Assembly (NCBI GenBank): GCA_903945195.1
Contig: CAJAUT010000009.1
Span: 23,231-87,230, forward strand
Source of the DNA: an uncultured bacterium
Lineage (GTDB): Bacteria; Patescibacteriota; Microgenomatia; UBA1400; UBA12108
Direction of reading: 5' to 3'
Length of the DNA stretch: 64,000 nt
Both the position numbers and the translations under genes were made by a program. Shown here in pieces: positions 1-64,000 of the stretch. The first letter of the stretch is position 1; the number at the start of each line of letters is the position of its first letter. Under the pieces are notes generated by a model. That model searched no databases, was not told the DNA's origin, and saw only the letters and a list, made by a program, of their open reading frames with translations.

Positions 1-373
1 GATCGGAAATAATAGATAAATAAGTGCCGCCAGAAATATCTTCTTGAAGCTGGAGAGTATAACCTGATGCATCAAGCTCTGAGGCAGCCAAGTTGCGAGA
101 GATAATGGTTGATGCATTTGATACTAAATTTATACTTGTTTCATAAATGCTGAGACCGTCTGTGGAGCTAGGCACTAGCTTGATTGTGTAGGCACCAGGT
201 TTCATGTTTTTGTCTGAAAAGGGAGTTTCGCCTTTGTTTACTTCATTGATAAAGACTGTAGAACCTGGAATACTTGAAATCTCTAAACCAGCTGAAGGTT
301 TCACAAAAAGATCTTTTGGAGTGCATCCACCAAGAAATAATGCAGCTAATGTGATGATTAATATCTTTTTCAT
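1..373 (-). CDS. Lipoprotein, 5' part only; the C-terminal coding continues beyond the window start. Possibly PEGA-like.
   Basis: Reverse-complement translation from the ATG at 373..371 gives MKKILIITLAALFLGGC..., a signal peptide with a lipobox-like LGGC, then an open frame to position 1. The track ORF 204..386 on the plus strand overlaps it and looks spurious. Confidence 0.5.
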   Translation of the reverse strand, partial: MKKILIITLAALFLGGCTPKDLFVKPSAGLEISSIPGSTVFINEVNKGETPFSDKNMKPGAYTIKLVPSSTDGLSIYETSINLVSNASTIISRNLAASELDASGYTLQLQEDISGGTYLSIISD

Positions 374-484
374 AGAGCTTTTATAGTATAACACTTGAAA
401 TCTTGACAACTCCCCTCTTTATTATTATAGGCCCTATCTGTCATCTGGAATACAAGAGGGCTCTGTTATAATAAATAGATTGTT

Positions 485-556
485 GGCGCAATGGCGAAGT
501 GGAAACGCCGAAGTCTGCAAAACTTCTATGCGAGGGTTCGATTCCCTCTTGCGCCT
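485..556 (+). tRNA. tRNA-Cys (anticodon GCA)
   Basis: 72-nt cloverleaf. 7-bp acceptor stem ggcgcaa/ttgcgcc; 5-bp anticodon stem gaagt/acttc with loop ctGCAaa; T-arm gaggg-ttcgatt-ccctc; D-loop with GG. Confidence 0.85.
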
Positions 557-574
557 CAATATATCATTAAAATT

Positions 575-1648
575 TTAAGCGTTGGCGATATCTATTGCGG
601 TTTCTATGAGTCTATTGGAATAACCCCATTCGTTGTCGTACCAGGCAAAGACTTTGACTAAATCACCATCTATAACCTGCGTGAGTTCTAAATCGACTAT
701 GGCTGACTCTCGCCTACCGATGATATCTGAGGAGACTATAGGTTCTTCGGTCACTGCCAAGATACCCGCCAAACTATCTGAAAGGATGGCTTGACGGAAG
801 AAATTGTTGACTTCTTCGACTGTGGTTTTGCGTTTAACGATAAAGGTAAAGTCCGTCATGGAACCAGTGATTGTGGGGACGCGTAGTGCGATGCCATCAA
901 AGAGCCCTTTTAGCTCTGGAATGGCCTCTGTGGCGGCAATGGCGGCACCAGTACTGGTTGGGACGATGTTGTGGGCAGCGGCTCTAGCCCGGCGGAGATC
1001 CTTGTGGGAACCGTCCTGCAAATTTTGGTCGTCTGTGTAGCTGTGGATAGTGGTCATGGCGGCTTTGGCTATGCCTAGTCTCTCATGGATGACAATGGCA
1101 ACTGGAGCTACACAATTTGTGGTGCAGGAAGCATTGTTTAAGACTGCGATGGTGTTGCGCCTGTCTTCTGCGACAATCTTGGCTTCGTTGACTCCTATGA
1201 CAGAAGTGGGGACTCCCCCACCCACGGACGGAGCTGAGATGACTACTTGCTTGGCACCGCCCAGGAGATGAGCTTTGGCTTTTTCCTCCGATGTAAAAGC
1301 GCCAGTGGATTCGATAACTACTTCAACATTGTGTTTGCCCCAGGGTATTTTGGCTGGATCCCTTTGGGCAAAGACTGGGATTTTGACTTGTTTGTCTAAA
1401 ATGAGGTAGCCAATGAGTGGATCTGTGTCTGTGGCCTCTTTAGAACTTTGATATTTTTCATATGAGATGTCCCCAGGAAAAATACCATAAGTGGTGTCGT
1501 ATTTTAAAAGATGGGCCCAACCATCTATGTCCATAGAGCCCGAAGTATTGATTGCTACCAAAGAGATATCTTGCCTGTGATACTGCCACCAAACCCTGGT
1601 AGAAAGCCTCCCAATACGTCCAAAACCGTTTATCGCAATGTTCTTCAT
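575..1648 (-). CDS. gap: Glyceraldehyde-3-phosphate dehydrogenase
   Basis: N-terminal INGFGRIGR Rossmann motif and active-site ASCTTNC in a 357-aa ORF. Confidence 0.95.
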   Translation of the reverse strand: MKNIAINGFGRIGRLSTRVWWQYHRQDISLVAINTSGSMDIDGWAHLLKYDTTYGIFPGDISYEKYQSSKEATDTDPLIGYLILDKQVKIPVFAQRDPAKIPWGKHNVEVVIESTGAFTSEEKAKAHLLGGAKQVVISAPSVGGGVPTSVIGVNEAKIVAEDRRNTIAVLNNASCTTNCVAPVAIVIHERLGIAKAAMTTIHSYTDDQNLQDGSHKDLRRARAAAHNIVPTSTGAAIAATEAIPELKGLFDGIALRVPTITGSMTDFTFIVKRKTTVEEVNNFFRQAILSDSLAGILAVTEEPIVSSDIIGRRESAIVDLELTQVIDGDLVKVFAWYDNEWGYSNRLIETAIDIANA

Positions 1649-1838
1649 AACTCTAGCTTACAGCATGCACATGACAACGTACAGCCCAATAATTGACGCT
1701 ATCTGATATACTTTGATATATATGACTATTTACCTCTGGTAATATTTTATTCCTGCCTGGCGGTTTACCCTATAACAGTTGACATTCCTAGGATATTTGC
1801 TAGGATCCTTCACTTCAGGGGCTAATTAAACCCCAAAT

Positions 1839-2393
1839 ATGACTAAAGCAGTGTGCAGATGGAAAATCTTTAAAAGACATGCGACTCGCCGAGTAATCGG
1901 AATGCAGTTTGCTGGACTAGCTATGGCTTTGTCACTTGTGACGATGCCTACTCATGCTTTTGATTACAACTTGGCTCAAGCCAAGCTAGACGAAGTCCCA
2001 TACGAAGTAGTTACTACTACAAACTCTGAGTATGTATTTCCTCTTGAATGGACTCTTGGTATGTCTCAAGGATATCACGGGGTCCACCCTGGGATAGATC
2101 TACGTGCTCCAGTTGGGACTAAAGTCCTATCTATGGCCGAAGGCACCATCATTGAAGTTGGAGATATGCTAATAGGCTACGGACACTTTGTCCGCATTGC
2201 ACACCGCGGTACTGTTTCTTCTCTTTATGCTCATCTAGATAAGGTCAGCGTCAAATCTGGTCAAAAAGTAAAGCGTGGTGAAGTGCTTGGCACTGTGGGA
2301 ATGACAGGATGGACCACTGGTCCTCACCTACATTTTGAAGTCCACTCTGGTGAAAGATCCTCAAATCCTTTGAACTATTTTTCTGTCCGATAA
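1839..2393 (+). CDS. M23 family metallopeptidase (LytM-like), secreted
   Basis: HxxxD-like GVHPGIDL, GYGHFVRIAH, and LHFEV motifs typical of peptidase M23. A signal-like segment follows the internal Met at about 1902, which is a possible true start. Confidence 0.8.
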   Translation: MTKAVCRWKIFKRHATRRVIGMQFAGLAMALSLVTMPTHAFDYNLAQAKLDEVPYEVVTTTNSEYVFPLEWTLGMSQGYHGVHPGIDLRAPVGTKVLSMAEGTIIEVGDMLIGYGHFVRIAHRGTVSSLYAHLDKVSVKSGQKVKRGEVLGTVGMTGWTTGPHLHFEVHSGERSSNPLNYFSVR

Positions 2394-2427
2394 TAATGCG
2401 GGAGACCGTATAGGTCGCCCCTACGAA

Positions 2428-3144
2428 TTATTTTACGATTGTGCCAATCTTCTCACCCATGACGGCTCTTTTGGAGTTGCCTTTTTCGAAGAAGTTGAAG
2501 ACCATGATAGGAAGTTTATTGTCCATACAGAGCGCAAAGGCTGAGGTGTCCATAATCTCTAAACGCTCTTTGAGGGCGTCCATGAAGCCTAACTCCTCGT
2601 ATTTTTTGGCACCGGGGAACTTGTTTGGATCTTTGTCGTAGACTCCGTCTACTTTGGTGGCTTTTAAGATGACATCGCAACCTAGCTCGAGACCACGCAA
2701 GGCAGCGCCTGTATCTGTGGTGAAGTAAGGGGCGCCTGTGCCAGCGGCTAAGATAAGTACCCTACCCTTGTCCATGTGGCGGATGGCGCGGCGACGGATA
2801 TAGGGTTCGGCTACGGCCGGCATCTCTAGGCCAGACTGAACCCGTGTATCTACACCTATCTTTTCTAGAGCATCTTGGATGGCAAGACTATTCATGACGG
2901 TGGCAAGCATGCCCATGTAGTCGGCGGTAGAGCGTTCTATACCATTGGCCGCTCCAGCGATGCCGCGGAATATATTACCTGCGCCGATGACTACTATGAC
3001 CTGAGCACCTGTGTCGTGAACGGATTTAATTTCTTGGGCTACTTCGCTAGCAGCCTTTGGGTCGATGCCGTATTCGCGTTCGCCTAGGAGAGATTCTCCG
3101 CCGAGTTTGAGAAGTACGCGTTTAAAGTGTGGGACAGCTGCCAT
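2428..3144 (-). CDS. pyrH: UMP kinase
   Basis: [10 protein letters not shown]-terminal amino-acid-kinase motif, 238 aa, typical PyrH length and sequence. Confidence 0.9.
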
Positions 3145-3187
3145 AAAAAATCCTCCGATACTGTTATGCTAGAGAATAGGATGTCAT

Positions 3188-3232
3188 AAAAAAGCCCCTT
3201 GTGCAAGGGGCTTTTTATTTTTTATACAATTA
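3188..3232. terminator. Rho-independent terminator downstream of groEL. It is palindromic and could act in both directions.
   Basis: Perfect hairpin aaaagcccc-ttgtgcaa-ggggctttt flanked by A and T runs, directly 3' of the groEL stop on the minus strand. Confidence 0.6.
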
Positions 3233-3300
3233 TCTTTTTTTACATCATACCGCCCACCCTCCTTCGCTCTATCGAGCTGCGGACGGGCACAGTGCCTGAC

Positions 3301-4995
<1,695 letters not shown>

Positions 4996-5301
4996 TTATT
5001 TATTAATAACAGCAAGGATATCTTCGAATTTGAGGAATTGGTATTCGACTCCATTTATCTTGACGTCGTTGCCACCCCATTTTTTATAGACGACATGATC
5101 CCCTACTTTAACTGGAGATTTGATAGTGGCACCGGCTTCGGTTGACCAATCGGCTCCTACTGCCAAGACCGTGCCGGCCTGAGGTTTTTCGCTTGAGTTG
5201 TCCGGGAGATAGATACCTCCTGGTGTTTGAGTCTGCTTACTTTCTGGCTCGACTAAGACATAGCCAGGCATGGGTGAGAGTTTTTTTGGATCTAGTTGCA
5301 T
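4996..5301 (-). CDS. groS: Co-chaperonin GroES (Cpn10)
   Basis: 101 aa, immediately upstream of groL on the same strand, with a GroES-like mobile loop and beta-barrel sequence. Confidence 0.93.
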   Translation of the reverse strand: MQLDPKKLSPMPGYVLVEPESKQTQTPGGIYLPDNSSEKPQAGTVLAVGADWSTEAGATIKSPVKVGDHVVYKKWGGNDVKINGVEYQFLKFEDILAVINK

Positions 5302-5327
5302 AGCTCCTCCTAAATAAAAATATATAA

Positions 5328-5354
5328 TTAGCAGTTAAATGCTTTGAGTGCTAT
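5328..5354. promoter_or_regulatory. CIRCE-like inverted repeat (HrcA operator) upstream of groES-groEL
   Basis: ttagcagtt-N9-gagtgctat against the consensus TTAGCACTC-N9-GAGTGCTAA (7/9 and 8/9 matches, exact 9-nt spacer), 27 bp upstream of the groES start. Confidence 0.55.
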
Positions 5355-5396
5355 ATTAACAAAGTTAGAGTGGAAACGTCAACTGGATCAAAGTGA

Positions 5397-5954
5397 TTAG
5401 CCTACTTGAACCTCGGAGAGCAAGACACCTTCGCAGATAAGACCGCGGTTTTGGAATTCGAGATTGAGTTCTTGTTTGAGGGTACTTTCTAGACTGGCGC
5501 GGGAGTTTTTGACTACATTTGCGTCGACTGTTGAGAAAATGGCAGAGATCTTGGATCTACTAAAAGGGCGAATCACTTTAGAGACAAAGTGCTCCCCGAT
5601 GTTTTCCCAGAGCTCAGGAGCATTTGCCTTATCAATGCGAAATAAAATAGAGCCTTCAGCTACTACCGAAACTCCATCTTTAGTGGTGGATTTGATGGGC
5701 TCATCTCCCATGATTTCTCTATTGCTTAAATCAAAACCTTTGTGGATGGTGTATTCAAGGACCTGGGCATTGAAGAGCTTGGCTACCTGCCAAAAGGGAA
5801 TTTTTAAGTGAAGTCCTGGGCCAAAAACATTTTTGAGAACACCGCGACCGCGGTCGTAGATACAAGCAATGTGGCCAGGTGGAACAGAGATAAAAAATCC
5901 CCCTACTACCTCATCAGCCAAGAAAGAAACAACTAGATTGTCGAACATATGCAA
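5397..5954 (-). CDS. SPFH/band-7 (prohibitin/HflK-like) domain protein
   Basis: SPFH-like core sequence VPPGHIACIYDRGRGVLKNVFGPGLHLKIPFWQV... in a 185-aa ORF. Confidence 0.65.
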   Translation of the reverse strand: MHMFDNLVVSFLADEVVGGFFISVPPGHIACIYDRGRGVLKNVFGPGLHLKIPFWQVAKLFNAQVLEYTIHKGFDLSNREIMGDEPIKSTTKDGVSVVAEGSILFRIDKANAPELWENIGEHFVSKVIRPFSRSKISAIFSTVDANVVKNSRASLESTLKQELNLEFQNRGLICEGVLLSEVQVG

Positions 5955-5960
5955 ATTGTA

Positions 5961-6752
5961 TCACGAAGTGTGTGGTGGAGGGGATGAGTGCCCCACTTCG
6001 CCTTCGGCTACGCTTGGGGTCTCCGCTTCGCTTCGAGGAGTGTATTTTTCAACTAACTTATTGCCCCACTCTTGAATGAGTTTGACTGCATGATAAACAG
6101 CGGAAAAAGCCAGAGAGGTGATGACAAAGATCTTTTTACCTGAAGGGAGGAACATAAAGATCACAAAGGAGCCAATTGGGAGAACTATTTGAAGAAGAGC
6201 CTTGTCTTTGCGCGAGACCGGGAATGGAGAGCGCAGGGCAACTAGTACCTCTACCACAAAAATCATGAGTGACTGGATGATGTTTAGGGTGGCGTTGGTA
6301 CGAGAGAGATCATACTTACCTAAGAACATGAGATTGATATGATCTGGGACTGGGATAAAGTCGTAAAGCAAATGGAAATCTGCACCCTCCAGACCTGTGG
6401 TAAAGATGCGATATAGCATGATAATAAGTAATAGACCAATAAAGAGATTGACGGAGGTGGCCAGAACCGAGCTAATGTTGCTGCGCATGATAGCTTTGAT
6501 CTCGGCTCTTTGACGGATGGGCTCGTGCGCGTAAGCCCTTTTGGCTATTTCGATCTTTTCTACAATTTTCTTTTTTTCTTCTTCTGATCTTTCACCTGCG
6601 AGCCTTAAAGGAAATAATAAAATTTGAATGATAATGGAAAAGATAATGACTGCAATACCCATGTCAGCTAGCTCTGGAGAGATACGTCCCAGGATTTCGT
6701 AGAGACCCACCAAGATATTAAAGAGTGGTTGGTAGATATAGGTTTCGAACAT
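5961..6752 (-). CDS. YidC/Oxa1-family membrane insertase paralog (second copy)
   Basis: N-terminus YIYQPLFNILVGLYE parallels the bona fide yidC at 37246..37983 (YIYQPILNSLLWLYQ). Multi-TM architecture with a charged loop; 7 bp upstream of the SPFH gene. Confidence 0.55.
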   Translation of the reverse strand: MFETYIYQPLFNILVGLYEILGRISPELADMGIAVIIFSIIIQILLFPLRLAGERSEEEKKKIVEKIEIAKRAYAHEPIRQRAEIKAIMRSNISSVLATSVNLFIGLLLIIMLYRIFTTGLEGADFHLLYDFIPVPDHINLMFLGKYDLSRTNATLNIIQSLMIFVVEVLVALRSPFPVSRKDKALLQIVLPIGSFVIFMFLPSGKKIFVITSLAFSAVYHAVKLIQEWGNKLVEKYTPRSEAETPSVAEGEVGHSSPPPHTS

Positions 6753-6759
6753 AGAGATA

Positions 6760-7257
6760 TTATACTTGGTTTTGTTTAATTATCTGCGTGGTTGAGATTT
6801 CTGGGTTGAAGGTGTGTACTACTTTTAGACTTCCTCCGTATTTTTCTACTAGAAAGGTTTTACTCTTGATGTGAGTGGTGTGCTCTGAAACTGCGTAGAT
6901 ATTTGGCTTGATGGCAGACATTAGCGATTCGTAGGCATCAAAGTTGTTGAAATCGTCTGGCAATGCAATTACTAGTACTCCAGTTTTCCAGTTTTCCAGT
7001 TTTCCGGCAAGATCCAATATGTGCTGACAGCGCACTGACTGAGTTTCAATTGGTCTGCCATCCCCTTTAGCCTGAAGCGCGCGCAGATCAGATTCAACAG
7101 CTACTACTAAGACATCGCCGGCTGATTTGGCTTTTTGTAAAAAATTGATGTGTTCTTTGTGAAGTAAATCAAAAAAACCTGTGGCTAGGACAAGCTTTTG
7201 ACCCTCACCTCGTAGATTGGAACAAACAGGCTCAATCGATGAAATTGTGTAAAACAT
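6760..7257 (-). CDS. Cytidylyltransferase-like nucleotidyltransferase (TagD/RfaE-domain-II-like)
   Basis: GFFDLLHKEHINFLQKAKSAGDVLVVAVESD resembles TagD GTFDLLHWGHIKLLERAK..VVAISTD, with a variant HxEH in place of HxGH. Confidence 0.55.
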   Translation of the reverse strand: MFYTISSIEPVCSNLRGEGQKLVLATGFFDLLHKEHINFLQKAKSAGDVLVVAVESDLRALQAKGDGRPIETQSVRCQHILDLAGKLENWKTGVLVIALPDDFNNFDAYESLMSAIKPNIYAVSEHTTHIKSKTFLVEKYGGSLKVVHTFNPEISTTQIIKQNQV

Positions 7258-7277
7258 AATTATGATTATAGCCCCTA

Positions 7278-7359
7278 AAGGTCTGACCTGGTCTCCCGAT
7301 TGTATTTTGAAGTCGACTAAACACTCCCTTTGGTCGTCTCCTTAGCAGGTCAGACCTTT
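7278..7359. repeat. MITE-like palindromic repeat, family A (copy A1)
   Basis: Termini aaaggtctgacctggtctcc ... caggtcagaccttt are inverted repeats of each other; the shared core gaagtcgactaaaca occurs in 6 copies in the window. Confidence 0.8.
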
Positions 7360-8318
7360 AACACGGGGGGTGAGGGATCCAGTGGGTGGAAGAAGGCGCT
7401 ATTTATAGTGATGTATTCGCGAGTGAGTTTGGGTCGCATATAAAAGTATTGGAGATGAAAAAGTAAATATTCAATAGTATCCGATAAGGTCTGACCTGGT
7501 CTCCTGATTAACCCTTTAGGGTCTGACCTTCCCGCCTTTGAGTATGCGGGTTGGGCACATCCATCAAGGTCAGACCCTGTAATCACGTTTGACAAATATT
7601 TTTTGATCCAAGGATTGGCGGCAAGGAGAACGTCACGAGTATCTGAGGGATCGTAAACTGGGACAGCTTGAATAAGTTCGTAGGCTGTATAGATAGATTG
7701 CTTATGAGTTGGGAGCAGGTAGGAATCAGGTGTGAGATAAAGATTGAGACAAAGTTTGCCAGAATTATTGATGGAATGGGGAGTGCGGCGAAGACCTAGT
7801 AGAGTGGTGAGAATTGTTAGGATGAATCTGGTAGTCCAGAGTTTACCCTCTGCTGTAATAATCATGAAGTCGATATCAGAGTCGTTTTTTGAGTTATTCA
7901 TGGCAAGGGAACCTGTGAGATAGATTGCTTTGATAAATGGAGCGTGACTTATTTTTTTGGAAAGTGTTATGGCTCTTAATAGTTGAGGATTTGAAGATTT
8001 TAAATGATTGCTGCGACGAGCTACCAATGATTTTTTGCCAGGGAGATGATAATAATCTTGCGTTTGTTGAATCATTTTACTCTTGAGCATTAGCTGCAAA
8101 GTTCCGAACACTCGTTCTAAAGAACAAGGTTCGGAACTGATTAATCGCAAGTGAATTTCTGAGGCGGTGAGGGGGAAGCCGAAGTGATCTGAGTATTTAA
8201 TGGTTTTGATTATTGAAGTTCCGATGAGGTCTGTAATACCTTTAGGGTCTGACCTTCCCGCCTTTGAGTCTGCGGGTTGGGCACTTCCTTCAAGGTTAGA
8301 CCCTTTGGGAAACTTCAT
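7350..8318 (-). CDS. Pol-beta-like nucleotidyltransferase-domain protein; both ORF ends are repeat-derived
   Basis: Central GSLAMNNSKNDSDIDFMII is a GS...DxD nucleotidyltransferase fold motif. The N-terminal GSAQPADSKAGRSDPKG and the C-proximal GCAQPAYSKAGRSDPKGLIRRPGQTL are translations of family B/A repeats, so the true start is probably internal. Confidence 0.45.
   Translation of the reverse strand: MKFPKGSNLEGSAQPADSKAGRSDPKGITDLIGTSIIKTIKYSDHFGFPLTASEIHLRLISSEPCSLERVFGTLQLMLKSKMIQQTQDYYHLPGKKSLVARRSNHLKSSNPQLLRAITLSKKISHAPFIKAIYLTGSLAMNNSKNDSDIDFMIITAEGKLWTTRFILTILTTLLGLRRTPHSINNSGKLCLNLYLTPDSYLLPTHKQSIYTAYELIQAVPVYDPSDTRDVLLAANPWIKKYLSNVITGSDLDGCAQPAYSKAGRSDPKGLIRRPGQTLSDTIEYLLFHLQYFYMRPKLTREYITINSAFFHPLDPSPPVLKV
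7486..7578. repeat. Composite MITE: left half of family A fused to family B (copy B1)
   Basis: aaggtctgacctggtctcctgatt followed by agggtctgaccttcccgcctttgagtatgcgggttgggcacatccatcaaggtcagaccct. The family B core has an internal cccgc/gcggg stem. Confidence 0.75.
8099..8138. repeat. Short palindromic repeat, family C (divergent copy C1)
   Basis: aagttccgaacactcgttctaaagaacaaggttcggaact with termini aagttccgaac/gttcggaact; related to the copies at 12954 and 34776. Confidence 0.5.
8225..8304. repeat. MITE family B (copy B2) with a degenerate A-like left arm
   Basis: ccgatgaggtctgtaatacc + agggtctgaccttcccgcctttgagtctgcgggttgggcacttccttcaaggttagaccct; near-identical to B1 and B3. Confidence 0.75.
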
Positions 8319-9799
8319 TTTGCCTCGGGATATTTGAGCAGCAACTGTTTAACTCCCTCATCGAGTGGCTTGATGACGGCCGCGATTGTAGAGCCACCAT
8401 TGATACCGTTGATCGCGTCTTCATAATATTTACTAATGCCATCGTTGATGCCGTCGTCAAAAGTACGATCTGCCATATACCAAGATTTGTAGTTTGGGCC
8501 TTGGGAAACATAAGGACCTGCCAGTGGGTCATTGGCTAAGCTACTAGCTAGGCTGGTGAGTGAGTAGGGTTCACCGAGCGCGCGTATTTGAGAAGCCCCT
8601 GCATACATTTTTTGAAGAACTTCTGGAGTGCTTAGATATTTGATAAACTTCCAGGCTTCGGTTTGATTTTTGCTAGTTAGGGGGACTGCTTCTCCCCAGT
8701 AAGTGGCCCAGGCGAAATTGGCTGAAGGCAAGACAGGAGCTGGAGCTACTTTGAAATTTAGATCTGGATTGATGGCTTTGATTTCTGAGACTTGCCAGGA
8801 CGGGGCTAGGATCATGGCGACTGTACCCGTAGCAAAAGCATAGACAGAATTTGGCTGAGTAGCGTCCCATGATTTGTCTTGGGTAGAGATGATTGTGTAG
8901 AAAGTGAGGGCATCTTGGACGGCAGTTTCGCTAGGCTTTCCTGGATCTCCTGAGTTTTGCAGGATGAGTAGACCGAGGATGTCTGACCAATTATCTACAT
9001 TGTTTGTAGTACCTAGTGCAACCCCGGCCCTTTCTATGATTTTAGTTTCTGGATTGGTTTTGGTTAGATCAAATGCTAGTTTGCGCAAAGCGTTCCAATC
9101 CGAAGGAGGAGTAGCCCCCGATTCTTTCAAGATGTCTTCGTTGTACAACAGGGCCAGCCCGTCAATTTCTAAGGGAAGGCCATAGATCTTGCCACCACTT
9201 ACGAAGTTCTTTTGGACAATTGGATAATAGGAGCTTAGATCACTAACTTTTAAAATAGTGTCAGGAGCTGGTGATAAATCTTTTTTTAACATGGGAAGCC
9301 AAGTGTTGTGAATGCGGACAATGTCTGGGGCGTCAGCTTGAGTTCCAGCTGCAAGGAAGCGAGTGCGGTAGTTTTTTGGCGCTTGCATAGTGTAGTTGAT
9401 TTTGATGTTTGGATTTTTGGCTTCATAATCGGCTATCACACCCTGCATGACTGAACTGGGTTCCCATAATCCCCAATAATTGAGGGTGGTTACTATGGTT
9501 TTTTTGTTAAACATCGGGATGACCACCATGGCAAGAACTATCAAGACTACAATAGCTCCGAGTCCTATGACTACTGGGATAAGATTGCGGAAGGGCGAGG
9601 ATGATGGCGCTGCAACTGTAGTACTGGCTAATGAAGGAGCTGGTTGAACGGGTTCCTGAGAAGTTGGCGCTACATAAAGTGGGGGCGCTTCGTTTTTAAT
9701 GTCGGCAGTTCCCATTTCTTTGCCTTGTACTGACAAATCAATCGCGCCAGTAACTGGCGTACTACCGTAATCTTTGGTTGGATCAGGAAACTTTGGCAT
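8315..9799 (-). CDS. Extracellular solute-binding protein (ABC transporter SBP, family 1-like), membrane-anchored
   Basis: 494 aa with an N-terminal TM helix (IPVVIGLGAIVVLIVLAMVVI), a Pro-rich linker and a sugar-SBP-like body. No permease or ATPase gene is adjacent. Confidence 0.65.
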   Translation of the reverse strand: MPKFPDPTKDYGSTPVTGAIDLSVQGKEMGTADIKNEAPPLYVAPTSQEPVQPAPSLASTTVAAPSSSPFRNLIPVVIGLGAIVVLIVLAMVVIPMFNKKTIVTTLNYWGLWEPSSVMQGVIADYEAKNPNIKINYTMQAPKNYRTRFLAAGTQADAPDIVRIHNTWLPMLKKDLSPAPDTILKVSDLSSYYPIVQKNFVSGGKIYGLPLEIDGLALLYNEDILKESGATPPSDWNALRKLAFDLTKTNPETKIIERAGVALGTTNNVDNWSDILGLLILQNSGDPGKPSETAVQDALTFYTIISTQDKSWDATQPNSVYAFATGTVAMILAPSWQVSEIKAINPDLNFKVAPAPVLPSANFAWATYWGEAVPLTSKNQTEAWKFIKYLSTPEVLQKMYAGASQIRALGEPYSLTSLASSLANDPLAGPYVSQGPNYKSWYMADRTFDDGINDGISKYYEDAINGINGGSTIAAVIKPLDEGVKQLLLKYPEAK

Positions 9800-9805
9800 G
9801 GTACC

Positions 9806-11584
9806 ATGATATCAGACATGAAGAAAATTAAAAATCTAGTCATTCACAAGATTGCTAAGGAGCAAAGATTTAGTCACGTATTTGGATTTTTTTTGTTGGG
9901 AATACTGACTGGTGTAGCGCTACTTGTGGGACTGGCAAGAATCACTTGGCATACAAAATTTTATCCTGGCGTTCAAATAGCTTCTATACCTGTAGCTGGT
10001 TTGACTCGTGAGCAGGCGAAAAGTTTGATAACTGAAAAAACCGATATGTATTCGGCCCAGCTCATTTTTAATGGGACCGCCTGGTATACAACTCCACAAA
10101 GCGTGACATATGAAATAGAGAGCACAATAAATGAGGCTTATACATATGGTAGAAGGATGCAAATCCAAGACTATCTGCTACTTTTGACTGGCAACAAGAC
10201 CAACTATCCACTAAAACTAGCCATGGGCAAAACTGACAAGCTAGAGCAGTTGATCCAAGACATCGCTAGCTCTATAGAGATCTCCCCTATTGAGCCTACT
10301 GTAACTCTGATAAAAGAAAAAATTGTCGTAAACAATGGGTCTGATGGGACGATAATTGACTCGGAAAAACTTGACCAAAGTATAAGAGATAACTATAGCC
10401 AGTTGAGTGATAAACCAATAGAGGTGCCTACCAAAGTGGTGAAGAGATCGATGAATAATGAGGAACTCTCGCTTTTGACCAAGAGAGCTGAGTCTCTAGT
10501 GGGCAAAAACTTAAAATTATCACTTGATGACGAAAAAATTCAACTAAGTGACAAAGAACTCGTAGCTTTTCTTTCGACTGAGGAAAGTGGAGAAAAACTC
10601 GATTCTGCCAAAATTGAGGAGTATGTAATTGGGCTGTCTGAGAGTTTAAATAAAGAGCCACAAGATGCTAAGTTTGAGTTTGCAGATGGCAAAGTCAATG
10701 AATTTTTGCCCGGAAAAGATGGAGTAGAAGTTAGCGTACAGCTTACGGCAGACGGCGTACAGCAAGGTATTGAGAAATTAATGGAGACAGAGAATAAAGG
10801 TGAAAATATAGAGATAGCAGTCACTAGGACAGCGCCAAAAGTAACTACTGAAAAAGTAAATGAACTGGGGATCCGCGAGCGAATAGGGCGAGGTGAGTCG
10901 TATTATGCTCACTCGATCCCAAACCGTATATATAATGTGGGACTGGCTTCGTCTCGTATAAATAGTGCTCTTGTGCCACCTGGTGAAGAAGTGAGTTTTA
11001 ATAAAATGGTGGGTGAGGTATCTGGCGAGACAGGATATAGACCTGCTTATATCATCTCTGGTGGACGTACGATCCTAGGGGACGGAGGTGGGTTATGCCA
11101 AGTGTCTACAACTATGTTTAGGGCTGCGATGAGTGCAGGACTTCCCATACTTGAGCGCTGGGGTCATGCCTACCGCGTATCGTACTACGAACTAAATAGT
11201 AAACCTGGAGTGGATGCGACAGTAATTGCACCATCTAAAGACTTTAGGTTTAAAAATGATACCCCAGGCCATATCCTGATCCAAACGATCAACGATCCCA
11301 AAGCTTTGCATTTGGTCATAGAAATTTATGGCACGTCGGACGGTCGCGTGGCGACTACAACAGAACCAAAGGTATGGGGTATCACCCCCCCACTACCTAC
11401 AATTTACCAAGATGATCCTTCTATGCCAGCTGGAACAATGAAACAGGTGGACTGGTCGGCACCCGGAGCTAAAGCTAGCTTTGATTATAAAGTCATGAGA
11501 AATGGTGAGACTCTACAAGAGAAAACTTTTAGCACTACTTACCGCGCTTGGGCTTCCGTGTTTATGAAGGGAACGAGAATATAA
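9806..11584 (+). CDS. VanW-family protein
   Basis: C-terminal GDGGGLCQVSTTMFRAAMSAGLPILERWGHAYRVSYY matches the VanW domain signature (GGGVCQVSTTLYNAA...R.NHS). N-terminal TM anchor. Confidence 0.7.
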   Translation: MISDMKKIKNLVIHKIAKEQRFSHVFGFFLLGILTGVALLVGLARITWHTKFYPGVQIASIPVAGLTREQAKSLITEKTDMYSAQLIFNGTAWYTTPQSVTYEIESTINEAYTYGRRMQIQDYLLLLTGNKTNYPLKLAMGKTDKLEQLIQDIASSIEISPIEPTVTLIKEKIVVNNGSDGTIIDSEKLDQSIRDNYSQLSDKPIEVPTKVVKRSMNNEELSLLTKRAESLVGKNLKLSLDDEKIQLSDKELVAFLSTEESGEKLDSAKIEEYVIGLSESLNKEPQDAKFEFADGKVNEFLPGKDGVEVSVQLTADGVQQGIEKLMETENKGENIEIAVTRTAPKVTTEKVNELGIRERIGRGESYYAHSIPNRIYNVGLASSRINSALVPPGEEVSFNKMVGEVSGETGYRPAYIISGGRTILGDGGGLCQVSTTMFRAAMSAGLPILERWGHAYRVSYYELNSKPGVDATVIAPSKDFRFKNDTPGHILIQTINDPKALHLVIEIYGTSDGRVATTTEPKVWGITPPLPTIYQDDPSMPAGTMKQVDWSAPGAKASFDYKVMRNGETLQEKTFSTTYRAWASVFMKGTRI

Positions 11585-11601
11585 TCTGGTAAAATATCTC
11601 C

Positions 11602-13956
11602 ATGGACAGCAAATTTGACCACAAGATAGTAGAAAAAGATATTTATGAGGCTTGGGAGAAGTCTGGGGCGTTCCAGCCTAGCTTACAGCCTACAGCAAAC
11701 GGCATACAGCAAAGGCCATTCACGATAGTTTTGCCCCCACCAAATGCTTCTGGCAAGATGCACATGGGTAACGTACTCATGATCGCGATTGAAGACCTGA
11801 TGATCCGCTACCACCGCATGAAAGGCGACCCTACCCTTTGGATCCCAGGTACAGACCATGCAGGATTTGAGACTCAGATCACGTACGAACGCGAACTAAA
11901 GAAACAAGGTAAATCACGCTTTGAGTTTGATAGAGAAACGCTTTACCAAAATATCTGGGAGTTCGTACAAAGTAACAAATCTCAGATCGAGGGACAGATC
12001 CGCCAAATGGGAGCATCTGTTGACTGGAGTAGATACACATTTACACTAGATCCTCATGTTGTCTCGACTGTTTATTCTACTTTTGCCAAGATGCACAAGG
12101 AAGGACTAGTGTATAGGGACAACTACATGGTGAACTACTGCCCCAAGTGTGGCACTACTTTTGCTGACCTAGAAATAATGCACGAGGATAGAGTAGACAA
12201 GCTTTATTACATCAAATACAAAATGGTGGGTAGTGAAGATGGTGTGGTCGTGGCCACCGTGCGACCTGAGACCATCATGCTAGATACCCACATGGCCGTG
12301 CACCCGGATAATAAAAAGACTAAACATTTGATTGGTAAAAAAGTAATCAATCCATTATCTCTAAAAGAGATGGAGATCATAGCCGACTCATTTGTAGACC
12401 CAGAATTTGGGACAGGTATAGTCAAACTGACCCCAGCTCATGACAAAAATGATTATGAGGCGGCGAAGAAACATAATTTACCTGTCATCATAGGGATCTC
12501 TATGGACGGCAAGATGACAAGTGAAGCCGGTAAGTGGGCTGGTAAATCGGTCTTTACAGCGCGTAAAGAAGTGGTTGAAGAACTGCAGATACTTGGTGCG
12601 ATAGATAAAATCAACGAGAAATACGAACACGCTGTGACTGTGTGTTACAAAGGCGGACATGATATAGAACCTATGATCCTACCCAACTGGTTTGTGAAAG
12701 TAGAGTCTCTAAAGAAACCGGCCCTTGAAGCGGTAGAGAGCGGCAAAGTAAAGATATATCCAGAATGGCGCAAGATCACCTACACCAAGTGGATGGAGGA
12801 GATGCATGACTGGCCGATCTCACGACAAGTTGTGTGGGGCATCCGAATACCAGTATGGTACAAGGTCGGACAATCGGAAAATTCAGAAGGTCAGAATGTC
12901 GGAAAGTCAGAAAATCAGAATATTCAGATTACTTTTTTGGCGAAAAATCACAAAAGTTCCGACCACTCGCCTAAAATCACGCAAGGGTCGGAACTGTCAC
13001 ACAAGCCGGTGGTTGTTTCAGGTCGAGTTGGTGAACTGCTACAAAATTATAGTTTTGAGGAAATAAGAGATGGACTGCAAACACTGATCGCACCAGCTGG
13101 ATGTGAGTCTATCGTGAATGAGACGTGCCCAGGGGACGGGTACCTACAAGAAACCGATACCTTTGATACTTGGTTCTCTAGTGGTCACTGGCCGCTAGTA
13201 ACTCTGAAATATCCAGAATCTGAAGACTTTAAGAAATTTTATCCAACGTCTGTACTTGAGACTGGGTGGGAGATCATCCGTTTCTGGGTGTCGCGCATGA
13301 TCATGTTTGGGATATATCTGACAGGTGAGCCTCCATTTGAATATGTCTACCTCCACGGCATGGTGCGGGCGGCTGATGGCAAAAAAATGAGCAAGTCTCT
13401 AGGCAATGTGATAAATCCTGACGAGTACATGGAGCAGTACGGGGTGGATGCCCTGCGCATGGGACTGATTGCAGGTACTGCGACAGGTAAAGATTTTTCT
13501 TTCCCTAAAGACAAGATCACGGCATATCGCAACTTTGGGAACAAGCTCTGGAATATGGCAAGATTTTTCTTGATGATGCAAGAAAAATCTGGAATCACAA
13601 ATCTTAAATTCTCCAATTCTCAAATGGAGGGATTAACTGCGCGAGATAATGAAATTATAAAAATGTTAAATGAGACGATAAATAGTGTGGACAAGTTACT
13701 TGGCGAGTTTAGATTTGCAGAAGCTGGTGACACCATCTACCACTTTATGTGGGATGAGGTGGCAGCGAAATATCTCGAAGAGGTAAAGACGCGCGAAGAC
13801 TTGGGAGTGGCACTATCTGTACTACGACACGTTATCTTAACTGGGCTAAAGCTACTACACCCCTTTATGCCGTTTGTGACTGAGGCGATATGGAAAGAAA
13901 TGCCTAGGAAGCATGATGAGATGCTAATTATTAGTAAGTGGCCTGAAGTTAAGTAA
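11602..13956 (+). CDS. valS: Valyl-tRNA synthetase, with an in-frame repeat/low-complexity insertion
   Basis: HIGH-region PPPNASGKMHMGNVL, KMSKS motif, DTWFSSGHWP typical of ValRS; 784 aa. It includes a family C palindrome plus a SENSEGQNVGKSENQ low-complexity stretch at about 12870..12995. Confidence 0.88.
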   Translation: MDSKFDHKIVEKDIYEAWEKSGAFQPSLQPTANGIQQRPFTIVLPPPNASGKMHMGNVLMIAIEDLMIRYHRMKGDPTLWIPGTDHAGFETQITYERELKKQGKSRFEFDRETLYQNIWEFVQSNKSQIEGQIRQMGASVDWSRYTFTLDPHVVSTVYSTFAKMHKEGLVYRDNYMVNYCPKCGTTFADLEIMHEDRVDKLYYIKYKMVGSEDGVVVATVRPETIMLDTHMAVHPDNKKTKHLIGKKVINPLSLKEMEIIADSFVDPEFGTGIVKLTPAHDKNDYEAAKKHNLPVIIGISMDGKMTSEAGKWAGKSVFTARKEVVEELQILGAIDKINEKYEHAVTVCYKGGHDIEPMILPNWFVKVESLKKPALEAVESGKVKIYPEWRKITYTKWMEEMHDWPISRQVVWGIRIPVWYKVGQSENSEGQNVGKSENQNIQITFLAKNHKSSDHSPKITQGSELSHKPVVVSGRVGELLQNYSFEEIRDGLQTLIAPAGCESIVNETCPGDGYLQETDTFDTWFSSGHWPLVTLKYPESEDFKKFYPTSVLETGWEIIRFWVSRMIMFGIYLTGEPPFEYVYLHGMVRAADGKKMSKSLGNVINPDEYMEQYGVDALRMGLIAGTATGKDFSFPKDKITAYRNFGNKLWNMARFFLMMQEKSGITNLKFSNSQMEGLTARDNEIIKMLNETINSVDKLLGEFRFAEAGDTIYHFMWDEVAAKYLEEVKTREDLGVALSVLRHVILTGLKLLHPFMPFVTEAIWKEMPRKHDEMLIISKWPEVK
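12954..12995. repeat. Short palindromic repeat, family C (copy C2), in-frame inside valS
   Basis: aagttccgaccactcgcctaaaatcacgcaagggtcggaact, 42 bp (14 codons); near-identical to copy C3 at 34776..34817. Confidence 0.65.
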
Positions 13957-13959
13957 TTT

Positions 13960-14171
13960 TGTAAATTTCTGGGAAAAATACTTTTAAATACATGATGCCA
14001 GGCGGCGCCAAAGGTGGATGGCTTGGATTTGAGAGTTTGCTTAATTTCTGCGACAGAGAACCATTTGAAGCCTACGGATTCGTGATTGAGGACGGGAGTG
14101 CCTTCAAAAGGAATTTGATAAACCAAGAAAAGATGATTTTCATGGCTGATGATGTCTAGTTGTTCATCCAT
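13960..14171 (-). pseudogene. Possible NUDIX-hydrolase C-terminal remnant. No Nudix box is present, and the ORF has no proper stop before running antisense into valS.
   Basis: MDEQLDIISHENHLFLVYQIPFEGTPVLNHESVGFKWFSVAEI resembles the C-terminal beta-strands of Nudix folds. It starts 3 bp after the Fic stop; the rest of the track ORF (to 13737) is antisense to valS. Confidence 0.25.
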
Positions 14172-14173
14172 AT

Positions 14174-15202
14174 CTACCTCACCTTTGCTAGGATGTAATA
14201 TGTAGAGGGACCAGAGCCTATTTTTTCTAGAATTTTTAATTTTAGTAATCTAGATATGTGAGATTGAGCTGTCCGTTTAGGAATATATAGAATGTCAGCT
14301 ACGTCAGAACTCGTGATTTTATCTAGTGTTACTACAAAGTCTATAATTTTAAGATCTCCGACAGATAGCTTGCGCTCATGTAATGAACCAGTCCCTGCAA
14401 GTAGAGAATTGATTGATTCTTGGAGATGTAGAGCTTCAACCCAAAATCCTTTTACAAAATATGATATCCAAGATGTGAGATCCTCGCGACCATTTTGAAG
14501 TGCTTCATAATATGATCTACGATCTAGGTTGTAGTATTCTTCAAGTACTAGTCCGCGACGAAAGTCCCATCCTGACTGATAAAGAGAGAGGAGTGTGAGT
14601 AGTCTGCCTGTACGACCATTACCGTCGACAAATGGGTGAATAGATTCAAACTCAAAATGGAGGATGGCGGCACGAATAACTGGGTGAATATGAGGATTGT
14701 TGTTGTGCCACTGTAGCAGTTTTGTGACTAGAGATTTAACCTGCTTGGGTTCTGGTGGAGTATAGACTATTTGGTCTGGCAATCCGGGAGCTGAATTAAC
14801 TATATATACTGGAGCTGTGCGAAACATGCCTGCTTTACTATCAGGTAGTAGTTTTTGCATAGTGATTTGATGAATTTGCAGAAGATCGGCTAAATCAAGT
14901 GTATTTTTTTTTGATAATGATTCAACTTCTGATATAGCTAAAAGATAATTTTCGACCTCTAGTCGATCTTTTGCCGGGGCGAGAAGTGACTGCTTGCTTG
15001 CAATCTTCTCAACGTCTGGCTCAGATAGAGTATTGCCCTCGATGCTAGTACTGCTATGTGCCATTTTGATAATGGCGCGGCGACGGAAAATAGTTTCGCG
15101 TACTGGTAATATCTTGGCTTGCACGATTTTACCCCTAATTTCGGCTATGTCTGATAACCAGGTTAATATTTCATCTGTAATCTGGTACTTCGGATTATAC
15201 AT
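14174..15202 (-). CDS. Fic/DOC family protein with a C-terminal winged-HTH
   Basis: Canonical Fic motif HPFVDGNGRTGRLL. C-terminal DLKIIDFVV...SHISRLLKLKILEK is wHTH-like. Contains an A9 tract in its coding sequence. Confidence 0.85.
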   Translation of the reverse strand: MYNPKYQITDEILTWLSDIAEIRGKIVQAKILPVRETIFRRRAIIKMAHSSTSIEGNTLSEPDVEKIASKQSLLAPAKDRLEVENYLLAISEVESLSKKNTLDLADLLQIHQITMQKLLPDSKAGMFRTAPVYIVNSAPGLPDQIVYTPPEPKQVKSLVTKLLQWHNNNPHIHPVIRAAILHFEFESIHPFVDGNGRTGRLLTLLSLYQSGWDFRRGLVLEEYYNLDRRSYYEALQNGREDLTSWISYFVKGFWVEALHLQESINSLLAGTGSLHERKLSVGDLKIIDFVVTLDKITSSDVADILYIPKRTAQSHISRLLKLKILEKIGSGPSTYYILAKVR

Positions 15203-15255
15203 AGGGTGATTATATCACATATCGTGCAATAATCGCGCAGGTTTATGTGCAATAA

Positions 15256-16149
15256 TTATTTGGCTATTTCCGCCAGCAAGTATTCATTTGGACCCCAAGA
15301 TGCAATCAATTCTTTGGTGATGGGGACAGCAATTTTCCAGAGAGACTGATGGATCTGCGCGATAGAGTCTGCTAGATTTTGTGATCGGATCTTAAGCCCC
15401 CAGACCTCATTACCTTTAACTGAGACTATCCAGGTGCGATTACCCTTAACCCGAATATTGAGAGATAATCCCTGCATTTCAAATGGCAGATAACGATACT
15501 GCACTCTATCTAGATAATGAGGATTGCGCTCGACCTGGTAGCTAAGCACATGCTTGCTCCAAGGAGTGATGGGGGTCAGATTGTATTCCATTGATTTGCC
15601 CTTTGACCAGAGCTTGATACCCTTGTCGATACCCTTGTTCATTGCTTTACTGCCTGTGGCGTCCATTGGAACTTGATAATCAAAAACATAAATATCCTGG
15701 TCAACATCATCATAATCAAACATGACCTTGTTGGCGCCTTCCATCCCGGGGAAAAACTGGAAGTCGGCATTTGTCTCGTCTTTTAAATATTCTTTTTTTA
15801 GATAAGGCAAAATCTCGACTATGTCTACTTCCTGCTTTACCAGGCTTTCGCGTTTTTTCCAGAGAATTTCGCGTAAAGCGCTTGGATTTCTGGCTTTTAC
15901 TTTTGTTTGCTGCTTCATGAGACCGGTGGCGGACTCTAGCTCGATGAGACCTTTGAGTGCGAGATCTGTGAGCACGGCATAGACAGTCGTGCGAGGCACC
16001 CCCGTCTCTTTGGCTATGGCAAAGGGAGAGGTTTCACCTAGACGAAGTGCGGACTGATAGACTGTTGACTCGTTTTCTGAGAGCCCAAATTCTTTGAGTA
16101 CTTGAGTAGATCTTTTGATAATATCCATCCTTCGACTCCTTGCAGTCAC
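15256..16149 (-). CDS. TrmB-like transcriptional regulator (paralog 1 of 3)
   Basis: N-terminal wHTH (ESTVYQSALRLGETSPFAIAKETGVPRTTVYAVLTDLALKGLIE) plus a C-terminal domain shared with the ORFs at 21855 and 27649 (GxEGxxK ... IHQSLWKIA). Confidence 0.6.
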   Translation of the reverse strand: MTARSRRMDIIKRSTQVLKEFGLSENESTVYQSALRLGETSPFAIAKETGVPRTTVYAVLTDLALKGLIELESATGLMKQQTKVKARNPSALREILWKKRESLVKQEVDIVEILPYLKKEYLKDETNADFQFFPGMEGANKVMFDYDDVDQDIYVFDYQVPMDATGSKAMNKGIDKGIKLWSKGKSMEYNLTPITPWSKHVLSYQVERNPHYLDRVQYRYLPFEMQGLSLNIRVKGNRTWIVSVKGNEVWGLKIRSQNLADSIAQIHQSLWKIAVPITKELIASWGPNEYLLAEIAK

Positions 16150-16260
16150 TCAGGATCTGCGATATCTGTTTATATATGACGACATTGTTCGTCACTTTTG
16201 ACAGTGTATCATAAAGTGAGTATTATTGGCAAATATATTTAAGACAGTTAGGAGAAATAT

Positions 16261-17034
16261 ATGTGTACACAAGCTGTAAAGAGAGTAAATGATACCTGGT
16301 ACCTCATGAAGACGCGCGATCCAGTGTCGTGGATGAGATACGAAGATGAAATTACTTTATTTGAATCCCCTACTGACAAATTTAAAAAGCTGATCATCCA
16401 GAATCCAGTCCCTTATGAGGATGGATATTATGGTGGAATAAATGAAAATGGAGTAGCTTTTATCTCTACATTTGTTCGCACTAGTGATGATCAGATCTCT
16501 TATATTAGAAAGCCTTATATAAGGCTGATACTTGATGCTAAAAATGCTAAAGAAGCTGTAGAGATTATCAAGTCGTTTAATCCAAAAATTGGTGGAAACA
16601 TGTTTGTGGCTGACGAAGTCCAATGTTTTGGGATTGAGGCAACGGCCAAAGAATATTTTGTAGAAGAGATAACAGAGTCTAGTGTGAAAGCGAATCACTT
16701 TAGTCATTTACCTGATCGAAACTTGAATTTTGACAAAGATCCAGAATTTGAGAAGTGGTCTAAAACACATGAGGTTAGGGCTCGAGAGCTAGTAACTGGG
16801 ATTAAAACATTAGATGATTGTGAAAAACTATTGTCAGATAGAGAAAACTGCGAGAACAAGATGGCAATCTGTACGACACCGGCAGAAGCTAAAGTGTTTA
16901 CGTATTCTGCGATGATTTTTGATACAAAAAATAAATTGATTCGTTATGCGCAAGGTTGCCCAAGTGAAGTAGGATTTAAAGAATACTCTTTCGATAAATT
17001 ACCTGGCAAGCATAATGTAAAACAAATTGACTAA
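16261..17034 (+). CDS. Putative N-terminal-nucleophile (Ntn) hydrolase with Cys2 (choloylglycine hydrolase/C45/C69-like)
   Basis: The protein starts Met-Cys-Thr (MCTQ...), the hallmark of Cys-Ntn hydrolases, and has a GGINENGVAF segment reminiscent of CBAH/AAT families. The family assignment is uncertain. Confidence 0.4.
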   Translation: MCTQAVKRVNDTWYLMKTRDPVSWMRYEDEITLFESPTDKFKKLIIQNPVPYEDGYYGGINENGVAFISTFVRTSDDQISYIRKPYIRLILDAKNAKEAVEIIKSFNPKIGGNMFVADEVQCFGIEATAKEYFVEEITESSVKANHFSHLPDRNLNFDKDPEFEKWSKTHEVRARELVTGIKTLDDCEKLLSDRENCENKMAICTTPAEAKVFTYSAMIFDTKNKLIRYAQGCPSEVGFKEYSFDKLPGKHNVKQID

Positions 17035-17584
17035 GGGATATAATAACTATATGAAAAAAGCAGTAATACTACATAGCTGGTTTAGCACTCCAAATAGTAA
17101 TTGGTACCCATGGCTAAAGAGTGAGTTTGAAAAGAAAGGTTATGAAGTATGGTCGCCTGAAATACCTACTATGCCTACTGATAGCCCGGATATGGAGACC
17201 ATGCTCGAATATATCGTTGGTAAAAAATTCGTAGACAAAGATACTGTTGTGATAGGACATAGCCTGGGCTCTGTGCTGGCTATGAGGCTTGCAGAAATAG
17301 TTAAGTTTAAAACTGCCATACTTCTATCTAACTGGGATTACAACGACCTGACGCCAGAACACCAGAGTTTTTGGAAGACACCAGTAAATCACGCCTTGAT
17401 CAAAAGCAATGTAGAAAAAATTGTTTGCCCAATATCTGACAATGACCCATACGTTACAAAAATAATTGCTCATGAAATGGCAGTAAGACTCGGAGCGACA
17501 GCGATTGATGTAGGGCCAAAGGGACACTTTTTAACAAAAGATGATGGGGTGAAAGAAGTGCCTGAAATACTAGAGTTTGTATAG
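17027..17584 (+). CDS. Alpha/beta serine hydrolase (YdeN/RBBP9-like)
   Basis: GHSLGS nucleophile elbow and a short (about 180 aa) alpha/beta fold. The likely start is the internal Met at 17054 (MKKAVILHSWF). Confidence 0.55.
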   Translation: MTKGYNNYMKKAVILHSWFSTPNSNWYPWLKSEFEKKGYEVWSPEIPTMPTDSPDMETMLEYIVGKKFVDKDTVVIGHSLGSVLAMRLAEIVKFKTAILLSNWDYNDLTPEHQSFWKTPVNHALIKSNVEKIVCPISDNDPYVTKIIAHEMAVRLGATAIDVGPKGHFLTKDDGVKEVPEILEFV

Positions 17585-17607
17585 ATTTTTCGGATACAAT
17601 AACTATC

Positions 17608-18792
17608 ATGAGTTTGCAGAAGATTTCTGAGCGAAATATTAAAACGTTTTATATCGTAGAGAGCTGCAGGTCACTGGTATTTATTATCCCAATGTGGATT
17701 GCGTTTTTACAGAATAGAATCTCAACTAGTGAGATTGCTATTTATGTGTCAATGCTACTCTTGACTCAACTGCTCCTGGAGCTACCAACTGGAGCTTTTG
17801 CGGATCTGGTAGGTAAGAGGGTCACAATAATCATTGCTTATGGAGTAGATGCCATCCAGTATCTCCTGTTTGGATTTGCTCATACGTTCGTACAGTTTAT
17901 AGTTTTGGCTGCCATATCTGGGCTTGCAGAAGCACTGAGGTCTGGGTCTCTTGAGGCTATTGTGTATGACTCGCTCAAGCAAGATGGTAAAGAAGAAAGT
18001 TTTCGCAAAGTGATGGCCAACCAAGGAACTAGGTTTCAAATTGGGTTGATCTTGGCGACTTTGATAGGTGGATATGTGGCGCCTTACTGGGCCCCCCTTC
18101 CATTTATTCTGAGTGGGATCCCACTGGTTATCGCAGCATTGATGTCGTATAGATTTATTGAACCAAAAATAGACCTAGAAATATTTACTCTCAAAAATTA
18201 CTTGTGGAAAATAAAAATGGGTTCGATGGAGGCATTTAAGACTGTGCGACATAGATATATGTCTCTATATTATATTGCGGTAGGGTCGATCTCTTGGATG
18301 TGTGCTACATATTTTAGTGATTATGTACTGATAGATTTGGGATTTGATACGAGTATGCGTGGAGTAATATCGAGTGGAATTCGAATAATAAATGTAGTTT
18401 TAATCTATAAGTTACTTAGTAATGAGAAGTTGTTTTCATTTCGAAATACCATTATATTTTTCCCGATTATTATGGTGCTTGGATTATTGCCTGGACAGTG
18501 GCTATTTGGTGTGTGGGGTATACCTTTTGTGGGGATAGTCATGATGTCTTCTACTGCCAGGTGGATACTACTTGGAAAGTATACCAATGCAGTTTTTGAG
18601 TCTAAATACCGGGCGACGGCAATATCTACCTTGTCGATGGCAATAGGGATAGTATATGTGATTGGAGTGACGATATCTGGGCCGATTATGGAGAGATACG
18701 GAGATTCTAGGCTGATATATACCCTACTAGGTATCCTGTCGCTAATTACACTGCCTCCTCTAGCTTATAAAGTGCTAAAAAATTATGAATAA
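17608..18792 (+). CDS. MFS transporter (paralog 1)
   Basis: 394 aa, about 12 TM segments, with the MFS motif-A-like LELPTGAFADLVGKR. Confidence 0.8.
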   Translation: MSLQKISERNIKTFYIVESCRSLVFIIPMWIAFLQNRISTSEIAIYVSMLLLTQLLLELPTGAFADLVGKRVTIIIAYGVDAIQYLLFGFAHTFVQFIVLAAISGLAEALRSGSLEAIVYDSLKQDGKEESFRKVMANQGTRFQIGLILATLIGGYVAPYWAPLPFILSGIPLVIAALMSYRFIEPKIDLEIFTLKNYLWKIKMGSMEAFKTVRHRYMSLYYIAVGSISWMCATYFSDYVLIDLGFDTSMRGVISSGIRIINVVLIYKLLSNEKLFSFRNTIIFFPIIMVLGLLPGQWLFGVWGIPFVGIVMMSSTARWILLGKYTNAVFESKYRATAISTLSMAIGIVYVIGVTISGPIMERYGDSRLIYTLLGILSLITLPPLAYKVLKNYE

Positions 18793-19969
18793 AAATCTTA
18801 AGCTAGCTGTCCCACTTTCTTTCATGAGTATGATATTTTTCCCGAGTGCGACGTGGATGTTTTTCATGTTGCAACACCTCAACTTCCAGCAGATTGCGAC
18901 GATTATGGGGATCGGGGCTATAGCCTCTATAGTCATGGAGATACCGACCGGGGTATTTGCGGACATGGTTGGTCGCAAATGGGCGATTGCTCTTTCGTAT
19001 TTTTTGTTTACGACTGCCATGATTTGGATGACTATGGCGACTAGCTATACGACATTTCTTTTAATAACTCTAGTTAATTGTTTGGTAAATACCCTTTATT
19101 CGGGAAGTATGGAAGCCCTGCTTTATGACACGCTAAAACAGGATAAAAAAGAAGGCGAATTTGATCACTGGACTAGTCGGATGGAGTCGGTTACGTGGCT
19201 AGGACTATTTTTAAGTACGGTGATTGGTGGATATTTGCACATGATGAATCCCAACTTTCCATACTTTGCTGAGGCCGTGGTGATGGGAATCGCCACCATA
19301 CTCTCCCTCATGCTTGTCGAGCCTAGGATAGATAGTATTAAATACAAGGCTAGTGACGTCTGGAAGAATAATTTCTTGGGTTTTAAAGAGCTTTTTGCCA
19401 CTTCAAAAATGAGATATTTGACAGCAATATTTGTGGTCATAGGGGTAGGTTATGTAGTGGCGGCTGACATCCTAGGGATCTCACAGGCAAGAGAGTATGG
19501 ACTGGATGCGCAGACCGTAGGATGGGTGTTTGGTGTAGGGTATATCATTTCTGCACTTGCCTCCCATTTTTATCCAAAGCTTAGGAAAATGACTGGCTCA
19601 ATGCGGCTAGTATGGGGATCGGCTACTTTTTTGATAATTAGTTTTGTACTAGCTAAGTATGTAGGTGCGTGGGCTGGGGTGGGACTGATAGTCTTGCGGA
19701 TTGCTAGCTCTACTACGTTTAGAAATAGTAGATCAGTGCTTATAAATAGTGAGATAGGTTCTGCAAATAGAGCTACTACCCTGTCTACTCTCACTTTACT
19801 GACAAATATCCCCTATGCCCTGTCTGCTATTTGGATAGGAGGATATATCGATCGCACTAGTCCAAATCAGTTTGCGTGGATACTGGGGGTGGGAATGATT
19901 TTCTCATTAGGTGTTCTGCAACTAATTAAAATTCTGATGAACCCTATCAACGTAATGAAAGAACACTGA
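18785..19969 (+). CDS. MFS transporter (paralog 2, tandem)
   Basis: 394 aa with EIPTGVFADMVGRK; overlaps the preceding MFS stop by 8 bp. Confidence 0.8.
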   Translation: MNKNLKLAVPLSFMSMIFFPSATWMFFMLQHLNFQQIATIMGIGAIASIVMEIPTGVFADMVGRKWAIALSYFLFTTAMIWMTMATSYTTFLLITLVNCLVNTLYSGSMEALLYDTLKQDKKEGEFDHWTSRMESVTWLGLFLSTVIGGYLHMMNPNFPYFAEAVVMGIATILSLMLVEPRIDSIKYKASDVWKNNFLGFKELFATSKMRYLTAIFVVIGVGYVVAADILGISQAREYGLDAQTVGWVFGVGYIISALASHFYPKLRKMTGSMRLVWGSATFLIISFVLAKYVGAWAGVGLIVLRIASSTTFRNSRSVLINSEIGSANRATTLSTLTLLTNIPYALSAIWIGGYIDRTSPNQFAWILGVGMIFSLGVLQLIKILMNPINVMKEH

Positions 19970-20011
19970 ATTACTTGACAACTATGGAGTGTAACGTTAT
20001 ACTTTATAGTT

Positions 20012-20992
20012 ATGAAGAGAATTGATGATTTACTATCAGAGATAGAAAAAAAGAAACAAAAGCTCAGTGAGCTGGGTAGATTGTCTAGCGTGACGAAGCA
20101 AAATCTGGATGATTGGTACAAGATAGAACTCACATACTCTAGTAATGCTATCGAGGGCAATACCCTCTCTAGAGCAGAAACCGCACTTGTAGTAGATAAA
20201 GGATTAACTGTTGCGGGCAAGTCGATTCAAGAACATCTAGAGGCTAGTAATCATGCTCAGGCATGGGAATGGATTATAAACCGAGTCTCAAAGAATAATT
20301 ATATTTTTAGAGAAAATGATTTGCTTGAGCTACATCAGATAATTTTGCGTCGAATTGATGAGACAAATGCGGGCAAATATCGAAATGTTCCAGTTAGGAT
20401 CGCTGGATCGCGAGTGATTTTGCCGAACCCTGTGAAGGTATCAAATTTAATGAAGGTGTACTTTGAGTGGCTTTTGGGAGAGCATAATAATTCTGTACTG
20501 AGAGCTTGTGATGCTCATTATAAACTTGTAAGTATTCACCCTTTTACGGACGGCAATGGACGGACTGCACGACTAGTTATGAATTTGTTGCTACTAAGCA
20601 GTGGATACCCACCCATAATTGTGAGAAAAGAAGATAGACACGAATATCTAACTAGTTTGGAGACTGCACAGCTTGGGGGGGCTCTAGATAAGTATTATCA
20701 ATTAATGTTGGAGGGTTTATCTAGATCTCTTGATATTTATCTAGAAGCTACAGGAGCAAAAATACAAGTTGACAAAAAACTACTTAAAATGGGAGAGCTT
20801 GCAAAAATCACAGGAGAGAGCGTGCCAACTATCAGATACTGGGTAAAAATGGGACTGCTGCCTGTTACTGGTGAGACTAAGGGTGGATATCAGTTGTTTA
20901 CTCGTGAGCTAGTGAAAAGAGTAGATAAAATTCGAGAACTTCAGAGAGAGAAAAGATTGAGTTTGGAAGAGATAGCGCAAGAGCTAAGTTAA
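20012..20992 (+). CDS. Fic/DOC family protein with a C-terminal MerR-like HTH
   Basis: Fic motif HPFTDGNGRTARLVMN. C-terminal MGELAKITGESVPTIRYWVKMGLLPV is a MerR-type HTH. Contains a G7 tract in its coding sequence. Confidence 0.85.
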   Translation: MKRIDDLLSEIEKKKQKLSELGRLSSVTKQNLDDWYKIELTYSSNAIEGNTLSRAETALVVDKGLTVAGKSIQEHLEASNHAQAWEWIINRVSKNNYIFRENDLLELHQIILRRIDETNAGKYRNVPVRIAGSRVILPNPVKVSNLMKVYFEWLLGEHNNSVLRACDAHYKLVSIHPFTDGNGRTARLVMNLLLLSSGYPPIIVRKEDRHEYLTSLETAQLGGALDKYYQLMLEGLSRSLDIYLEATGAKIQVDKKLLKMGELAKITGESVPTIRYWVKMGLLPVTGETKGGYQLFTRELVKRVDKIRELQREKRLSLEEIAQELS

Positions 20993-21237
20993 TTCACCGT
21001 TTTTGATTTTGACTGTAATTTATTGGCCTCCGCAAAGGCTGTCTGTAATTCCTCATAGCTTAGGTCATAGCCACGCTCTTGAGCTTTCTTCATGGCCTGG
21101 CATATGGGACAGTCGTCAAATAAATCTTCATTATTAATTTTTTTTGACTTAGGATTTTTTGTTTTTGGGAACATATTTTAAGTATAACTAATATTGAAAA
21201 AGTTGACAATAATTAGGTAACATGTTACTTTGTATTT

Positions 21238-21486
21238 ATGCTAACACAAAGAACAAATGTATTATTGTCGCCTGATGAACATGGGATGCTCTTGGCGTTA
21301 TCAAAAGAACATAGAAAAACTATGGGAGAGCTCATTCGCCAGGCTATTAAAAAAACCTACGGGACAAAAGCTAAAGATTCTTTTGAGGCGTCTTTTGCTA
21401 GAATCAGAAAGCTAACTAAGGGAGTGAATGTGACGCGCAAAGAGTTGCGAGAGTGGGTGGTAGAGGGAAGAAAGTATGAAGAATAA
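21238..21486 (+). CDS. Ribbon-helix-helix (CopG/VapB-like) antitoxin
   Basis: 82 aa; its stop overlaps the start of the downstream PIN gene by 11 bp; RHH-like N-terminus. Confidence 0.5.
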   Translation: MLTQRTNVLLSPDEHGMLLALSKEHRKTMGELIRQAIKKTYGTKAKDSFEASFARIRKLTKGVNVTRKELREWVVEGRKYEE

Positions 21487-21841
21487 GTCTGTGGTCGTGG
21501 ATGCTAGTTATGTGCTTGACCTGTTATTACCTGACGAAAAGAAGTCTGGAGCGGAACTATTGCATGCTATTTCGCCACAACTACTAGTATTTGAAGTGAC
21601 CAATGCAATAAAAATGGCGGTCGTGCGAAAGCGAATCACGGCAAAAGTTGCACATATTTTAATAAACGAGTTCTTAGGATGGAGAATTAAATTGTTAGAT
21701 GTACAACCTAACGCAGTGTTGAACTTAGCCATGGAAAAAGGTTTGGCGGTGTATGATGCGAGCTACCTGTGGCTTGCGAACGAACAAAAAGCAGAATTGC
21801 TGACGTGGGACAAAAAATTGAAGAACGCTGCTAGCGCATGA
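21476..21841 (+). CDS. PIN-domain toxin (VapC-like)
   Basis: N-terminal VVVDASYVLD (first catalytic Asp), a later DASYLWLA, 121 aa. Confidence 0.75.
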   Translation: MKNKSVVVDASYVLDLLLPDEKKSGAELLHAISPQLLVFEVTNAIKMAVVRKRITAKVAHILINEFLGWRIKLLDVQPNAVLNLAMEKGLAVYDASYLWLANEQKAELLTWDKKLKNAASA

Positions 21842-21854
21842 GTTAGATCTGAAC

Positions 21855-22661
21855 TTAGGCAAGTTGGGCGGCGCCGTGATCGTCTAGCACTTTAAACTTT
21901 TTAGCATTTGACCAGAGCTGTTCAAAAAGTTGGCGTTGCATGTCGGCGAGTTCCTGAGAATGTATTTCTACGCAAAAGATCTCCTCACCTATATAGCGAT
22001 ACATACAATAGACATCGTTGTAAATTAAAATTTCAAATTGGAATGATTTACCCAGGTGGCGAATCTCACAGTATTTGCGTACCATCTCACTTACATCTGT
22101 CCAAGGATCTAAATGAGTGATGCTAGTCAAAGTGCGGATGTGGATTTTATTTTCCACAAACCTAGTACGCAACTTCTCTGCCTCTTCCTTGTCCATAAAT
22201 TCGTTCATTGTGCCTAGCTCATAAGTTAGCAATTCTCCTTTGGCACGAAGTGAGTTATACGTAACTTGCTTTAGTCCCTCTTCGCCGTGGTAGTAGAGGA
22301 CCTCTGACCTAGGGGACGGACCCCTAGGGATGATTTCAGTGAGTTTGGACTGGAGAATTGGAAGCGAGACTCTAAGCTTGTCTAGCTCGTGCTCGCGATC
22401 AGAGAGGAGGAGATCAAGTTGATCAGGAGACAAGGCGGTAAATTTAGTTCCCCTCTCCCCCAACCTGGTAATTACGAGACCACGGGCAATAAGGCTGTCT
22501 AATATTCTGTACACTTTGGTACGAGCTATTTGTAGCCTACGAGATATGAGTAGGGCCGTATTTCCCCTACCTGACAATATCTCCAGATATATTTTGGCTT
22601 CTAACTCATTTATCCCAAACTGAGTGAGAAGTGTGATGATAGTGTCTACTTTTTCGGACAT
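21855..22661 (-). CDS. TrmB-like transcriptional regulator (paralog 2 of 3)
   Basis: wHTH ELEAKIYLEILSGRGNTALLISRRLQIARTKVYRILDSLIARGLV. The C-terminal domain is homologous to paralog 3 (GEEGLKQ ... VEIHSQELA..RQLFEQLW). Confidence 0.7.
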   Translation of the reverse strand: MSEKVDTIITLLTQFGINELEAKIYLEILSGRGNTALLISRRLQIARTKVYRILDSLIARGLVITRLGERGTKFTALSPDQLDLLLSDREHELDKLRVSLPILQSKLTEIIPRGPSPRSEVLYYHGEEGLKQVTYNSLRAKGELLTYELGTMNEFMDKEEAEKLRTRFVENKIHIRTLTSITHLDPWTDVSEMVRKYCEIRHLGKSFQFEILIYNDVYCMYRYIGEEIFCVEIHSQELADMQRQLFEQLWSNAKKFKVLDDHGAAQLA

Positions 22662-22700
22662 CAGATTGAATTGTAAAGTATATTACCTTAAAATCAAGTC

Positions 22701-23585
22701 ATGAACAAAAAGTCGTTGGGAACAAGTTACATATTAATCTCGGCTCTATTTTACGGGAGCTATGGCATATGGTCACGCCTAATGGTGGGTGCGTTTGGAG
22801 AGTTTTCGCAGGCATGGACACGCGGACTATTGCTACTTGTTGTGGTCCTATTACTAAACTGGAAACTAAAATTTATCAGGAAAATTGAGAAGAAAGACTG
22901 GAAGTGGTTTTTGGCCATTGCGATAGCTGGCGGAATAAACCAGGCACCATACTTCCTAGGCTTTGAACATTTATCCATTGGTACTGCCACACTACTTTTT
23001 TATGCATCACTGGTAGTTGGTGGGTATATCCTGGGCAAGATATTCTTTAATGAGCGCATGACAGTGGTAAAAATAGTTAGCTTACTAGTCGCAATTTTTG
23101 GCATGGTGTTGATCTACGGCTTTACACTTACCCCTAGTCAAGTGTTTCCGGCAAGTATGACTGTGCTGGCTGGGTTACTTGGTTCAAGCACGGTGATACT
23201 TTCCAAAAAATTGGTAGGTAACTATCATGAGCTCCAGATCATGCTTGGATATTTTATCTGTCAGGTATTATTTAACTACCCGATGGCCCTGATTCTAGGA
23301 GACGCACTACCAGTACTGCAGATCAGCACTCCATGGCTAGGGCAACTTGGATATGCTATTGCGATGATGCTGGCCAATATGGCAGCGATCACTGGATTTG
23401 GATATCTAGATCCTAGTATTGGCAGTTTGATCGGACTGGCCGAGATACTATTTGGAGTGATATTTGGAGTGCTAATTTTTGGAGAGGTGCTTGGGGCTGG
23501 AGTAATAGCTGGTGGGATATGCATCATTTTGGCGGCAGCACTACCTAGTTTGGTGGAAATGAAACAAAAGACTATTTGGATTTAG
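22701..23585 (+). CDS. DMT-superfamily (EamA-like) transporter
   Basis: 294 aa, 10 predicted TMs with a two-repeat architecture; divergent from TrmB paralog 2. Confidence 0.65.
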   Translation: MNKKSLGTSYILISALFYGSYGIWSRLMVGAFGEFSQAWTRGLLLLVVVLLLNWKLKFIRKIEKKDWKWFLAIAIAGGINQAPYFLGFEHLSIGTATLLFYASLVVGGYILGKIFFNERMTVVKIVSLLVAIFGMVLIYGFTLTPSQVFPASMTVLAGLLGSSTVILSKKLVGNYHELQIMLGYFICQVLFNYPMALILGDALPVLQISTPWLGQLGYAIAMMLANMAAITGFGYLDPSIGSLIGLAEILFGVIFGVLIFGEVLGAGVIAGGICIILAAALPSLVEMKQKTIWI

Positions 23586-24318
23586 CGCGGGCAAGCTCAT
23601 CGGTTAGGAGCATGGTGAGATCAGGGATGATTTGATCGACTTCGAATTTGAAGTTTTTGGGAGGGAGAAGAGGATTTAGGTCTACATAGAGATCGCTTGC
23701 TTTAAGAGTATTTTTGACAAAATCTAGCAATCTTCTTATATGCTCTTCATACGAGGTGCCCATCCGCTCCTCTACTACTGCCCTGTTTACGGGGAGGCCG
23801 GCAACCATAAATTCGCGCAAATCGAAAAAGTCTCTACCTGCCGCGCGACCTTTTTCGTCGTAACGGTTTAATGCAGCTACAAATTTATTGGCGACCATAG
23901 TGGATATGGTCTGTACGCGGCAGACAAGACCAAGCTCTTTTAGAGTAACTGTCTCGTACTCGTTTGCTGGACTGATGCGATCACTAACTTCTAGTTTTAG
24001 GGTATTTCTTTGCGAGCCAGTCGCCTCATACTTTAGAAAAAATTGTAAGTGATGCTGGCTTTCGTCTGATACGCGAAATTTTAGTTTTGTAAAAAGTAGG
24101 TGAAGTTTATCTTTGATTTTGGATTGTAAAATTGCGTCAGTCGTCAAGATATCAAAATCTAGATCTATGGAGAACCTATTTATGAGTCCCATGATTGCGG
24201 CGTAGGACCCACCTTTAAAATACAGTGAATTGGCAATAATTGGATCTTTGAGCATGGCGGTCAAGAGCTTGAACATGTTGGATTTGTGGCGCATGTCCAT
24301 AGATTTAGGTACTAGCAT
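23572..24318 (-). CDS. AbiEii-family nucleotidyltransferase toxin (type IV TA/abortive infection)
   Basis: LYFKGGSYAAIMGLINRFSIDLDFDI matches the AbiEii/DUF1814 GG..A and S.DLDF motifs; 248 aa; overlaps the upstream AbiEi gene by 14 bp. Confidence 0.7.
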   Translation of the reverse strand: MLVPKSMDMRHKSNMFKLLTAMLKDPIIANSLYFKGGSYAAIMGLINRFSIDLDFDILTTDAILQSKIKDKLHLLFTKLKFRVSDESQHHLQFFLKYEATGSQRNTLKLEVSDRISPANEYETVTLKELGLVCRVQTISTMVANKFVAALNRYDEKGRAAGRDFFDLREFMVAGLPVNRAVVEERMGTSYEEHIRRLLDFVKNTLKASDLYVDLNPLLPPKNFKFEVDQIIPDLTMLLTDELARAKSK

Positions 24319-24847
24319 AGATGTCCTCTCCTTCTACAACTTTGGCTAATTCTGGATTATCGATATATTTGCCTGGCAATATATGACGCATGTCCGATAG
24401 GGCGCGACCAGGAGAGGCTACTGAATAACGCGAGTTGTCAACGATCCCACTGCGGTTGATGAGATAATCACTGCGGAGATAGCGACAGTAGAAATCATGA
24501 TCACCTAGTGAAAATTCTTTGGTTTTTTTGCCGAATAAGGTAATTTTGGTGGGAAGTTGATTGATGGCGCCTATATTGCTCAAGATGGTTTCTGCAGAAA
24601 CATATGAGAGCGAGCCAGATACGGCACAGCCATACTCAAATATGTCTAATTTAACACTTGGGACAGTAGAGTAGAGTCCACGCGCCAACCTATGCAATAC
24701 TCCACGCTTGACCAGACGGCTAGTGGTGACAAGGAGAGTGTTTTGATTCTGCACTCCCCAGAGTACGGCGAGTTCGCTAGTGCGAAAAGTGCGCTTGTCC
24801 TGAGATAAGAGTAGTTGAATGTAGTTTGTGTTTCTGGATATGTACAT
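24305..24847 (-). CDS. AbiEi-family antitoxin/transcriptional regulator
   Basis: N-terminal wHTH-like FRTSELAVLWGVQNQNTLLVTTSRLVKRGVLHRLARGLYS is typical of AbiEi; co-directional and overlapping with AbiEii. Confidence 0.6.
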   Translation of the reverse strand: MYISRNTNYIQLLLSQDKRTFRTSELAVLWGVQNQNTLLVTTSRLVKRGVLHRLARGLYSTVPSVKLDIFEYGCAVSGSLSYVSAETILSNIGAINQLPTKITLFGKKTKEFSLGDHDFYCRYLRSDYLINRSGIVDNSRYSVASPGRALSDMRHILPGKYIDNPELAKVVEGEDIYAST

Positions 24848-24894
24848 ATAAGTACATATTAGGGAATATGTGCGGATTTGTCAAGTGAGAATTT

Positions 24895-25632
24895 TCAGGC
24901 GTGGAATTGTTCTGTAATTGGTTTATCTTTGGCAATTACAAATATTTGTCCGGTTATCTGATCTGACTCTAAAGAACAGAGTTTTACAGCAAAGCTAGCA
25001 ATTTCTGCTGGGTCTACTCCATCATCATAATACTGAGGGAAGTATTGTTTATATGGAGCTGTTGCGACGTCGTTTGGTGAGATAGCATTTACTTGGATAT
25101 CTTTATCCATCAATTCTATTGATAGGCCAATCGTCAAATCTTCAATGGCTCTTTTTGAGACAAAATATGGAGTCCATCCCTTTATAAGATCGCCAAAAAC
25201 TCCGGAAATATTTATAATTTTTGACTTAGGTGGCATGAGAGGAACAAATGCGTGAGCCAACAGGGTTGGCGCCATGAGACCAACCATCATAGTATCTGAA
25301 ACGACTGATTGTGGGAAAGTATCAAAGTCGCGACCGGCAAAGACCTCATTTTCACCGTGCCAAATGGCGGCTGCATTTACTAGAACATCAATCTGTTTTG
25401 TGTCTGTTTTGATTTCATCAATTAGTTTATTGATCCCTTCAAAAGTGTTTAGATCTGCTGTGAAAATCCTACTGCCCCCCCCTGCTGCATCAACTTTTGA
25501 TTTAATATCCTCCAACCTCTTTTGGTTGCGGCCAACTAGGGCGACAAAATATCCTGCCCTGGAGAGTTCGATAGCAATAGCTCCGCCTATTCCAGAGCTA
25601 GCACCTGTCACCACTGCGTATTTTTTAGACAT
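24895..25632 (-). CDS. SDR-family oxidoreductase
   Basis: TGASSGIGGAIA cofactor motif, 245 aa. Contains a G8 homopolymer in its coding sequence. Confidence 0.85.
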   Translation of the reverse strand: MSKKYAVVTGASSGIGGAIAIELSRAGYFVALVGRNQKRLEDIKSKVDAAGGGSRIFTADLNTFEGINKLIDEIKTDTKQIDVLVNAAAIWHGENEVFAGRDFDTFPQSVVSDTMMVGLMAPTLLAHAFVPLMPPKSKIINISGVFGDLIKGWTPYFVSKRAIEDLTIGLSIELMDKDIQVNAISPNDVATAPYKQYFPQYYDDGVDPAEIASFAVKLCSLESDQITGQIFVIAKDKPITEQFHA

Positions 25633-25683
25633 GAAGTTATTTTAACAGTTGTTCGAGCTGGCGTGGGAGAAGGCGAAGAAGAT

Positions 25684-25986
25684 TTAGGTATTTGGCACAA
25701 TAGTCTGCCCGGTGGCGTAGCGATGAAGGATGCTAGAGGCAAGAGTTTGGTATGGCATACCTAGACGAGCTGCCGACTCCCTGAGCTTGATTAGCGTAGT
25801 TGGTTGTAGACGAATGTTGATGTTTTTTGATTTGAGAAGTTGATTAGTAAGTTTTGCAGAGCGTCTAAGTTTCTCAATCTCCTTTTTTGCGTTTGGAACT
25901 GGCTTCCATTCCCCGCGGTTGACGGAATCAAGTAATTCTTGTTCGTCGGGATCTAATGGAAAAATAGGTTCTAGTATTGTTTTCAT
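25684..25986 (-). CDS. BrnA-like (RHH) antitoxin
   Basis: 100 aa with a C-terminal IRL...LIKLRESAARLGMPYQTLASSILHRY resembling BrnA; overlaps the upstream gene by 4 bp. Confidence 0.45.
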   Translation of the reverse strand: MKTILEPIFPLDPDEQELLDSVNRGEWKPVPNAKKEIEKLRRSAKLTNQLLKSKNINIRLQPTTLIKLRESAARLGMPYQTLASSILHRYATGQTIVPNT

Positions 25987-26255
25987 TTTGTCTCCTTTTC
26001 AATTTTGTTATATTTTTTATTAGCTTTGCGACTAGGGATAATGGTTTTGAGAAATATCCTTATGGCATCTTCGACGTACGGGACCATATAAATATATTCC
26101 CTAATCTTGACATAGAAGATTCTTTGATTAGGATATTTGGCCGGATTGTAATGAGGCAAGTCTTTAACATATCCCTCTTTGTCTAAGACGGCGACAATTT
26201 CTTCAAAGCCAATTTCCCTTAAAGTTATTAAAGTGCGATTTTGTCTGGATCCCAC
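25983..26255 (-). CDS. BrnT-like (DUF497) toxin
   Basis: 90 aa; C-terminal AIRIFLKTIIPSRKANKKY resembles the BrnT RIISARKA.KKE tail; toxin-first gene order as in brnTA. Confidence 0.45.
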   Translation of the reverse strand: MGSRQNRTLITLREIGFEEIVAVLDKEGYVKDLPHYNPAKYPNQRIFYVKIREYIYMVPYVEDAIRIFLKTIIPSRKANKKYNKIEKETK

Positions 26256-26361
26256 TCGATTGGTTTATCCATATTTATATATTATGACAAATGATATGGA
26301 ATGTCAATATGTTGTAAAATTTGAAGGTGTCGCAGAAGTATAAGAGGTTTGAGAGGAAGGG

Positions 26362-27573
26362 TTAGGATTCTTTACTGATCTGGCGAGAGAGATAGAGGGC
26401 GGAAGGAAGGACTAGAACTATGCCGATAAAGGAGAAATATCCCAGAGTGGAGCTGGCACCGCCGCGCTCCATGAAGTAACCGATCAGAGGACCAGCGAGT
26501 GAGATAAGGACATTTCCCAGTAGAGAGATAGCCGATAAGCTGGTGGCGCGATATTTAGACTCTAGTTCGACGTTTTGAAGTCTTGTGAGGATAGGACTCC
26601 TGATACCATCGGACATTTTGCGCAAATAAACACTACTGACTGCACCAAATTTGTTTTCGATAAATGATAATGAGGAACCAATGGCTTGGAAGAGAGTCAA
26701 AACGACTGGGATGTTTTTGTTCCCCATTTTTAGAACTAATGGAATCAACTTGGTCCCAAAGGCTCTAATTAAATAGGTCCCTGAGACCAGTAAACCAAGC
26801 CAGGAGGCCGGAAACCCGCCGGCGGCGAGTCTAGGCTCATAAAGATACCAAAGGCCTGTGTAGGCGACGAAGTTGATGAGCACAGAAAAAAGTGAAACTG
26901 CTCGGATTTTTTCGTTTCTAAAGATGTGCATGAAACCTTCCCAGTTTTGCTTGAGATAGACTTTGAGGGTGAACTTTTCTGAGTCGATTCCTGGCTCCTC
27001 GAGTCCAAAAGCTAGAACTAAAGATATAAATGCGGCCAAGGCTGTAGCGATATATGGAAGCTGTATGTGAAGACTGTACAAAAAACCACCTAGGGCGCTA
27101 GACATGGCCATACCGATAGTGCACCAGAAAAAAGTATCTGCTTCTACTTTTTGATACTCCTCCTCTCCCCTGCCGTTTTCTTTCATGGAGTCAAAAAGGA
27201 GGGCTGAAAGTGCGCCAGACTCAAATGCCCAGTTAGCCAGATAGAGAATATTGCCTAGTAAGAACATCCATAAGTTGGTCGCAAAGATAAAGATAATAAA
27301 ACCTATGACTCCAAGTACGCGGCCAAAAATGACCGTATTTTTGCGACCCCAGAGATCGGCGAGGGCTCCCGATGGCAGCTCGAGGAGGAGCTGAATAAAG
27401 AGACTGATGGAGGTGATAAGTGCGATCTCTTCCCAGGAGAGATAGCTGCGCCAGATGAGTACCCAAACACCAATTGGGACAAAGAACCACTGAAAAATAG
27501 AGGTCCAAAGGAAGTATTTGATGTTATTTTTGTAGTTGGTTTTGGACATAGTATTTAATTGTATGTTATCCAC
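26362..27573 (-). CDS. MFS transporter (paralog 3)
   Basis: 403 aa with LELPSGALADLWGRKN, homologous to the two MFS genes at 17.6-20.0 kb. The start may be the internal Met at 27549. Confidence 0.8.
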   Translation of the reverse strand: MDNIQLNTMSKTNYKNNIKYFLWTSIFQWFFVPIGVWVLIWRSYLSWEEIALITSISLFIQLLLELPSGALADLWGRKNTVIFGRVLGVIGFIIFIFATNLWMFLLGNILYLANWAFESGALSALLFDSMKENGRGEEEYQKVEADTFFWCTIGMAMSSALGGFLYSLHIQLPYIATALAAFISLVLAFGLEEPGIDSEKFTLKVYLKQNWEGFMHIFRNEKIRAVSLFSVLINFVAYTGLWYLYEPRLAAGGFPASWLGLLVSGTYLIRAFGTKLIPLVLKMGNKNIPVVLTLFQAIGSSLSFIENKFGAVSSVYLRKMSDGIRSPILTRLQNVELESKYRATSLSAISLLGNVLISLAGPLIGYFMERGGASSTLGYFSFIGIVLVLPSALYLSRQISKES

Positions 27574-27625
27574 ATGTGTTTGTGGTTATCAACATGTTTA
27601 TCCACATATTTTATCTGTTATTTTG
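27560..27625. promoter_or_regulatory. DnaA-box cluster in the divergent MFS3/TrmB3 promoter region
   Basis: ttatccaca (27566-27574), ttatcaaca (27586-27594), ttatccaca (27598-27606), all in the same orientation, plus a weaker ttatctgtt. Confidence 0.5.
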
Positions 27626-27648
27626 AATATGTTAAACTGATGTTCATA

Positions 27649-28407
27649 ATGGTGAACATGTCTTTGGCAAAAGTAATACAACAACTGAGACTTAGTGATA
27701 AACATGCTTTAGTTTATGAAGCATTAATGAAAAAACCCTATGCCACCCCACTAGAACTATCCAGAGCCACGAAGATAAATAGATCTTCTCTATATAGATA
27801 TCTGGAAGATTTACGGGAACTTGGGCTTGTCGAACTAGTGCTTGGAGATAAATCTAGTAGTTATAAAGTAAACCCAGGGGGACTCAATCACTACCTGCTA
27901 AGTGAAGAGTCTAGGGTAGAGAAACTGAAAAAGAGTATCCCCAAACTTGTCGAAGAACTAGTTGCCGTGAAGGCTGAAAATAGATCTGAAGTAAAGTACT
28001 TTGATGGGAGAGAGGGGCTCAAACAGATGCTATGGAATGTCGTAAATCAGAAAGATGAATTTTTAGGGCTTGGATACCAGAGCTGGAATGCCACGGTTGG
28101 GAAAAACTATGCCGACAAATTGAGACAAAAAATGCTGGATAACAAGTTGAGGTCACGGGAGATACTAAATGAAGTGGATGATAGCTTTGCTTTTACAGAT
28201 CTAGGCAAGGGCTACAGCCAGGTCTATGAACATAGGGCGATTGATCCAAAAATACTTCTGATCAACCATGACACATATATCTACGGCGATGTGTTTGCTT
28301 ACTACTATCACTATGAGGGTGAATATTTTGGGGTAGAGATCCACAATAAGGAGATTGCGCGGACAGAAAGACAGATGTTTGAAGTGTTGTGGGGGATGGC
28401 TAAGTAG
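27649..28407 (+). CDS. TrmB-like transcriptional regulator (paralog 3 of 3)
   Basis: wHTH VYEALMKKPYATPLELSRATKINRSSLYRYLEDLRELGLVE. C-terminal VEIHNKEIARTERQMFEVLWGMAK is homologous to paralog 2. Start taken as the in-frame ATG at 27649 (the track ORF begins at 27559, inside the DnaA-box cluster). Confidence 0.65.
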   Translation: MVNMSLAKVIQQLRLSDKHALVYEALMKKPYATPLELSRATKINRSSLYRYLEDLRELGLVELVLGDKSSSYKVNPGGLNHYLLSEESRVEKLKKSIPKLVEELVAVKAENRSEVKYFDGREGLKQMLWNVVNQKDEFLGLGYQSWNATVGKNYADKLRQKMLDNKLRSREILNEVDDSFAFTDLGKGYSQVYEHRAIDPKILLINHDTYIYGDVFAYYYHYEGEYFGVEIHNKEIARTERQMFEVLWGMAK

Positions 28408-28470
28408 TGCGTTGTCCAATCATGATTTAGTATAATGTTCTAAGTATATTTATAAAACTGTGGAGATATT

Positions 28471-29397
28471 ATGAAGATTGTAATACCAGATAAAATTGCT
28501 TTGGATGAAAAAAGCAGAGGAAAACTTGAATCTATCCCTGGAATTAAAATTTTTGACGATATTGTTAATGATCCGAAAATTATTATTGAGAGAATAAAAG
28601 ATGCCGAATTGGTTAGTGCAAATTATATCGACTTAACGGCTGAAATCATAAATTCTTCGCCAAATCTTAAATATATAATTTCCCCTGCTGTGGGATTTGA
28701 TTGGATAGATGTTGAAGCAGCAAATAAGAATGGAGTTAAAATTTTAAATTGCCCCACTTTTAATACTAGGGCCGTGGCTGAACATGCCATAGCGTTAATG
28801 TTTGCTGTAAGCCGCCAAATAGTTTTGGCCAACAATTCTATACTTGAGGGAAAATTTGATTCTACAGCATTCTTAGGAACTGAAGTTTATGGGAAAACCT
28901 TGGTGTGTGTTGGATACGGAAATATTGGTTCAAAAATTATAACTTTGGCTCAGGGATTGGGAATGATTACTGATTTTATAGATAGTACAACAAGTGATGA
29001 AGATTTTGATAAAAAAATATCAACGGCTGATGTTTTGGTTATTTCTGTCCCCCTAAACGAGAAGACCAAAGGATTGATCAATAAACATCGAATTTCGTTA
29101 TTGAAACCTAAATCTATTGTAATAAATGTAGCCAGGGGCTTGATCATAGACCAAGATGCTTTATATCAAGCTCTCGAACAAAAATTGATATATGGTGCTG
29201 GTATAGACACTTTTCCAGATGACCAAACAATTAAAATTGCAAATGAAAACATATCAAAATTTGCAAGGTTGCCTAATGTTGTATCAACACCACACATGGC
29301 CTTCAATACCGTTGAATCAATTGATAGGTTGGGTGATGAATTCCTCGCAGACATTGAGTCTTGCGTGTCGGGTAAACCCATAAACATAGTTAATTAA
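28471..29397 (+). CDS. D-isomer-specific 2-hydroxyacid dehydrogenase family protein
   Basis: NAD-binding VGYGNIGSKI and the overall 2-Hacid_dh architecture; 308 aa. Confidence 0.8.
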   Translation: MKIVIPDKIALDEKSRGKLESIPGIKIFDDIVNDPKIIIERIKDAELVSANYIDLTAEIINSSPNLKYIISPAVGFDWIDVEAANKNGVKILNCPTFNTRAVAEHAIALMFAVSRQIVLANNSILEGKFDSTAFLGTEVYGKTLVCVGYGNIGSKIITLAQGLGMITDFIDSTTSDEDFDKKISTADVLVISVPLNEKTKGLINKHRISLLKPKSIVINVARGLIIDQDALYQALEQKLIYGAGIDTFPDDQTIKIANENISKFARLPNVVSTPHMAFNTVESIDRLGDEFLADIESCVSGKPINIVN

Positions 29398-29414
29398 GAC
29401 TGTATACTCAAGAG

Positions 29415-29888
29415 ATGAAGAAGAATTTGGGATTTGGGGAGGCAATAGAGTTATATTTGCGCAAAGTGGTAGGTAGGTCTCCCCTCCCCCGCCTGCAGAA
29501 GCTATGCTTCAAGCATTGCGGGCAGGCCTGGCCGGTTATCGGGATAAGTCTAATCATCATAGTGTTTGGAGTTTCTTTAAAGTACTCAAAAGATTCGGTG
29601 GTGGGAGCTAGAAATATCAAAGATGTGGTCGAAGTGGCGGCGAGGCGTGGCGATTATGCTACTGCCAGATTTTTGTGGGATGATTCGATGAGTGATCTAG
29701 AAGACATGGTATATCCTGAAAGAAAGATCACCAAGAGAATTGAGGAACTCACACAAAATCTAGAAATGTACCCTGAAAGCAGAGAGATATACCAAACAAT
29801 AGCGGAGCTATATAAACAGATTGGGAATGAAGAAAAAGTTCAAGAATATAGAGAAAGAGCGAGGATTTTGGATCCGAATGAACTTTAG
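29415..29888 (+). CDS. Hypothetical membrane protein
   Basis: 157-aa ORF with one hydrophobic helix and a TPR-like C-terminus; no recognisable motif. Confidence 0.3.
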   Translation: MKKNLGFGEAIELYLRKVVGRSPLPRLQKLCFKHCGQAWPVIGISLIIIVFGVSLKYSKDSVVGARNIKDVVEVAARRGDYATARFLWDDSMSDLEDMVYPERKITKRIEELTQNLEMYPESREIYQTIAELYKQIGNEEKVQEYRERARILDPNEL

Positions 29889-29895
29889 TACCAAT

Positions 29896-29982
29896 AAGGT
29901 CTGACCTGGTCTCCTGATTGTGTTTTGAAGTCGACTAAACATCCTTCGGCAAGCTCAGGATTTCCTTAGCAGGTCAGACCTT
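29896..29982. repeat. MITE-like palindromic repeat, family A (copy A2), intergenic
   Basis: aaggtctgacctggtctcctgattgtgttttgaagtcgactaaacatcc...ttagcaggtcagacctt, about 87 bp. Confidence 0.8.
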
Positions 29983-30019
29983 CAGGACAATTACTCTTTT
30001 CCTTCGACAAGCTCAGGAT

Positions 30020-30679
30020 CTATGATTTGGCTTCAGGAGCAGCGGCTTCTGGTTTGGCTTCACCTTCTGCAGGAGCAGCCTCACCTTCAGCAACTGGAGC
30101 GGCTTCGACAACCTCTTCTTTGGCTGGCTCTTGGACGGTGGCGATGAGTTCTTCATCTTCGATCATGAGAGTCACCTTGGAGCGATCTATCTTTAGATCT
30201 TTAGCGTGGATGCCGTCGCCTAGGGCTTTGAGGACTGAGATGTCGACTTCGATAGAGTCTGGGAGATCGGTTGGGAGAGCTTCGACTTCGACTTCGTTCT
30301 TCATCATGGCTAGGATGAGGCCGCCAGACACAGCTTCGGATTCACCCACGGCGTGTAGAGGTACGGTCGCGGTGGTCTTTTGCTTCAAGTCAACTTCGTG
30401 AAAATCAACGTGGAGCATTTTGCCAAAGACTGGGTCTTGAGCGTAACCAGAAACTAGAACTGGATGAGCTTTGTCGTCACCTTTGACTTTGAGGTGGATG
30501 AGACCAGTTTCACCAGCTTTGCGCATGGTGTCTAGGAGGATATTGCTCTCGAGTTCGATGGCAATGGAGTCCATTTTTTTGCCGAAGATATTGGCTGGGA
30601 CTAGACCTTTATTTCTGAGCTGTTTGGTCTTGCGGCCAAATAAGGTTCTTTTTGCTGCGTTTAGTTCAAAAGTTGTCAT
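30020..30679 (-). CDS. rplY: Ribosomal protein L25/general stress protein Ctc
   Basis: L25/Ctc N-terminal and beta-barrel domains with a low-complexity Ala/Glu/Pro C-terminal tail; 219 aa. Confidence 0.8.
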   Translation of the reverse strand: MTTFELNAAKRTLFGRKTKQLRNKGLVPANIFGKKMDSIAIELESNILLDTMRKAGETGLIHLKVKGDDKAHPVLVSGYAQDPVFGKMLHVDFHEVDLKQKTTATVPLHAVGESEAVSGGLILAMMKNEVEVEALPTDLPDSIEVDISVLKALGDGIHAKDLKIDRSKVTLMIEDEELIATVQEPAKEEVVEAAPVAEGEAAPAEGEAKPEAAAPEAKS

Positions 30680-30725
30680 AGGTCCTCCAAGTTATGTATT
30701 GTGGCGTGATTATACCAGATTCGAG

Positions 30726-33512
30726 TTATTTGGTGAATTTCACGGTTATTCTATGATCTGTGTCGTTTTTCATGTCAAATTTGAGCTGCTGGGTGGAGAT
30801 GTCGCTTGCGGGTGAGACTACGGCAGGACTTAGATACATAGGATAGTTTAGATAAACGGTGAGACCGTCTTTGCTAGAAGTGCCAGACTGCTTTTGGTAA
30901 TACCACGTATAAAGAGGTGCGTCTCCACCTGGGATTTGGGGGGTCGTATAGGCAACTTCAACTAAGGATTTACTAGAGATGGGGACAGTGAAGAGATAGG
31001 CTACGACTGTTTTATTGTGTTCGACACTTAATGTGTAGTCTTTGTTTTCGAGAGTTTTGCCGTCTATTTTGATTGTGGCAATACTTGATCCCTCTGGGAG
31101 GTAGAGTCTCTGGTAGTTTTTGTAGGCACCAGCTGGCCAGGCAGTAGAAGTAGAGGAGTTTTCGTAGGCGATACGTAAGGTGTGGGAAACGGTTAAGTTT
31201 TTCTCTAGAGTGATGACGGCTTCGATATTTCTTTTGATAAAGAAGTTGGCTTTGTTGACTCCAAAATTGCTGTCTACGACCATGGCATAGTCTTTGTAGC
31301 ATCCTAAAGTACTTGGACACGGGAGATCATTGATCTTGCCGTTCCAACCTAAGGTTTCAAAGATCTGATCGGAAGAGGGATTGACTAGGGAAATGAGCGT
31401 GTTTTTTTCTTCAACTGAGGTGGTGAGGGCGTTTAACAATTGCATCCCCTGCCCTCCTTCTAGCTCTGGCAGTTTGGCAAAGAGAGTGTTGGCTACGGTG
31501 CTTAAGAATTCTTTTTTCTGGGTGCTGCCTGGGAAGAAATTGACCTCGGCGTGGAACTGAGCTCTTTCGTAGAGATTGTCGGCCGTAATCGTCTCGTCGT
31601 AGTCGGCAATTTTTAGCGGCCCGGTGGCGCTAAGCAAACTAGAGAGTGTGTTTACGTTTACGGCGATGGTGCCATCTAGATCTAGATTCAGAGTCTTTTT
31701 CATGAACCATTCTGCACGACGGGCGCTTGTGGGAAAATCGGGATCAAAGTTACTATCTCTTAGATACCAATTAGCTTCACCCAAGATGTCTTTGATGGGC
31801 TTTGGGGGTTCTACGTGCCCTTTTAGTTGGCCGTCGGCATCATAAACGTCGTAGATAGGCATGTCATAAAGCTTGCCGTTTTCGAAGCTCAAGACAGCAA
31901 AGGAACCGATGAAACCGCCCGTGGCGCGAAGTTCCATGTTGTTTTGGAATAGAACTGCATATTTGCGCCGACCTCCCAACCCGATAATGTCTGGAGTAGA
32001 AGCCAAGACGGCACGCGAGGTAGTGATGGTGCGCTTGAGAGTAGAGATTTTTGCTTTGGTATTTTTGTAGGAATCTGCATATTTTGTGGGAATAATACTG
32101 GGCATAGTTTGTGGCATAGAACCATCTAGAAGTGAGAGTTTTTGATAAAGCTCTTCGGCTTGTAGGCGTGAAAGGCTAATGACTTGGGCTATGTCTGTTT
32201 CGCCGCTGCCAAAAATATATTTTGATAAACGAGAAGTTGTGCCACTCAATTTGCGCGCTGTATCAAACACTTCTAGTGATTGGACATAAACATCTAAAAG
32301 TAGACCAACCTCCCCTACTTTGGTGTTTTTGGACAAACTCGCGGCAGAAGTGAATGCAATCCAGTTGGCTCTCGTATACGATACGCAAAAACTATTTAGC
32401 TTGCTAGGAGAAGGGAGTTCTTTTTTGATTATCACTTGGTAAATGTTTTTTAGAGACAACATTGATATCGTAGTGGTAAAAGCTATGGTTCCCAAATAAA
32501 GCCCAATTGCAATAAATAGACCCCTGGTAATTATGGTTTTAATACTTGGAGGGCCGGTTTTTGTGGTCTTTTTGGGGAAATGAATACCTAGAGATATTTT
32601 TGGTAATTTGCGCCTATTTTGAAGTGGTACAAAGACGGCGCTTGGGGCTTTTAATGGAGTTAGTTTTTTTAATGGTGCAAAGACCTCTTTTGGAACTTCT
32701 AGTTTTGGCAATGGTGAACTAGAAGCTGGCACTGATTCTTTGACCACTGTGGGTGTTGGGTTAGCTTGTGCCACTATGGGTGTGAGTGATTTGAAAAAAT
32801 TCTTTATATATACTTCTGGATTTTCGACAAGTGTATATTTTAAGTTTTTTATAGTCTCTTCGTAGACCTTGCCATCAAACTCCCCTCCCCCATCTCCACC
32901 ATTTATAAATTTGAGATCAATTTTGAATGAGAGACTGGTTCGCACTAAATACGCCAAATTCAAGATCGAAGTACCTGATGGATTGCCTAGTAAAAAGGTG
33001 CTTTCTTCTCTAGAAGGCAATAGTATTGCCTGTACAATAAGTTGTCCTAGATCCTTGATCCCAAGTAGACTAATCTCGTCTAACCCATCTCCCATTATCT
33101 CTATCGTTTTGTTTTTGGTGACGCTTGAAATCCAAGACTCTAACAAACTAGACTCGTACTCCCCTTCTCCCACATAGTCGCTATAGACAATCTTTGTTGA
33201 AGTTGGAGACAGCGCGGAGTCCGAAATTTTTTCTGAGTGATGCCTAATGCGGATTAATTTTGACTCACCAGACGTAACTAAAGTATTTATAGTACTTTCG
33301 AAAATTTTTTTTTCATAACCTTCAAAAACTAGGATAAAGTCCAGATCATGAGAGTCTCTTAAAGTTTCTACCTGTTCGTGTGAAACTGGAGAAATAGCCG
33401 TGATTCCATGAGCTTTTAAAACATTGATAATCCCCTCTTTTAGATCTGAAGGTCCACCAAAAATCAAGGTCCCCTGTTCCCTAGTTTCTACTGTAAATGA
33501 ACGAGATGTCAT
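30726..33512 (-). CDS. Large membrane-anchored hypothetical protein (N-terminal Rossmann-like domain, one TM, about 600-aa extracytoplasmic domain)
   Basis: 928-aa ORF; N-terminal region is epimerase/Rossmann-like; central TM helix (LFIAIGLYLGTIAFTTTISML); no catalytic motif recognised. Confidence 0.45.
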   Translation of the reverse strand: MTSRSFTVETREQGTLIFGGPSDLKEGIINVLKAHGITAISPVSHEQVETLRDSHDLDFILVFEGYEKKIFESTINTLVTSGESKLIRIRHHSEKISDSALSPTSTKIVYSDYVGEGEYESSLLESWISSVTKNKTIEIMGDGLDEISLLGIKDLGQLIVQAILLPSREESTFLLGNPSGTSILNLAYLVRTSLSFKIDLKFINGGDGGGEFDGKVYEETIKNLKYTLVENPEVYIKNFFKSLTPIVAQANPTPTVVKESVPASSSPLPKLEVPKEVFAPLKKLTPLKAPSAVFVPLQNRRKLPKISLGIHFPKKTTKTGPPSIKTIITRGLFIAIGLYLGTIAFTTTISMLSLKNIYQVIIKKELPSPSKLNSFCVSYTRANWIAFTSAASLSKNTKVGEVGLLLDVYVQSLEVFDTARKLSGTTSRLSKYIFGSGETDIAQVISLSRLQAEELYQKLSLLDGSMPQTMPSIIPTKYADSYKNTKAKISTLKRTITTSRAVLASTPDIIGLGGRRKYAVLFQNNMELRATGGFIGSFAVLSFENGKLYDMPIYDVYDADGQLKGHVEPPKPIKDILGEANWYLRDSNFDPDFPTSARRAEWFMKKTLNLDLDGTIAVNVNTLSSLLSATGPLKIADYDETITADNLYERAQFHAEVNFFPGSTQKKEFLSTVANTLFAKLPELEGGQGMQLLNALTTSVEEKNTLISLVNPSSDQIFETLGWNGKINDLPCPSTLGCYKDYAMVVDSNFGVNKANFFIKRNIEAVITLEKNLTVSHTLRIAYENSSTSTAWPAGAYKNYQRLYLPEGSSIATIKIDGKTLENKDYTLSVEHNKTVVAYLFTVPISSKSLVEVAYTTPQIPGGDAPLYTWYYQKQSGTSSKDGLTVYLNYPMYLSPAVVSPASDISTQQLKFDMKNDTDHRITVKFTK

Positions 33513-33731
33513 ACATCAATCCTAACACGTTAAGACATCTAGAATGAAGACAAATACTAATGTTTTTACGTTTTTATTGTGCGTTTCTTCCAGGCCTGTA
33601 TATATGTTTTTCCCTCTGTTTGTGTTCTTACGTTTTTTTGCACGTTATTGTTTGATACGAAAAATCCACGATTTAAGCCTTAAAAATGCCATATTTGTTT
33701 AGCTGGAAATCAAATTAAAAATTTGGGAAAT

Positions 33732-34187
33732 TTACTGTTGTGCATCTAACGCTTCGTTTACAAGTCCGTCGGCAACTGAGTTACCCTCTCTATAGGTATG
33801 GGAAATCTCATATTTTTTTAGCGTGGCCAGAAGCTTTTTTACTTCTAGATATTTTGGCAACAAACCAGGGTTTTTCACTTTAAACAGCCCTTTTATTTGG
33901 TTTACGATGAGGAGTGAGTCCATTTTTATGACCAGTTCGGCTTCTGGCTCGTTGTCTACCACCCATTTCACTCCGTGCAATAGTGCTTCGTACTCTGCAA
34001 TATTATTGGTGGTAATGCCGATATATTTACCGCATTTTTCCAGAATCATTCCTGCACCAGAGGTCGCTGAGGCTCCCACTGTGGCAGGCAGGCCCGCACC
34101 AGAGGTAATATCTTGGATAACATAACCATAAGCGGCAGGGCCTGGATTGCCGCGTGAGCCCCCGTCAGTGTTTAAGAGTAGTTTCAT
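33732..34187 (-). CDS. rnhA: Ribonuclease HI
   Basis: TDGGSRGNPGPAAYGYV and the DEDD catalytic pattern; 151 aa. Confidence 0.85.
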   Translation of the reverse strand: MKLLLNTDGGSRGNPGPAAYGYVIQDITSGAGLPATVGASATSGAGMILEKCGKYIGITTNNIAEYEALLHGVKWVVDNEPEAELVIKMDSLLIVNQIKGLFKVKNPGLLPKYLEVKKLLATLKKYEISHTYREGNSVADGLVNEALDAQQ

Positions 34188-35397
34188 GGGAAAAGTATAA
34201 CAGAGCGAGGACTAGAAATCCCTCGGTTAGTCCGGTATTTATGGCTGCGGCAATGGCTCCATAAGAGGGGATTAATAGCAGATTGAGGTTGGCGTTGAGA
34301 ACTGCTCCAGAGATATAGATCCCTAAAACTAGCTTGTCTTTTTTTTGACCGATGAGATTCCACATCAGTGGGGCGGTGATGTAGAAGAGGGGAAGGGAGA
34401 GAGATAAAATGCGCAGAACATTTGAGGAGAGATCCATGCCGGGTCGGACTAGATTGACCAGGGGAGAGGAGATCCAAAGTAGAGCAGCAACAAAAATACC
34501 AATTATGGCGAGAGTTTTAGTTGTTTGAGAGATTAGTTTTGCGCGGTATTTTTGCTGAGACTCCTGCATAGAGATGGGATATATCACGTTCATGACAAAC
34601 ACAGGAAGAACTAAGATGACATCAAAAATGCGATATGCAAAGCCATACTGACCAACTTCGCTCGAGAGGCGATAGACTCCTAGGATTATGGTGTCGATTT
34701 TGCTGGCTATCACACTGGCGATAATGATTAGGCCCAGAGTGAGAGAGCGACGAATAAGTAATAGAATGGGCTGCAAAGTTCCGATCACTCGCCTAAAATC
34801 GCGCAAGGATCGGAACTCAAGCGACAAAAGACAAATTGAACAAATAGCCATGGTGAGGTAGCCCAAGGTGTTGGCTAAAACCAGATAGGGGAGAGTGGGG
34901 GAGTAGCGCAAATAATATAGCGTCAGACCTGTCCCAACCAGAGAACCTATTACCACTGAGATTGTGGATTTCCAGTATGAGAGCTTGTATTGAAACCAAG
35001 AGTTGCCAGAGGTATAAAGACCCTGAAAAATGATGGCTAAGCTGCCCAACCAAAAGACTGACTTTACCTCCGAGGAATAACCTCCTGGCAAAGCTAAAAT
35101 AACCAAATTCAAAACCCCAATAACCAAGAGGGAAAGGAATATCCTGGCTAAGATAATTTTATAAACATGCTGCTGCATTTCTGAGTCGTTTTTGGAGGAG
35201 CGAATGCCTTCTGCATTTAAGCCAAAATCGATAGCTGTAAAGCCAACCGCCACCAAGACTAAAATTCTAGTTAAATCCCCATAAAGCTCGAGCCCTGCCA
35301 GGCGGATAGTGAAGTAGGTGGTAATGAGGGTGAGGCCAGCGCCAAAGAACTTGGCTACTAGCTGAGCGAAAGTGTTGCTAGCGATTTTTTTGAGCAT
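34165..35397 (-). CDS. MOP-superfamily polysaccharide flippase (Wzx/MurJ-like)
   Basis: 410 aa, about 12 TMs, polysaccharide-biosynthesis-protein-like N-terminus; contains family C palindrome copy C3 in-frame. Confidence 0.6.
   Translation of the reverse strand: MLKKIASNTFAQLVAKFFGAGLTLITTYFTIRLAGLELYGDLTRILVLVAVGFTAIDFGLNAEGIRSSKNDSEMQQHVYKIILARIFLSLLVIGVLNLVILALPGGYSSEVKSVFWLGSLAIIFQGLYTSGNSWFQYKLSYWKSTISVVIGSLVGTGLTLYYLRYSPTLPYLVLANTLGYLTMAICSICLLSLEFRSLRDFRRVIGTLQPILLLIRRSLTLGLIIIASVIASKIDTIILGVYRLSSEVGQYGFAYRIFDVILVLPVFVMNVIYPISMQESQQKYRAKLISQTTKTLAIIGIFVAALLWISSPLVNLVRPGMDLSSNVLRILSLSLPLFYITAPLMWNLIGQKKDKLVLGIYISGAVLNANLNLLLIPSYGAIAAAINTGLTEGFLVLALLYFSHETTLKH
34776..34817. repeat. Short palindromic repeat, family C (copy C3), in-frame inside the flippase gene
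   Basis: aagttccgatcactcgcctaaaatcgcgcaaggatcggaact, 42 bp; differs from C2 at about 3 positions. Confidence 0.65.
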
Positions 35398-36865
35398 GAA
35401 TGTAGTTTAGCACTGGGGATGACGTTGATAGATATAGCATAAGAATAAACATCCCCTGGGGGGAGGTGAGGAGGTAATGGTCGAAGAGGAGAAGGGGAAG
35501 GATGGGGAAGAATACTTTGAGGGTCTGACCCGGTCTCCAGATTGTATTTTGAAGTCGACTAAACATCTTGGCTGATAGCCAGGATTTCCTTAGCGGGTCA
35601 GACCCTGAGAGCAGGGCGAAAACTCCAAAAATGCCAAACCAAGATAAGAATAATGTGAAAGAGTTGTGGTCGGGCTGTAGTAGGCGGACTGAGGAATCGA
35701 CGCTGGGATAGGTAGAAATACTACTTTGGGCTCCGGTGCCAAAGACTGGAAATGAGCGAGCTACAGAAAAGGAGAGATTCTGCAAAGTGATGCGTCCTGA
35801 GCTTGAGAGATCACTGCGGGGAGGAATGATTAGAGATGGTAGATAGTAGGTCGTAGATAAAATGACTACGAAGTATATGAGTGAATATTTAATATTTTTA
35901 ATTAAATAGAAGGGAATGATGATCCCAAATAGAGAGATGGCGGCTGAGCGAGACTGAGTAAGGATGACAAGTAACACCACTGGAATCAGGAGTACCCATA
36001 GGGTCTGACCCGGTCTCCAGATTGTATTTTGAAGTCGACTAAACATCTTGGCTATTGGCCATGATTTCCTTAGCGGGTCAGACCCTTTGGCTGCAGGGTA
36101 CAACTGTAGAATTATTAGCAAACTAATTACGGCGTAACCTGCGAGAACGTTGGGGTGGGAAAAGGTGCCATAGGCTCTAAGTACGACTTGATCCATAAAT
36201 GAGCCTAGGGCGATGCCAGGAGAGCCCACAGATACCATCCGCTCGCCTAGGTAGTACATAATCCCGCCGACATAGTGACCTAGGTAGACTTGGGCCACTG
36301 CGAGGGTGGTTTGGAAGAAAAGGGAGAGGGTGAAGGCGAGAGGAATCACATAGGTTGCAACTGTAGGGTCTGACCCGGTCTCACGGCTTGTTTTTGAGGT
36401 TCGACTAAACATCTTGGCCGTTGGCCAGGATCTCCTTAGCGGGTCAGACCCTTGGGGCGAGAACGTGGCTGCAAAGAACAAAAAATACAAAAGGAAGTGG
36501 AGAGACCAGGAGAGAGTGGCGAGGGGATTCTGAGAGTAGAGGAGGTTGACTAATAATATGGGAGAAATCGCACCTATAGGGTCTGACCTTCCCGCCTTTG
36601 AGTCTGCGGGTTGGGCTCTTCCTTTAAGGTCAGACCCTTTAATCGCAAAGAACAAGATAATTAACAAGTCTAGGAAGTAAAGGGTGGGGGAGAGATAGTC
36701 GATGCGAATGCCGTAGACCAGGGTAGAACTAGGCCAGAAATGGAGACCAAACTGAGTGGCACCAAAAAAGATGATAAGGACGGCTAAATACTTAGACAGT
36801 TTTGAGAGAGATGAAGAGCCTTCTGTCTTGACCGTGGCCGTCTGAGTAACTCGTGAATTCTGCAT
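35378..36865 (-). CDS. O-antigen ligase-like (Wzy_C/WaaL family) membrane protein carrying four in-frame MITE insertions
   Basis: Polytopic membrane ORF of 495 aa. The repeat-derived segments GRAQPADSKAGRSDPIG (family B) and 3x GSDPLRKSW..AKMFSR..RPGQTL (family A) interrupt otherwise hydrophobic helices. Ligase call is by architecture and the AQVYLGHYVGG...SHPN region; the start overlaps jag, so the true start is probably downstream. Confidence 0.45.
   Translation of the reverse strand: MQNSRVTQTATVKTEGSSSLSKLSKYLAVLIIFFGATQFGLHFWPSSTLVYGIRIDYLSPTLYFLDLLIILFFAIKGSDLKGRAQPADSKAGRSDPIGAISPILLVNLLYSQNPLATLSWSLHFLLYFLFFAATFSPQGSDPLRRSWPTAKMFSRTSKTSRETGSDPTVATYVIPLAFTLSLFFQTTLAVAQVYLGHYVGGIMYYLGERMVSVGSPGIALGSFMDQVVLRAYGTFSHPNVLAGYAVISLLIILQLYPAAKGSDPLRKSWPIAKMFSRLQNTIWRPGQTLWVLLIPVVLLVILTQSRSAAISLFGIIIPFYLIKNIKYSLIYFVVILSTTYYLPSLIIPPRSDLSSSGRITLQNLSFSVARSFPVFGTGAQSSISTYPSVDSSVRLLQPDHNSFTLFLSWFGIFGVFALLSGSDPLRKSWLSAKMFSRLQNTIWRPGQTLKVFFPILPLLLFDHYLLTSPQGMFILMLYLSTSSPVLNYIHAQKNR
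35520..35606. repeat. MITE family A (copy A3), inside the ligase ORF
   Basis: gggtctgacccggtctccagattgtattttgaagtcgactaaacatcttggctgatagccaggatttccttagcgggtcagaccct. Confidence 0.8.
36000..36086. repeat. MITE family A (copy A4), inside the ligase ORF
   Basis: Near-identical to A3 (about 95 percent identity). Confidence 0.8.
36365..36452. repeat. MITE family A (copy A5, divergent left arm), inside the ligase ORF
   Basis: agggtctgacccggtctcacggcttgtttttgaggttcgactaaacatcttggccgttggccaggatctccttagcgggtcagaccct. Confidence 0.75.
36578..36638. repeat. MITE family B (copy B3), inside the ligase ORF
   Basis: agggtctgaccttcccgcctttgagtctgcgggttgggctcttcctttaaggtcagaccct. Confidence 0.8.
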
Positions 36866-37244
36866 CGTCTTGAATCATCAAGTGAACTTGACGACGCTCG
36901 GTCGAAGATAGAGGAGGGAGGACACAAGGAGCACCGGTTGATTTAACTTGGTTTTTAGCATTTTCGACCATGGTCTCTAGGGTCCCCATGCGACGCTGCC
37001 TATAACCAGCTACATCTAAGAGAACATGTTTGTGGACTTCACCGCGGTTTAGCATGAGAGAAATGATCAGCTGAAGTGAGTCTAGGGTAGAGGCAAAACG
37101 ACCGATCAGGCGTCCAGCATCTAGTTCGTCCATTTGGACGGTGATTTTGACTAGTTCGTCGGTTTCTTCGATCTTGATTTGGTCGCTTGTTATATCAAAA
37201 AGAGCTAGTAGCTCTTCTATTTTTTTCATGTCTTCTGGATTCAT
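36792..37244 (-). CDS. khpB: Jag/KhpB RNA-binding protein (KH + R3H)
   Basis: 150 aa with a KH-like core and C-terminal R3H (STERRQVHLMIQDD); immediately downstream of yidC as in the conserved rnpA-yidC-jag cluster. Confidence 0.8.
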   Translation of the reverse strand: MNPEDMKKIEELLALFDITSDQIKIEETDELVKITVQMDELDAGRLIGRFASTLDSLQLIISLMLNRGEVHKHVLLDVAGYRQRRMGTLETMVENAKNQVKSTGAPCVLPPLSSTERRQVHLMIQDDAEFTSYSDGHGQDRRLFISLKTV

Positions 37245-37245
37245 A

Positions 37246-37983
37246 TTATTTTCCCTTCTTCAAAATTTTAAATTTATAAGCATAGGTAAGTAGGGCGCCA
37301 GGGCCAGAAACTAGGAGTTGTTGGACTAGGGAGAACGCAGTGGTGATAACCCAGTAGAGAGCGAGACCTGAAGGGAATTGAATTGAGAAAATGATGGTCA
37401 TAATAGGCATCATAAAGACCATCTGTTGCTGCATGGTGGTGGCCATCTCGGCTACATCTTCTTTTTGCTCTTTGGTACCAGGTCTTTTTTCTGGTTCGTT
37501 TTCGACAGCTGGGAGAATGGTCAAAGACATTACAAACTGTAAGATGCCGGCTAGGACTGGGAGGATGTAGGTAGTATCTTTTGATTTGAGATCCCAGAGG
37601 AAAAAGGCGGAGTTTATGTCGCCCATGCCATTGCCATTTAGAGTGGCCATAAATACCTGGTAAAGGGCAATCAAAACAACAAACTGAGCAATAAATGGCA
37701 AACAGCCGGCGGCTGGGTTTACATTGTGAGTCTTATAAAACTCTAACTGTTTTTGCTGGAAGAGCTTGGCATCATGGCCATGCTTTTTCTTTAAGGAATC
37801 TAACTCTGGCTTGAGTTGAGCCATTTTTTTGGCTGATTTAAGCTGGGGGAGAGTGAAGGGGATCAAAATGCCGCGGACTACGAGGGTAAGCAAGATGATT
37901 GCAAAGCCTAGGTTGTGCCCGGTGATTTGGTACAGCCACAGCAGAGAATTTAAGATGGGTTGATAAATATAGTTGTGATACAT
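37246..37983 (-). CDS. yidC: Membrane protein insertase YidC (short Gram-positive-type)
   Basis: YIYQPILNSLLWLYQ, conserved AAGCLP and the 5-TM core; 245 aa. Confidence 0.9.
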   Translation of the reverse strand: MYHNYIYQPILNSLLWLYQITGHNLGFAIILLTLVVRGILIPFTLPQLKSAKKMAQLKPELDSLKKKHGHDAKLFQQKQLEFYKTHNVNPAAGCLPFIAQFVVLIALYQVFMATLNGNGMGDINSAFFLWDLKSKDTTYILPVLAGILQFVMSLTILPAVENEPEKRPGTKEQKEDVAEMATTMQQQMVFMMPIMTIIFSIQFPSGLALYWVITTAFSLVQQLLVSGPGALLTYAYKFKILKKGK

Positions 37984-38025
37984 ATATTGAGTTAAAAGTT
38001 TTTCAAGCTCGTCAAGTTTATAAAG

Positions 38026-38235
38026 TTATGGAATAGGGTCAAATCCGCCCTGAGACCATGGATGACATTTTAACAGTCTTTTGATAGATAACCAAGCGCC
38101 ATAGAAGAGGCCGTGCTTGGTGAGGGCTTGTTTGGCGTACAAGGAACAGGTAGGGGAGTAGCGACAACGACCCGCGGAAAGGCCCATGTTGCTGGCAATA
38201 GCTTTAAAATAAACCAGGATTTTGTGATAGTTCAT
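38026..38235 (-). CDS. yidD: Membrane protein insertion efficiency factor YidD
   Basis: [15 protein letters not shown]...[13 protein letters not shown], the signature YidD/hemolytic-domain motifs; 69 aa. Confidence 0.85.
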
Positions 38236-38557
38236 TTTTGATTAGATCCTCTGAAATTTTACCTTTTATTAACGCCATTGGTTTAAACATCACAATGCAA
38301 TCTAGATTCTTATCTTTGATCATTTTCCAGACTTGGTCATAAACTAGTCTTTTAAAAGAGTTACGAGCCACGGCGCGTTTATTTACCTTGACTGGGACTA
38401 TTACCGAGAGGCGAGAATCAAACTCCCGGAGTTTGATGTTGCCTGAACTCCGGGAGTTGAAGAGAATCCGGAGATGGGGGGTAGTAAATTGTTTTGCTTT
38501 TGCACGAAATTCTAGAAACTGAGTGCGCGTTGGAAATTTGTTGGATTTGGAAATCAT
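38204..38557 (-). CDS. rnpA: RNase P protein component, with a probable short in-frame palindrome-derived insertion
   Basis: 117 aa; RnpA-like RNR motif region ([15 protein letters not shown]). The family D palindrome tcaaactcccggagtttga plus a second aactccgggagtt half encode [15 protein letters not shown] inside the protein. Confidence 0.75.
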
Positions 38558-38586
38558 TTAGATATTATACGATGGAATATGATTTT

Positions 38587-39213
38587 TTATGCTGGAAGAC
38601 TGTTAAATGCTTGGTGGATTGCGGTCCCCACGTATTTTGCAGCAGAATTTTCGAGTTGTCCCGTCACGGAGTTGGGCCAGCTGGAGGGGGCCGAAAGGTG
38701 AATATTGCGCGGGCGAAGTAATCCTGGGACATTATTTTTATCGGTTTTCTTTCTAGGTTCATCTGAACATTCTATGTCCATGGTTAATCCAGTTTTTTCA
38801 TTGATTACCACAGTTAGTATTATTGAGCCGCCCGGGGATCTTTCTTTTGCGGCTTGTGCCAAAAATTGGAATTTCTCTGGACCACCCATCAACTGAATTG
38901 CTATGCCAAGCATTGATTGTTCATCTTGGGCCGTTTCGTCACTAACCTCCTGAGTGAGGATTGTGTAGCCCCATTCTTTTTTTTCTCGAGTGACTTTTTG
39001 CGTAAGATCTCCATACTCAGATGTATTACCAACATGTTTCAGGAGTTCCTCGTCCGAAACGGGCGCTCCAGATTCTTGACCGGCCCTCAATATGTCTCCG
39101 ATTTTAGACCTAGCGTCTGATGATGCAAATACATCTACCCAATGTGAATTTAATGCTTGCGTAAACGCAAGGGTTGCCCCATTTTGCAAATCTTCTGTCT
39201 TTTTTTCCATCAT
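38587..39213 (-). CDS. Hypothetical protein inserted between rpmH and rnpA
   Basis: 208-aa ORF with no recognisable motif or TM; co-directional, 30 bp upstream of rnpA and 48 bp downstream of rpmH. Confidence 0.4.
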   Translation of the reverse strand: MMEKKTEDLQNGATLAFTQALNSHWVDVFASSDARSKIGDILRAGQESGAPVSDEELLKHVGNTSEYGDLTQKVTREKKEWGYTILTQEVSDETAQDEQSMLGIAIQLMGGPEKFQFLAQAAKERSPGGSIILTVVINEKTGLTMDIECSDEPRKKTDKNNVPGLLRPRNIHLSAPSSWPNSVTGQLENSAAKYVGTAIHQAFNSLPA

Positions 39214-39261
39214 TATGAATTATTTATAGCACAATTTGAGCTTCGACCACTTGGAAAATAT

Positions 39262-39399
39262 TTAGACGGTCAATTTGGCGCGACCTTGAGCGCGGCGGCG
39301 AGAGATGACAAGGCGACCCTTATGGGAAGCCATGCGGATACGGAATCCATGGGTATTGCGGCGCTTGATTTTTTTAGGTTGATAAGTTCTTTTTGACAT
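39262..39399 (-). CDS. rpmH: Ribosomal protein L34 (not in the supplied ORF track)
   Basis: Manual reverse-complement translation gives [45 protein letters not shown], a canonical L34 sequence; 45 codons. Confidence 0.85.
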
Positions 39400-39477
39400 T
39401 TCTGGATTTTAACACAAGAAGAGTGGATTTGTCACGGTGGGAGATAGTTTAGATATATTGTCTAGTGTGGAAAAGTT

Positions 39478-40845
39478 GTGGATAATGAGCTCATGGACAT
39501 CATATCAACTTGGAAGGCTGTACTTGGAGAACTAGAGGTTTCTATCTCCCCTGTATATTTTCCCACTTGGATCAAGCCACTATCAATTGCTTCGATAGAA
39601 AAATTGAGCGAAGAATCTCAGCTAGTAACTCTCCTTTGCCCGTCGGCTTACCACCAGACAATGGCTACTCAAAGATACCAGGGCCAAATCCAACGAAGTC
39701 TAGAGAGAATTACAAATTTAAAAACTGAACTGGCATATATTGTGGGGAAGGATGCTTCCACAAGTTTAGCGGCAGCACCTTCACCACTTTTTGATCCCAC
39801 TCCGCCTGCGGCTACGCTTGGGACAAGTGGACACCACAACCTAAACCCCAAGCTGACTTTTGAGACATACGTGGTTGGAGGATCCAATAATTTTGCTTAT
39901 GCGGCAGCACAGGGAGCGGCCAAGTCTCCGGGCACGAGACACAACCCACTCTTTATATACGGGGGAGTGGGACTTGGGAAAACCCACCTGATGCAGGCGA
40001 TAGGGCATGCAATATACAAAGACCATCCCGACTGGAATATCATGTATATCTCGGCAGAGACTTTTGGAAGCGATTTAATCGCGAGCTTACAAAATAAAAA
40101 GACTGCAGCTTTTAAAAAGAAGTATCGAGCTCCTAATGTGCTTTTAATTGATGATATCCAGTTTATCGCGGGCAAAGAATATACCCAAGAAGAGTTTTTT
40201 CACACATTTAATGAGTTGTATATGTCTGAGAGACAGATTGTGCTTACATCCGATCGTCCTCCACAAGAGATCCCAAAGATCGAGGAGAGACTGTCGTCTA
40301 GGTTTATGGGCGGACTTATGGTGGATATACAATCTCCCGATTTTGAGACTCGGGTGGCCATCCTTACACAAAAATGTAAGGCCTTAAATATTGAGGTACC
40401 CAGCGAAGTGATTGGTCTTATGGCTGAGAAAACTACTACCAACGTCAGAGAGCTAGAGGGGGCTCTACAGGGGATATTGACCAAGTCACTACCTAGTGGA
40501 GGCGAAATAAACAGCGATATGGTGCGCGAGTATTTTGGGGCTGAACATGAAAGGCGGAGCCAGAGAATCAAGCCAAATACGGTGATAAACAAGACAGCTT
40601 CATATTTTTCCTTCAAGCCAGCCGAACTTGTGAGCTCGAGTCGCAAGGCCCCGCTTACCAATGCCAGGCACACTGCCATGTATTTGCTTTATAAAGAACT
40701 GCATCTGCCATATGAGCAGGTAGGTAGACTATTTGGTGGACGAGACCATACAACTATTATCCATGCCGTTGAGAAAATTGAGGAAAAAATAAAGACCGAC
40801 CCAGAAATGGCAAAGATTATAGCGGATATAAAGCACGATTTATGA
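39478..40845 (+). CDS. dnaA: Chromosomal replication initiator DnaA
   Basis: AAA+ Walker A GGVGLGKTHL, sensor motifs and a C-terminal DNA-binding domain; 455 aa. The GTG start lies within a tgtggataa DnaA box, and an in-frame ATG at 39493 is an alternative start. Confidence 0.95.
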   Translation: MDNELMDIISTWKAVLGELEVSISPVYFPTWIKPLSIASIEKLSEESQLVTLLCPSAYHQTMATQRYQGQIQRSLERITNLKTELAYIVGKDASTSLAAAPSPLFDPTPPAATLGTSGHHNLNPKLTFETYVVGGSNNFAYAAAQGAAKSPGTRHNPLFIYGGVGLGKTHLMQAIGHAIYKDHPDWNIMYISAETFGSDLIASLQNKKTAAFKKKYRAPNVLLIDDIQFIAGKEYTQEEFFHTFNELYMSERQIVLTSDRPPQEIPKIEERLSSRFMGGLMVDIQSPDFETRVAILTQKCKALNIEVPSEVIGLMAEKTTTNVRELEGALQGILTKSLPSGGEINSDMVREYFGAEHERRSQRIKPNTVINKTASYFSFKPAELVSSSRKAPLTNARHTAMYLLYKELHLPYEQVGRLFGGRDHTTIIHAVEKIEEKIKTDPEMAKIIADIKHDL

Positions 40846-41087
40846 AAAATATAGTTATCAACATATCTTGTGGGAAACTCAGTGGAAAGGTGAGGGGATG
40901 CGAATGTGGAGAACTTACACAATTGAGGATAACTAGAGTTGTCCACAAAGCAGGTGAGTTATTCACAAAGTTATCCACAAGGTTTTGCACGCGATTTACA
41001 GAGAGCTTTCCACGAATCCACCGGCTCTACTACTACAACTAGTTTATTTAATATATATTAGTGATAGCTATAAATAAGGGACAAATT
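40846..41087. other. oriC: DnaA-box cluster and AT-rich unwinding element between dnaA and dnaN
   Basis: ttgtccaca (40939), ttattcaca (40959), ttatccaca (40971), tttccacga (about 41007), then the AT-rich stretch agtttatttaatatatattagtgatagctataaataa at 41041-41077. Confidence 0.7.
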
Positions 41088-42185
41088 ATGAAAATAGAAG
41101 TTTTGCAAGAACAGCTCGTAGCCGGATTTAATATAGTGGGGAGAGCTGTGGCAAGTAGAGCTCAGCTACCCGTACTTTCTCACATCCTGATAGAGGCTAA
41201 AAATGAAGGGTTAGTATTGTCTGCGACAGACCTAGAGATAGGAATCAAAATAAAGGTGTCTGCAAAAGTGATAGAGCCAGGAGTGGTAGCGGTACCAGCC
41301 AAGATGTTTGGGGAGTTTTTGGCATCACTTAATCCTGGAAAGATAGAACTTAAGTCTGAAGGAGAATCTCTATCTTTGAAGGCACCTGGGTATAACGGGA
41401 AATTCCAGACTATAAATGCAGAAGAATTTCCTTTGATCCCAGAACTTTCCACAGAAGCCGAGATTTGTACTTTAGAAGCCAAGGCCTTGTCCACTGCCGT
41501 ATCTCAAGTCGTGTTTGCCAGCGCCAAAGATAGTTTACGCCCAGTGCTGACGGGCGTGCTCTGGGAGTTTTTGAAGAAAAAGGTGAGACTGGTAGCGACT
41601 GATGGGTTTAGACTGGCAGTGGAAGAGATCTCTGTCGACACGAAGACTGAGCTGACAAGTCTACTTGTCCCATCTAGAGTGGTGATGGAAGTGGTGAGAC
41701 TGGCTGGGGAAGAAAAAATCATAGTTGGACACTTACCAGCGACTAATCAGATTTATTTTGTGGTGGGTGAGACTCAGATAGTGTCTCAGCTATTGTCTGG
41801 TAATTTCCCGGACTATAACAAGATTTTGCCAAAGGAATTTACGACTGAAATCAAAGTGAATAAAGACGAGCTTTTGCAGGCTATAAAGGCGACTCATATC
41901 TTTGCTAGAGATAACTCTAATATGGTGAAGTGGCAAGTAGCTGAAGAAAAGCTAGTACTCTTGTCGAGTTCTCCAGAGCGAGGGGAATGTAGAGTAGAGG
42001 TGCCAATTACTCTGACTGGAGATGATATTGAGATAATATTCAACGCCAAGTATGTCCTTGATTTTTTGGGAATTGTCGGAGGGGATACACTGTGGATAGG
42101 ACTAGGAGGGAAGCTGTCTCCTGGAATGATTAAAGATGTCGCGCGTGAAAACGGGCAGTATGTGGTAATGCCGATAAATGCGTAA
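41088..42185 (+). CDS. dnaN: DNA polymerase III beta sliding clamp
   Basis: 365 aa from MKIEVLQEQL, typical three-domain beta clamp (the track start at 41061 gives 374 aa). Confidence 0.9.
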   Translation: MKIEVLQEQLVAGFNIVGRAVASRAQLPVLSHILIEAKNEGLVLSATDLEIGIKIKVSAKVIEPGVVAVPAKMFGEFLASLNPGKIELKSEGESLSLKAPGYNGKFQTINAEEFPLIPELSTEAEICTLEAKALSTAVSQVVFASAKDSLRPVLTGVLWEFLKKKVRLVATDGFRLAVEEISVDTKTELTSLLVPSRVVMEVVRLAGEEKIIVGHLPATNQIYFVVGETQIVSQLLSGNFPDYNKILPKEFTTEIKVNKDELLQAIKATHIFARDNSNMVKWQVAEEKLVLLSSSPERGECRVEVPITLTGDDIEIIFNAKYVLDFLGIVGGDTLWIGLGGKLSPGMIKDVARENGQYVVMPINA

Positions 42186-42194
42186 ATCTCCATT

Positions 42195-42281
42195 AAGATC
42201 TGACCCGGTCTCCTGATTGTGTTTTGAAGTCGACTAAACATCTTGGCCTTTGGCCAGGATTTCCTTAGCGGGTCAGACCTT
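42195..42281. repeat. MITE family A (copy A6), intergenic between dnaN and virB4
   Basis: agatctgacccggtctcctgattgtgttttgaagtcgactaaacatcttggcctttggccaggatttccttagcgggtcagacctt. The track ORF 41894..42298 is its translation. Confidence 0.8.
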
Positions 42282-44210
42282 GGGGGTTGGTTGTTCAAAG
42301 ATCGGAGATGATTCTTCTTTAGCTTTGGGTTCGACTGGCTGCGGTTCGACAGTCGGGGTGGATGCTACTGGTGCGGCCGGAGAATTGGTTTTGGTGGAGA
42401 GGAGTTTGTCGGCAAAAGCTTTTTGACGATCTAGAGTTTCTTGAGGATTGGTGGTGATCAAAATGTGTTCTTCGGGAGAAGCAACGACCTTCATAGCCAC
42501 GTGATTTTGGCCGGCAAAAAATAGAGCCTCTCCAACTTCGGCGGTGAGGAGTAGATGTCTTTCTCCTTGTGAGAGGAAGAAGGTTGTGGCCAACTTTTCT
42601 ATAGCGCTACTAGATTGCTTCATGAGCACCTGTAGGGAGGAGTTTGAGACGATAGCCTTGCCATGGTCGCTCTTTAGGAAGTCCTCGACGTCCTGGGTGA
42701 TTGTAGTGAGTCCCAGGAAGTATTTGCGGGCGCGCTTGGCTATGCCATAAAGGAAAGTGGCGGAATCTTCGGATTTCATGAGATACCACGCCTCATCGAC
42801 CACAAGTAGTCTTTTCTTGAGATCTCTTTTAACCTTGGTCCAAATATAATCGAGAATGATGAAAATGGCAGTTGGGCGGAGCTCGTCTGTTAGATTTTTA
42901 ATACCAAAAACAGTGAGCTGATTGCCAAAGTTGACGTTGGATTTTTGGGAGAAAATCCCTTGGAAAGAGCCCTTAACATATTTTTCGAGACGATCGGCGA
43001 GTCCACGAGCTACGGCTTCTTCCATGCCATTTAGGACTTTGTATAAATCTTCCATAAGCGGAGGTTCGTTTTTGTGGGTGGCAGGGTCCCGATTTATTCC
43101 CTTCATCTGATAGGTCATAACGAGTGCTCGATCAAGTAATGCTTCTTCTTGTGGACTCATAGTACCCATCATGATTTTGAGGAGTGAATGAAGCGAAATG
43201 ATTTTCATGGCTAGTTCGTTTTCGTCTGGCTCGTCCATCTGGGGAAGCTCAAAAGGATTAATACGGTTGGGGGAGCCAAAGGAAAAGTCGATATAGGTGC
43301 CCTTGATGGCGTCGGATAATTTGCGATATTCATCTTCTGGGTCGATGACAATGACCTCGGTATCAAAAAGGAGGGAGCGAAGGATTTCTAGTTTGACCAT
43401 ATAGGACTTACCAGAACCAGATTTGGCAAAAACCACCATGTTGGCATTTTCGAGAGTGAAGCGATCAAAGACGACGAGCGAGTCATTGTGTTCGTTAATG
43501 CCGTACATTAGTCCTTCGTTGGCTGTGAGTTCTGAGGAGGTGAAAGGGAAGGTTGTGGCGAGACTGGTGGTGTCCATATTGCGATTCATTTTTAGTTTGT
43601 CTAGGCCCGTGGGGAGCGTGGTTTTAAAGCCATCTTCTATTTGAAGGCTTGCGGTTTTGGCGACAATGAGGAGCGCTCCGAGAGCGGACTTAATGTGATT
43701 GGTGACCCGGTCTAGGACGTCCTTTTTATCATCGCGGATGGTGATGTAGAGCCCAAACTGGAAGAATCTCTCGGCACCTTTGGCTAGTTGTTCCTGAAGT
43801 GAGCGAGCATCTTCTAGCTTGACTTGAGTGTCGATATTGATGATGCGACCTCTTTGAATGTCTCCCTGAAGCTCTGCTTCCATTTCGGCGATCTTGCGGC
43901 GCAGATCTTCGATGACGCCTTTACCATCAATAGGATAGATAAACATGGAGATGGAGAGGGAGTGAGGGAAATTGATGAGGGGGGAGAGCCAATTGGCGTT
44001 GACGAAACGGGGATAGCCAGCGACAAAGAGTGTGCGATAGTAAGTGTCGTTGATTTTGATGTCGCTCCAGTCGACCTCGATGGCTTCTGGAGCAATGACA
44101 TCTTTGACATTGGTGGTGCCCTGAGAAAGTACTGTGACTGCAGTAGAGACGGCCGGTCCAGAGTTTTTTGAGTCGTCTTTTTTGCCACCAAGGGAGAAGG
44201 GCAGTTTCAT
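42273..44210 (-). CDS. virB4: Type IV secretion system ATPase VirB4/TrbE/CagE family
   Basis: Walker A VFAKSGSGKSYMVK, Walker B LLVVDEAWYLMK, 645 aa, CagE/TrbE-like C-terminal ATPase domain. Confidence 0.85.
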   Translation of the reverse strand: MKLPFSLGGKKDDSKNSGPAVSTAVTVLSQGTTNVKDVIAPEAIEVDWSDIKINDTYYRTLFVAGYPRFVNANWLSPLINFPHSLSISMFIYPIDGKGVIEDLRRKIAEMEAELQGDIQRGRIINIDTQVKLEDARSLQEQLAKGAERFFQFGLYITIRDDKKDVLDRVTNHIKSALGALLIVAKTASLQIEDGFKTTLPTGLDKLKMNRNMDTTSLATTFPFTSSELTANEGLMYGINEHNDSLVVFDRFTLENANMVVFAKSGSGKSYMVKLEILRSLLFDTEVIVIDPEDEYRKLSDAIKGTYIDFSFGSPNRINPFELPQMDEPDENELAMKIISLHSLLKIMMGTMSPQEEALLDRALVMTYQMKGINRDPATHKNEPPLMEDLYKVLNGMEEAVARGLADRLEKYVKGSFQGIFSQKSNVNFGNQLTVFGIKNLTDELRPTAIFIILDYIWTKVKRDLKKRLLVVDEAWYLMKSEDSATFLYGIAKRARKYFLGLTTITQDVEDFLKSDHGKAIVSNSSLQVLMKQSSSAIEKLATTFFLSQGERHLLLTAEVGEALFFAGQNHVAMKVVASPEEHILITTNPQETLDRQKAFADKLLSTKTNSPAAPVASTPTVEPQPVEPKAKEESSPIFEQPTPKV

Positions 44211-44256
44211 ATATTCAAAGTATACAGTACTGCCCTTAGTACCAAAAGGGCTTGGG

Positions 44257-44895
44257 TTATTTGGTAATATTGGGGGCGACTATGGCTTGTTCGTAGTCGG
44301 AGGCTGTCGTGAACTTTTGACCTTTGACCGTCGAGTTATAAAGTGAGTGGAATAGCTTCATGAGATTCTGAGAGTTTACCTGTTCGGCAGCCAGTCCGAT
44401 TCTACTCAACTGTTTAATGATGTGGTCCCTTTTTGGTTCTAGATCGGCCTTGGCTTTTTGAATTAAGTCTTCAGTTATTTCTACTTTTCCAGAAAGGGTG
44501 ATGATTTGGTATGAAACTATCAAATAGAACTTTTTATCCAAAACATTTTGCTCTGTGATTGTAGTATCTATAAACTGGCGATAATTGTGCATGCGCTCTT
44601 TGAGAATTTCATCTTTAAGCTTTTTTTCTTGTGTGGCTAGTAGTTCTAGATAGGCGCTAATATCTTTTTTTTCAGATTTGATGACTATTTGAACCGGGAA
44701 AGAAAGGGAGTTGAGTAGTCCGGCATAGGCATAAATAGTCGCGTCTTGCTCTTCTTCAGATAGTAAGCCAAAATTGATTGCGGAAGTCTTTATGACAACA
44801 CTACAGATGCCGTTCTTTAGAATAACTAGATCATCTCGAATTGTTTCGATGTCTAAATGATCTTGGGTTGTTGCGACAATGATTGAGTCAGACAT
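44257..44895 (-). CDS. Hypothetical soluble protein in the T4SS operon
   Basis: 212 aa, no TM and no motif recognised; position between the PrgI-like gene and virB4. Confidence 0.35.
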   Translation of the reverse strand: MSDSIIVATTQDHLDIETIRDDLVILKNGICSVVIKTSAINFGLLSEEEQDATIYAYAGLLNSLSFPVQIVIKSEKKDISAYLELLATQEKKLKDEILKERMHNYRQFIDTTITEQNVLDKKFYLIVSYQIITLSGKVEITEDLIQKAKADLEPKRDHIIKQLSRIGLAAEQVNSQNLMKLFHSLYNSTVKGQKFTTASDYEQAIVAPNITK

Positions 44896-44951
44896 AAATA
44901 TTAGTATAACCTAAAATCACAAATCCTAAATTCTCCAATTCTCAAATTATT

Positions 44952-45953
44952 TTAAACTGTAACTCTTAACTCTACGGGTGAGAGGATAGTGTTATTTACG
45001 ACTATTTGTTGTGGAGCAAAAGTGAGGCCCATCTTATCTACCTCTATCACATAGGTGGCTGGGGAAAGAGGCGTGGAAGTATAAAATTGGCCCAAGGAAT
45101 TGGTTTTCATTGCCCGCTGGGGGATTCCGTCGCTACTGACTATTTGGACAATGGCATTTTCTATCAATTTCCCGCTTTGATCTACCACAGCGCCAGTAAT
45201 TAAATTGGGATCTTTGGGGGAGGCGGGAAGAGATATATTTTTTGGGGCAGTTCTTTCTGGGGCGGCACGTGATTGGGGGGCTGACGGGGCTGTAAAGATG
45301 GTGTTTGTAACCTGTTTGACTAGTCCTGGCGTCACAATGACCGCTTCTTTGGGAATGGGGGTGGAATCTGGAAGTGGTGTATGTAAGACAATTCCTGCGA
45401 CCTCTGTGGCAGGATTCAATTTTCTAACCAAGATTGAAGGTTTGGTAATTATTTCTTCTACTTTTTTTAGCGTCGAATCTGTCTGAGTGATTTGAGGCAC
45501 AGAACTAAATAAGCCATCTAGAGATTTTACGATACTAGCCTCCTTCTCGGTTAAGTCTGAGATGGATGACTGATTACTAGCGGCTACTGGAGCTTTGATG
45601 GTTTTTGTAATGGTGGTGATGACTTCTGGAGCGTGGGCCTCAAATAAAAACAGTCTAGGGATTTTGTTGGTTTTTTGCCAGGTGAATCTTGTGGGAGCAT
45701 AGATGGATTTGATAAAGTTGATGATCCACTGATCGAGGGGGCGATCTTCTAGAGGGAAAAATGCGAGTCCGGCTCCAAAGAGGAGAGAGAGGATAACTAG
45801 TGGCCATTTGACTATAAAAATAAGATTACTGGCAAAGAAAAGATAGGCCAATACCATACCGCTGGCTAATTCTAAGAACTGTTTAAGGGTCATGTCTCCT
45901 ACCAGGCGAAACTGGTATTGAGTGACATTTTGTGGGATTGGATGTTGTTGCAT
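44952..45953 (-). CDS. PrgI/VirB3-like two-TM protein with a C-terminal Pro-rich linker and beta-sandwich-like domain
   Basis: N-terminal GDMTLKQFLELASGMVLAYLFF...WPLVILSLLFGAGLAFF resembles the PrgI-family FGLTxRQ + 2 TM pattern; C-terminal carboxypeptidase-regulatory-like fold guess. Confidence 0.4.
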   Translation of the reverse strand: MQQHPIPQNVTQYQFRLVGDMTLKQFLELASGMVLAYLFFASNLIFIVKWPLVILSLLFGAGLAFFPLEDRPLDQWIINFIKSIYAPTRFTWQKTNKIPRLFLFEAHAPEVITTITKTIKAPVAASNQSSISDLTEKEASIVKSLDGLFSSVPQITQTDSTLKKVEEIITKPSILVRKLNPATEVAGIVLHTPLPDSTPIPKEAVIVTPGLVKQVTNTIFTAPSAPQSRAAPERTAPKNISLPASPKDPNLITGAVVDQSGKLIENAIVQIVSSDGIPQRAMKTNSLGQFYTSTPLSPATYVIEVDKMGLTFAPQQIVVNNTILSPVELRVTV

Positions 45954-46011
45954 ATATTAACAGTTTATCAGAGAATCATTACGCTACGCACGCGCAACAC
46001 TAGACAAAGAT

Positions 46012-46635
46012 TTATTTTTTTGTAGCTGGTTGAGCAATTTTGTATTGATGAGAGTCTGGAGCGAGTCCATTTTGGGTCACCCAAGCCTTGGCTTGTAGAA
46101 TAATGTCTGAGGGGGTAATTTTTGAGTCCAAAATGGTGATCTCTAAAGTAAGGGGGGCACTATAAACCAGTGAATATCCCTGTGTAAAGCGTGGAGTTTC
46201 CCCCATTAATGGATATTGAGCATCCATTTTGTCTTGGACTTGTTGGAGAAATCTGGGATCTGTTTGTCCCGGAGCTGTACTAAAAGTATAGATTGAAACT
46301 ACCTGGTCTAAATACTTGATAGTTAAGACGTATTTTGTGTTTAAGTATAAATATTTTTTGTGACTTAGGGATATGGTTTGTTTGTCGACTTGATTGATGG
46401 TCCAATTCTCATCTGGACTAGATGCAATAGAAATATCTGAGGCCAATATAGATTTATTAAATTGTATTTGAGGATTTATCATTACACTATTTTGCGTAGA
46501 TTTATCGAGAGGAGTTGTGGCCTCAATTGTTATTGGAATGGGCCTGTATGACATAGGCAATAAGATTAAGGTACCCAGAAGAATAATTCCTATAGAGAAA
46601 ATTATTAGGTTTTTTCTTGATAAATATTTATTCAT
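46012..46635 (-). CDS. Hypothetical secreted/membrane-anchored protein
   Basis: 207 aa, N-terminal signal/TM (LIIFSIGIILLGTLILLP), no motif. Confidence 0.35.
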   Translation of the reverse strand: MNKYLSRKNLIIFSIGIILLGTLILLPMSYRPIPITIEATTPLDKSTQNSVMINPQIQFNKSILASDISIASSPDENWTINQVDKQTISLSHKKYLYLNTKYVLTIKYLDQVVSIYTFSTAPGQTDPRFLQQVQDKMDAQYPLMGETPRFTQGYSLVYSAPLTLEITILDSKITPSDIILQAKAWVTQNGLAPDSHQYKIAQPATKK

Positions 46636-46644
46636 AGTTTTATT

Positions 46645-49512
46645 TTACTTCTTTCTAAGGCATCCACTAATAAGAGATTTTGCGTAAAAACAACCCGATG
46701 TCCCAGAATCTGGGCGTACTATACCAGGGCCTGTGGCGTTGGCATCTACACAAGTAAATTTTTGACCTCCAGCATCTGGATTGATTACAACCCCTATGTG
46801 ACCGACAGTTTTATCACCACACTCATCTACTCCCATGATAAAAAGATCTCCTGACTGCATATTTGGACAACCAACCAAATATTTATATCCTTCTACTTTA
46901 TATGAGGCGTACATACAGGCATTTACTTGCGGAAAACCTGGTCCGGCGCTAGCGGCCGCCAATCCAACACACTGAAGATGTTTTTCGGTTGTTGGCCAAC
47001 CATCTGTAAATTGTGAAGTTTCTAGTTGAGAGACTGCGCCTTCAAATGGCTTCAGAGCAGCAATAACACACTGCCATTTTGGGCTAGATATGCCGCCTAT
47101 CATGAGGGGATTTAACTTACAGTCGGTAAGAGCTTTGTAGATACATTGGGCTGCGTTTGCGACTGGATTGTTTGTAGTAGTGCCGCTTATGTCACAAACA
47201 ACGGAGGCACCAATAGTTCCAGTTTCTATTTTTGAGGTGATGATGGCGTCGTTGCCAAGAGACATGGAAAGAGTGATGCCTCCAACTGCAACAACAATAG
47301 AGGTTGTGGCTATAGAGCTAATAGTGGCGCCTACACTGTTTACAAATCCAGCCCACCAAGCGCTAACTAGTGCTCCTGCAGAGCCAAGCGCCGTAGAAGC
47401 CCAACCAGCGATTGCTCCTGCTTGAGAATATAAATATCCTAGTAATGCTCCAAGTGCAGTCCCTATCATAAGTACTCCCCATAGTGGTAAGGAAAACCCA
47501 ATGAGGAAAAATGAAACTAGGGCCACACTAAAGCCAATGATTGCACCGAGGATTGTGGGACCAGCTATCCCCATGAGCATGGCTAGTCCAGCAATGTTTT
47601 TGAGTACCCAACCCGCAATGACGTCTGCATTTTTTATCGCTTCTGGTGCTCTTTTGGCTTGTTGCATGACCCAGAGTCCAGCCTGGATGGCAAAAGATGC
47701 CCCTCCAGAAAGAGATCCAGCAACTAACCCAGCGCCCACCCAAGCTAAAAACTTCCCGGCAAGTTTTTCTCCACCAATTTTGGCGCCTTGTTTGACTAGC
47801 CAGTTGCCAAATTTGATGCGGAAGTGGGTTTTTGCTGAACCAATAAATCCTTCATACGAATACCCACCATTTTTGTACCAAGTGAGTCCTGTTTTGAGCC
47901 ATTGCGGCAGGTTTTTATTTGTGGCAATTTTTGAAATCCATCCACCCCATGATGCCAGTCGATGATCTGAAGAAAGAAAAAAAGCGATAGTTCTATGATT
48001 GTTTAAAAAACCATTATATGCTGTAGAAATACTTTCTCGAACACTGGTAACGGCGCCATAAACATTTCTGATAATAGGGATGTTTTGTGGGGACAGGGCG
48101 GTTTTGATTTTAAGAACGGCTTGATCGTAGGCGAGCCTAGATTTGTAGACACTGTCAATTAGGCCATGGTTTTCGCCGAGATATTTTTGAAGGTTGTCTA
48201 ATTGAGATTTGATGTCAGACGGGCTATATCCAGATTTTAATAATTGACTGGCAAGCTGTTCTCCCGAATAACCACTTCTGGTTAAAGTGACGATTAGCGG
48301 ATCTACGCCAGAATTTTTGGCAATGTGTGAGACTAGGCTGGCTGGCCTTAATCCTAAAATATCTGGTAAATCTCCAGCACTTGGTTCTAGGCCATTGGTA
48401 ATGCGGGCAAAATAAGTCCCAGTAGAGGGGTGATTGAGAGCCGCTTCTATAAGTCGATCTTGATCAACTTGTGTTAAATTGTATTTTTTGATTAATTCTG
48501 GGGTGATGGCGTTGCGCAGAGCCCTAACTTCGAAAGGGTCTTTTTTGATAAATCTATCGCTAAGCGAGGGCGATTCTAATGCATCAATAGTTGCTGAATG
48601 TAGTGATTTAACTAGATCATTACCCAAAGAATTTGGGTTGTCTCTACCCACGCCAGTCTCTTTTTGCCAGGAATTGATGGTGTTTTGAAGCTCATCTTTG
48701 GCCTGCGTGGGAGTGAGACCATGTTGTTTGTTGATATTTGCAAGACTTTCGAGATTTTCGTCTGTGTCTGATTTACTGAACCTCTCATTGTTGAGGAGAG
48801 TTGAGAGGTTTGTGGTGATATGGTCTACGTCCTGCCCTTCGGCAACGAGCGTGTTTTGGAGGGCTCTCCAGGTTGGAGAATTGGCTACGGCTTGATCTAG
48901 GAGGGCCTTGGTTTGGGCCTGGGCTTTAACTGGATCTGTAGTATCTATATTGTGAAGGGCGGGTGATAGTTCGGCTATCAAACTATTTTGCATTTGTCTG
49001 ATGTAGCCTGAAGAGGCCGAGCCAGATCTAGTCAGTGGCTCTAGAGCCTGTGCGACACGAGAATCTAGGAGATTTTTTGTTTGCCAGTACTTTTGAGCCC
49101 GCCTAACGGATTCGTTGTAGGCATTGATCTCGACCTTTGGATTTGTGGTTTTTTGGTCAACTTCTTCTAGGTGTGTTTGGTAGGCCCGGAGGATGTTTTC
49201 TCTGGTTTCTCTATCTGGGATGGAAGACTCTTTTTGTTTGTTGGCAAAAAGCAAAATACTATTGTATAGAGGGCGATAATTGGAGGGATTTTCCAGATCT
49301 AAAATCTTATCGCCAAGGAGGTTGTTGCGCTGGAAATCATCGACCAATGCTTTGACTTCACGATTGGTAAAGACGACTTTGGAGTCGCCGCTACCCAGCT
49401 CATAATCGTCTTTGGGGTGGCGGATGAGCTGAGAGACTAGTTCTAGCACTCCAAAAGGGGTACCAAAATTGCGAACTAGCTCTGATTTGGTAAGGTTGGC
49501 CATATACTCCAT
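46645..49512 (-). CDS. Large T4SS-associated protein: N-terminal soluble region, VirB6-like polytopic membrane segment, C-terminal CHAP (NlpC/P60-like) peptidoglycan hydrolase domain
   Basis: 955 aa; Gly/Ala-rich TM cluster in the middle (GLAMLMGIAGPTILGAIIGFSVALVSFFLIGFSLPLWGVLMIG...); C-terminal Cys...His arrangement (LQCVGLAAASAG...GCPNMQSGDLFIMG...GHIGVV) typical of CHAP domains. Confidence 0.55.
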   Translation of the reverse strand: MEYMANLTKSELVRNFGTPFGVLELVSQLIRHPKDDYELGSGDSKVVFTNREVKALVDDFQRNNLLGDKILDLENPSNYRPLYNSILLFANKQKESSIPDRETRENILRAYQTHLEEVDQKTTNPKVEINAYNESVRRAQKYWQTKNLLDSRVAQALEPLTRSGSASSGYIRQMQNSLIAELSPALHNIDTTDPVKAQAQTKALLDQAVANSPTWRALQNTLVAEGQDVDHITTNLSTLLNNERFSKSDTDENLESLANINKQHGLTPTQAKDELQNTINSWQKETGVGRDNPNSLGNDLVKSLHSATIDALESPSLSDRFIKKDPFEVRALRNAITPELIKKYNLTQVDQDRLIEAALNHPSTGTYFARITNGLEPSAGDLPDILGLRPASLVSHIAKNSGVDPLIVTLTRSGYSGEQLASQLLKSGYSPSDIKSQLDNLQKYLGENHGLIDSVYKSRLAYDQAVLKIKTALSPQNIPIIRNVYGAVTSVRESISTAYNGFLNNHRTIAFFLSSDHRLASWGGWISKIATNKNLPQWLKTGLTWYKNGGYSYEGFIGSAKTHFRIKFGNWLVKQGAKIGGEKLAGKFLAWVGAGLVAGSLSGGASFAIQAGLWVMQQAKRAPEAIKNADVIAGWVLKNIAGLAMLMGIAGPTILGAIIGFSVALVSFFLIGFSLPLWGVLMIGTALGALLGYLYSQAGAIAGWASTALGSAGALVSAWWAGFVNSVGATISSIATTSIVVAVGGITLSMSLGNDAIITSKIETGTIGASVVCDISGTTTNNPVANAAQCIYKALTDCKLNPLMIGGISSPKWQCVIAALKPFEGAVSQLETSQFTDGWPTTEKHLQCVGLAAASAGPGFPQVNACMYASYKVEGYKYLVGCPNMQSGDLFIMGVDECGDKTVGHIGVVINPDAGGQKFTCVDANATGPGIVRPDSGTSGCFYAKSLISGCLRKK

Positions 49513-49536
49513 TCTATCATCTGAGAATGGTATAAT

Positions 49537-52500
49537 TTGGGCATGGCAGAAAAGGAAAAATTAAGCGAGGTTAAAGAACTAGAGAGAATGGTGCGCTCTG
49601 GTGAGACGGATGCTAGTGGCGAAGATAAGGACGGACTTAAATTCCTAGAGCAACTCATGGTGTTTATGAAGTTGAAGTTGCTGAGAAAAACAACTGAAAC
49701 GGGTGGGGTAAAAAAAGAAACAATAGACAATCTAGAAAAAGATTTACTTGGGTCAGATAAAGATAAAAAAGAAAAAGCAAATCTTAACCTTGAAAGTCTT
49801 TTAAAGAAGATGGTGGGAATTGAGACTGGCATAGAGAATCAATCGATTGACGTATTAATTGCTAAGGCAAAAATGCCTGAAGATCAGAGAGATCATGCTA
49901 CCGCTCTCGAGATGAGAGTCATTGAGCTGAAAAATGGTGAATATACTGGCGATAAAAAGGCGGAAGCCGAATCTATAACAAAAGGATTTTTACAAATCAG
50001 CGAGAGTGTTGGTATCTTAAAGACGGGTGAGAAGACTAAAGAGCAAATAGTGACAAAATTAAATGCAGAACTATCTGAGGTTAATGAAATTAAGCGAAAA
50101 CTAGAAGTAGTAAAAGTAAAAGAAGAAGTAAAGACTGAAAAGGGCGCAAAAGAAAGAGTAAATGTGGCAAAGAGTAAAACACTTGAGTTCGTAAACAAGG
50201 AATTGAAAGACGGTAAAGACAGAGTTACTAAAGTTCGCGTGGGGAAATCTGATGATAGGCGGGGTAGATTGTTGCAAAAAGATATAGACGATTTTTTGAA
50301 AGTTGTCCAAACAGAGGTAAATGATCCTAGGCAAATGGAAGACCTTAAGTCTGATGATTGTATAGATAGAATATACAAAATCAACCAGCTAGCTAGGTTG
50401 GCTTCAAAAATGCAATCTCCTAGCTTGGCCACTGACAACTTTTTTGAGATGCAAATTCCATATATGGACCAACTAAAGAATAAGTTAAAGGATGACAAAA
50501 TACAAAATGGGGAAGAGGTGTATAAATTTGTTCAAGAGGTCTGGTACAGCAAAAAGCTACCCAATCCAGAAGAGCTTGGAAAGAAACTTCTAAATATTAC
50601 TAGTGGTAAGAGGGGTGAAGAGACTGCTAGGACCACAACCCGTCGAGATGGATCTAAAAAAGATGGGGCGGATTTGTTGTATGAGAACGGAGAGGATCCA
50701 CTACAGTTTATTCAAGATGCTTTGGGATTTGAACAAAAAAGCAGGAGGGCCCCCGGATCGATCATGCTAGAACAGATTAAGGACTTACTAGAAAACAATG
50801 GCCTTGATGTTATTAAATTAGAAGGCACCTTTAAAGGGCGTAGCAGGGAAGAATTTGCTCAAGCAATGCAAATGAAATATGGTTTTGAACCTAATCAAGC
50901 TGGCTTACTCTATGATTCTATCTTCAAGAACAGAACAGCATTTAGAAATGAAGCCTTTACGAAATATTTGGAATCAAAAGACTATAAGGGTTATACGGGC
51001 GCCCTGATATCATATCTGTCCAAGGTGGGCTTGCGCGAGGGAATGAATGATTTACAACTAATGAGTCTCATGAATGATGCTCGATTTACTCTGGCTGAGG
51101 CAGGTCCAGAAGGAGAGAAGCTACTAAAGGTGTTTAAGTCGTTTGAGAGCATAGCATTTTTCCATGACAAATACTTTAACTTGGGCGCAAAAGAGTATTC
51201 TGAGATATTGAACCATTTGGGTGATGGGCCTTTGTGGGTTTGGTTGCAGGAGCATGCAGATGTACTAAGGGAAGAAATCACCTTTACAGAGGGGCCAAAA
51301 AGAGGAGAGAAGGCTAGCGTGTCAGTTCTTGAAATACATGACATGATGCAATCACAATATTGGTCTAAACGACTTGTCTATACTCCGCCAATTCGAGAAG
51401 GAGAGTTGTTTGACGAAATGATGCTGAGTCATTTGCTGAACGGGGACGAGCCAATTGTCATAAAAGAAAACGGTGATATTTTTGATATGAACAAAAAATT
51501 ATTGGGAAACAAAAATCATGATCTCATGGTGGATGGTCAGCCCAAATCTTTGGCAGCATTAATTACTGATTCTAGGTGGAAGGTGGGAACTGCACAGGAC
51601 ATATGGCGTTTTACTGGTCGTAATTTAAATATCTTGGATGACGTCGATATCGCTAAAGCACTAGGAGTTAACAAAGCCCTGCTTGGGATAAGTAAAATAT
51701 GTAGATATAGCGAGCAATATGAATTCATCAGTTCTTATCAACACGAAATAATGGGTGCTGATACATTCCTTTATGATTTTGATTGGTACAAAAATACCTT
51801 TGGAAAGGGGTTGAAAAAACTATTTGGAGAAGCGGGGATAGAGGCAAAACAAGCTGAGCTGATACAAAAGCTAATTTCAAAACACATCATGAGTAAAAGG
51901 CGCGTCGGAACTGAGGTCTTTGATGGAAGTAATCTGGCAATAGAGGATGTAAAGCTCTTGGCGAGTGGGTCGAAGCGAATGACTTTTGATGAAGCTAAAA
52001 CAGAATATTTGGGTAGACTTGCCAAGAGGGGAGAAGATATTTCTAAAATAAGGATAGATCCAAACGATGCCAGTGATAAATATGCGATGCAAGTTAATTT
52101 ACTCATGGAAAAATGGAATGACAATGCATTTAGTGAGGATGAAATGGCACAAATTAATGCACTTCCTTGGGACAAAATTAACAAAATTTATGCAAAAAGA
52201 CTAGGAAAAGAAAGTAGCGCAGTGGGCAATGACTTTAAAGGGTTTATAGATAACTTCTCGTACGCCAGGCTATCTGAATACGTAGAGAGTTTACGTGGTA
52301 CAGACATGAAGGACTATGGCGGATACTACGCTATCGCGGCTGAGGCAGTGGCTGGCGCTATTAAAGCTGGACTAGCAAATGGGTCTTCTGAGGCACTAGC
52401 TAAGATGATTGGAGCTATGGAAACTTATCATCCTTATGATGCAAATGGGCTTAATAGACTAGGGCTTGCGATGTGGAGAGAGGTACTGACATGGAGAACT

Positions 52501-52887
52501 CATAAGCTAACTAGACGCGTACCAAAACAATCTGGTGGATATGTCCTGCCAAATGGTGACCTAATGGTGAACAAATATGGTAGGTGGGAAAAAGAGATGA
52601 AGACTGAAATTTTACTCCCTGGAGAAAGTTTGATGAGTAAGTATAAATATCTTGTGACTTGGGGGTTTGAAGATGTAGAGATGTCAATGAGGTTTTTGGT
52701 TGGTAGTGGGATATTTACAAGAAAAGATGGCGATGCAGAGCTGTTTAATCGGTTTGGACCAGCGGCATGGAGATGGTTGCGTAGAGCTATACAGCTAAAT
52801 GACTGGGAATATTTCTGGATCCAACTAGAGAAGGATGGGAACGAAGAAATGAAAAGCGTCTTTAAATATATATTTTCAACAAAATAA
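49537..52887 (+). CDS. Very large hypothetical protein (1116 aa), divergent from the CHAP gene within the T4SS locus
   Basis: Long open frame with a Lys/Glu-rich coiled-coil-like N-terminal 300 aa; no Walker, HUH or other motif recognised; the only plus-strand gene in the 42-59 kb locus. Confidence 0.5.
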   Translation: MGMAEKEKLSEVKELERMVRSGETDASGEDKDGLKFLEQLMVFMKLKLLRKTTETGGVKKETIDNLEKDLLGSDKDKKEKANLNLESLLKKMVGIETGIENQSIDVLIAKAKMPEDQRDHATALEMRVIELKNGEYTGDKKAEAESITKGFLQISESVGILKTGEKTKEQIVTKLNAELSEVNEIKRKLEVVKVKEEVKTEKGAKERVNVAKSKTLEFVNKELKDGKDRVTKVRVGKSDDRRGRLLQKDIDDFLKVVQTEVNDPRQMEDLKSDDCIDRIYKINQLARLASKMQSPSLATDNFFEMQIPYMDQLKNKLKDDKIQNGEEVYKFVQEVWYSKKLPNPEELGKKLLNITSGKRGEETARTTTRRDGSKKDGADLLYENGEDPLQFIQDALGFEQKSRRAPGSIMLEQIKDLLENNGLDVIKLEGTFKGRSREEFAQAMQMKYGFEPNQAGLLYDSIFKNRTAFRNEAFTKYLESKDYKGYTGALISYLSKVGLREGMNDLQLMSLMNDARFTLAEAGPEGEKLLKVFKSFESIAFFHDKYFNLGAKEYSEILNHLGDGPLWVWLQEHADVLREEITFTEGPKRGEKASVSVLEIHDMMQSQYWSKRLVYTPPIREGELFDEMMLSHLLNGDEPIVIKENGDIFDMNKKLLGNKNHDLMVDGQPKSLAALITDSRWKVGTAQDIWRFTGRNLNILDDVDIAKALGVNKALLGISKICRYSEQYEFISSYQHEIMGADTFLYDFDWYKNTFGKGLKKLFGEAGIEAKQAELIQKLISKHIMSKRRVGTEVFDGSNLAIEDVKLLASGSKRMTFDEAKTEYLGRLAKRGEDISKIRIDPNDASDKYAMQVNLLMEKWNDNAFSEDEMAQINALPWDKINKIYAKRLGKESSAVGNDFKGFIDNFSYARLSEYVESLRGTDMKDYGGYYAIAAEAVAGAIKAGLANGSSEALAKMIGAMETYHPYDANGLNRLGLAMWREVLTWRTHKLTRRVPKQSGGYVLPNGDLMVNKYGRWEKEMKTEILLPGESLMSKYKYLVTWGFEDVEMSMRFLVGSGIFTRKDGDAELFNRFGPAAWRWLRRAIQLNDWEYFWIQLEKDGNEEMKSVFKYIFSTK

Positions 52888-52902
52888 TTTAAGTTAAAAA
52901 GT

Positions 52903-54417
52903 TTATTTGGCTTTTCCGCCTGGTTCTTGTGGAGCACTACTGAGACCTGTGTTGCGGATTTGATTTCCAAGCATTTTGGATTGGAGGCGGGCTGCGCGCT
53001 CTTGCTGGAGACTGGAGATGTAGGCTTTGGGTAGGTATGAGGCTGCGCCATAGCCCTGTCCAATACCAGCCATGATCTCTGAGGTGTATTTGCTCTGCTC
53101 GACCTTTAGCGTGTCTCTGGTCATTTGGGCAGCTGCTGGGACCATCATAATGATAAAGATACCCAGGAGTGCCATAAAGGTTTCTTGGATACTAACTGGC
53201 GTGGTTACTTCAGAATTGTCGACAAAAGATAAAAATGGTGGAACCCATCTGGTAGAATCGGTCTCTCCACCCTGTAGATATCCCGTATTTACCTCGAATG
53301 GATTTACTTGATTACCTTCAATGACTAGTTTTTCTGTACCAGGTCCCATCAGTATGGCTCCAAATAATAACATGGCTAGCACTGTGGGGAAAACGGCTGC
53401 ATTGGCTAGTAGATTTCTAGCCCAGTTGGAAAAAGATTTTGATCCAGGTATACCGTTCATTAGTAGTTGAAGGGGAGACACCACAGTTAGGACGATGATC
53501 ATAAAGTATGACTGCATCAATTGCCAGAGAGTCTTGAACATGCCAATAAGTACTCCTAGTCCTATCACGGCAAATGCTAGTCCTTGAGTGACTCCACCTA
53601 GTTTGGCTAAGCCACTAGAAGCAGTGATTTGGTCTGTAAAAGAACCAATGGCTAGGGCTGCGATTGTGTGGATTCTATCTCTACCAGATAACATCATATA
53701 CATGATGTTGTTGTTTAACACTTTATCCATCACTCCACCCGCATCTTTGATGAGACTTCCAGCTTCGGCGATATAAACTATTAAATACATAGATAAGTAA
53801 ATGAGGTCAACAATAAATCCCGCAATGGCGTACGAGAAGGTAATGAGTAGAAGAGTGACTAGTAAGTTGGGGAGACTATTTTGGATGGAAATGATGGTTT
53901 GAGCATTTATCTTTGTCCTGAGCATGATCATGACCCCGATAACTAAGAAGATTATGATGTAAAGAGAATAGGCTACATTTCTAAAAGCTTTCCAGATTTG
54001 TAAGACTGGAGATAGTGCTTTGTAACCAATTCCTTGAGCTTGGACTTTGGTAAATCCAGGAAGCCCAATATTGTTGCCTAGATCGGCGAGATATTCGCCC
54101 GTATTGATTGGTGGCACCATAAGCGCAGTTGTAACGTACTTGGTAATTCTAGGTGTGATGCCAGAAACTGCTTGAGATCCGTCGGCAGAAGGGGAGTAAC
54201 CAACAATATATTTTTCTTGCGACATTTCTTCTGAACTGACAGTGGCACCAATGTCTGAATCTGGTGAGCAGCCGCTGACGTTGCATCCTACGGCAAAAGT
54301 ATAGGTTTCAAAAAGTCCACGACTAGGGGCGACTTGTCCATCTGCGGCGCGCGCCATTGTGACAAAAGAAAATGCGGACACGAGAAGGAGTGTAAAGATA
54401 GATAGTATTTTACGCAT
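52903..54417 (-). CDS. VirB6/TrbL-like polytopic membrane protein with a signal peptide
   Basis: 504 aa; signal peptide MRKILSIFTLLLVSAFSFVTMARA; at least 6 TM helices with Gly-rich segments; no enzymatic motif. Confidence 0.5.
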   Translation of the reverse strand: MRKILSIFTLLLVSAFSFVTMARAADGQVAPSRGLFETYTFAVGCNVSGCSPDSDIGATVSSEEMSQEKYIVGYSPSADGSQAVSGITPRITKYVTTALMVPPINTGEYLADLGNNIGLPGFTKVQAQGIGYKALSPVLQIWKAFRNVAYSLYIIIFLVIGVMIMLRTKINAQTIISIQNSLPNLLVTLLLITFSYAIAGFIVDLIYLSMYLIVYIAEAGSLIKDAGGVMDKVLNNNIMYMMLSGRDRIHTIAALAIGSFTDQITASSGLAKLGGVTQGLAFAVIGLGVLIGMFKTLWQLMQSYFMIIVLTVVSPLQLLMNGIPGSKSFSNWARNLLANAAVFPTVLAMLLFGAILMGPGTEKLVIEGNQVNPFEVNTGYLQGGETDSTRWVPPFLSFVDNSEVTTPVSIQETFMALLGIFIIMMVPAAAQMTRDTLKVEQSKYTSEIMAGIGQGYGAASYLPKAYISSLQQERAARLQSKMLGNQIRNTGLSSAPQEPGGKAK

Positions 54418-54443
54418 AGTGGTATTGTACTAGATTTTACATT

Positions 54444-56990
54444 TTACTTACAGCTATAACTTTCATAATAATCAAATGCCCGTTTCCAGTGATTGTTGTC
54501 TGCTGTTTGAGCTCCTGATGATCCTCCAGGTCCTGAGTAAGCAGCTTCTGTACAGTACCCAGTATATTGACGCATAGAAGTGGATATTCTTTCTGGTGTC
54601 CACTCGCACGAGTTGGCTGGACCAGTAGCACTAAGATAGAAAGGATGTCCCCAACATGATGCTGGAGCAGGATACGCTCCTGACCCACCACTTTCTTTGG
54701 CTAGCTTGGCGGCTGCGGCAAAGGTGGCATCAATCACGTTGCATGGTGAGAACTCTACTCTTCCAGAGTCAATGGCTTTTGATGATTCACTATAATCTGG
54801 AGACCAATCATATTTACCACCACCCTTTGGGGTAGACAAGAAAGCAAATGGACCTCTTGCTCCTGTCCCAGATGCTAGTGAATCACAATTTGGTACTTCG
54901 CCTCCGCAAACGCTCCAAGCCTTTACGTTTGCCTCAGTCCAATCCCAACGATAATCACCGCCCTCAGAAATAAATGCACTATATAAAATAGATGCGGGAA
55001 CCTTGTAAGTGGTGGCAGCCAAATTAAATATTTTTACTAGAGTTGGGGGAAGTCCCGAATCACACAACGAACAACTGAGATCTGAGCCACTTAAATCTGG
55101 AAGTTCGGTGGAGCTACAGGTATTGATTAATTTGGAAGGTTGGCCGCAGGAATTGACGGCAGTGCCATCTGCGATCATGCGCGGGGTATAAATGTAATCT
55201 GATCTATCTGTACCTTTGCAAGGCATGAAAGCGGAGTTGTTTACTTTTATGGTTTTAGACAATCTTTCATTCATGCCAAACAACTCTCCTTCTTTTGAAA
55301 CCACAACATTGATATCATTATTTGTTTTCAAATATTCCTTAGATAGTTCGGTGGATGGCATGAGATTTGCTAGAGATGGGAGCTCGAGAAATCTACTGGC
55401 CTGAGACCAGGATTCGCCGATCATATAGGTGCGTCTTTTGTTGGGGATTACTTTTAATAATATCTTCATTGAGATATCAAATAAGTTGGTCATGGAGGGC
55501 TCACCGTGCACCGCATTAGCATCTTGCTTGTTATAGTCTTCTTCGGAGGCTTTTGGCCTTCGAGGCGGTGGATTTTTCTCTGGATTATATAATCTATTTG
55601 GATAATCTAGTATAGAGCCAAGCTTCTTAACTGTTAGTGGTCCATATCTAGTCACAGTGTTTTCGGGAGTGGCTGATTCGGCCTCGGCGTCTGTGTTGTT
55701 ATTGCCAAAAACCAAGGCAGTTGGCATGTGAGTGACGTCTGCTCTTGGCTCTGCAAAATAATTTGCAACTAGAGGAATCTTTTTCCCCATATCTGCCAAT
55801 AGGGCCTTACCAATTGCTCGCGGATTAGTAAGTGATGCTTCGATAATCATTCCCTCTGTTGCGGCTCTAGCAGAATAATTGTCTACCAAGGTACCTTTGT
55901 GAAGAGCGAAGTTGTATTTGCCAGACGTATCACTTTTACTGCCAAGTGCTAAAACTAGCGACCCGATTGATAAGGCAGGAGCATTTGTGTCTTTAGGGTA
56001 GAGGGGGGTACATTTGAAATATTTTACCCAATCCTCGTCATTTTTTTCGGCAAGTTTAAAGTTGTATAACCACTTTGCATACCAAGTGCTGTTTTGGAGA
56101 TAGCTGGGAACAGGGCGAAGCGAGGGATTTTCTGCGGCTCTAAACTCTGCATCTATTTGTTCTTGACTGAAGCCTTCTGGTAGTGGGGCGGAAAGATCGT
56201 ATTCTGTTTGCCAAATTTGTCGATAGTTTTCTGGCTTCATGTCTCCTGGTATTTTATCGTTGTAAATATCGATAAATTCGAGAGTTTCTCCATCTATTGT
56301 TACTTTTTCTTTCCAGTTGATTCCTCCTACAGGGAGCTCTTTGTGAGGATTGTTACTTTTTTGATAATTGATCCAGGTGGAAAATGCTCTCCATAGCAAA
56401 CTAAGCCTTAGTTGATTTTGATAATCAGAGGGCAATATCATGTCGTGTGAGCCCATGGTAAGTACGTTTGATGACTGAGAGCACTGATTGGCGGTGAACA
56501 TGTGATTGTAGCTTTGCCAACCTGGGACCGCGAGCCCATCAGTCCCACTTGAGTCGGTGCCTATAAATTTTTTTGAGTATGCTGGACTTTGATTAAATTT
56601 ACATTTTCCCTTTGTAGAGAGTGGATTTTGCTTGTTTACCATTCTTTGACATTGACCAGTGATGGGCCTGTCTTCCTGTCGATCATTTTGTTGTGGATAT
56701 ATAACATTGGCAATTTTGTCACACGAAGTTGGGTCTGTCGTATCACAGGTGACGTTTTTTAACTCGTCTTCGTTTAATACAATCATGGTTTCGGGGATCC
56801 CTTTTTCTCCTTCTAGAATGATTTCTAGGTTTTGATCTGCAATATATCCTGTAATCATTTGAGAATATATATCTACATCATATTTTGTTTTTGGTTGTTC
56901 TGCATTGACTCCTCGATCTATTTTTGGGAATATAACAAATAATCCCAAAAATATTAGGATAGATATTGAAATCTTTTTTAGAATAATCAT
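54444..56990 (-). CDS. Large secreted Cys-rich hypothetical protein
   Basis: Start taken at the internal Met (MIILKKISISILIFLGLFVIF, signal/TM) to avoid a 70-bp overlap with the upstream paralog; about 848 aa; many Cys in the C-terminal 250 aa. Confidence 0.45.
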   Translation of the reverse strand: MIILKKISISILIFLGLFVIFPKIDRGVNAEQPKTKYDVDIYSQMITGYIADQNLEIILEGEKGIPETMIVLNEDELKNVTCDTTDPTSCDKIANVIYPQQNDRQEDRPITGQCQRMVNKQNPLSTKGKCKFNQSPAYSKKFIGTDSSGTDGLAVPGWQSYNHMFTANQCSQSSNVLTMGSHDMILPSDYQNQLRLSLLWRAFSTWINYQKSNNPHKELPVGGINWKEKVTIDGETLEFIDIYNDKIPGDMKPENYRQIWQTEYDLSAPLPEGFSQEQIDAEFRAAENPSLRPVPSYLQNSTWYAKWLYNFKLAEKNDEDWVKYFKCTPLYPKDTNAPALSIGSLVLALGSKSDTSGKYNFALHKGTLVDNYSARAATEGMIIEASLTNPRAIGKALLADMGKKIPLVANYFAEPRADVTHMPTALVFGNNNTDAEAESATPENTVTRYGPLTVKKLGSILDYPNRLYNPEKNPPPRRPKASEEDYNKQDANAVHGEPSMTNLFDISMKILLKVIPNKRRTYMIGESWSQASRFLELPSLANLMPSTELSKEYLKTNNDINVVVSKEGELFGMNERLSKTIKVNNSAFMPCKGTDRSDYIYTPRMIADGTAVNSCGQPSKLINTCSSTELPDLSGSDLSCSLCDSGLPPTLVKIFNLAATTYKVPASILYSAFISEGGDYRWDWTEANVKAWSVCGGEVPNCDSLASGTGARGPFAFLSTPKGGGKYDWSPDYSESSKAIDSGRVEFSPCNVIDATFAAAAKLAKESGGSGAYPAPASCWGHPFYLSATGPANSCEWTPERISTSMRQYTGYCTEAAYSGPGGSSGAQTADNNHWKRAFDYYESYSCK

Positions 56991-56992
56991 AT

Positions 56993-57274
56993 TTACAGAC
57001 CGAGCTTGAACTGAGTGACTCTGGCACCAGTTAAGTTCTCTATGAGAAGTAAAATGAGCCAACTGCCAATAGCCAATGCTATGCCGGCGATTGCGCCTCC
57101 CATGATACCTTTACCTTTTTTCATAGAATCTGGATTTCCGGCGCCAGTTAGAAAAGTAAAGCCTCCTACGAGGATCATGATGAAAGAAATAAGACCGATT
57201 AGGGGAATAATAGCCAAAAGAACATTCCCAATATATAGAGATAGATCTGAGAGTTGAGCCGCTTCTTCTTCCAT
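56993..57274 (-). CDS. Small two-helix pilin-like protein, paralog P7 (most divergent)
   Basis: 93 aa: TM1 ...ILVGGFTFLTGAGNPDSMKKGKG..., TM2 IAGIALAIGSWLILLLI; same architecture as P1-P6. Confidence 0.55.
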   Translation of the reverse strand: MEEEAAQLSDLSLYIGNVLLAIIPLIGLISFIMILVGGFTFLTGAGNPDSMKKGKGIMGGAIAGIALAIGSWLILLLIENLTGARVTQFKLGL

Positions 57275-57288
57275 GAAATCATTATAGC

Positions 57289-57315
57289 AAAAAGTCCCCT
57301 CGCGGGGACTTTTTG
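57289..57315 (-). terminator. Intra-operon rho-independent terminator between pilin-like paralogs P6 and P7
   Basis: Perfect hairpin agtcccc-tcgc-ggggact with T/A runs on both sides (aaaagtcccctcgcggggacttttt). Confidence 0.55.
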
Positions 57316-57335
57316 AATAAATTTAACTAAAGATC

Positions 57336-57686
57336 TTAGTAGGCTTTTGGTGGAGTAATGTTGCCACCCAAGATATCGATACCAAAGAAATATTGGATGA
57401 TAAGCATGACAGCCCAAGCTGAGGCTACGACTGCTAGACCAACTAGAGCAGCGGTGATACGATCGCGAGCTTCTTGAGTTTTGCCTTTGTCACCACCTGA
57501 ACTAATCCACTGAATACCACCCCAGATAAGGAACATAAAGACCATAAGAGCTGAGACAAGGAGTGCTCCTTGGACCGCGCCTTTGATGAGGGTGCCGATA
57601 TTTGTGATAGCAACTCCTTCTGGTTTGCTAATGGATAAATCTGGAGCAGCGGGGGCTGCTTGCGCTAACTTGACTAGAAATGACAT
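57336..57686 (-). CDS. Small two-helix pilin-like protein, paralog P6
   Basis: 116 aa: ...LIWGGIQWISSGGDKGKTQEARDRITAALVGLAVVASAWAV... Confidence 0.6.
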   Translation of the reverse strand: MSFLVKLAQAAPAAPDLSISKPEGVAITNIGTLIKGAVQGALLVSALMVFMFLIWGGIQWISSGGDKGKTQEARDRITAALVGLAVVASAWAVMLIIQYFFGIDILGGNITPPKAY

Positions 57687-57724
57687 ATTATTTTCTCCTT
57701 TTCTTAATATTAGTTTTTATTTTA

Positions 57725-58024
57725 TCATTTAGCAAGACCAATGCCGAGGAAGTAATCGATGAGTAGGTATACAGCCCAGGCCGAAGCCACTATAGTTAGC
57801 CCGATAATGCCGTTGGTAATTTTACCTTTTGCTTCTTCTAGCTTTCCCTTGTCTCCGCCACTCATGATCCATTGAACTCCACCATAAACTAAATACAAGA
57901 AAGTGGACAAGCCGGCTACCAATAAAATAGCTCCAAATGATTTTTGAACAAAAACTCCAAGAGATTCGTTGATTGCTATCCTTGATTTAGCTTCGGTGCC
58001 GATATTTACATTAAATGATCCCAT
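57725..58024 (-). CDS. Small two-helix pilin-like protein, paralog P5
   Basis: 99 aa: ...LVYGGVQWIMSGGDKGKLEEAKGKITNGIIGLTIVASAWAV... Confidence 0.6.
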   Translation of the reverse strand: MGSFNVNIGTEAKSRIAINESLGVFVQKSFGAILLVAGLSTFLYLVYGGVQWIMSGGDKGKLEEAKGKITNGIIGLTIVASAWAVYLLIDYFLGIGLAK

Positions 58025-58028
58025 AAAT

Positions 58029-58367
58029 TTATCCTGCTGTAGGCCAACTAAAGTTTAGTATATCCATATTGATGGCGGATTCAATGAATTTGATGATTAC
58101 ATAAGAGGCCGCTAGGATCACTAGGCCTACTAGACCTTGAGTGATCTTGCCTCTTGCTTCTTCAATTTTACCCTTGTCTCCACCAGCTGTGATCCAGGTC
58201 ACCCCGCCAAGAAGGAGATAGAGTAAAAATGCTAGCCCTCCCACCAAGATGATTGTTTGCCAAAGGGTGGCGATGGTGATAGCAAACTGACCAGCCTGGG
58301 TTTCGTTGGCAGCTCCTCCTCCTGGTACAGCTAGATTTGTGATTTGGGCAAGTGCTTTTTTAATCAT
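58029..58367 (-). CDS. Small two-helix pilin-like protein, paralog P4
   Basis: 112 aa: ...LLLGGVTWITAGGDKGKIEEARGKITQGLVGLVILAASYVI... Confidence 0.6.
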   Translation of the reverse strand: MIKKALAQITNLAVPGGGAANETQAGQFAITIATLWQTIILVGGLAFLLYLLLGGVTWITAGGDKGKIEEARGKITQGLVGLVILAASYVIIKFIESAINMDILNFSWPTAG

Positions 58368-58371
58368 ATGT

Positions 58372-58743
58372 TTATTGGAACTTTATGACTCCCGGTGAAA
58401 TCAATGATGCGGGATTTAATATGTTGATACCAAGTGCTTGTCCTACGATCCAGACTATTGAGTAGGAGAGGGTGATGACGATCATGCCGATAGCGCCATT
58501 TGTCATCATGCCCTTGGCTTTGTCGATTTTACCTTTGTCACCGCCGGCCGTGATCCAGTTGAGACCGCCTAGAAGGAAATATAAAACAAAAGCTATACCC
58601 GCTACGACTGTAAGGATGACTAGTACGTTGCTGACGAGCTTTTCTACGGCTCCCGTTGCGCCTGCTACGCCATCTCCTGGCTGATAACCTCCTGGAGTGG
58701 TAATCTTGGAAAAATCTATACCCTGAGCAAGTAGTTTTGTCAT
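58372..58743 (-). CDS. Small two-helix pilin-like protein, paralog P3
   Basis: 123 aa: ...FLLGGLNWITAGGDKGKIDKAKGMMTNGAIGMIVITLSYSI... Confidence 0.6.
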   Translation of the reverse strand: MTKLLAQGIDFSKITTPGGYQPGDGVAGATGAVEKLVSNVLVILTVVAGIAFVLYFLLGGLNWITAGGDKGKIDKAKGMMTNGAIGMIVITLSYSIVWIVGQALGINILNPASLISPGVIKFQ

Positions 58744-59099
58744 GGTGTTGCGCTCCCTGGTCCAATAATTTTGGGTGTCAATATAGCCCCTGCATTACCA
58801 AATAACACAAAGGAGATGATGCCTGTGATGGCCGCCGCTGCAACCATGATAACTAGCCCAATGAGAGAAGTGGTAATAGATTGCTGGGCAGCCTCGATCT
58901 TTTTTTGGTCACCCGCTGCAGTTATATAGCTGAATCCGGCAATCATGAGGTTAAAAAATGTCCAAAGTCCACCCACTACAAAGATGATGGTAACGACATT
59001 GGTAATAAATGCAGGCAGCCCTGTGCTGACGTCTGTATAGCCGTTTGAACCTACTTTTGTGAGTGGATTTATGATGTCTGTGCCTAGTAATCCTGCCAT
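58740..59099 (-). CDS. Small two-helix pilin-like protein, paralog P2
   Basis: 119 aa: ...LMIAGFSYITAAGDQKKIEAAQQSITTSLIGLVIMVAAAAI... Confidence 0.55.
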   Translation of the reverse strand: MAGLLGTDIINPLTKVGSNGYTDVSTGLPAFITNVVTIIFVVGGLWTFFNLMIAGFSYITAAGDQKKIEAAQQSITTSLIGLVIMVAAAAITGIISFVLFGNAGAILTPKIIGPGSATP

Positions 59100-59101
59100 A
59101 T

Positions 59102-59437
59102 TTATAAACTCGAATTAAGTATCTGTACCCCTGTAACTACCTGGATAATTTGGATAATCCAGTAGGAAGCAAAAAGTACTAATAATCCTATTATAGCAGA
59201 GGTGATAGTTTTGGTGCCTTCTTCGATCTTGTGAGGGTCACCCGCATTGGCGATGATAGTAAATCCTCCAAAAATTATCATAAAAAAGATAACTAGACCT
59301 CCGGCGACATATATGTTTGGGACGATGTTGTTGATTAAATCTCCCACGCCGGTATAGGCAGTTGTTGCACTATCTTTTTGAAATCTTAAACAGTCACCTA
59401 AATTTGTAGGACATTCCATGTTTTGAGTATAGCGCAA
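59102..59437 (-). CDS. Small two-helix pilin-like protein, paralog P1 (operon-proximal)
   Basis: 111 aa: ...IIFGGFTIIANAGDPHKIEEGTKTITSAIIGLLVLFASYWI...; starts 19 bp from the divergent sigma-factor gene. Confidence 0.55.
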   Translation of the reverse strand: MRYTQNMECPTNLGDCLRFQKDSATTAYTGVGDLINNIVPNIYVAGGLVIFFMIIFGGFTIIANAGDPHKIEEGTKTITSAIIGLLVLFASYWIIQIIQVVTGVQILNSSL

Positions 59438-59456
59438 GTTGTATAATCCATAAAGT

Positions 59457-59990
59457 ATGAATGAACTGATAAGTCTAGTGTTATCTGGAGAAAAAGGAGC
59501 AGCAACTAGGTTTTACAAAGAGTTTGCGCCCAAACTACGCAGATATCTAAACATAAAACTGCCAGAGGGAGAGGTGGAGGAAGTGCTGCAAGATACTTTT
59601 CTTTCGGCTTTTGACTCGCTCCCACTTTATAGAGGAGAATCGAGTGTATCTACTTGGCTCATTTCTATAGCTAGGCATGAGGTGGCTGATTTTTACCGGA
59701 AAAAATATGTCAGGAGCGCAATAGAGCACACAGCGCCACTTTTTGAAAACATGGTGTCGGAACTGCTATCACCAGAGTTTGAATCGGAAAAGAAGAAAAT
59801 AGAGAAGAAGTTTTTTGCTACATACCGCAAACTATCTAGTCAGTATCAAGACGTGTTGTCTTATAGATTTGAACTGTCGATGTCTGTAAAAGAGATAGCG
59901 CAGCGAATGGATTTGTCTTTTAAGGCGACAGAGTCACTATTATATAGAGCGAGACTAGCGTTTAGAGAAGAATATGAAAGCGGAAAATAG
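59457..59990 (+). CDS. ECF-type sigma-70 family RNA polymerase sigma factor
   Basis: Region 2 (LQDTFLSAFDSLPLYRGESSVSTWLISIARHEVADFYRKK) and region 4 (VLSYRFELSMSVKEIAQRMDLSFKATESLLYRARLAFR); 177 aa. Confidence 0.75.
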   Translation: MNELISLVLSGEKGAATRFYKEFAPKLRRYLNIKLPEGEVEEVLQDTFLSAFDSLPLYRGESSVSTWLISIARHEVADFYRKKYVRSAIEHTAPLFENMVSELLSPEFESEKKKIEKKFFATYRKLSSQYQDVLSYRFELSMSVKEIAQRMDLSFKATESLLYRARLAFREEYESGK

Positions 59991-60207
59991 TTTTATTTTG
60001 CAGCTAGAGCAGAAAGCTAAAGAGCAAAAACTTCTAGTAAAAACAGAGATAATGCCAGAGTGGGCAAAGGGAATAGGCGGGTGGCTTACAGTGAACCCGT
60101 GGAGAGTGATAATACCCATTAGTGCACTAGCATACTGCATACTGCGTACGGCATACGGCTACGGTTTTAGAGAATTTGTGCTTGGGCTATTTGGGGGATT
60201 TGCATGA
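59974..60207 (+). CDS. Small single-TM protein downstream of the sigma factor (possible anti-sigma component)
   Basis: 77 aa, one hydrophobic helix (VIIPISALAYCIL); overlaps the sigma gene by 17 bp. Confidence 0.35.
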   Translation: MKAENSFILQLEQKAKEQKLLVKTEIMPEWAKGIGGWLTVNPWRVIIPISALAYCILRTAYGYGFREFVLGLFGGFA

Positions 60208-60509
60208 GGAAGATAGTTTTGTGGATGACTTATGTGTGGGCGACAACGCTGGCTGGGCTTGCCATGCATCCATACCAATCGATTAAGAGGATGGTACTAA
60301 ATAAACCGATTTTGCTGCCAGTATCTTTGTCGCCGGTTATTGGACTGATAGGACTATTTGTAGTTGGAAGGGTGGGGTCGTATATTTTTACGCTTGGAGT
60401 TATTGGCAGAGAATTGATGGCGATGATGCTTGGAGCGACTTTGATAGGACTCTTGCTCTGGCAAGGATTGCTTTTGGCACTCGTGATTAGGTTTTGGCGA
60501 GCTCGTTAG
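60204..60509 (+). CDS. Small 3-TM membrane protein (possible anti-sigma component)
   Basis: 101 aa, three hydrophobic helices, start overlaps the previous stop by 4 bp. Confidence 0.4.
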   Translation: MRKIVLWMTYVWATTLAGLAMHPYQSIKRMVLNKPILLPVSLSPVIGLIGLFVVGRVGSYIFTLGVIGRELMAMMLGATLIGLLLWQGLLLALVIRFWRAR

Positions 60510-60868
60510 AGACCTTCGACGATTTCTACTTCACCAAAATATTTCATTTTGAGGAGTTGTTTGTCGCTAGTTAGGAAATAATCACAGTGAGAAGAAGATG
60601 CTGAGTGAAGCTGAATGTTGTCTTCAAGATCTGAGGTGGGATTATGAAGACTTTTAGTAAGTATTTCAGTTGATAAATCAACAAAAGAAAGGTCTCTGAG
60701 TGAATTGAGTAGTAGTTGGTTGGGAATTTTTTTCTTGGAGATATATGAATAAATATGATATGAAAGTGGAGAAACAAACACTTCATTATTTAGTAAAAAT
60801 GAACGCTTGGACCTATCTCTTTCCAAGATATCAATGAAGTAGTTGGTATCAAGATAGACCTTGGCCAT
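60506..60868 (-). CDS. PIN-domain toxin (VapC-like)
   Basis: N-terminal VYLDTNYFIDIL (catalytic Asp) and a later FLTSDKQLL; 120 aa. Confidence 0.6.
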   Translation of the reverse strand: MAKVYLDTNYFIDILERDRSKRSFLLNNEVFVSPLSYHIYSYISKKKIPNQLLLNSLRDLSFVDLSTEILTKSLHNPTSDLEDNIQLHSASSSHCDYFLTSDKQLLKMKYFGEVEIVEGL

Positions 60869-61121
60869 ATTTATCCATTAGATGTTTACGATATATTTTC
60901 TCTCTTTGAGCATGTGTAGTTTTGGGTAGGTTTAGCTCATCTAGGAGCTTGCCAAATCTTTCAGCGTTGAACTTTTTGGGTTGTTTGTTGATGGTGGGTG
61001 AAATAGTTGCCACAATTTTGGAACGATGAATTAACTGAATTGACTTTCCCGCCATTAAATTGGCTATTAAATCTGAAGATTGAGTTCTGAGCTGAGTGGT
61101 AGTGATGTAGTTCATATACAT
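60849..61121 (-). CDS. Phd/YefM-type antitoxin
   Basis: 90 aa; N-terminal ITTTQLRTQSSDLIANLMAGKSIQLIHRSKIVATISP fits the Phd/YefM fold pattern; overlaps the PIN gene by 20 bp. Confidence 0.5.
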   Translation of the reverse strand: MYMNYITTTQLRTQSSDLIANLMAGKSIQLIHRSKIVATISPTINKQPKKFNAERFGKLLDELNLPKTTHAQREKIYRKHLMDKYGQGLS

Positions 61122-61429
61122 TTAAATATACACTTGAATGTATATTTGTCAACTTCAATATATCAAACTCCGGGAGTTTGATATGAATGATTTCTTTGTG
61201 ATGGGCGACTAAGTGGGTATGGAGATACCGCGGATCAGACTATTGATGCAGGGATTACATGCCCTAGAATCTGGGATGGTTAGTCCGCGGAGAGTTTCTG
61301 AAATTGGATTTGCCCATGCAGTGAGTGAGGCTAGATCAAAGAGAATTGGCTTAACCGCTGAAGAAGTAGCTGAAAAATTTATGAAATATTCGAACCAGAG
61401 AGATGCGGAAAGAGAGGGGATATTAGTGA

Positions 61430-62059
61430 TTGGACTTATTACGTCAGTCAAAATGGAACATGTGGGATAATAGCCAAATGAATTTGCGAAAAACCGTGGA
61501 AGAAGTCGACCAGAAATATCACGAGAGAAAAGTGGTGCTCGTGGACGAAAATGATAATGAACTGGGTATAGGTGGTTTGGTAGAAGCTCATAGAGAGAAA
61601 GGGTTGAAACATAGAGCCTTTTCTTTGCAGTTATATAGGCAAGTGGGGGATAAATTTGAACTTTTATTACAGCAAAGAGCAGAGATCAAACCAGTTTTTC
61701 CTAAATACTGGGCAAATACTTGTTGCTACAACATGGCACCAGGAGAGAAATATCTAGAAAGAGCAGTAAGTAGGGTCAAAGAGGAGGTGGGAGTGGAAGT
61801 AGGAGTAGAAAACTTACGAGAACTATATAAATTTAGCTATGAAGCGGATGATATTGAGGGGTGGTGTGAGAATGAGCTAGACAATGTGGTAGTGGGGGAG
61901 TGGTCAGGTGATCTGCAGCTGAATCTAGAGGAAGCGATGGATGCTAAATGGGTGGAGTGGGATGAATTAAACAATGATATTAAAGAAGGTCCAGAGAAAT
62001 ATGCTCCGTGGTTCAAGATGATAGTTTCTGACTCCCGATTCTGCAGCGTTTTCGAATGA
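61430..62059 (+). CDS. idi: Isopentenyl-diphosphate delta-isomerase, type 1 (Nudix fold)
   Basis: HRAFSLQLY..ELLLQQRA..K..FPKYWANTCCYNMAPGE with the conserved TNTCCSHP-like Cys motif and a Glu-rich Nudix-like segment. Confidence 0.8.
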   Translation: MDLLRQSKWNMWDNSQMNLRKTVEEVDQKYHERKVVLVDENDNELGIGGLVEAHREKGLKHRAFSLQLYRQVGDKFELLLQQRAEIKPVFPKYWANTCCYNMAPGEKYLERAVSRVKEEVGVEVGVENLRELYKFSYEADDIEGWCENELDNVVVGEWSGDLQLNLEEAMDAKWVEWDELNNDIKEGPEKYAPWFKMIVSDSRFCSVFE

Positions 62060-62088
62060 TTTTGAGATAATTTGCGACTTTATTATTC

Positions 62089-62322
62089 ATGGACTTGGAT
62101 AAAATAAAAATTGTATTAGCAGAGGAGCCTTGGTCGCTTAAAATGGTGGATGATGCCGCTCGAGGAATGGTGCAGGGAACTTGTGCGTATGATCCTCCCG
62201 AGATGCAGTTAAAGTCTTGGATTGAAATTGCTAGGCATAACTTTAGAAATGATGCTCACGGCTTTGAAATAGAAGTTCAGTCTTTGATAGCTCAGGCTTT
62301 AGCGGGGAAATTTGATGTATAA
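62089..62322 (+). CDS. Hypothetical small protein
   Basis: 77-aa ORF between idi and the first GHMP kinase; no motif. Confidence 0.3.
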   Translation: MDLDKIKIVLAEEPWSLKMVDDAARGMVQGTCAYDPPEMQLKSWIEIARHNFRNDAHGFEIEVQSLIAQALAGKFDV

Positions 62323-63154
62323 ATCAAACTTTGTTACTGGAAAGGTGATTTTGGCGGGGGAACATGCGGCGGTTTATGGCAAGATGGCGCTGGCAGCTAG
62401 TATTTCACTAGGAGCAACGATAAAAGTAGTTGATGAAGTTTTTGAAAAAACAGACTTGGTAAAGAAGGCAATAGAAGTGGCCGGGGGTAATGAAAGTATC
62501 CAAGTGAAGATCGAGAGTGACTTGCCCATTGGATCTGGACTAGGATCGTCGGCAGTAGTCGCGGCAGCAACCATAAATGCCGTTCGAGAATATTTAGGAA
62601 AGCCCATAAATAAAGATGAATTGTTTAAATTGACGATGGAGTGTGAAAGGCTGGCGCATGGCAATCCTTCAGGTCTAGATCCTACTACCGTCATTTACGG
62701 CGGACTAATAGCTTTTACAAAGGGCCAACCATTTGAAAGATTAAATATTTTGAAATCTATAAAATTACTTTTAGTAAACTCGGGTAAACCAGAAGAATCA
62801 ACAAAAGAAATGATTGAGCTTGTAGCTAATAATATAAATAAAGATGAAATTATAGATCGAATCGGAGATCTGACAATCGAATTTAAAAAGATGCTAGAGA
62901 GTGGGCAGGATATCTCAGCTATATTGAATCAGAATGGACTAATGCTGGAAGAGCTAGGAGTGGTGGGAGCTAAAGCAGTAATGCTAAGCAAAGAAATCAG
63001 GAATTTGGGAGGAAGCGTAAAAATAGTGGGGGCTGGAGGGGCAAGAACTGGATCGGGGATGATGATAGTAATGGCTCCAGATTATACAAAAATCATGAAA
63101 TTGTTGGACAATAAACAAATTGATTATTTTGAGACAACAATAGGAGCGAAATGA
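62312..63154 (+). CDS. GHMP-kinase family protein (mevalonate-pathway kinase, short form)
   Basis: N-terminal KVILAGEHAAVYG and the GHMP motif PIGSGLGSSAVVAAA; 280 aa. Confidence 0.65.
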   Translation: MMYKSNFVTGKVILAGEHAAVYGKMALAASISLGATIKVVDEVFEKTDLVKKAIEVAGGNESIQVKIESDLPIGSGLGSSAVVAAATINAVREYLGKPINKDELFKLTMECERLAHGNPSGLDPTTVIYGGLIAFTKGQPFERLNILKSIKLLLVNSGKPEESTKEMIELVANNINKDEIIDRIGDLTIEFKKMLESGQDISAILNQNGLMLEELGVVGAKAVMLSKEIRNLGGSVKIVGAGGARTGSGMMIVMAPDYTKIMKLLDNKQIDYFETTIGAK

Positions 63155-64000
63155 AAGTAACTGCATCGGCGCCGGGGAAGCTAATGTTATATGGTGAACA
63201 TGCTGTTGTGTATGGATCACCATGTATCGTGACGGCGGTAGACCAGAGGGTGAGGGTGACAGTTGAGCCAAATGGCGAGGGAGAGATCCATGTGTGCTCA
63301 CCAAACGTAGGACTAGATGAGTATCACAAAAAGATCTCAAAACTAGGGAAGGATGATCTACCAAAGTCTATGGCATTTGTCGAGATGCTAGTGAAGAGAG
63401 TGTATGAAAAATTTGGGTTAAAAACTGGAATACGTATCTCGACAGAATCGGATTTTTCGACTCAGTTTGGATTTGGATCATCGGCCGCGGTTGTAGCCGC
63501 ACTGGCGAAAGCACTGGACTTATATTTTGATTTGAAGATGACACAAAAGGATATTTTTCAGATAGCGTATCAGGCAGTACTTGATGTACAGGGAGTGGGG
63601 AGTGGATTTGATGTAGCTGCCTCAGTCTATGGAGGCACCATTTATTATGTAACTCCAGGTGACATAATTGAGAGTGTTTGGGAGGGAAATCTACCTATGG
63701 TAGTAGGTTATACAGGAGTTAAGGCCGACACCCCAACTTTGATACGACAAGTGGCAGAACTAAAGCGAAATGAAGGGTGGGTTGAGTCTGTTTTTGCGGA
63801 TATAATAAACTTGGTGAATAAAGCAAAAACATTGTTTGAGAAAAAAGATTTTGTACAGCTAGGAAAGCTAATGAACAAAAATCAGAAACTACTTGCGACA
63901 CTTAACGTGAGCTCAGTAGAACTAGACAAAATGATTAAAGGAGCCAAGGATGCTAAAGCATATGGCGCTAAACTGTCTGGGGCTGGTGGAGGTGATTGTA
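63151..64000 (+). CDS. GHMP-kinase family protein (mevalonate/phosphomevalonate kinase-like), 3' end beyond the window
   Basis: GKLMLYGEHAVVYG N-terminus, FGFGSSAAVVAALAKAL GHMP motif, C-terminal KLSGAGGGDC; ATGA start/stop overlap with the previous gene. Confidence 0.65.
   Translation, partial: MKVTASAPGKLMLYGEHAVVYGSPCIVTAVDQRVRVTVEPNGEGEIHVCSPNVGLDEYHKKISKLGKDDLPKSMAFVEMLVKRVYEKFGLKTGIRISTESDFSTQFGFGSSAAVVAALAKALDLYFDLKMTQKDIFQIAYQAVLDVQGVGSGFDVAASVYGGTIYYVTPGDIIESVWEGNLPMVVGYTGVKADTPTLIRQVAELKRNEGWVESVFADIINLVNKAKTLFEKKDFVQLGKLMNKNQKLLATLNVSSVELDKMIKGAKDAKAYGAKLSGAGGGDC

Follow-up and report, generated by a model that had tools for sequence, protein, structure and literature searches.

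In-frame palindromic repeats with common termini in a Microgenomates (CPR) genome

Introduction

In-frame selfish DNA within genes has been regarded as peculiar to Rickettsia and a few other lineages. The RPE-1 to RPE-10 families (Ogata et al. 2000) are described in a later article as short palindromic repeats, many copies of which sit in frame within genes that are unrelated and often essential (PMC10969869), and bacterial MITEs occasionally have in-frame intragenic copies (PMC10969869). Other comparable repeats are the GTAG/CGTC-tagged REPs and REPINs, with intragenic REPs in Opitutus terrae and R. conorii (Di Nocera et al. 2013, PMC3733652). The GTAG REPs have been proposed to be mobilised by RAYTs via single-stranded hairpins, while the CGTC families have no dedicated transposase (PMC3733652).

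We analysed a 64,000-nt stretch of DNA from an uncultured Microgenomatia bacterium (GCA_903945195.1, contig CAJAUT010000009.1, positions 23,231 to 87,230), hereafter the window, in which a preliminary description had proposed two related MITE-like families, A and B. These elements have in common with the Rickettsia RPEs that there are several palindromic families in a small genome, that copies are in frame and that each family has its own peptide; both are also without a known transposase or evident target-site duplication. They differ in size (57–88 nt compared to ~100–150 nt for RPEs) and in host, as CPR Microgenomates are a phylum unrelated to Rickettsia, and several of the families described here have identical 11–13-nt termini, and different families replace each other at one loop. 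Given the distance between the hosts, sequence homology to RPE-1 to RPE-10 is unlikely, and the likeness would be one of behaviour only. The literature searched yielded no account of in-frame palindromic repeats from CPR bacteria. Our results make it probable that A and B are two among a larger number of small, selfish palindromic repeat families of Microgenomates (CPR/Patescibacteria), which resemble RPEs and intragenic REPs in behaviour.

Results

Repeat families in the window

Repeat finding and an nhmmer profile search of the window gave six copies of A (81–88 nt) and three of B (61 nt), together with a single fragment of A, in agreement with the positions first reported for A1–A6 and the B copies. 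Both are multi-copy short families with terminal inverted repeats, and the termini AGGGTCTGACC...GGTCAGACCCT are common to A and B, as had been proposed; the core conserved in A and the CCCGC..GCGGG stem inside B were likewise recovered. The copies and their two main host genes are:

7278..7358, + strand: A1, short A variant of 81 nt; its right terminus overlaps the end of ORF 7350-8318
7350..8318, - strand: Pol-beta-type nucleotidyltransferase gene, 322 aa, with B2, a family C copy, and B1 plus the A fragment
7486..7512, + strand: A left-arm fragment fused to B1 (composite), in frame (..LIRRPGQTL..) in ORF 7350-8318
7518..7578, + strand: B1, in frame within the nucleotidyltransferase ORF 7350-8318, GSDLDGCAQPAYSKAGRSDP
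8225..8241, + strand: degenerate A left-arm remnant upstream of B2
8244..8304, + strand: B2, in frame at the N-terminus of ORF 7350-8318, GSNLEGSAQPADSKAGRSDP
29896..29982, + strand: A2, intergenic, between the converging ORF 29415-29888 (+) and rplY 30020-30679 (-)
35378..36865, - strand: O-antigen-ligase-family (PF04932) membrane protein gene, 495 aa, with A3, A4, A5 and B3 in four inter-helix loops
35520..35606, + strand: A3, in frame (frame -2, GSDPLRKSWLSAKMFSRLQNTIWRPGQTL), loop 4 of ORF 35378-36865
36000..36086, + strand: A4, in frame, loop 3 of ORF 35378-36865
36365..36452, + strand: A5, 88-nt subfamily with an internal +1 shift (..AKMFSRTSKTSRETGSDP), in frame, loop 2 of ORF 35378-36865
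36578..36638, + strand: B3, in frame, loop 1 of ORF 35378-36865, GSDLKGRAQPADSKAGRSDP
42195..42281, + strand: A6, between dnaN (+) and a TraG/VirB4-like ORF 42273-44210 (-)

The terminal motif GGTCTGACC occurs 17 times in the window compared to 0.22 expected, a count that none of 100 shuffles equalled. The right terminus of B2 is mutated (GGTTAGACC). Two loci had been described as composites of an A left arm and B. The one at 7486-7578 is clear, with B1 preceded by 24 nt that match the A2 left arm exactly; that at 8225-8304 is the same composite minus ~15 nt, an internal deletion that makes it weaker, yet real. A and B are two real families, and they are not the only ones: C and E are further families in the window (a C copy lies at 8101-8137, inside the nucleotidyltransferase ORF), and D and others occur in relatives. 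An assembly artefact was ruled out, since the same elements are present in independent JGI, NCBI, ENA and Logan assemblies.

Every A and B copy of the window lies on the + strand, which gene orientation together with the single open frame (see below) largely explains. GC skew is positive over the entire window, which therefore offers no change of replication direction to set the uniform orientation against.

Hairpin structure and covariation

The repeated elements form hairpins with covarying termini. Each folds as a single long hairpin closed by a 13-bp terminal stem, AGGGTCTGACCYG / CRGGTCAGACCCT; inside it lie one or two internal hairpins that vary, along with short unpaired blocks that are conserved (GGTCTC, TCGACTAAACA and TCCTTAGC). 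The folding check suggested in the preliminary description gave hairpin z-scores of -3.4 to -6.0 on either strand. The terminal stem is kept in 26 A and 26 B copies; three of its 13 pairs have changed on both sides (26 copies), the column 2/88 pair is unbroken in 26/26 copies, and inside B the sequence of the stem changes while its pairing is maintained. REPs are hairpin-forming as well, and head-to-head REP dimers make long hairpins, whereas the GGGTC-W-GACCC terminus found here cannot alone form a REP-type stem-loop.

Stable folds, conserved unpaired blocks and covarying stems would also be expected of structured nucleic-acid elements under selection, i.e. mRNA stabilisers, processing sites, terminators or protein-binding hairpins, for which frame compatibility is a side constraint. 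The location of A2 and A6 at the ends of converging genes fits such a role, but position relative to genes is otherwise inconsistent, and no Rfam family was found: there is no match at gathering score in the window and only noise at E<=10 over 35450-36700. The terminator role proposed for A2 and A6 is not borne out, as neither has a terminator-like site or a T run after the hairpin. Many orthologues lack the element or have an unrelated family at the same site, and a near-identical strain has E in place of A at two sites with the gene intact (see below). We therefore give selection for such a structured function little probability, even though the elements are conserved far above the host coding sequence.

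Reading frames and translation

Copies had been reported both between genes (A2 near rplY, A6 near dnaN) and inside ORFs, and this holds; the intragenic copies are A3, A4, A5 and B1–B3. What the preliminary description missed is the main property of the intragenic copies, namely that they are in frame and apparently translated. Canonical A has one of its six frames open, and all intragenic copies read in that frame. The intergenic A2 has no open frame, and its stop-carrying subfamily is restricted to two intergenic copies, A2 and L009b. Intragenic copies use open frames exclusively. In other genomes, 7/8 intragenic A and 14/14 intragenic B copies have the same reading orientation, and at other loci at least 40 open codons on either side accompany 8/24 A and 14/31 B copies, host genes being counted via DNA loci rather than peptide matches. 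Judging from the frames, the in-frame copies are apparently translated as part of the host proteins.

Variable columns are distributed 10:12:11 over the codon positions, and pairwise codon differences amount to 469 nonsynonymous and 121 synonymous; peptide-level constraint is absent, and conservation is at the nucleotide level instead. The 31-aa A peptide, a query too short for such a search, matched only two irrelevant eukaryotic repeat proteins among 1.8 billion proteins, and a homologue search with the concatenated A and B peptides yielded zero candidates.

Excision at the RNA level (a mini-intron) was rejected because the copies strictly keep to the sole stop-free frame, which would be needless were the element removed before translation. 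An intein was also rejected, as the elements are too small for one, splicing motifs are missing and the DNA itself is palindromic.

Host genes and orthologous sites

The elements occur in unrelated housekeeping genes in several genomes, and inserts are missing from many orthologues. Orthologues without an insert exist, which identifies the segment as an insertion and not an ancestral part of the gene. Among 120 O-antigen-ligase homologues, 55 bear a repeat peptide, from at least ten families in all, and 65 bear none; one homologue (P0018/L158) is without any of the four inserts. Among these homologues the A peptide occurs at all four loops, and other homologues have different repeat families at the same loops. 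At the A5 site, three orthologues (L010, L156 and L159) hold a family C element instead, and one junction, GCCGTCAGAG|GGTCTGACC, is taken by A, short A or B in different orthologues. An AlphaFold2 model of the O-antigen-ligase host (30 sequences) had a mean pLDDT of 58.8, too poor to confirm placement in surface loops, and an encoding-contig lookup returned no record for the 495-aa ORF or dnaN as delimited here.

The nucleotidyltransferase family behaves likewise, with homologues of 270-290 aa that have no inserts. The ORF in the window ends inside A1, whose right terminus provides the stop codon (AAG GTC TGA, - strand), and several homologues terminate as ..KV* within an element terminus. Similarly, the right terminus of A6 supplies the stop codon of the TraG/VirB4-like ORF 42273-44210.

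Distribution among genomes and strains

The elements occur outside the window as well; copies are present in several CPR genomes and in metagenomes. A, B and D occur in other Microgenomates (CPR) genomes within Fmt, MnmA and other genes; the A and B hosts in other genomes include O-antigen ligase, Fmt, MnmA and ATP-grasp/CoA-ligase, and LeuRS bears copies of C and E. Blastn with A3 matched none of 72,556 plasmids or 50,697 phages, and a viral contig scan found no elements.

Orthologous elements are ~95% identical compared to 72% for the flanking coding sequence: between the window and L010, A4 (95%) and B3 (94%) together are identical at 144/152 positions and the flanking coding sequence at 822/1139 (p about 1e-12). 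Such strong conservation could instead mean a selected function.

The comparison of related strains proposed earlier revealed turnover between near-identical genomes, which differ in element presence. L160 is 99.2-99.6% identical to the window over 30200-35506 and 36107-38717, and has E instead of A at the A3 and A4 sites, with the ORF intact in both genomes; A6 is also conserved in L160. The difference resembles one ~600-bp recombination tract and not a transposition event, and no clean filled/empty site pair with identical flanks was obtained, so that any recent transposition is presumptive.

A mosaic tract with diverged flanks is what would be expected if the elements were loop cassettes spread solely by homologous recombination or gene conversion, with hypervariable loops drawing on a shared repeat pool and no transposition. 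dnaA has a similar diverged patch that contains no element, and families with common termini swap at an identical junction. However, the same families are found in unrelated genes and in intergenic DNA, where some non-homologous insertion must have placed them. Recombination as the sole means of spread consequently appears quite improbable.

Insertion signature and mobility enzymes

No flanking direct repeat of at least 2 bp, i.e. no target-site duplication, was found at ~50 A and B copies. The flanks of these copies are asymmetric, with TA on one side only. The open frames of A and B encode only 20-29-aa peptides and no transposase of their own. A Pfam scan of the 39 ORFs in the window found no transposase or other mobilising enzyme, RAYT included, and no longer element or ORF bounded by the same termini was present in ~1 Mb of fetched loci; the cognate transposase with matching terminal inverted repeats that had been suggested was thus not encountered. 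The terminal inverted repeat resembles that of the Tn3 family (GGGGTCTGAC...), a link that was dropped because the 5-bp duplication is absent.

These results bear on the MITE label, which fits only in part and according to which A and B would be what deletions have left of an IS with GGTCTGACC terminal inverted repeats, and would move by cut-and-paste through its DDE transposase. Bacterial MITEs (Correia/CREE, ERIC, RUP, Nezha) likewise are small, have terminal inverted repeats and are present in many copies. In agreement with the label, the terminal inverted repeats are perfect over 11-13 bp, the elements are small, copies are many, dispersed and polymorphic in several genomes, some copies are composite or truncated, and at least two families have common termini, as expected were one transposase to serve all. 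However, two features by which MITEs are defined were not encountered, a target-site duplication (TA in Correia) at ~50 copies and a parent IS in the window ORFs and the fetched loci, and A3 has no counterpart on the plasmids and phages searched. Moreover, the ends covary so as to preserve pairing, which recognition of each end separately by a DDE enzyme does not need. We consider classical MITEs an unlikely explanation.

REPs resemble the elements in that their intragenic units, as here, encode 20-30 aa. The elements differ from REPs in that the tags are rare, GTAG abutting the terminus in ~5/67 copies and CGTC lying 4 nt outside it in 8/67, mostly at one orthologous site; in that a large share is intragenic (6/9 full copies in the window, so not predominantly extragenic as the REP/REPIN-RAYT criterion has it); and in that no RAYT is seen in the window.

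Discussion

If A and B are selfish palindromic repeats of the RPE or intragenic-REP kind, copies would be carried to new sites by an enzyme supplied in trans and passed between strains by homologous recombination. They would persist in two settings, in intergenic DNA or within genes where tolerated. An intragenic copy would land in its stop-free frame, or get there by small indels, at a tolerant loop or protein terminus, and would be transcribed and translated as 20-30 additional hydrophilic residues. The common termini would let one family replace another at the same site. Current mobility and the mode of movement are what we infer from these features. Our guess, offered tentatively by analogy to what is proposed for REP/RAYT (IS200/IS605-like), is that insertion occurs without target-site duplication and involves recognition of a hairpin or single-stranded DNA, and not DDE cut-and-paste.

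The presence of several unrelated families of this kind in CPR bacteria that are free-living and have very small genomes shows that the phenomenon recurs in reduced genomes. Such elements would account for many insertions of 20-30 residues and many differences in length that had no explanation in CPR proteins, as well as for some spurious gene calls, and they provide natural markers for studying the population genetics of uncultured CPR lineages at the level of strains. They also offer a tractable case for the question of how a hairpin repeat can move when no transposase is visible, given near-identical copies across species, covarying terminal stems and one orthologous junction with different families.

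A more far-reaching and doubtful idea is that the elements represent an unrecognised superfamily of hairpin-ended mobile DNA with a GGGTC-W-GACCC terminus, whose enzyme reuses occupied sites. If true, this would amount to cassette exchange at the same codon, a built-in remodelling of loops in CPR proteins, essential enzymes included. The near-palindromic GGGTC-W-GACCC likewise stands at the ends of unrelated repeats that soil and water metagenomes contain in high-GC bacteria.

Palindromic repeat families and their structure

What was first reported as two repeat families is a wider, in-frame palindromic repeat system in a CPR bacterium, resembling the Rickettsia palindromic elements (RPEs). 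Repeat finding and a profile search of the window agree on six copies of family A (81–88 nt) and three of family B, at exactly the positions of the preliminary description, and the + strand holds every one of them. The profile search gives these nine full copies, one 27-nt A left-arm fragment and nothing further in the window. The 9-mer common to A and B, GGTCTGACC, occurs 17 times in the window, compared to 0.22 expected. The A/B composite claimed at 7486–7578 is unambiguous, and the one claimed at 8225–8304 is the same composite minus 15 nt internally. Two further families are present: C (GTTCCGAYC..N..GRTCGGAAC, ~40 nt; 3 copies compared to 0 expected) and E (..AATCACAAATCTTAAATTCTCCAATTCTCAAAT..), the latter also found in L160, a locus from a near-identical strain.

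Repeat copies in the window and family E copies in L160
7278, + strand, family A (A1)
7486–7512, A left-arm fragment
7518, + strand, family B (B1)
8101–8137, family C
8244, + strand, family B (B2)
12956–12994, family C
13581–13625, family E
29896, + strand, family A (A2)
34778–34816, family C
35520, + strand, family A (A3)
36000, + strand, family A (A4)
36365, + strand, family A (A5)
36578, + strand, family B (B3)
42195, + strand, family A (A6)
44903–44947, family E
L160 (reverse complement) 5308–5380, family E
L160 (reverse complement) 5730–5805, family E

Each A copy forms a single long hairpin (–31 to –40 kcal/mol, z –3.4 to –6.0, RNA parameters), with about equal stability on both strands. 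Alignment of 26 distinct copies, drawn from the window and from other genomes, reveals an invariant 13-bp terminal stem (AGGGTCTGACCYG / CRGGTCAGACCCT), conserved unpaired blocks (GGTCTC, TCGACTAAACA and TCCTTAGC) and two interior segments of variable sequence and length. At three of the 13 pairs of the terminal stem both sides are altered with pairing kept (G-C/A-T in 16:10 copies; T-A/C-G at the other two, in 24:2 and 16:7). Family B has the same outer stem as A, a conserved block TTGGGCACTTCCTTYAAGG and an internal hairpin whose sequence varies (CCCGCC..GCGGG, CCGCGC..GCGCGG or CCCGACC..GGTCGGG). Each of the termini is nearly palindromic by itself (GGGTC-W-GACCC). No Rfam family matched. 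The terminator role proposed for A2 and A6 is unsupported, as no T tract follows either copy.

In-frame reading through host genes

Five of the six frames of canonical A are closed by stop codons, and frame –2 alone is open, reading GSDPLRKSW..AKMFSRLQNTIWRPGQTL. The ORF at 35378–36865 (– strand, 495 aa, PF04932 O-antigen ligase family) reads through A3, A4, A5 and B3 in frame. The Pol-beta nucleotidyltransferase ORF at 7350–8318 (322 aa) runs in frame through B2, a family C copy, and B1 with the A fragment, and terminates at a TGA within the A1 terminus; likewise, the stop of the TraG/VirB4-like ORF at 42273–44210 is the TGA of A6. All family C copies are in frame, in the nucleotidyltransferase, the leucyl-tRNA synthetase (+ strand) and a Polysacc_synt flippase (– strand). 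The leucyl-tRNA synthetase of the window also holds a family E copy, read in frame as SGITNLKFSNSQ. A2 is intergenic, and its subfamily has a stop in the frame that is otherwise open; the sole other member, L009b, lies in sequence without a spanning ORF. This in-frame coding context is the key property of the elements. Because open frames are used strictly and essential host genes remain intact, we infer that the element-encoded segments are translated. Tryptic peptides predicted across element junctions include SWPIAK, MFSR and LQNTIWRPGQTLWVLLIPVVLLVILTQSR.

The closest analogues are the RPEs and the intragenic GTAG/CGTC-tagged REPs (PMC10969869; PMC3733652), which likewise comprise several palindromic families, insert in frame in unrelated genes, encode 20–30 residues and have no dedicated transposase. 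The CPR elements differ from them in host phylum and size, in having identical termini across several families while GTAG/CGTC tags are rare, and in the exchange of one family for another at the same codon. Full-text searches of the literature outside subscription journals gave no prior description of MITE, palindromic or in-frame elements in CPR/Patescibacteria, or of the terminal motif.

Insertion sites and their reuse

The O-antigen-ligase-family protein has hundreds of CPR homologues of 360–490 aa. In a 30-sequence alignment the four elements correspond to four short gaps between hydrophobic helices (loops 1–4, holding B3, A5, A4 and A3, respectively) that are empty in many homologues, and a codon alignment with the DNA of four orthologues shows all four sites empty in one of them, L158. 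In other homologues these four loops are occupied by different short repeat peptides: 55 of 120 have at least one of ten or more recognizable repeat-peptide families, and A-type peptides are represented at every loop (4, 4, 8 and 3 cases). At loop 2, where the window has A5, the loci L010, L156 and L159 have family C (GTTCCGAYC...GRTCGGAAC) after the same CCCCAR codons. At loop 3, the junction of GCCGTCAGAG with GGTCTGACC is identical for A (L001, L010), short A (L040) and B (L098).

The nucleotidyltransferase (exact protein P0123) belongs to a real conserved CPR family. Homologues of 270–290 aa are without inserts, and in others the N-terminus, one loop and the C-terminus hold B, short A or other families; several end in ..KV*, i.e. 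AAG GTC TGA. These alignments indicate that the A and B copies in both genes are insertions.

Copies of A, B and the further family D in L001, L010, L026, L040, L059, L098 and L123 share a conserved 15-nt extension, AACGYGCCGTCAGAG (..QRAVR), ahead of their left terminus, both within the O-antigen ligase and where the context is unrelated or non-coding; in L156, RAVR is present without an element. Either the extension belongs to a longer unit, or it is a preferred target mimicking the GGTCAGACC end or an excision footprint.

Distribution beyond the window

When the genome collection was scanned with the right end of A, true copies came solely from Microgenomates/Woesebacteria-type MAGs, the remaining matches being chance 17-mers. 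Four contigs with A elements are labelled "uncultured Pseudomonadales" (L001, L002, L007 and L028), and L002 is syntenic with the dnaA–dnaN region of the window at 74% identity; the taxonomic labels or binning of these contigs are probably wrong.

A search of metagenomes for the shared termini spaced 35–65 nt apart gave at least 120 stretches. Among the matches listed, contigs of 42–53% GC carry A (67–84 nt between terminal 9-mers), B (54–67 nt) and family D (~60 nt), and contigs of 58–73% GC carry unrelated, often nested repeats with the same GGGTCWGACCC termini. The high-GC repeats, such as L065 (JAANMX010000181.1), L073, L110 and L089 within loci L036–L155 (GC 0.58–0.73), often take the form of tight hairpins (GGGTCAGACCCTTGGGTCTGACCC) or of nested arrays, with as many as 17 copies of the motif within 5.4 kb, and far exceed chance for a 22-base pattern. 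Among the low-GC loci listed, at least 40 open codons flank both sides of 8 of 24 A, 14 of 31 B and 1 of 12 D copies; 7 of 8 A and 14 of 14 B intragenic copies are read antisense to the defined + orientation, and host genes include methionyl-tRNA formyltransferase, MnmA, an ATP-grasp/CoA-ligase pair and others. Scans of viral contigs, plasmids and phages yielded no element.

Evolution and strain comparison

Between the window and the syntenic L010, A4 (83/87) and B3 (61/65) are far more alike than the surrounding coding sequence (822/1139, 72%; binomial p ~1e-12). In 13 canonical 87-nt copies, the variable columns are even across codon positions (10:12:11), and pairwise codon differences comprise 469 nonsynonymous and 121 synonymous changes. 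This pattern indicates that the elements are conserved as nucleotide sequence rather than as peptide.

L160 (GCA_965094495.1) is 99.2–99.6% identical to the window over 30200–35506 and 36107–38717, and retains A5, B3, A6 and the copy of family C. Where the window has A3 and A4, L160 has a family E element (KFENLRIYDLR) bordered on either side by 10–25 nt of diverged sequence; identity over the 349 nt that separate the two sites is 97.4%. The O-antigen-ligase gene is intact both ways (495 aa in the window, 461 aa in L160). The A3/A4 difference looks like a single ~600-bp mosaic tract gained by recombination. The loops thus turn over quickly, and spread between strains occurs at least partly by homologous recombination.

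Elsewhere in this comparison, dnaA has a ~90-nt diverged patch (~39695–39790, ~69% identity; the rest of the gene is 97–100% identical) in which the linker STSLAAAPS of the window is SIDTAQKPA in L160. No repeat element lies inside it, and it looks like a short recombination tract. Relative to L160, the window also has a ~510-bp insertion at ~38735–39245 between rnpA and rpmH, overlapping an ORF at 38587–39213 (– strand, 208 aa, no Pfam match).

Mechanism

The preliminary description interpreted the elements as MITEs. That reading is partly right, since they are indeed repeated, hairpin-ended, dispersed and polymorphic. The duplication and the transposase that define MITEs did not turn up: none of the copies shows a target-site duplication, no transposase or recombinase is found among 39 ORFs of the window, and no ORF bounded by the shared termini AGGGTCTGACC...GGTCAGACCCT occurs in ~1 Mb of loci. 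The flanks are asymmetric, with TA usually following the element in the reading direction of the host gene (..GGTCAGACCCTA) and no counterpart opposite, and this is seen in intergenic copies too. A hairpin/single-strand-based process like that of REPs and their associated transposases (RAYTs), or terminus-guided replacement, would fit better than DDE cut-and-paste, because the ends covary, the elements form hairpins, duplication is absent and sites are reused by families with the same termini.

Other features of the window

A type IV secretion-like cluster (42273–57062) encodes TraG/VirB4-like ATPase, TraC-like and PrgI-like proteins, together with large ORFs of 504–1116 aa without a Pfam match. 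It is followed at 57336–59437 by six small ORFs (99–123 aa), and a ~360-nt periodic repeat (family D4) is present in four of them. The 21-nt self-palindromic sequence ATCAAACTCCSGGAGTTTGAT occurs at 38417–38437 and 61162–61182, 22.7 kb apart, the two copies being perfectly complementary to each other. The toxin/defence gene load is notable for a small genome; the window holds two Fic/DOC and TrmB-like gene pairs (14174–16149 and 20012–22661) and an AbiEii-type nucleotidyltransferase toxin (23572–24318).

Follow-up and report, generated by a model that had tools for sequence, protein, structure and literature searches.

How does a short palindromic repeat come to lie in frame within the gene of an essential aminoacyl-tRNA synthetase, and is it inserted DNA or a native part of the protein? 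The gene in question, valS, lies in a 64,000-nucleotide stretch of DNA from an uncultured bacterium (the window). Its translation contains both the HMGN and KMSKS motifs, matches Pfam tRNA-synt_1 (2e-122) and Anticodon_1, and aligns with the T. thermophilus valyl-tRNA synthetase (ValRS) 1GAX at E = 2.4e-151. Three repeat features lie inside the gene:

11602-13956, plus strand: valS, 784 aa, an intact class I valyl-tRNA synthetase (from the ORF list and translation)
12865-12928, plus strand: low-complexity block encoding G423-N440 (GQSENSEGQNVGKSENQN)
12946-12995, plus strand: family C element, with a 5' tag ATCACAAA at 12946-12953 and a 42-nt palindrome at 12954-12995
13593-13625, plus strand: family D copy, a 33-nt non-palindromic dispersed repeat (AATCACAAATCTTAAATTCTCCAATTCTCAAAT)

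The family C element consists of a 10-bp stem (AGTTCCGACC/GGTCGGAACT) around an asymmetric 21-nt loop (ACTCGCCTAAAATCACGCAAG), and encodes in frame (H)K-SSDHSPKITQGSEL at residues about 450–465. An AlphaFold model of the protein places this peptide at the tip of a beta-hairpin, between strands 442–447 and 470–475, with pLDDT <50 over exactly residues 451–465 (K451-L465); the region with the insert takes the place of residues 418–438 in 1GAX. The initial annotation had asked where the insertion maps on the structure, and the model predicts a disordered surface loop. In our reading, one insertion lengthened the turn of a beta-hairpin that belongs to a lineage-specific module, flanked by the WGIRIPVWY strand on one side and the DTWFSS motif on the other. 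We consider the insert likely to be neutral for catalysis; this is inferred, and translation of the insert has not been demonstrated.

Comparison with orthologs supports insertion. The nearest ValRS orthologs (P0002-P0004, 96–97% identical outside the variable region) lack the segment and read NKEKK-V at this position. Across 120 orthologs the site is filled in just four, which are scattered on the tree, and the nearest relatives are empty. Because the closest orthologs are empty and the same family occurs in many unrelated genes and genomes (see below), we read the segment as an insertion. The initial annotation had proposed a mobile-repeat insertion, to be refuted if orthologs carried the segment as conserved native sequence without repeats elsewhere in the genome; this test went in its favour. 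A segment that is ancestral, lost in all the empty lineages and without copies elsewhere is already contradicted. The further suggestion that tolerance of such an insertion by an essential synthetase is notable must be qualified, since the family also occurs in LeuRS, a class II aminoacyl-tRNA synthetase, TopA, Obg, TrmD and others; tolerance is the rule in this lineage.

The filled valS alleles have a history of their own. Relative to the empty allele, the filled allele of the window shows a net gain of 57 nt (19 codons). Sliding-window identity and a codon alignment delimit one tract around the element:

12941-13025, plus strand: filled-allele-specific tract, comprising the element and valS-specific flanks

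Within this tract the window is nearer to a distant filled ortholog (L003) than to its own closest relative (L001). The four filled alleles have valS-specific sequence in common on either side of the element, ∼15 nt of it upstream and ∼33 nt downstream. Repeated independent insertions into valS are therefore rejected, and the filled alleles look like one insertion that was spread or kept among lineages by recombination. In this view, the filled allele would later have moved between lineages through recombination. The loop class (36, 42 or 60 nt) nonetheless varies within this apparently single insertion. A possible 9-bp direct repeat, ATCACA(A/C)AA, also flanks the valS copies, without a mismatch in L006 (ATCACAAAA); most other copies of the family lack it.

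Two further family C copies lie in the window, which makes about one per 20 kb in all:

34768-34817, plus strand: family C element in the flippase gene, with tag GGCTGCAA and palindrome at 34776-34817
34165-35397, minus strand: polysaccharide flippase gene (Polysacc_synt), host of this second copy
8092-8138, plus strand: family C variant of the 39-nt class (palindrome 8100-8138), stem AGTTCCGAAC/GTTCGGAACT
7350-8318, minus strand: nucleotidyltransferase-like ORF (Polbeta/NTP_transf_2), which reads through four repeat insertions
8238-8306, 8100-8138, 7512-7580 and 7481-7509: the repeats in that ORF, respectively family B, family C, family B and a family A fragment

The claim that near-identical 42-nt palindromes occur in valS and the flippase gene held: a pattern search found exactly two copies, with 0.00 expected from shuffled sequence. 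So did the claim of a more divergent copy in the nucleotidyltransferase ORF, which a looser, stem-only pattern recovers as the 39-nt variant at 8100-8138. The initial description of the element was incomplete, as a conserved asymmetric stretch, in most cases TC[G/A]CAA and otherwise at least AA, precedes the palindrome on its 5' side, and the family D repeat at 13593-13625 in valS had been overlooked. All three family C copies are within long ORFs and fold as hairpins with a 10-bp stem. The flippase copy runs antisense to its host gene, where it encodes EFRSLRDFRRVIGTLQ within a loop that connects transmembrane segments; orthologs P0123-P0128 (88–91% identical) lack it, and P0122, P0131, P0132, P0134 and P0178 carry it. 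Likewise antisense to its host ORF, the 39-nt variant has a self-complementary loop core (GTTCTAAAGAAC) and is read as SSEPCSLERVFGT. L008 and L031 have the same variant at this site, L003 and L006 lack it, and L005 carries a related palindrome. In the flippase gene and in the nucleotidyltransferase ORF alike, the element stands in place of a native stretch similar to it in length and is not a clean addition.

The family extends well beyond the window. Species-representative genomes (43 copies in about 12 MAGs) and metagenome contigs together yielded 130 distinct matches. One was a chance match in an unrelated actinomycetotal (Actinomycetota) sequence and was removed, which leaves a census of 129 members, mostly in frame, in about 1.15 Mb of Microgenomates-type contigs. 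The host lineage, the Microgenomates group of the CPR, was judged by the names of homologs. Stop-free frames of ≥100 codons contain 114 of the 124 oriented matches (a figure that includes the Actinomycetota match). The hosts are unrelated genes, many of them housekeeping genes, and include TopA, LeuRS, a class II aminoacyl-tRNA synthetase, MnmA, LepA, QueA, TrmD, Obg, UppS and the ATP-dependent DNA ligase; one 1149-aa protein holds five copies. Viral contigs gave zero matches, and a phage origin is therefore unsupported. An Rfam scan of the whole window matched no RNA family at the elements, its one result being a tRNA at 485-556, and the literature searched held no relevant description of palindromic or in-frame elements in CPR, Patescibacteria or Microgenomates.

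Alignment of the copies highlights a conserved design. Members fall into size classes of 35+1 and 41+1 nt. The 10-bp stem is perfect, and DNA fold z-scores of the hairpins range from −3 to −6.8. Pair 9 is the only variable stem position (T:A in 68 copies, A:T in 55 and C:G in 6) and is complementary in all 129, so that complementarity has been kept through changes on both sides. The tag takes the form TC[G/A]CAA or GCTGCAA, and the 5' flank carries A at −1 (120 of 121 copies), A at −2 (106 of 121) and C or A at −3, with no 3' mirror. Loop length varies freely, and loops accept nested palindromes such as the 18-nt CCTGCCTGCGCAGGCAGG. At the protein level, 77 of the 84 sense copies use one frame, SS[D/E]H..GSEL; the 30 antisense copies give quite different peptides, e.g. 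EFRSLRDFRRVIGT and SSEPC..CSEL. Conservation at the DNA level with stem complementarity, together with copies in unrelated genes, indicates that the elements are not a native ValRS module. We favour, by a modest margin and jointly with the fork-coupled origin proposed below, the view that a Microgenomates-group (CPR) lineage carries family C as a dispersed DNA repeat, small and non-autonomous. Each copy is built of a tag, a stem of 10 bp and a loop that varies, and measures 36 or 42 nt without the tag.

Family C is one of several dispersed families. Families A and B span 69–87 nt and have related termini (AGGTCTGACC versus AGTTCCGAnC). Both occur in a further ORF, and one family D copy is intergenic:

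35378-36865, minus strand: Wzy_C (O-antigen ligase-like) ORF, 495 aa, its frame unbroken across three copies of family A and one of family B
35520-35606, 36000-36086 and 36366-36452: the family A copies in this ORF
36572-36640: the family B copy in this ORF
44915-44947, plus strand: intergenic family D copy

The Wzy_C ortholog in L038 is 367 aa long, compared with 495 aa in the window. The family D repeat in valS encodes ITNLKFSNSQ at hypervariable loop 2 of ValRS, where ortholog sequences vary. It shares 97% identity with 44915-44947 and with copies in L007, L011, L014, L026, L031 and L034. A strain variant (P0241, 96% identical) carries a different cassette at loop 2, swapped in place of family D. 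More generally, the same loops hold different families in different orthologs.

The orientation of the copies follows GC skew. In all 123 orientable family C copies the same element strand lies on the G-rich strand, irrespective of the direction of the host gene (84 copies are sense and 30 antisense to the host ORF). The sign of the skew is identical in genes of both strands, and the polarity is therefore not a gene-strand effect. The same bias is seen in family A (13 of 13), family B (11 of 11) and family D (18 of 20). Since family D shows this polarity without a hairpin, the hairpin cannot be the whole explanation. An excess of G over C usually marks the leading strand, and on that rule the G-rich strand is the lagging-strand template. 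The window contains dnaA-dnaN at 39.5–42 kb, yet no skew switch occurs within it; without a mapped origin, the assignment of the G-rich strand as leading rests on this general rule.

These observations are best explained, in our judgement and with no more than a slight preponderance of confidence, by fork-coupled spread on single-stranded DNA through an HUH/Y1-type route, followed by recombination and selection. This is inferred and not shown. New copies would arise by a strand-specific process on single-stranded DNA at the replication fork, most plausibly an HUH/Y1-type (REP-RAYT or IS200/IS605-like) reaction on the tag-plus-hairpin. Existing copies would then be homogenised or swapped via gene conversion and allelic recombination. 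Given high coding density, most insertions would fall in genes, and purifying selection would retain those with a multiple-of-three length, no stop, a benign frame (in sense copies almost always SS[D/E]HS..QGSEL) and a permissive loop.

Several results count against this explanation. The tag is not GTAG or CGTC, there is one hairpin rather than the two different ends of IS200/IS605, and insertion boundaries are blurred. Comparison of the window with syntenic L038 and L001 allowed no clean target-site duplication to be called, as the loops are too diverged and L038 has repeats of its own. A Pfam scan of about 55 window ORFs found no transposases or integrases. A tblastn search of the 1.15 Mb with an IS200 TnpA sequence likewise found nothing; the test is weak, since genes of the RAYT type tend to be divergent and present in one copy. 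A weak TnpA match in L011 (E = 0.01) was rejected as spurious: it lies inside a large membrane protein and disappeared in a larger database. An RVT_3/RNase_H match at 33732-34187 shows no sign of being a reverse transcriptase; it looks RNase H-type and matches Pfam RNase_H.

Two rival accounts of mobility seem unlikely to us. Under the classical MITE model, the arms are the terminal inverted repeats of a deleted DDE-type IS, moved in trans by cut-and-paste with target-site duplication. The arms are indeed perfect inverted repeats, the direct repeat around the valS copies (perfect in L006) could be such a duplication, and families A and B are MITE-like in size (69–87 nt) with related termini. 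However, 36–42 nt falls under usual MITE sizes, most copies have a conserved upstream tag with no matching downstream repeat, DDE-type insertion is not expected to produce an orientation bias of 123 in 123, and neither a parent IS nor a transposase was seen among the window ORFs or in the TnpA tblastn. Alternatively, the repeats may spread without any transposase, through template switching, microhomology-mediated repair and gene conversion between loops, with indel-tolerant loops as the hot spots. This account draws on the different families at the same loops in different orthologs, the cassette swap between 96%-identical strains, the substitution of elements for native sequence rather than their addition, the polarity of the non-palindromic family D, the shift of loop class within an apparently single valS insertion and the lack of a detected transposase. 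Alone, however, it does not account for well-conserved families with a fixed tag-plus-hairpin design across genomes, and it leaves the near-absolute polarity unexplained.

Accounts in which the elements serve a function fare worse. Selected polar chromosomal signals, such as hairpins for lagging-template priming or restart or KOPS/Chi-like sequences, with frame compatibility as a secondary matter, would fit a polarity that is absolute for any gene direction, a stem kept by two-sided changes and a density of roughly one copy per 20 kb in the window. We nonetheless regard them as very unlikely: individual copies are missing in close relatives with no apparent replacement nearby, loops vary freely and even hold nested palindromes, the polarity is common to several unrelated families (one without a hairpin), and known signals of this kind are short oligomers. 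A native lineage-specific ValRS insertion or functional peptide module, rather than repeat DNA, is all but excluded. The single frame of 77 of the 84 sense copies could suggest selection on the peptide, but the thirty antisense copies encode unlike peptides, conservation is at the DNA level and includes stem complementarity, and the nearest orthologs lack the segment, which is predicted to be disordered.

In outcome the elements are comparable, by analogy, to Rickettsia palindromic elements (RPEs; Ogata et al. 2000, 2002, summarised in PMC10969869); their design recalls hairpin elements of the REP or IS200/IS605 type. As with RPEs, several palindromic families lie in frame in unrelated housekeeping genes of a small-genome bacterium, are read as extra, fold-compatible peptide segments, have no known transposase and vary in presence among orthologs. 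Family C thus shares with RPEs a stable palindromic hairpin and in-frame placement in functional genes whose orthologs lack it. It does not match them in size (about 100–150 bp for RPEs, 36–42 nt for family C and 69–87 nt for families A and B) or in host (Rickettsia versus a CPR/Microgenomates lineage), and it differs in its conserved 5' tag and strict skew polarity. RPEs are not known to show skew polarity.

REP sequences carry a guide tag 5' of the hairpin foot (PMC6006769), and their RAYT enzyme (TnpA_REP, Y1) works on single-stranded DNA (PMC6006769, PMC3333891). Like REPs and REPINs, which are imperfect palindromes of 20–40 nt with a 5' guide at the hairpin foot, family C (35–41 nt) has this architecture, and both form species-specific families with subfamilies. 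The REP tag, however, is GTAG or CGTC (or GTGG), compared with TC[G/A]CAA or GCTGCAA in family C. Moreover, REPs are extragenic and often form inverted pairs (BIMEs or REPINs), whereas family C copies are single and overwhelmingly intragenic; no inverted pairs were found, and copies never lie in opposite orientation. No RAYT (Y1_Tnp) gene was found among the window ORFs or by tblastn of the 1.15 Mb with the IS200 TnpA sequence, a weak test.

IS200/IS605 elements have a documented orientation bias to the lagging-strand template (PMC5027513), which family C matches in 123 of 123 copies if G > C marks the leading strand. They and their non-autonomous derivatives (PATEs) transpose strand-specifically, as is inferred for family C, and require neither terminal inverted repeats nor target duplication; their insertion 3' of a short target or guide sequence and their subterminal hairpins can be likened to the tag and hairpin of family C. 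They differ in being much longer and in having two distinct end hairpins; family C has a single hairpin, and no TnpA or parent IS was detected. Finally, cyanobacterial small dispersed repeats (mentioned in passing in PMC2884548) are reported by Elhai and colleagues in 2008 to be ∼20–30 nt long, mobile-looking and nested in one another. They likewise occur in genes with the frame preserved, and their nesting may be compared with CCTGCCTGCGCAGGCAGG in family C loops, but they belong to another phylum and have other sequences, and they are not known to show replication-strand polarity.

In-frame ‘protein-coding palindromes’ have been regarded as peculiar to Rickettsia. Their independent occurrence in CPR bacteria, in a much smaller form, shows that such elements arise more than once in reduced genomes where intergenic space is scarce; in this lineage they reach aminoacyl-tRNA synthetases, topoisomerase I, Obg, TrmD and DNA ligase. 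A GC-skew polarity so close to absolute points to a fork-coupled single-strand mechanism. The elements inflate and diversify CPR proteins at hot-spot loops and may confound ortholog alignments and phylogenies; they also serve as markers at the level of strains, and in fragmented MAGs their orientation can mark the direction of replication. A bolder reading, which we regard as possible, is that they form an undescribed class of very short elements, with palindromic and non-palindromic families, that would be copied strand-specifically at the fork without a recognisable transposase, colonise permissive loops of essential proteins and be swapped as cassettes between strains. If true, the mechanism of mobility would be new, and the elements would steadily supply surface-loop variation to proteomes that are otherwise streamlined.

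The low-complexity block upstream of the valS element is a separate matter. The initial annotation had noted an unusual run here, and the GQSENSEGQNVGKSENQN-encoding run is present as described. It comprises about eight imperfect TC[A/G]GAAAN units, and Tandem Repeats Finder reports an imperfect repeat over 12865-12928 with periods of 8, 24 and 33 nt. No further copy occurs in the 1.15 Mb of related DNA except in the orthologous valS segment of L001/L002. The ‘SENSE...’ block is a local expansion of 8-nt period at hypervariable loop 1, where ValRS orthologs range from no insert to many differing inserts, and is not a dispersed repeat. Its units recall the family C arm (TC[A/G]GAA), which is suggestive, but with no dispersed copies and no inverted partner a derivation from the arms is speculation. 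In the AlphaFold model the block has pLDDT 65–70, with residues 428–432 below 50. The initial estimate of about 45 extra residues failed: relative to the shortest close ortholog (747 aa, against 784) ValRS has 37, of which 18 belong to the low-complexity block and 19 to the palindrome site.

Three copies of family C, a dispersed hairpin-forming repeat of 36 or 42 nt plus a 5′ tag, lie in the window, each enclosed by a long ORF. Two (12954-12995 and 34776-34817) are exact matches to the 42-nt pattern, for which shuffled sequence yields 0.00 expected matches, and a pattern restricted to the arms (AGTTCYGANC...GNTCRGAACT) finds one more, a 39-nt variant at 8100-8138. Their host ORFs are as follows.

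7350-8318, minus strand: Polbeta/NTP_transf_2 nucleotidyltransferase-like ORF
11602-13956, plus strand: valS (Pfam tRNA-synt_1, 2e-122)
34165-35397, minus strand: Polysacc_synt flippase

All three copies are predicted to form a hairpin with a 10-bp stem (z-scores −3 to −5 versus shuffles). Stem position 9 is C:G, T:A, and A:T in the three, and so both arms change together. These pattern searches and ORF placements uphold the initial annotation, which described near-identical 42-nt palindromes in valS and the flippase gene and a divergent third copy.

Family C was also surveyed in other sequence collections. Among species-representative genomes, about a dozen MAGs accounted for 31 stretches, several bearing Microgenomates labels and several with evidently wrong placeholder names; metagenome contigs gave at least 90 additional stretches, and viral contigs gave no family C matches. 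After de-duplication, 130 distinct matches remained in 1.15 Mb. A match in an Actinomycetota MAG (L017) is a chance hit, as its internal sequence differs. The main size classes measure 41 and 35 nt between arm ends, or 42 and 36 nt with an invariant preceding A, both multiples of three; minor classes measure 39, 50, and 59 nt. Stem pair 9 is T:A in 68 copies, A:T in 55, and C:G in six, without a mismatch, and pair 6 is C:G in 119, T:A in seven, T:G in two, and mismatched in one.

Stop-free frames of ≥100 codons hold 114 of the 124 oriented matches (a total that includes the L017 hit), and the others lie at contig ends or, in about five cases, in likely intergenic DNA. At the high coding density usual in CPR genomes, this genic share would be roughly proportional to genome content. 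Family C is not excluded from genes, whereas REPs and most MITEs are. Among the hosts that Pfam identifies are topoisomerase I, LeuRS, a class II aaRS, MnmA, LepA, QueA, TrmD, Obg, UppS, Wzy, DUF192, and an ATP-dependent DNA ligase with two copies per gene. One 1149-aa membrane protein contains five copies, each reading [E/G]SQSSEHSL[A/S/T]QGSELG. The different host genes number more than 20, though the counts overstate independent events because many copies are orthologous.

Several smaller features emerged from the survey. In the 59-nt class (nine copies), the family C loop encloses an 18-nt GC-rich palindrome, CCTGCCTGCGCAGGCAGG, which is read as the peptide PACAGR; it is seen at L005 6979-7037, in the surveyed stretches L087, L115, and L120, and in a flippase ortholog (P0134), and has the look of one element inside another. 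At L035 2607-2620 and L037 4344-4357, an extra partial 3′ arm (GATCAGAACT and GATCGGAACC) follows within ∼12 nt of a family C copy, hinting at arm duplication or abortive events. Among L007-L035, several public MAGs with family C and clearly CPR-type genes bear the titles ‘uncultured Pseudomonadales’ or ‘Gammaproteobacteria’, which look wrong.

Among sense copies, 77 of 84 share one frame, SS[D/E]HS...QGSEL. By our own consensus translation, the other two forward frames are also open in the 36-nt class, as is one of the other two in the 42-nt class. Antisense copies read in other frames, giving EFRSLRDFRRVIGT in membrane-protein loops, SSEPC...CSEL, and others. Taken together, one favored sense frame and varied antisense peptides are consistent with selection for loop peptides that are hydrophilic and harmless, and speak against a common peptide function.

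A search of a 5.8-billion-protein collection with the 784-aa window ValRS returned many close orthologs from Microgenomates, Woesebacteria, and WWE3-type CPR bacteria, 120 of which we aligned. The nearest relatives (P0002-P0004), which share 96–97% identity once the variable region is excluded, have TFL-NKEKK-V-ISG in place of the window’s TFL-AKNHK-SSDHSPKITQGSEL-SHKPV-VVSG. Besides the window, only P0011, P0014, and P0022 carry an element at this site; P0022 has the 36-nt form, and P0014 a 60-nt form whose loop nests the same 18-nt palindrome. On a neighbor-joining tree computed without the variable region, these four filled alleles fall in scattered positions. All share the valS-specific flanks GCG AAA AAT CAC AAA upstream and G TCA CAC AAG CCG GTG GTT GTT TCA GGT CGA GTT downstream. 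The window valS DNA is nearest an empty allele (L001) throughout the gene, except at ∼12941-13025, where a filled allele (L003) is closer. From the shared flanks and this L003-like tract, we read the valS copies as a single insertion event (net +57 nt, 19 codons) combined with recombination. The filled allele would later have moved or been retained among lineages through homologous recombination, and its loop would have been converted between size classes after insertion. The initial reading, that an essential synthetase tolerates a mobile-repeat insertion, is supported by both alignment and census. It proves too narrow for the lineage, whose essential genes the elements pervade, and too broad for valS, where the filled alleles look like one insertion spread by recombination.

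An AlphaFold model of the window ValRS (mean pLDDT 86.8, pTM 0.83) falls below pLDDT 50 at exactly residues 451–465, the element-encoded peptide. This segment lies between strands 442–447 and 470–475, and the element is therefore predicted to lengthen a β-hairpin turn. In an alignment with Thermus thermophilus ValRS (1GAX; E = 2.4e-151), residues 6–421 and 507–782 align, and residues 422–506 stand in place of 1GAX residues 418–438. By this alignment, we place both the element and the low-complexity block (residues 423–440) in a lineage-specific module that follows the editing domain and is flanked by the conserved WGIRIPVWY strand and the DTWFSS motif. The block is also poorly ordered (pLDDT <50 at residues 428–432), and the HMGN and KMSKS motifs are both intact.

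The run encoding this block, GQSENSEGQNVGKSENQN, repeats imperfectly in tandem, its basic period being 8 nt (12865-12928). No second copy was found in 1.15 Mb, except an orthologous remnant in L001, and a local expansion with an 8-nt period at a hot spot is the best description of the block. Its unit, TC[A/G]GAAA, resembles the family C 3′ arm core, TC[A/G]GAAC, a likeness that we regard as unexplained.

The hot spot, after W419-Y420, is one of two variable ValRS loops; the other is around residues 660–680. Discrete peptide variants recur across orthologs (e.g., SEKGEV, KSQISNSPILKLG, ITPLHQSTIKPL, TSPKASLGA, QMTNDK.., and ITNLKFSNSQ), several of them at both loops. The window ITNLKFSNSQ (13593-13625) is the 33-nt repeat family D in one frame, and KSQISNSPILK in ortholog P0005 is, by our translation, family D in another. 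A strain variant (P0241, 96% identical overall) retains the low-complexity block and family C element and carries TSPKASLGAGEIKWYEPN instead of family D at loop 2. Likewise, different genomes carry different repeat families at the flippase loop and at two sites in nucleotidyltransferase-like proteins. At these sites the element often takes the place of native sequence of similar length, and exact junctions and target duplications consequently could not be defined.

The nucleotidyltransferase-like ORF holds four repeat insertions (B, C, B, and an A fragment). At its C-terminal site, L003 and L006 have family C, the window has B with an A fragment, and L005 has a different insert. In a 495-aa Wzy_C (O-antigen ligase-like) ORF (35378-36865, minus strand), three copies of family A (87 nt) and one of family B (69 nt) are read in-frame, with peptides including GSDPLRKSWPIAKMFSRLQNTIWRPGQTL and GSDLKGRAQPADSKAGRSDP; the syntenic L038 ortholog has just 367 aa. 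Family D, which is A/T- and C-rich with about four TCTCAAAT-like 8-mers, occurs at 13593-13625 and 44915-44947 and in L001, L007, L011, L014, L026, L031, and L034, both within and between genes.

Because the family C loop is asymmetric (ACTCGCC...GCGCAAG), each copy can be oriented. The ACTCG strand is the contig’s G-rich strand in all 123 true, orientable copies; relative to the host ORF, 84 copies are sense and 30 antisense. The skew is not a gene-strand effect, since the plus strand is still G-rich in all-minus-gene loci and both gene sets in mixed loci show the same sign. Family A follows the same orientation (6/6 in the window, 13/13 overall), as do family B (3/3 and 11/11) and the non-palindromic family D (18/20 overall), though the latter repeat contains no G. 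This strict polarity, which the initial annotation did not anticipate, makes the mechanism testable. A separate observation concerns 38204-42185, a classical origin neighborhood with rnpA, yidC, and jag on the minus strand and dnaA and dnaN on the plus strand. GC skew is positive on both sides, cumulative skew climbs monotonically across all 64 kb, and repeat orientation tracks skew, not dnaA position.

The 5′ flank of family C is conserved, with A at −1 in 120 of 121 copies, A at −2 in 106 of 121, and C or A at −3, commonly TC[G/A]CAA, a pattern without a mirror image in the 3′ flank. REPs place a guide sequence 5′ of the hairpin foot (PMC6006769), and for IS200/IS605 Y1 transposases an orientation bias toward the lagging-strand template is documented as the signature of single-strand transposition (PMC5027513). 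Given these likenesses, we favor by analogy a model in which family C may spread by single-strand transposition of the REP or IS200/IS605 Y1 type. This remains an inference: no transposase was found in the window, nor in the 1.15 Mb of flanking DNA, where the test was weak; the tag is neither GTAG nor CGTC; each element has a single hairpin; and family D has no hairpin at all.

REPs and IS200/IS605-type hairpin elements are the closest in architecture. Family C differs from REPs in its tag, non-extragenic location, and lack of pairing, and from IS200/IS605 derivatives in lacking two distinct ends; no regular target duplication of the MITE kind could be made out for it. In outcome, family C matches the Rickettsia palindromic elements (PMC10969869), though it differs in size and host. 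In-frame palindromic elements are thus already known; we found no account of them in CPR bacteria in the full-text literature searched, and within that scope the CPR version appears undescribed.

A 21-nt near-perfect self-palindrome, ATCAAACTCC[C/G]GGAGTTTGAT, also occurs twice in the window, within the rnpA ORF (38417-38437) and in intergenic DNA (61162-61182), and may be a further small palindromic family. Near valS, 14174-15202, 20012-20992, and 23572-24318 encode two Fic/DOC-domain proteins (one fused to a MerR HTH) and an AbiEii toxin-like protein, and TrmB-family regulators occur four times (15256, 21855, 27559, and others). A type IV secretion-like cluster spans 42273-59437; besides the features below, it includes several very large ORFs without Pfam hits.

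42273-44210: TraG/VirB4-like P-loop ATPase
44952-45953: PrgI-domain protein
57336-59437: tandem run of about six small paralogous ORFs, with Pfam T4SS_pilin in both of the two scanned

Follow-up and report, generated by a model that had tools for sequence, protein, structure and literature searches.

Small palindromic elements inserted in frame in the gene for a WaaL/Wzy_C-type membrane protein from a Collierbacteria-like CPR bacterium

A gene for a polytopic membrane protein of 495 amino acids (35378..36865, minus strand), of the O-antigen-ligase-like WaaL/Wzy_C family, carries four inserts in the window, i.e. the whole stretch of 64,000 nucleotides that was analysed, which comes from a Microgenomates/Collierbacteria-like CPR bacterium. 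With a probability of roughly 80%, we consider these inserts to be small non-autonomous palindromic elements residing in a functional gene, inserted in frame like the Rickettsia palindromic elements (RPEs), likely translated and probably spread by way of single-stranded DNA. Translation of the ORF bore out the claim of the initial annotation that the frame is open over 495 codons, and the three copies of family A (35520-35606, 36000-36086 and 36365-36452) and one copy of family B (36578-36638) were found as described there in both position and content. The family A inserts are 87, 87 and 88 nt long and the family B insert 61 nt; together they make up 323 of 1488 nt (22%), in agreement with the estimate that one fifth of the ORF is repeat-derived. 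All four are read through in frame, and none adds a stop or a frameshift. The peptides are as quoted earlier except in the 36365 copy, whose second half reads TSKTSRETGSDP and not LQNTIWRPGQTL. This copy has a +1 indel in the middle of the element and is therefore not a multiple of 3 between the same boundaries.

The inserts occupy four sites, all on the minus strand. Site 1 (36578..36638, aa 77-96, GSDLKGRAQPADSKAGRSDP) holds the 61-nt family B element in the TM2-TM3 loop; its RNA fold has -31.2 kcal/mol (z -5.35), and it forms an inter-helix stretch with a pLDDT of 55-58. Site 2 (36365..36452, aa 139-167, GSDPLRRSWPTAKMFSRTSKTSRETGSDP) holds variant 2 of family A, 88 nt with the internal +1, folding at -37.7 kcal/mol (z -4.47) and predicted as coil with a pLDDT of 41-55. 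Variant 1 of family A, 87 nt long, is found at both site 3 (36000..36086, aa 261-289, GSDPLRKSWPIAKMFSRLQNTIWRPGQTL; -35.5 kcal/mol, z -5.51) and site 4 (35520..35606, aa 421-449; -36.4 kcal/mol, z -4.68, pLDDT 47-49).

These elements belong to a larger set of repeats. The window contains 11 occurrences of the sequence GGGTCTGACC, where chance would give 0.07, and the termini AGGTCWGACC/GGTCWGACCT are common to family A (87-88 nt), family B (61 nt) and family C (40 nt). The elements are small, contain no transposase gene and are bounded by perfect terminal inverted repeats of 13 bp that co-vary on both arms. The predicted fold, with energies of -31 to -38 kcal/mol and z scores near -5, consists of a 13-bp outer stem and inner hairpins. 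In the stems 97.8% of cells are paired and compensatory changes are present, with 62 double-change cells compared with 15+-6 in shuffled alignments, a number reached in none of 500 shuffles. Even between genomes with saturated synonymous sites, copies share 80-95% identity, which simple vertical inheritance does not explain; recent spread, horizontal transfer and constraint are all candidate reasons. Copies at orthologous sites resemble one another no more than they resemble the remaining copies, a lack of site-specific signal that is compatible with descent as well as with re-insertion at a given site. Database searches gave no match in Rfam, at gathering or permissive thresholds, and the family A core was not found in viral contigs. 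The 32-aa A peptide, too short a query for an exhaustive HMMER search, gave three matches there, all to unrelated low-complexity repeats, and a word-indexed search with a 62-aa concatenate of variants 1 and 2 returned no candidates although exact matches exist.

A census of family A yielded 36 copies, 14 genic and 22 non-genic. The genic share of 39% is a strong under-representation given a coding density of 92% (p 9e-16). Most B and D4 copies are also genic and in frame. The host genes are diverse, and Pfam scans of the ORFs spanning elements identified a C39-like peptidase, VanZ, a nucleotidyltransferase, YidC, PBP1, DinB, valyl-tRNA synthetase (ValRS) and a flippase. Only one of the six frames of family A is free of stops, and 14 of 14 genic copies are read in that frame. 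The initial annotation had equated 87 nt with 29 codons and proposed testing for a bias towards multiples of 3. Two copies in the host gene are indeed 87 nt long, but the figure depends on where the boundary is drawn, and from terminus to terminus genic copies measure either 3n or 3n+1 (seven of each), so the multiple-of-3 rule is rejected at the level of the element. The frame is instead kept at the level of the loop and restored at the junctions.

Further copies were located elsewhere in the window. On the minus strand, an intergenic family A copy lies just 3′ of the L25 gene (29896..29982); its frame has a stop, and its position is filled in the related locus L005 and empty in L004, where a 1-nt spacer is found. 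A second intergenic A copy, also present in the near-isogenic strain L170, lies between the convergent dnaN and VirB4-like genes (42195..42281, minus strand). The nucleotidyltransferase ORF (7350..8318) has several elements, all on the minus strand: a degenerate family A copy at its 3′ end (7278..7364, with 81 nt between termini at 7280-7360), a family B copy (7518-7578) directly adjoined by a truncated piece of A (7488-7517), both in frame (7488..7578), a second in-frame B copy at the N-terminus (8244..8304) and an in-frame D4-like palindrome of 39 nt (8100..8138). A 41-nt D4 palindrome with a fold of -19.1 kcal/mol (z -5.48) lies inside ValRS (12955..12995, minus strand); its DNA is oriented as in the other copies, yet it is the plus strand that is read in frame (peptide SSDHSPKITQGSEL). 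Another D4 palindrome (34777..34817, minus strand, -22.3 kcal/mol) is in frame in the flippase-like gene 34165..35397 with the peptide EFRSLRDFRRVIGTL. Finally, the AT-rich family F, about 45 nt, is represented in frame in ValRS (13581..13625) and by an intergenic copy (44903-44947).

A conserved motif with the consensus AWWGGTAY is present on one flank only and is common to families A, B and C; in a table of 35 copies, GG occupies positions +4/+5 in about 32. At site 3 it adjoins the 3′ end of the copy (35991..35999, minus strand, sense ATGGGTACT), and its equivalents lie at 36570-36577 (site 1), 36356-36364 (site 2, degenerate) and 35511-35519 (site 4, one mismatch). Read as protein the motif gives L-W-V, Q-G-T or I-G-x, and the one-sided motif of family D4 is TTTGCGAT. 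It may belong to the element itself or reflect a target preference, and is a putative cleavage site. The search for target-site duplications proposed in the initial annotation found none above the null: direct repeats of at least 5 nt lie beside 43% of A copies and beside 42% of mismatched pairs, and the offsets for B and D4 are inconsistent. The candidate duplications GCGATT (site 1) and TGCGAC (locus L157) also failed the mismatched-pair null.

The orientation of the elements is strictly strand-specific. The sense strand of family A is the C-rich strand in 32 of 32 copies at 22 loci, which include some orthologous sites, so that independent insertions number fewer than 32. The lock to local GC skew includes all the non-genic copies among them (18/18) and extends to B (7/7) and D4 (13/13). 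The skew runs along the whole chromosome and does not follow from gene direction (see also PMC7143001). Because target duplications are absent, the tag is on one flank and orientation to GC skew is uniform, a single-strand mechanism is suggested, and spread probably occurs by replication-coupled single-strand transposition through an enzyme of the HUH/Y1 type, as for IS200/IS605 or REP/RAYT. A transposase was found neither among the window's 62 ORFs nor in the 389 kb of related DNA that was searched. Against the 389 kb, tblastn of approximate Y1/HUH query sequences, which make this negative a weak one, gave no match better than E = 0.5, the best marginal region not being a transposase.

The earlier description of the elements as MITE-like holds for their small size and inverted termini and fails for their lack of target duplication and their strand-specific orientation. 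It leads to a different mode of spread, in which cut-and-paste MITEs would be moved by a DDE transposase acting on the terminal inverted repeats (Tn3-derived TIMEs, IS630-type) and the strand bias would be secondary, arising for example from selection against inversions between oppositely oriented copies. The perfect, co-varying 13-bp repeats would suit such an enzyme, and so would families of different content with common termini, as when one transposase serves several MITE families. Repeat families bounded by the same 10-nt termini also occur in unrelated genomes among the matches listed, with no CPR genome among them. The termini GGGTCTGAC look like the beginning of the inverted repeat of Tn3, a weak lead that is countered by the absence of the 5-bp duplications expected of Tn3. 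More generally, there are neither duplications above the mismatched-pair null nor TA termini, the flank motif is one-sided, and the orientation of 32 of 32 copies extends to non-genic ones, a strand lock that we do not know from DDE MITEs. Neither the window's 62 ORFs nor the related loci revealed a DDE transposase with these termini as its bounds, or an autonomous IS that has them. We therefore regard movement by a DDE transposase as rather doubtful.

In the ortholog alignment, all four inserts fall in the protein's only length-variable loops, which answers the question of loop placement raised in the initial annotation. Length variation among 83 orthologs is confined to the four insert sites (SD 5.7-13.6 aa compared with 0-1.9 elsewhere), and in the predicted structure the inserts are low-pLDDT stretches between helices. 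The insert-bearing loops are short and basic, and from the positive-inside pattern they are probably cytoplasmic. Across orthologs they hold at least six small repeat families, with A, B, C, D4 and E among them. Most orthologs lack any given insert. Site 1 is occupied by family B in L001 and L170, and by B in another reading frame in L003; site 4 holds family C in L003. In L170, sites 1 and 2 are identical to those described here, while at sites 3 and 4 family F stands where A does here, which changes the length by 57 and 45 nt. Similarly, ValRS of a sister strain differs exactly at the family F site. The occupants of the loops turn over quickly, even between strains that are 99.5% identical.

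Part of this turnover probably involves recombination. The block between sites 3 and 4 of L170 is 97.4% identical as opposed to about 99.5% in the flanks (9/349 vs 36/7898 differences, p 9e-5), and the replaced tracts take in neighbouring native codons. The joint replacement of the two sites together with the diverged block looks like one imported recombination tract. Along with the lack of site-specific signal among copies, these observations fit the view that the repeats are immobile now and are old loop cassettes exchanged solely by homologous recombination or gene conversion. Recombination, however, cannot account for one and the same 87-nt sequence in unrelated genes as well as in spacers. 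Nested or tandem arrangements of B with an A fragment (site 1 of L003; 7488-7578) indicate insertion events, and the strand-locked orientation and conserved tag point to an insertion mechanism. An origin of the pattern in exchange alone is thus improbable; homologous recombination between strains may rather act in addition to single-strand insertion, shuffling whole loop segments.

The conservation of the elements raises the question of whether they have been domesticated, as amphipathic basic cytoplasmic helices, as hairpins that regulate or stabilise the mRNA, or as internal starts. The site 3 copy is 95% identical to that of L001, whereas the native DNA is 71% identical, and the element is thus far better conserved than its host gene (4 differences in 87 vs 29% expected, p 8e-9). 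The A peptide is basic (+4) and predicted to be partly helical at sites 3 and 4, the element has AAGGAG and an in-frame ATG that are picked by gene callers, and intergenic copies lie at convergent gene ends. On the other hand, the absence of any given insert from most orthologs and the swap of A for F in the near-isogenic strain imply that the protein can do without any particular insert. Copies are far rarer in genes than expected, the inserts have low pLDDT, and recent spread from a constrained master sequence would equally explain the conservation. We consider domestication quite improbable.

The statistics of frame and orientation suggest that the inserts are most likely translated along with the rest of the protein. 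Excision of the elements before translation, as intron-like RNA or by programmed DNA removal, would leave a protein free of repeat peptides, and the very stable hairpins with precisely defined ends, as well as sequence conservation beyond the need of the peptide, could be read in that way; CPR rRNA genes are known for intervening sequences (PMC7143001). Excision predicts no selection on frame, stops or orientation, which disagrees with 14 of 14 genic A copies being in the single open frame. Moreover, the allelic length differences at element sites (57, 45, 33 and 18 nt) are all multiples of 3, the same B DNA stays open in two different frames through compensating indels (L003 compared with the others), and Rfam gave no match even at permissive thresholds. 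Excision is therefore very unlikely. For translated inserts, survival in genes would reflect a selection filter for the right strand, an open frame and a permissive basic cytoplasmic loop, with junction indels restoring the frame and no intrinsic 3n length.

The host gene itself is, as judged from dN/dS, retained residues and its intact copy in the sister strain, alive and functional. A Foldseek search of the PDB gave WaaL (7tpg_B) as the top match with a probability of 1.0 and a TM score of 0.35-0.41, and the protein shares with the WaaL/Wzy_C family (PDB 7TPG) twelve helices and a large conserved TM9-TM10 loop. It differs in that, taken by itself, the query falls slightly short of the Pfam cutoff for Wzy_C (30.7 vs 31.7 bits), because about 107 repeat-derived residues interrupt the domain; PF04932 was detected in all but one (P0092) of the 120 homologs listed of 337. 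The native segments flanking the inserts, for which the initial annotation had asked about constraint, have a dN/dS of 0.12-0.27 in all pairwise ortholog comparisons, indicating purifying selection. The protein retains every one of the 28 columns that are invariant among the 83 orthologs, as well as the roughly 80 near-invariant ones, and the gene is intact in the 99.5% identical L170 and in syntenic orthologs bearing their own inserts. The alternative offered earlier, a decaying pseudogene whose 495-codon frame is open by coincidence, could draw on the low Pfam score and on shortened gene-caller ORFs (P0001 has 425 aa; P0005 and P0122 begin inside an element), but it is contradicted by the dN/dS values, the retained columns and the intact relatives, the score is accounted for by the interruptions, the chance of four in-frame stop-free inserts is very low with one of six family A frames open, and it is effectively refuted. 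Taken with the permissive loops and the in-frame copies in many unrelated genes, the dN/dS values uphold the initial comparison with RPE-like insertion into a live gene.

To our knowledge, strand-locked orientation has not been reported for RPEs. RPE-1 to RPE-10 (Ogata et al. 2000, 2002) are summarised in PMC2229807 and PMC10969869. Like the elements described here, they are dispersed palindromes with terminal inverted repeats of about 12-13 bp and a long stem-loop, found in spacers and often in frame in conserved housekeeping genes, with a recurrent peptide per family. In both systems the host genes are functional, inserts sit at permissive positions in reduced genomes, and neither a target duplication nor a transposase is known. 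The elements here are shorter (40-88 nt vs 105-146 bp; PMC2229807), are hosted by a CPR bacterium rather than Rickettsia, and, unlike RPEs, form several families with common termini that replace each other in the same loops, near-identical strains included, in an orientation strictly locked to a replication-related strand. Translation was demonstrated for RPE-gmk, whereas here it is deduced from sequence statistics. By size and CPR host, and not by sequence comparison, the elements would fall outside the RPE families.

REP/REPIN-RAYT systems and the miniatures derived from IS200/IS605 (PATEs) share with the present elements a hairpin and the lack of target duplication, and the one-sided motif here is a possible counterpart of their short tag. 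Both also have a replication-tied orientation, with the top strand on the lagging-strand template, and a REPIN, an inverted REP pair forming one long hairpin of about 70-110 nt, resembles the architecture of family A. By definition REPs lie outside genes, in contrast to the 39% of A copies that are genic and in frame here; for REPs the Y1/HUH gene is RAYT, while here none was found in 389 kb with approximate queries. Typical IS200/IS605 ends are two different subterminal hairpins and not long terminal inverted repeats; the elements here have one long inverted repeat. The tag AWWGGTAY has a GTAC core, in contrast to GTAG or CGTC in REPs (PMC3733652). Correia/NEMIS (107-bp form), ERIC/IRU and YPAL resemble the elements in their size of about 100 nt, inverted termini and long stem-loop, and likewise have open frames that permit in-frame fusions, with stop variants only in spacers (PMC2229807). 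They have TA termini, target duplications, links to DDE enzymes and occasional genic copies, whereas the present elements show no duplication and have GC-rich stems, strand-locked orientation and several inserts per gene.

We found no published description of these element families, which appear to be a different, previously undescribed family with RPE-like behaviour. As far as we know, selfish DNA in frame within genes has so far been essentially confined to Rickettsia, and the mode of movement of RPEs has never been resolved. The high density in a CPR lineage (four inserts in one gene, two in ValRS and five in the nucleotidyltransferase) indicates that in-frame behaviour recurs in unrelated reduced genomes, and the strict strand orientation provides a testable handle on how such elements move. 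There are also practical consequences for annotation: inserts push real domains under Pfam cutoffs, gene callers are drawn to truncated calls by the ATG and the Shine-Dalgarno-like sequences inside them, and they inflate apparent protein divergence in CPR genomes. At the same time, they mark permissive loops of membrane proteins and serve as natural strain markers. More tentatively, it is possible that the elements form a superfamily with the termini GGTCWGACC or GTTCSGAAC, moved in an HUH/REPIN-like, replication-coupled way and so oriented all one way, routinely in frame in genes and a main source of loop indels, in Collierbacteria-like hosts whose chromosomes appear to replicate in one direction. 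If so, this would be a REP-type system turned into an RPE-type protein-coding parasite, undescribed so far, and tiny palindromes would be a main source of strain-level loop indels in the proteins of these reduced genomes.

By repeat finding and blastn, three family A copies and one family B copy were placed inside the 495-codon ORF at 35378..36865 on the minus strand. From site 1 to site 4 these are family B at 36578-36638, the family A variant v2 at 36365-36452, and two copies of variant v1 at 36000-36086 and 35520-35606, all on the minus strand. As the initial annotation had described, the reading frame stays open and about one fifth of it (323 of 1488 nt) is repeat-derived. Against an expectation of 0.07, the window has 11 occurrences of the decamer GGGTCTGACC. 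The insertion of repeats into this gene is real. The insert peptides quoted earlier read as given, except that the second half of the 36365 copy is TSKTSRETGSDP following a +1 indel in the middle of the element, owing to which this copy measures 88 nt. Predicted tryptic peptides at native-element junctions include SWPIAK, MFSR and LQNTIWRPGQTLWVLLIPVVLLVILTQSR. The proposed unit of 29 codons did not hold: from terminus to terminus, seven genic A copies have a length of 3n and the other seven of 3n+1, so the neat figure depends on the choice of boundary, and it is at the junctions that the reading frame is regained.

The alternative that the gene is dead and its open frame coincidental fails on three counts: dN/dS against five orthologs is 0.12-0.27 over 319 native codon columns (dS 0.44 to 2.2), every one of the 28 columns invariant among 83 orthologs is retained, along with about 80 near-invariant ones, and the gene is intact in the near-isogenic sister strain L170 (NCBI GCA_965094495.1), whose flanks are 99.4-99.6% identical. 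The gene is not dead, and the interpretation as in-frame insertion into a live gene, in the manner of Rickettsia palindromic elements (RPEs), proved essentially right. The host protein scores 30.7 bits for Wzy_C, slightly below the cutoff of 31.7. It has 337 homologs, labelled Microgenomates or Collierbacteria by their sources; among the 120 listed, all but one (P0092) carry PF04932. The typical homolog length of 380-400 aa equals that of the query without its inserts. The gene order rpmH, rnpA, yidD, yidC, jag, host gene, flippase and RNase H is syntenic in related contigs.

The AlphaFold model, built from 83 orthologs, reached a pTM of 0.73, with WaaL (7tpg_B) as the top PDB match. All four inserts lie between helices with low pLDDT, at aa 77-98 (55-58), 139-167 (41-55), 261-289 (54-60) and 421-449 (47-49) for sites 1 to 4, and the ortholog alignment confirmed that they fall in loops of variable length. 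Among the 83 orthologs, length variation is confined to these four loops (SD 5.7-13.6 aa); the remaining loops show an SD of 0-1.9. In insert-free orthologs, sites 1, 3 and 4 and the short cytoplasmic loop L8 carry a net charge of +1.5 to +1.9 and site 2 a weaker +0.4; the alternating conserved loops of fixed length are near-neutral. The topology of WaaL comprises 12 helices. From this topology and the loop charge pattern we infer that all four sites face the cytoplasm. The family A peptide itself has a net charge of +4.

Across the ortholog alignments, the four loops are occupied by family A in two variants, family B in two reading frames, and families C, D4, E and F. Family C is 40 nt long with the same termini as A and B, D4 is seen as the peptide FRSLRDFRRVIGT, and E is a palindrome with termini GAGGAGAC/GTCTCCTC. 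Of the orthologs compared, L003 is nearest to the window (dS 0.44), and three of its sites depart from it: E replaces A at site 2, C replaces A at site 4, and site 1 combines a B copy, whose -1/+1/+1 indels compensate one another, with a 33-nt fragment of A, leaving a net difference of 33 nt. In L170, sites 1 and 2 are identical to the window and sites 3 and 4 carry F instead of A, the swapped tracts measuring 133 vs 76 nt and 118 vs 73 nt (differences of 57 and 45 nt). Since the block between sites 3 and 4 is more diverged (97.4% identity vs about 99.5% elsewhere, with a p-value of 9e-5), the sequence suggests that both sites were exchanged in a single imported recombination tract. The valyl-tRNA synthetase (ValRS) of a sister strain likewise differs from that of the window exactly at the F insert, by +6 aa.

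An alignment of 36 family A copies resolves a 13-bp outer stem and two inner hairpins. Paired cells make up 97.8% of the alignment vs 92.8% in shuffles, and double-change cells in the stems number 62 vs 15+-6 (0 of 500 shuffles), a signal that collapses when the partners are slid. The second of these hairpins is an exchangeable module, occurring as v1, v2, GC-hairpin variants and a form with a 10-nt deletion. Fold energies of the inserts range from -31 to -38 kcal/mol (z about -5), and Rfam returned no match at gathering or permissive thresholds. Beyond the termini, A, B and C share the one-sided flank motif AWWGGTAY, in which positions +4/+5 read GG for about 32 of 35 copies; the corresponding flank of D4 is TTTGCGAT. 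The opposite flank is weakly pyrimidine-rich, and no target-site duplication was detectable at the element copies. A 9-nt palindrome within each terminus, GGTCWGACC for A, B and C and GTTCSGAAC for D4, looks like a binding site for a dimeric protein. Repeats enclosed by the same 10-nt inverted termini (GGGTCTGACC...GGTCAGACCC, 58-88 nt overall) also form multi-copy families in unrelated genomes among the matches listed, namely Planctomycetaceae, Pirellulaceae, Halomonas, Oribacterium and Massilia, with four such repeats within 750 nt in one Oribacterium locus. This could reflect coincidence or a widely shared transposase-end motif.

Elsewhere in the window, minus-strand copies lie at 7278, 29896 and 42195 (family A), at 7518 and 8244 (family B) and at 8100, 12955 and 34777 (D4, a 41-nt palindrome); the AT-rich repeat F lies at 13581 and 44903. 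D4 and F lie in frame in the ValRS gene, and D4 in a flippase-like gene. In the 322-aa nucleotidyltransferase-domain ORF at 7350-8318 (minus strand), five pieces derive from elements: a B copy at each end, a truncated A, a D4-like palindrome, and an A copy that overlaps the 3′ end. Its orthologs at loci L145 and L151 have B in the same places. Among 44 metagenomic loci collected by the family A core sequence, genic hosts include a C39-like peptidase, VanZ, YidC, a class A PBP and a DinB-type polymerase with family B within its IMS domain. Only 14 of 36 distinct A copies are genic vs 92% expected from coding density (p-value of 9e-16), and all 14 use the one stop-free frame among six. Therefore most genic insertions are lost, and the survivors keep the frame in a tolerant place.

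Termini of the form AGGG...CCCT are genic in 12 of 14 copies and AAGG...CCTT non-genic in 17 of 22 (Fisher p-value of 4e-4 over the window and loci L001-L169, the sites being partly dependent), and v2 was seen in genes only (6/6). Family A, as seen on the sense strand at 36365-36452, carries AAGGAG (v2) or AAGGAA (v1) and, on the other side of the inner hairpin, an in-frame ATG (K-M-F-S-R). Because gene callers begin shortened versions of the host gene (proteins P0005 and P0122) at this ATG, family A can, judging from sequence, imitate a translation start or provide one. A low-complexity stretch at 12880-12950 (aa ~423-448, GQSENSEGQNVGKSENQNIQ), lying just upstream of the D4 insert of ValRS, may have been left by earlier insertions into that permissive site. 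A perfect 38-nt palindrome with 13-nt arms at 38421-38458 (AACTCCCGGAGTT...AACTCCGGGAGTT), within the rnpA ORF, may represent a further in-frame palindromic family.

Other features of the region were also recorded. The window encodes two YidC paralogs (5961..6752 and 37246..37983). Between rpmH (39262..39399, minus strand) and rnpA lie ~506 nt at 38698-39259 that include most of a 208-aa ORF without Pfam match (38587..39213, minus strand); as L170, 99.5% identical, has only 56 nt here, this is a strain-specific insertion, at the place of an A copy in the related locus L001. A type IV secretion/conjugation-like cluster at 42273-46635 (minus strand; VirB4/TraG P-loop ATPase, TraC-like, PrgI-like) directly adjoins dnaN and is kept in L001 and L170. 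Four very large ORFs, all Pfam-less, come after it (46645..49512, 49537..52887, 52903..54417 and 54444..57062). The regions 14174-15202, 20012-20992 and 23572-24847 code for an AbiEii/AbiEi toxin-antitoxin pair and two Fic/DOC-domain proteins, of which one is fused to a MerR HTH.

GC skew is positive on the plus strand across the whole 64 kb, including dnaA (39478..40845)-dnaN (G 24.3%, C 18.4%), and in 20 of 20 plus-strand and 34 of 42 minus-strand genes. This pattern matches the one-directional asymmetry of whole chromosomes reported for Collierbacteria, Beckwithbacteria and Ch65 (PMC7143001). For each element copy, the skew of the flanking ±3 kb was then calculated on the strand with the coding-sense orientation. 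The sense strand of family A was the C-rich strand in 32/32 copies, 22/22 loci and 18/18 non-genic copies (p-value of 5e-10). The same orientation was found for B (7/7) and, after dropping matches counted in both orientations, for D4 (13/13). All 12 A, B and D4 copies in the window share a single DNA orientation, with host genes on both strands. Thus, A can be tolerated only in genes with a C-rich sense strand. On the G-rich strand, whose sequence is that of the lagging-strand template, the tag lies at the 5′ side of each element.

Hallmarks of HUH/Y1 single-strand transposition, as in IS200/IS605 and REP/REPIN-RAYT, are hairpins, a tag on one side, an orientation linked to replication, and the lack of a duplication. 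Since the present elements combine these features, they bear its signature, and by analogy they may move in this way, with a hypothetical enzyme. The features of tagged REPs are described in PMC3733652. The window yielded no transposase, whatever the type, and tblastn with approximate queries found no Y1/HUH transposase in 389 kb of related DNA.

Identity among A copies is 80-95% whatever the genome or site. The site 3 copy of L001 matches the site 3 and site 4 copies of the window at 95% each and an intergenic copy at 94%. Native DNA of the two host genes is only 71% identical, and the element has 4 differences in 87 positions vs 29% expected (p-value of 8e-9). This conservation could stem from recent spread, from horizontal transfer or from a constrained master sequence.

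A full-text literature search found no description of such elements in CPR, Patescibacteria or Microgenomates. They resemble RPEs, which are palindromic repeats inserted in frame into conserved genes and for which neither a transposase nor a duplication is known (PMC2229807, PMC10969869), but by size and host they are not members. Unlike classical MITEs, they lack target-site duplications and TA ends and are strand-locked; they differ from REPs in having another tag and in being frequently genic. What they add to these known systems is a strand-locked orientation, termini common to several families, and strain-level turnover at four permissive loops.
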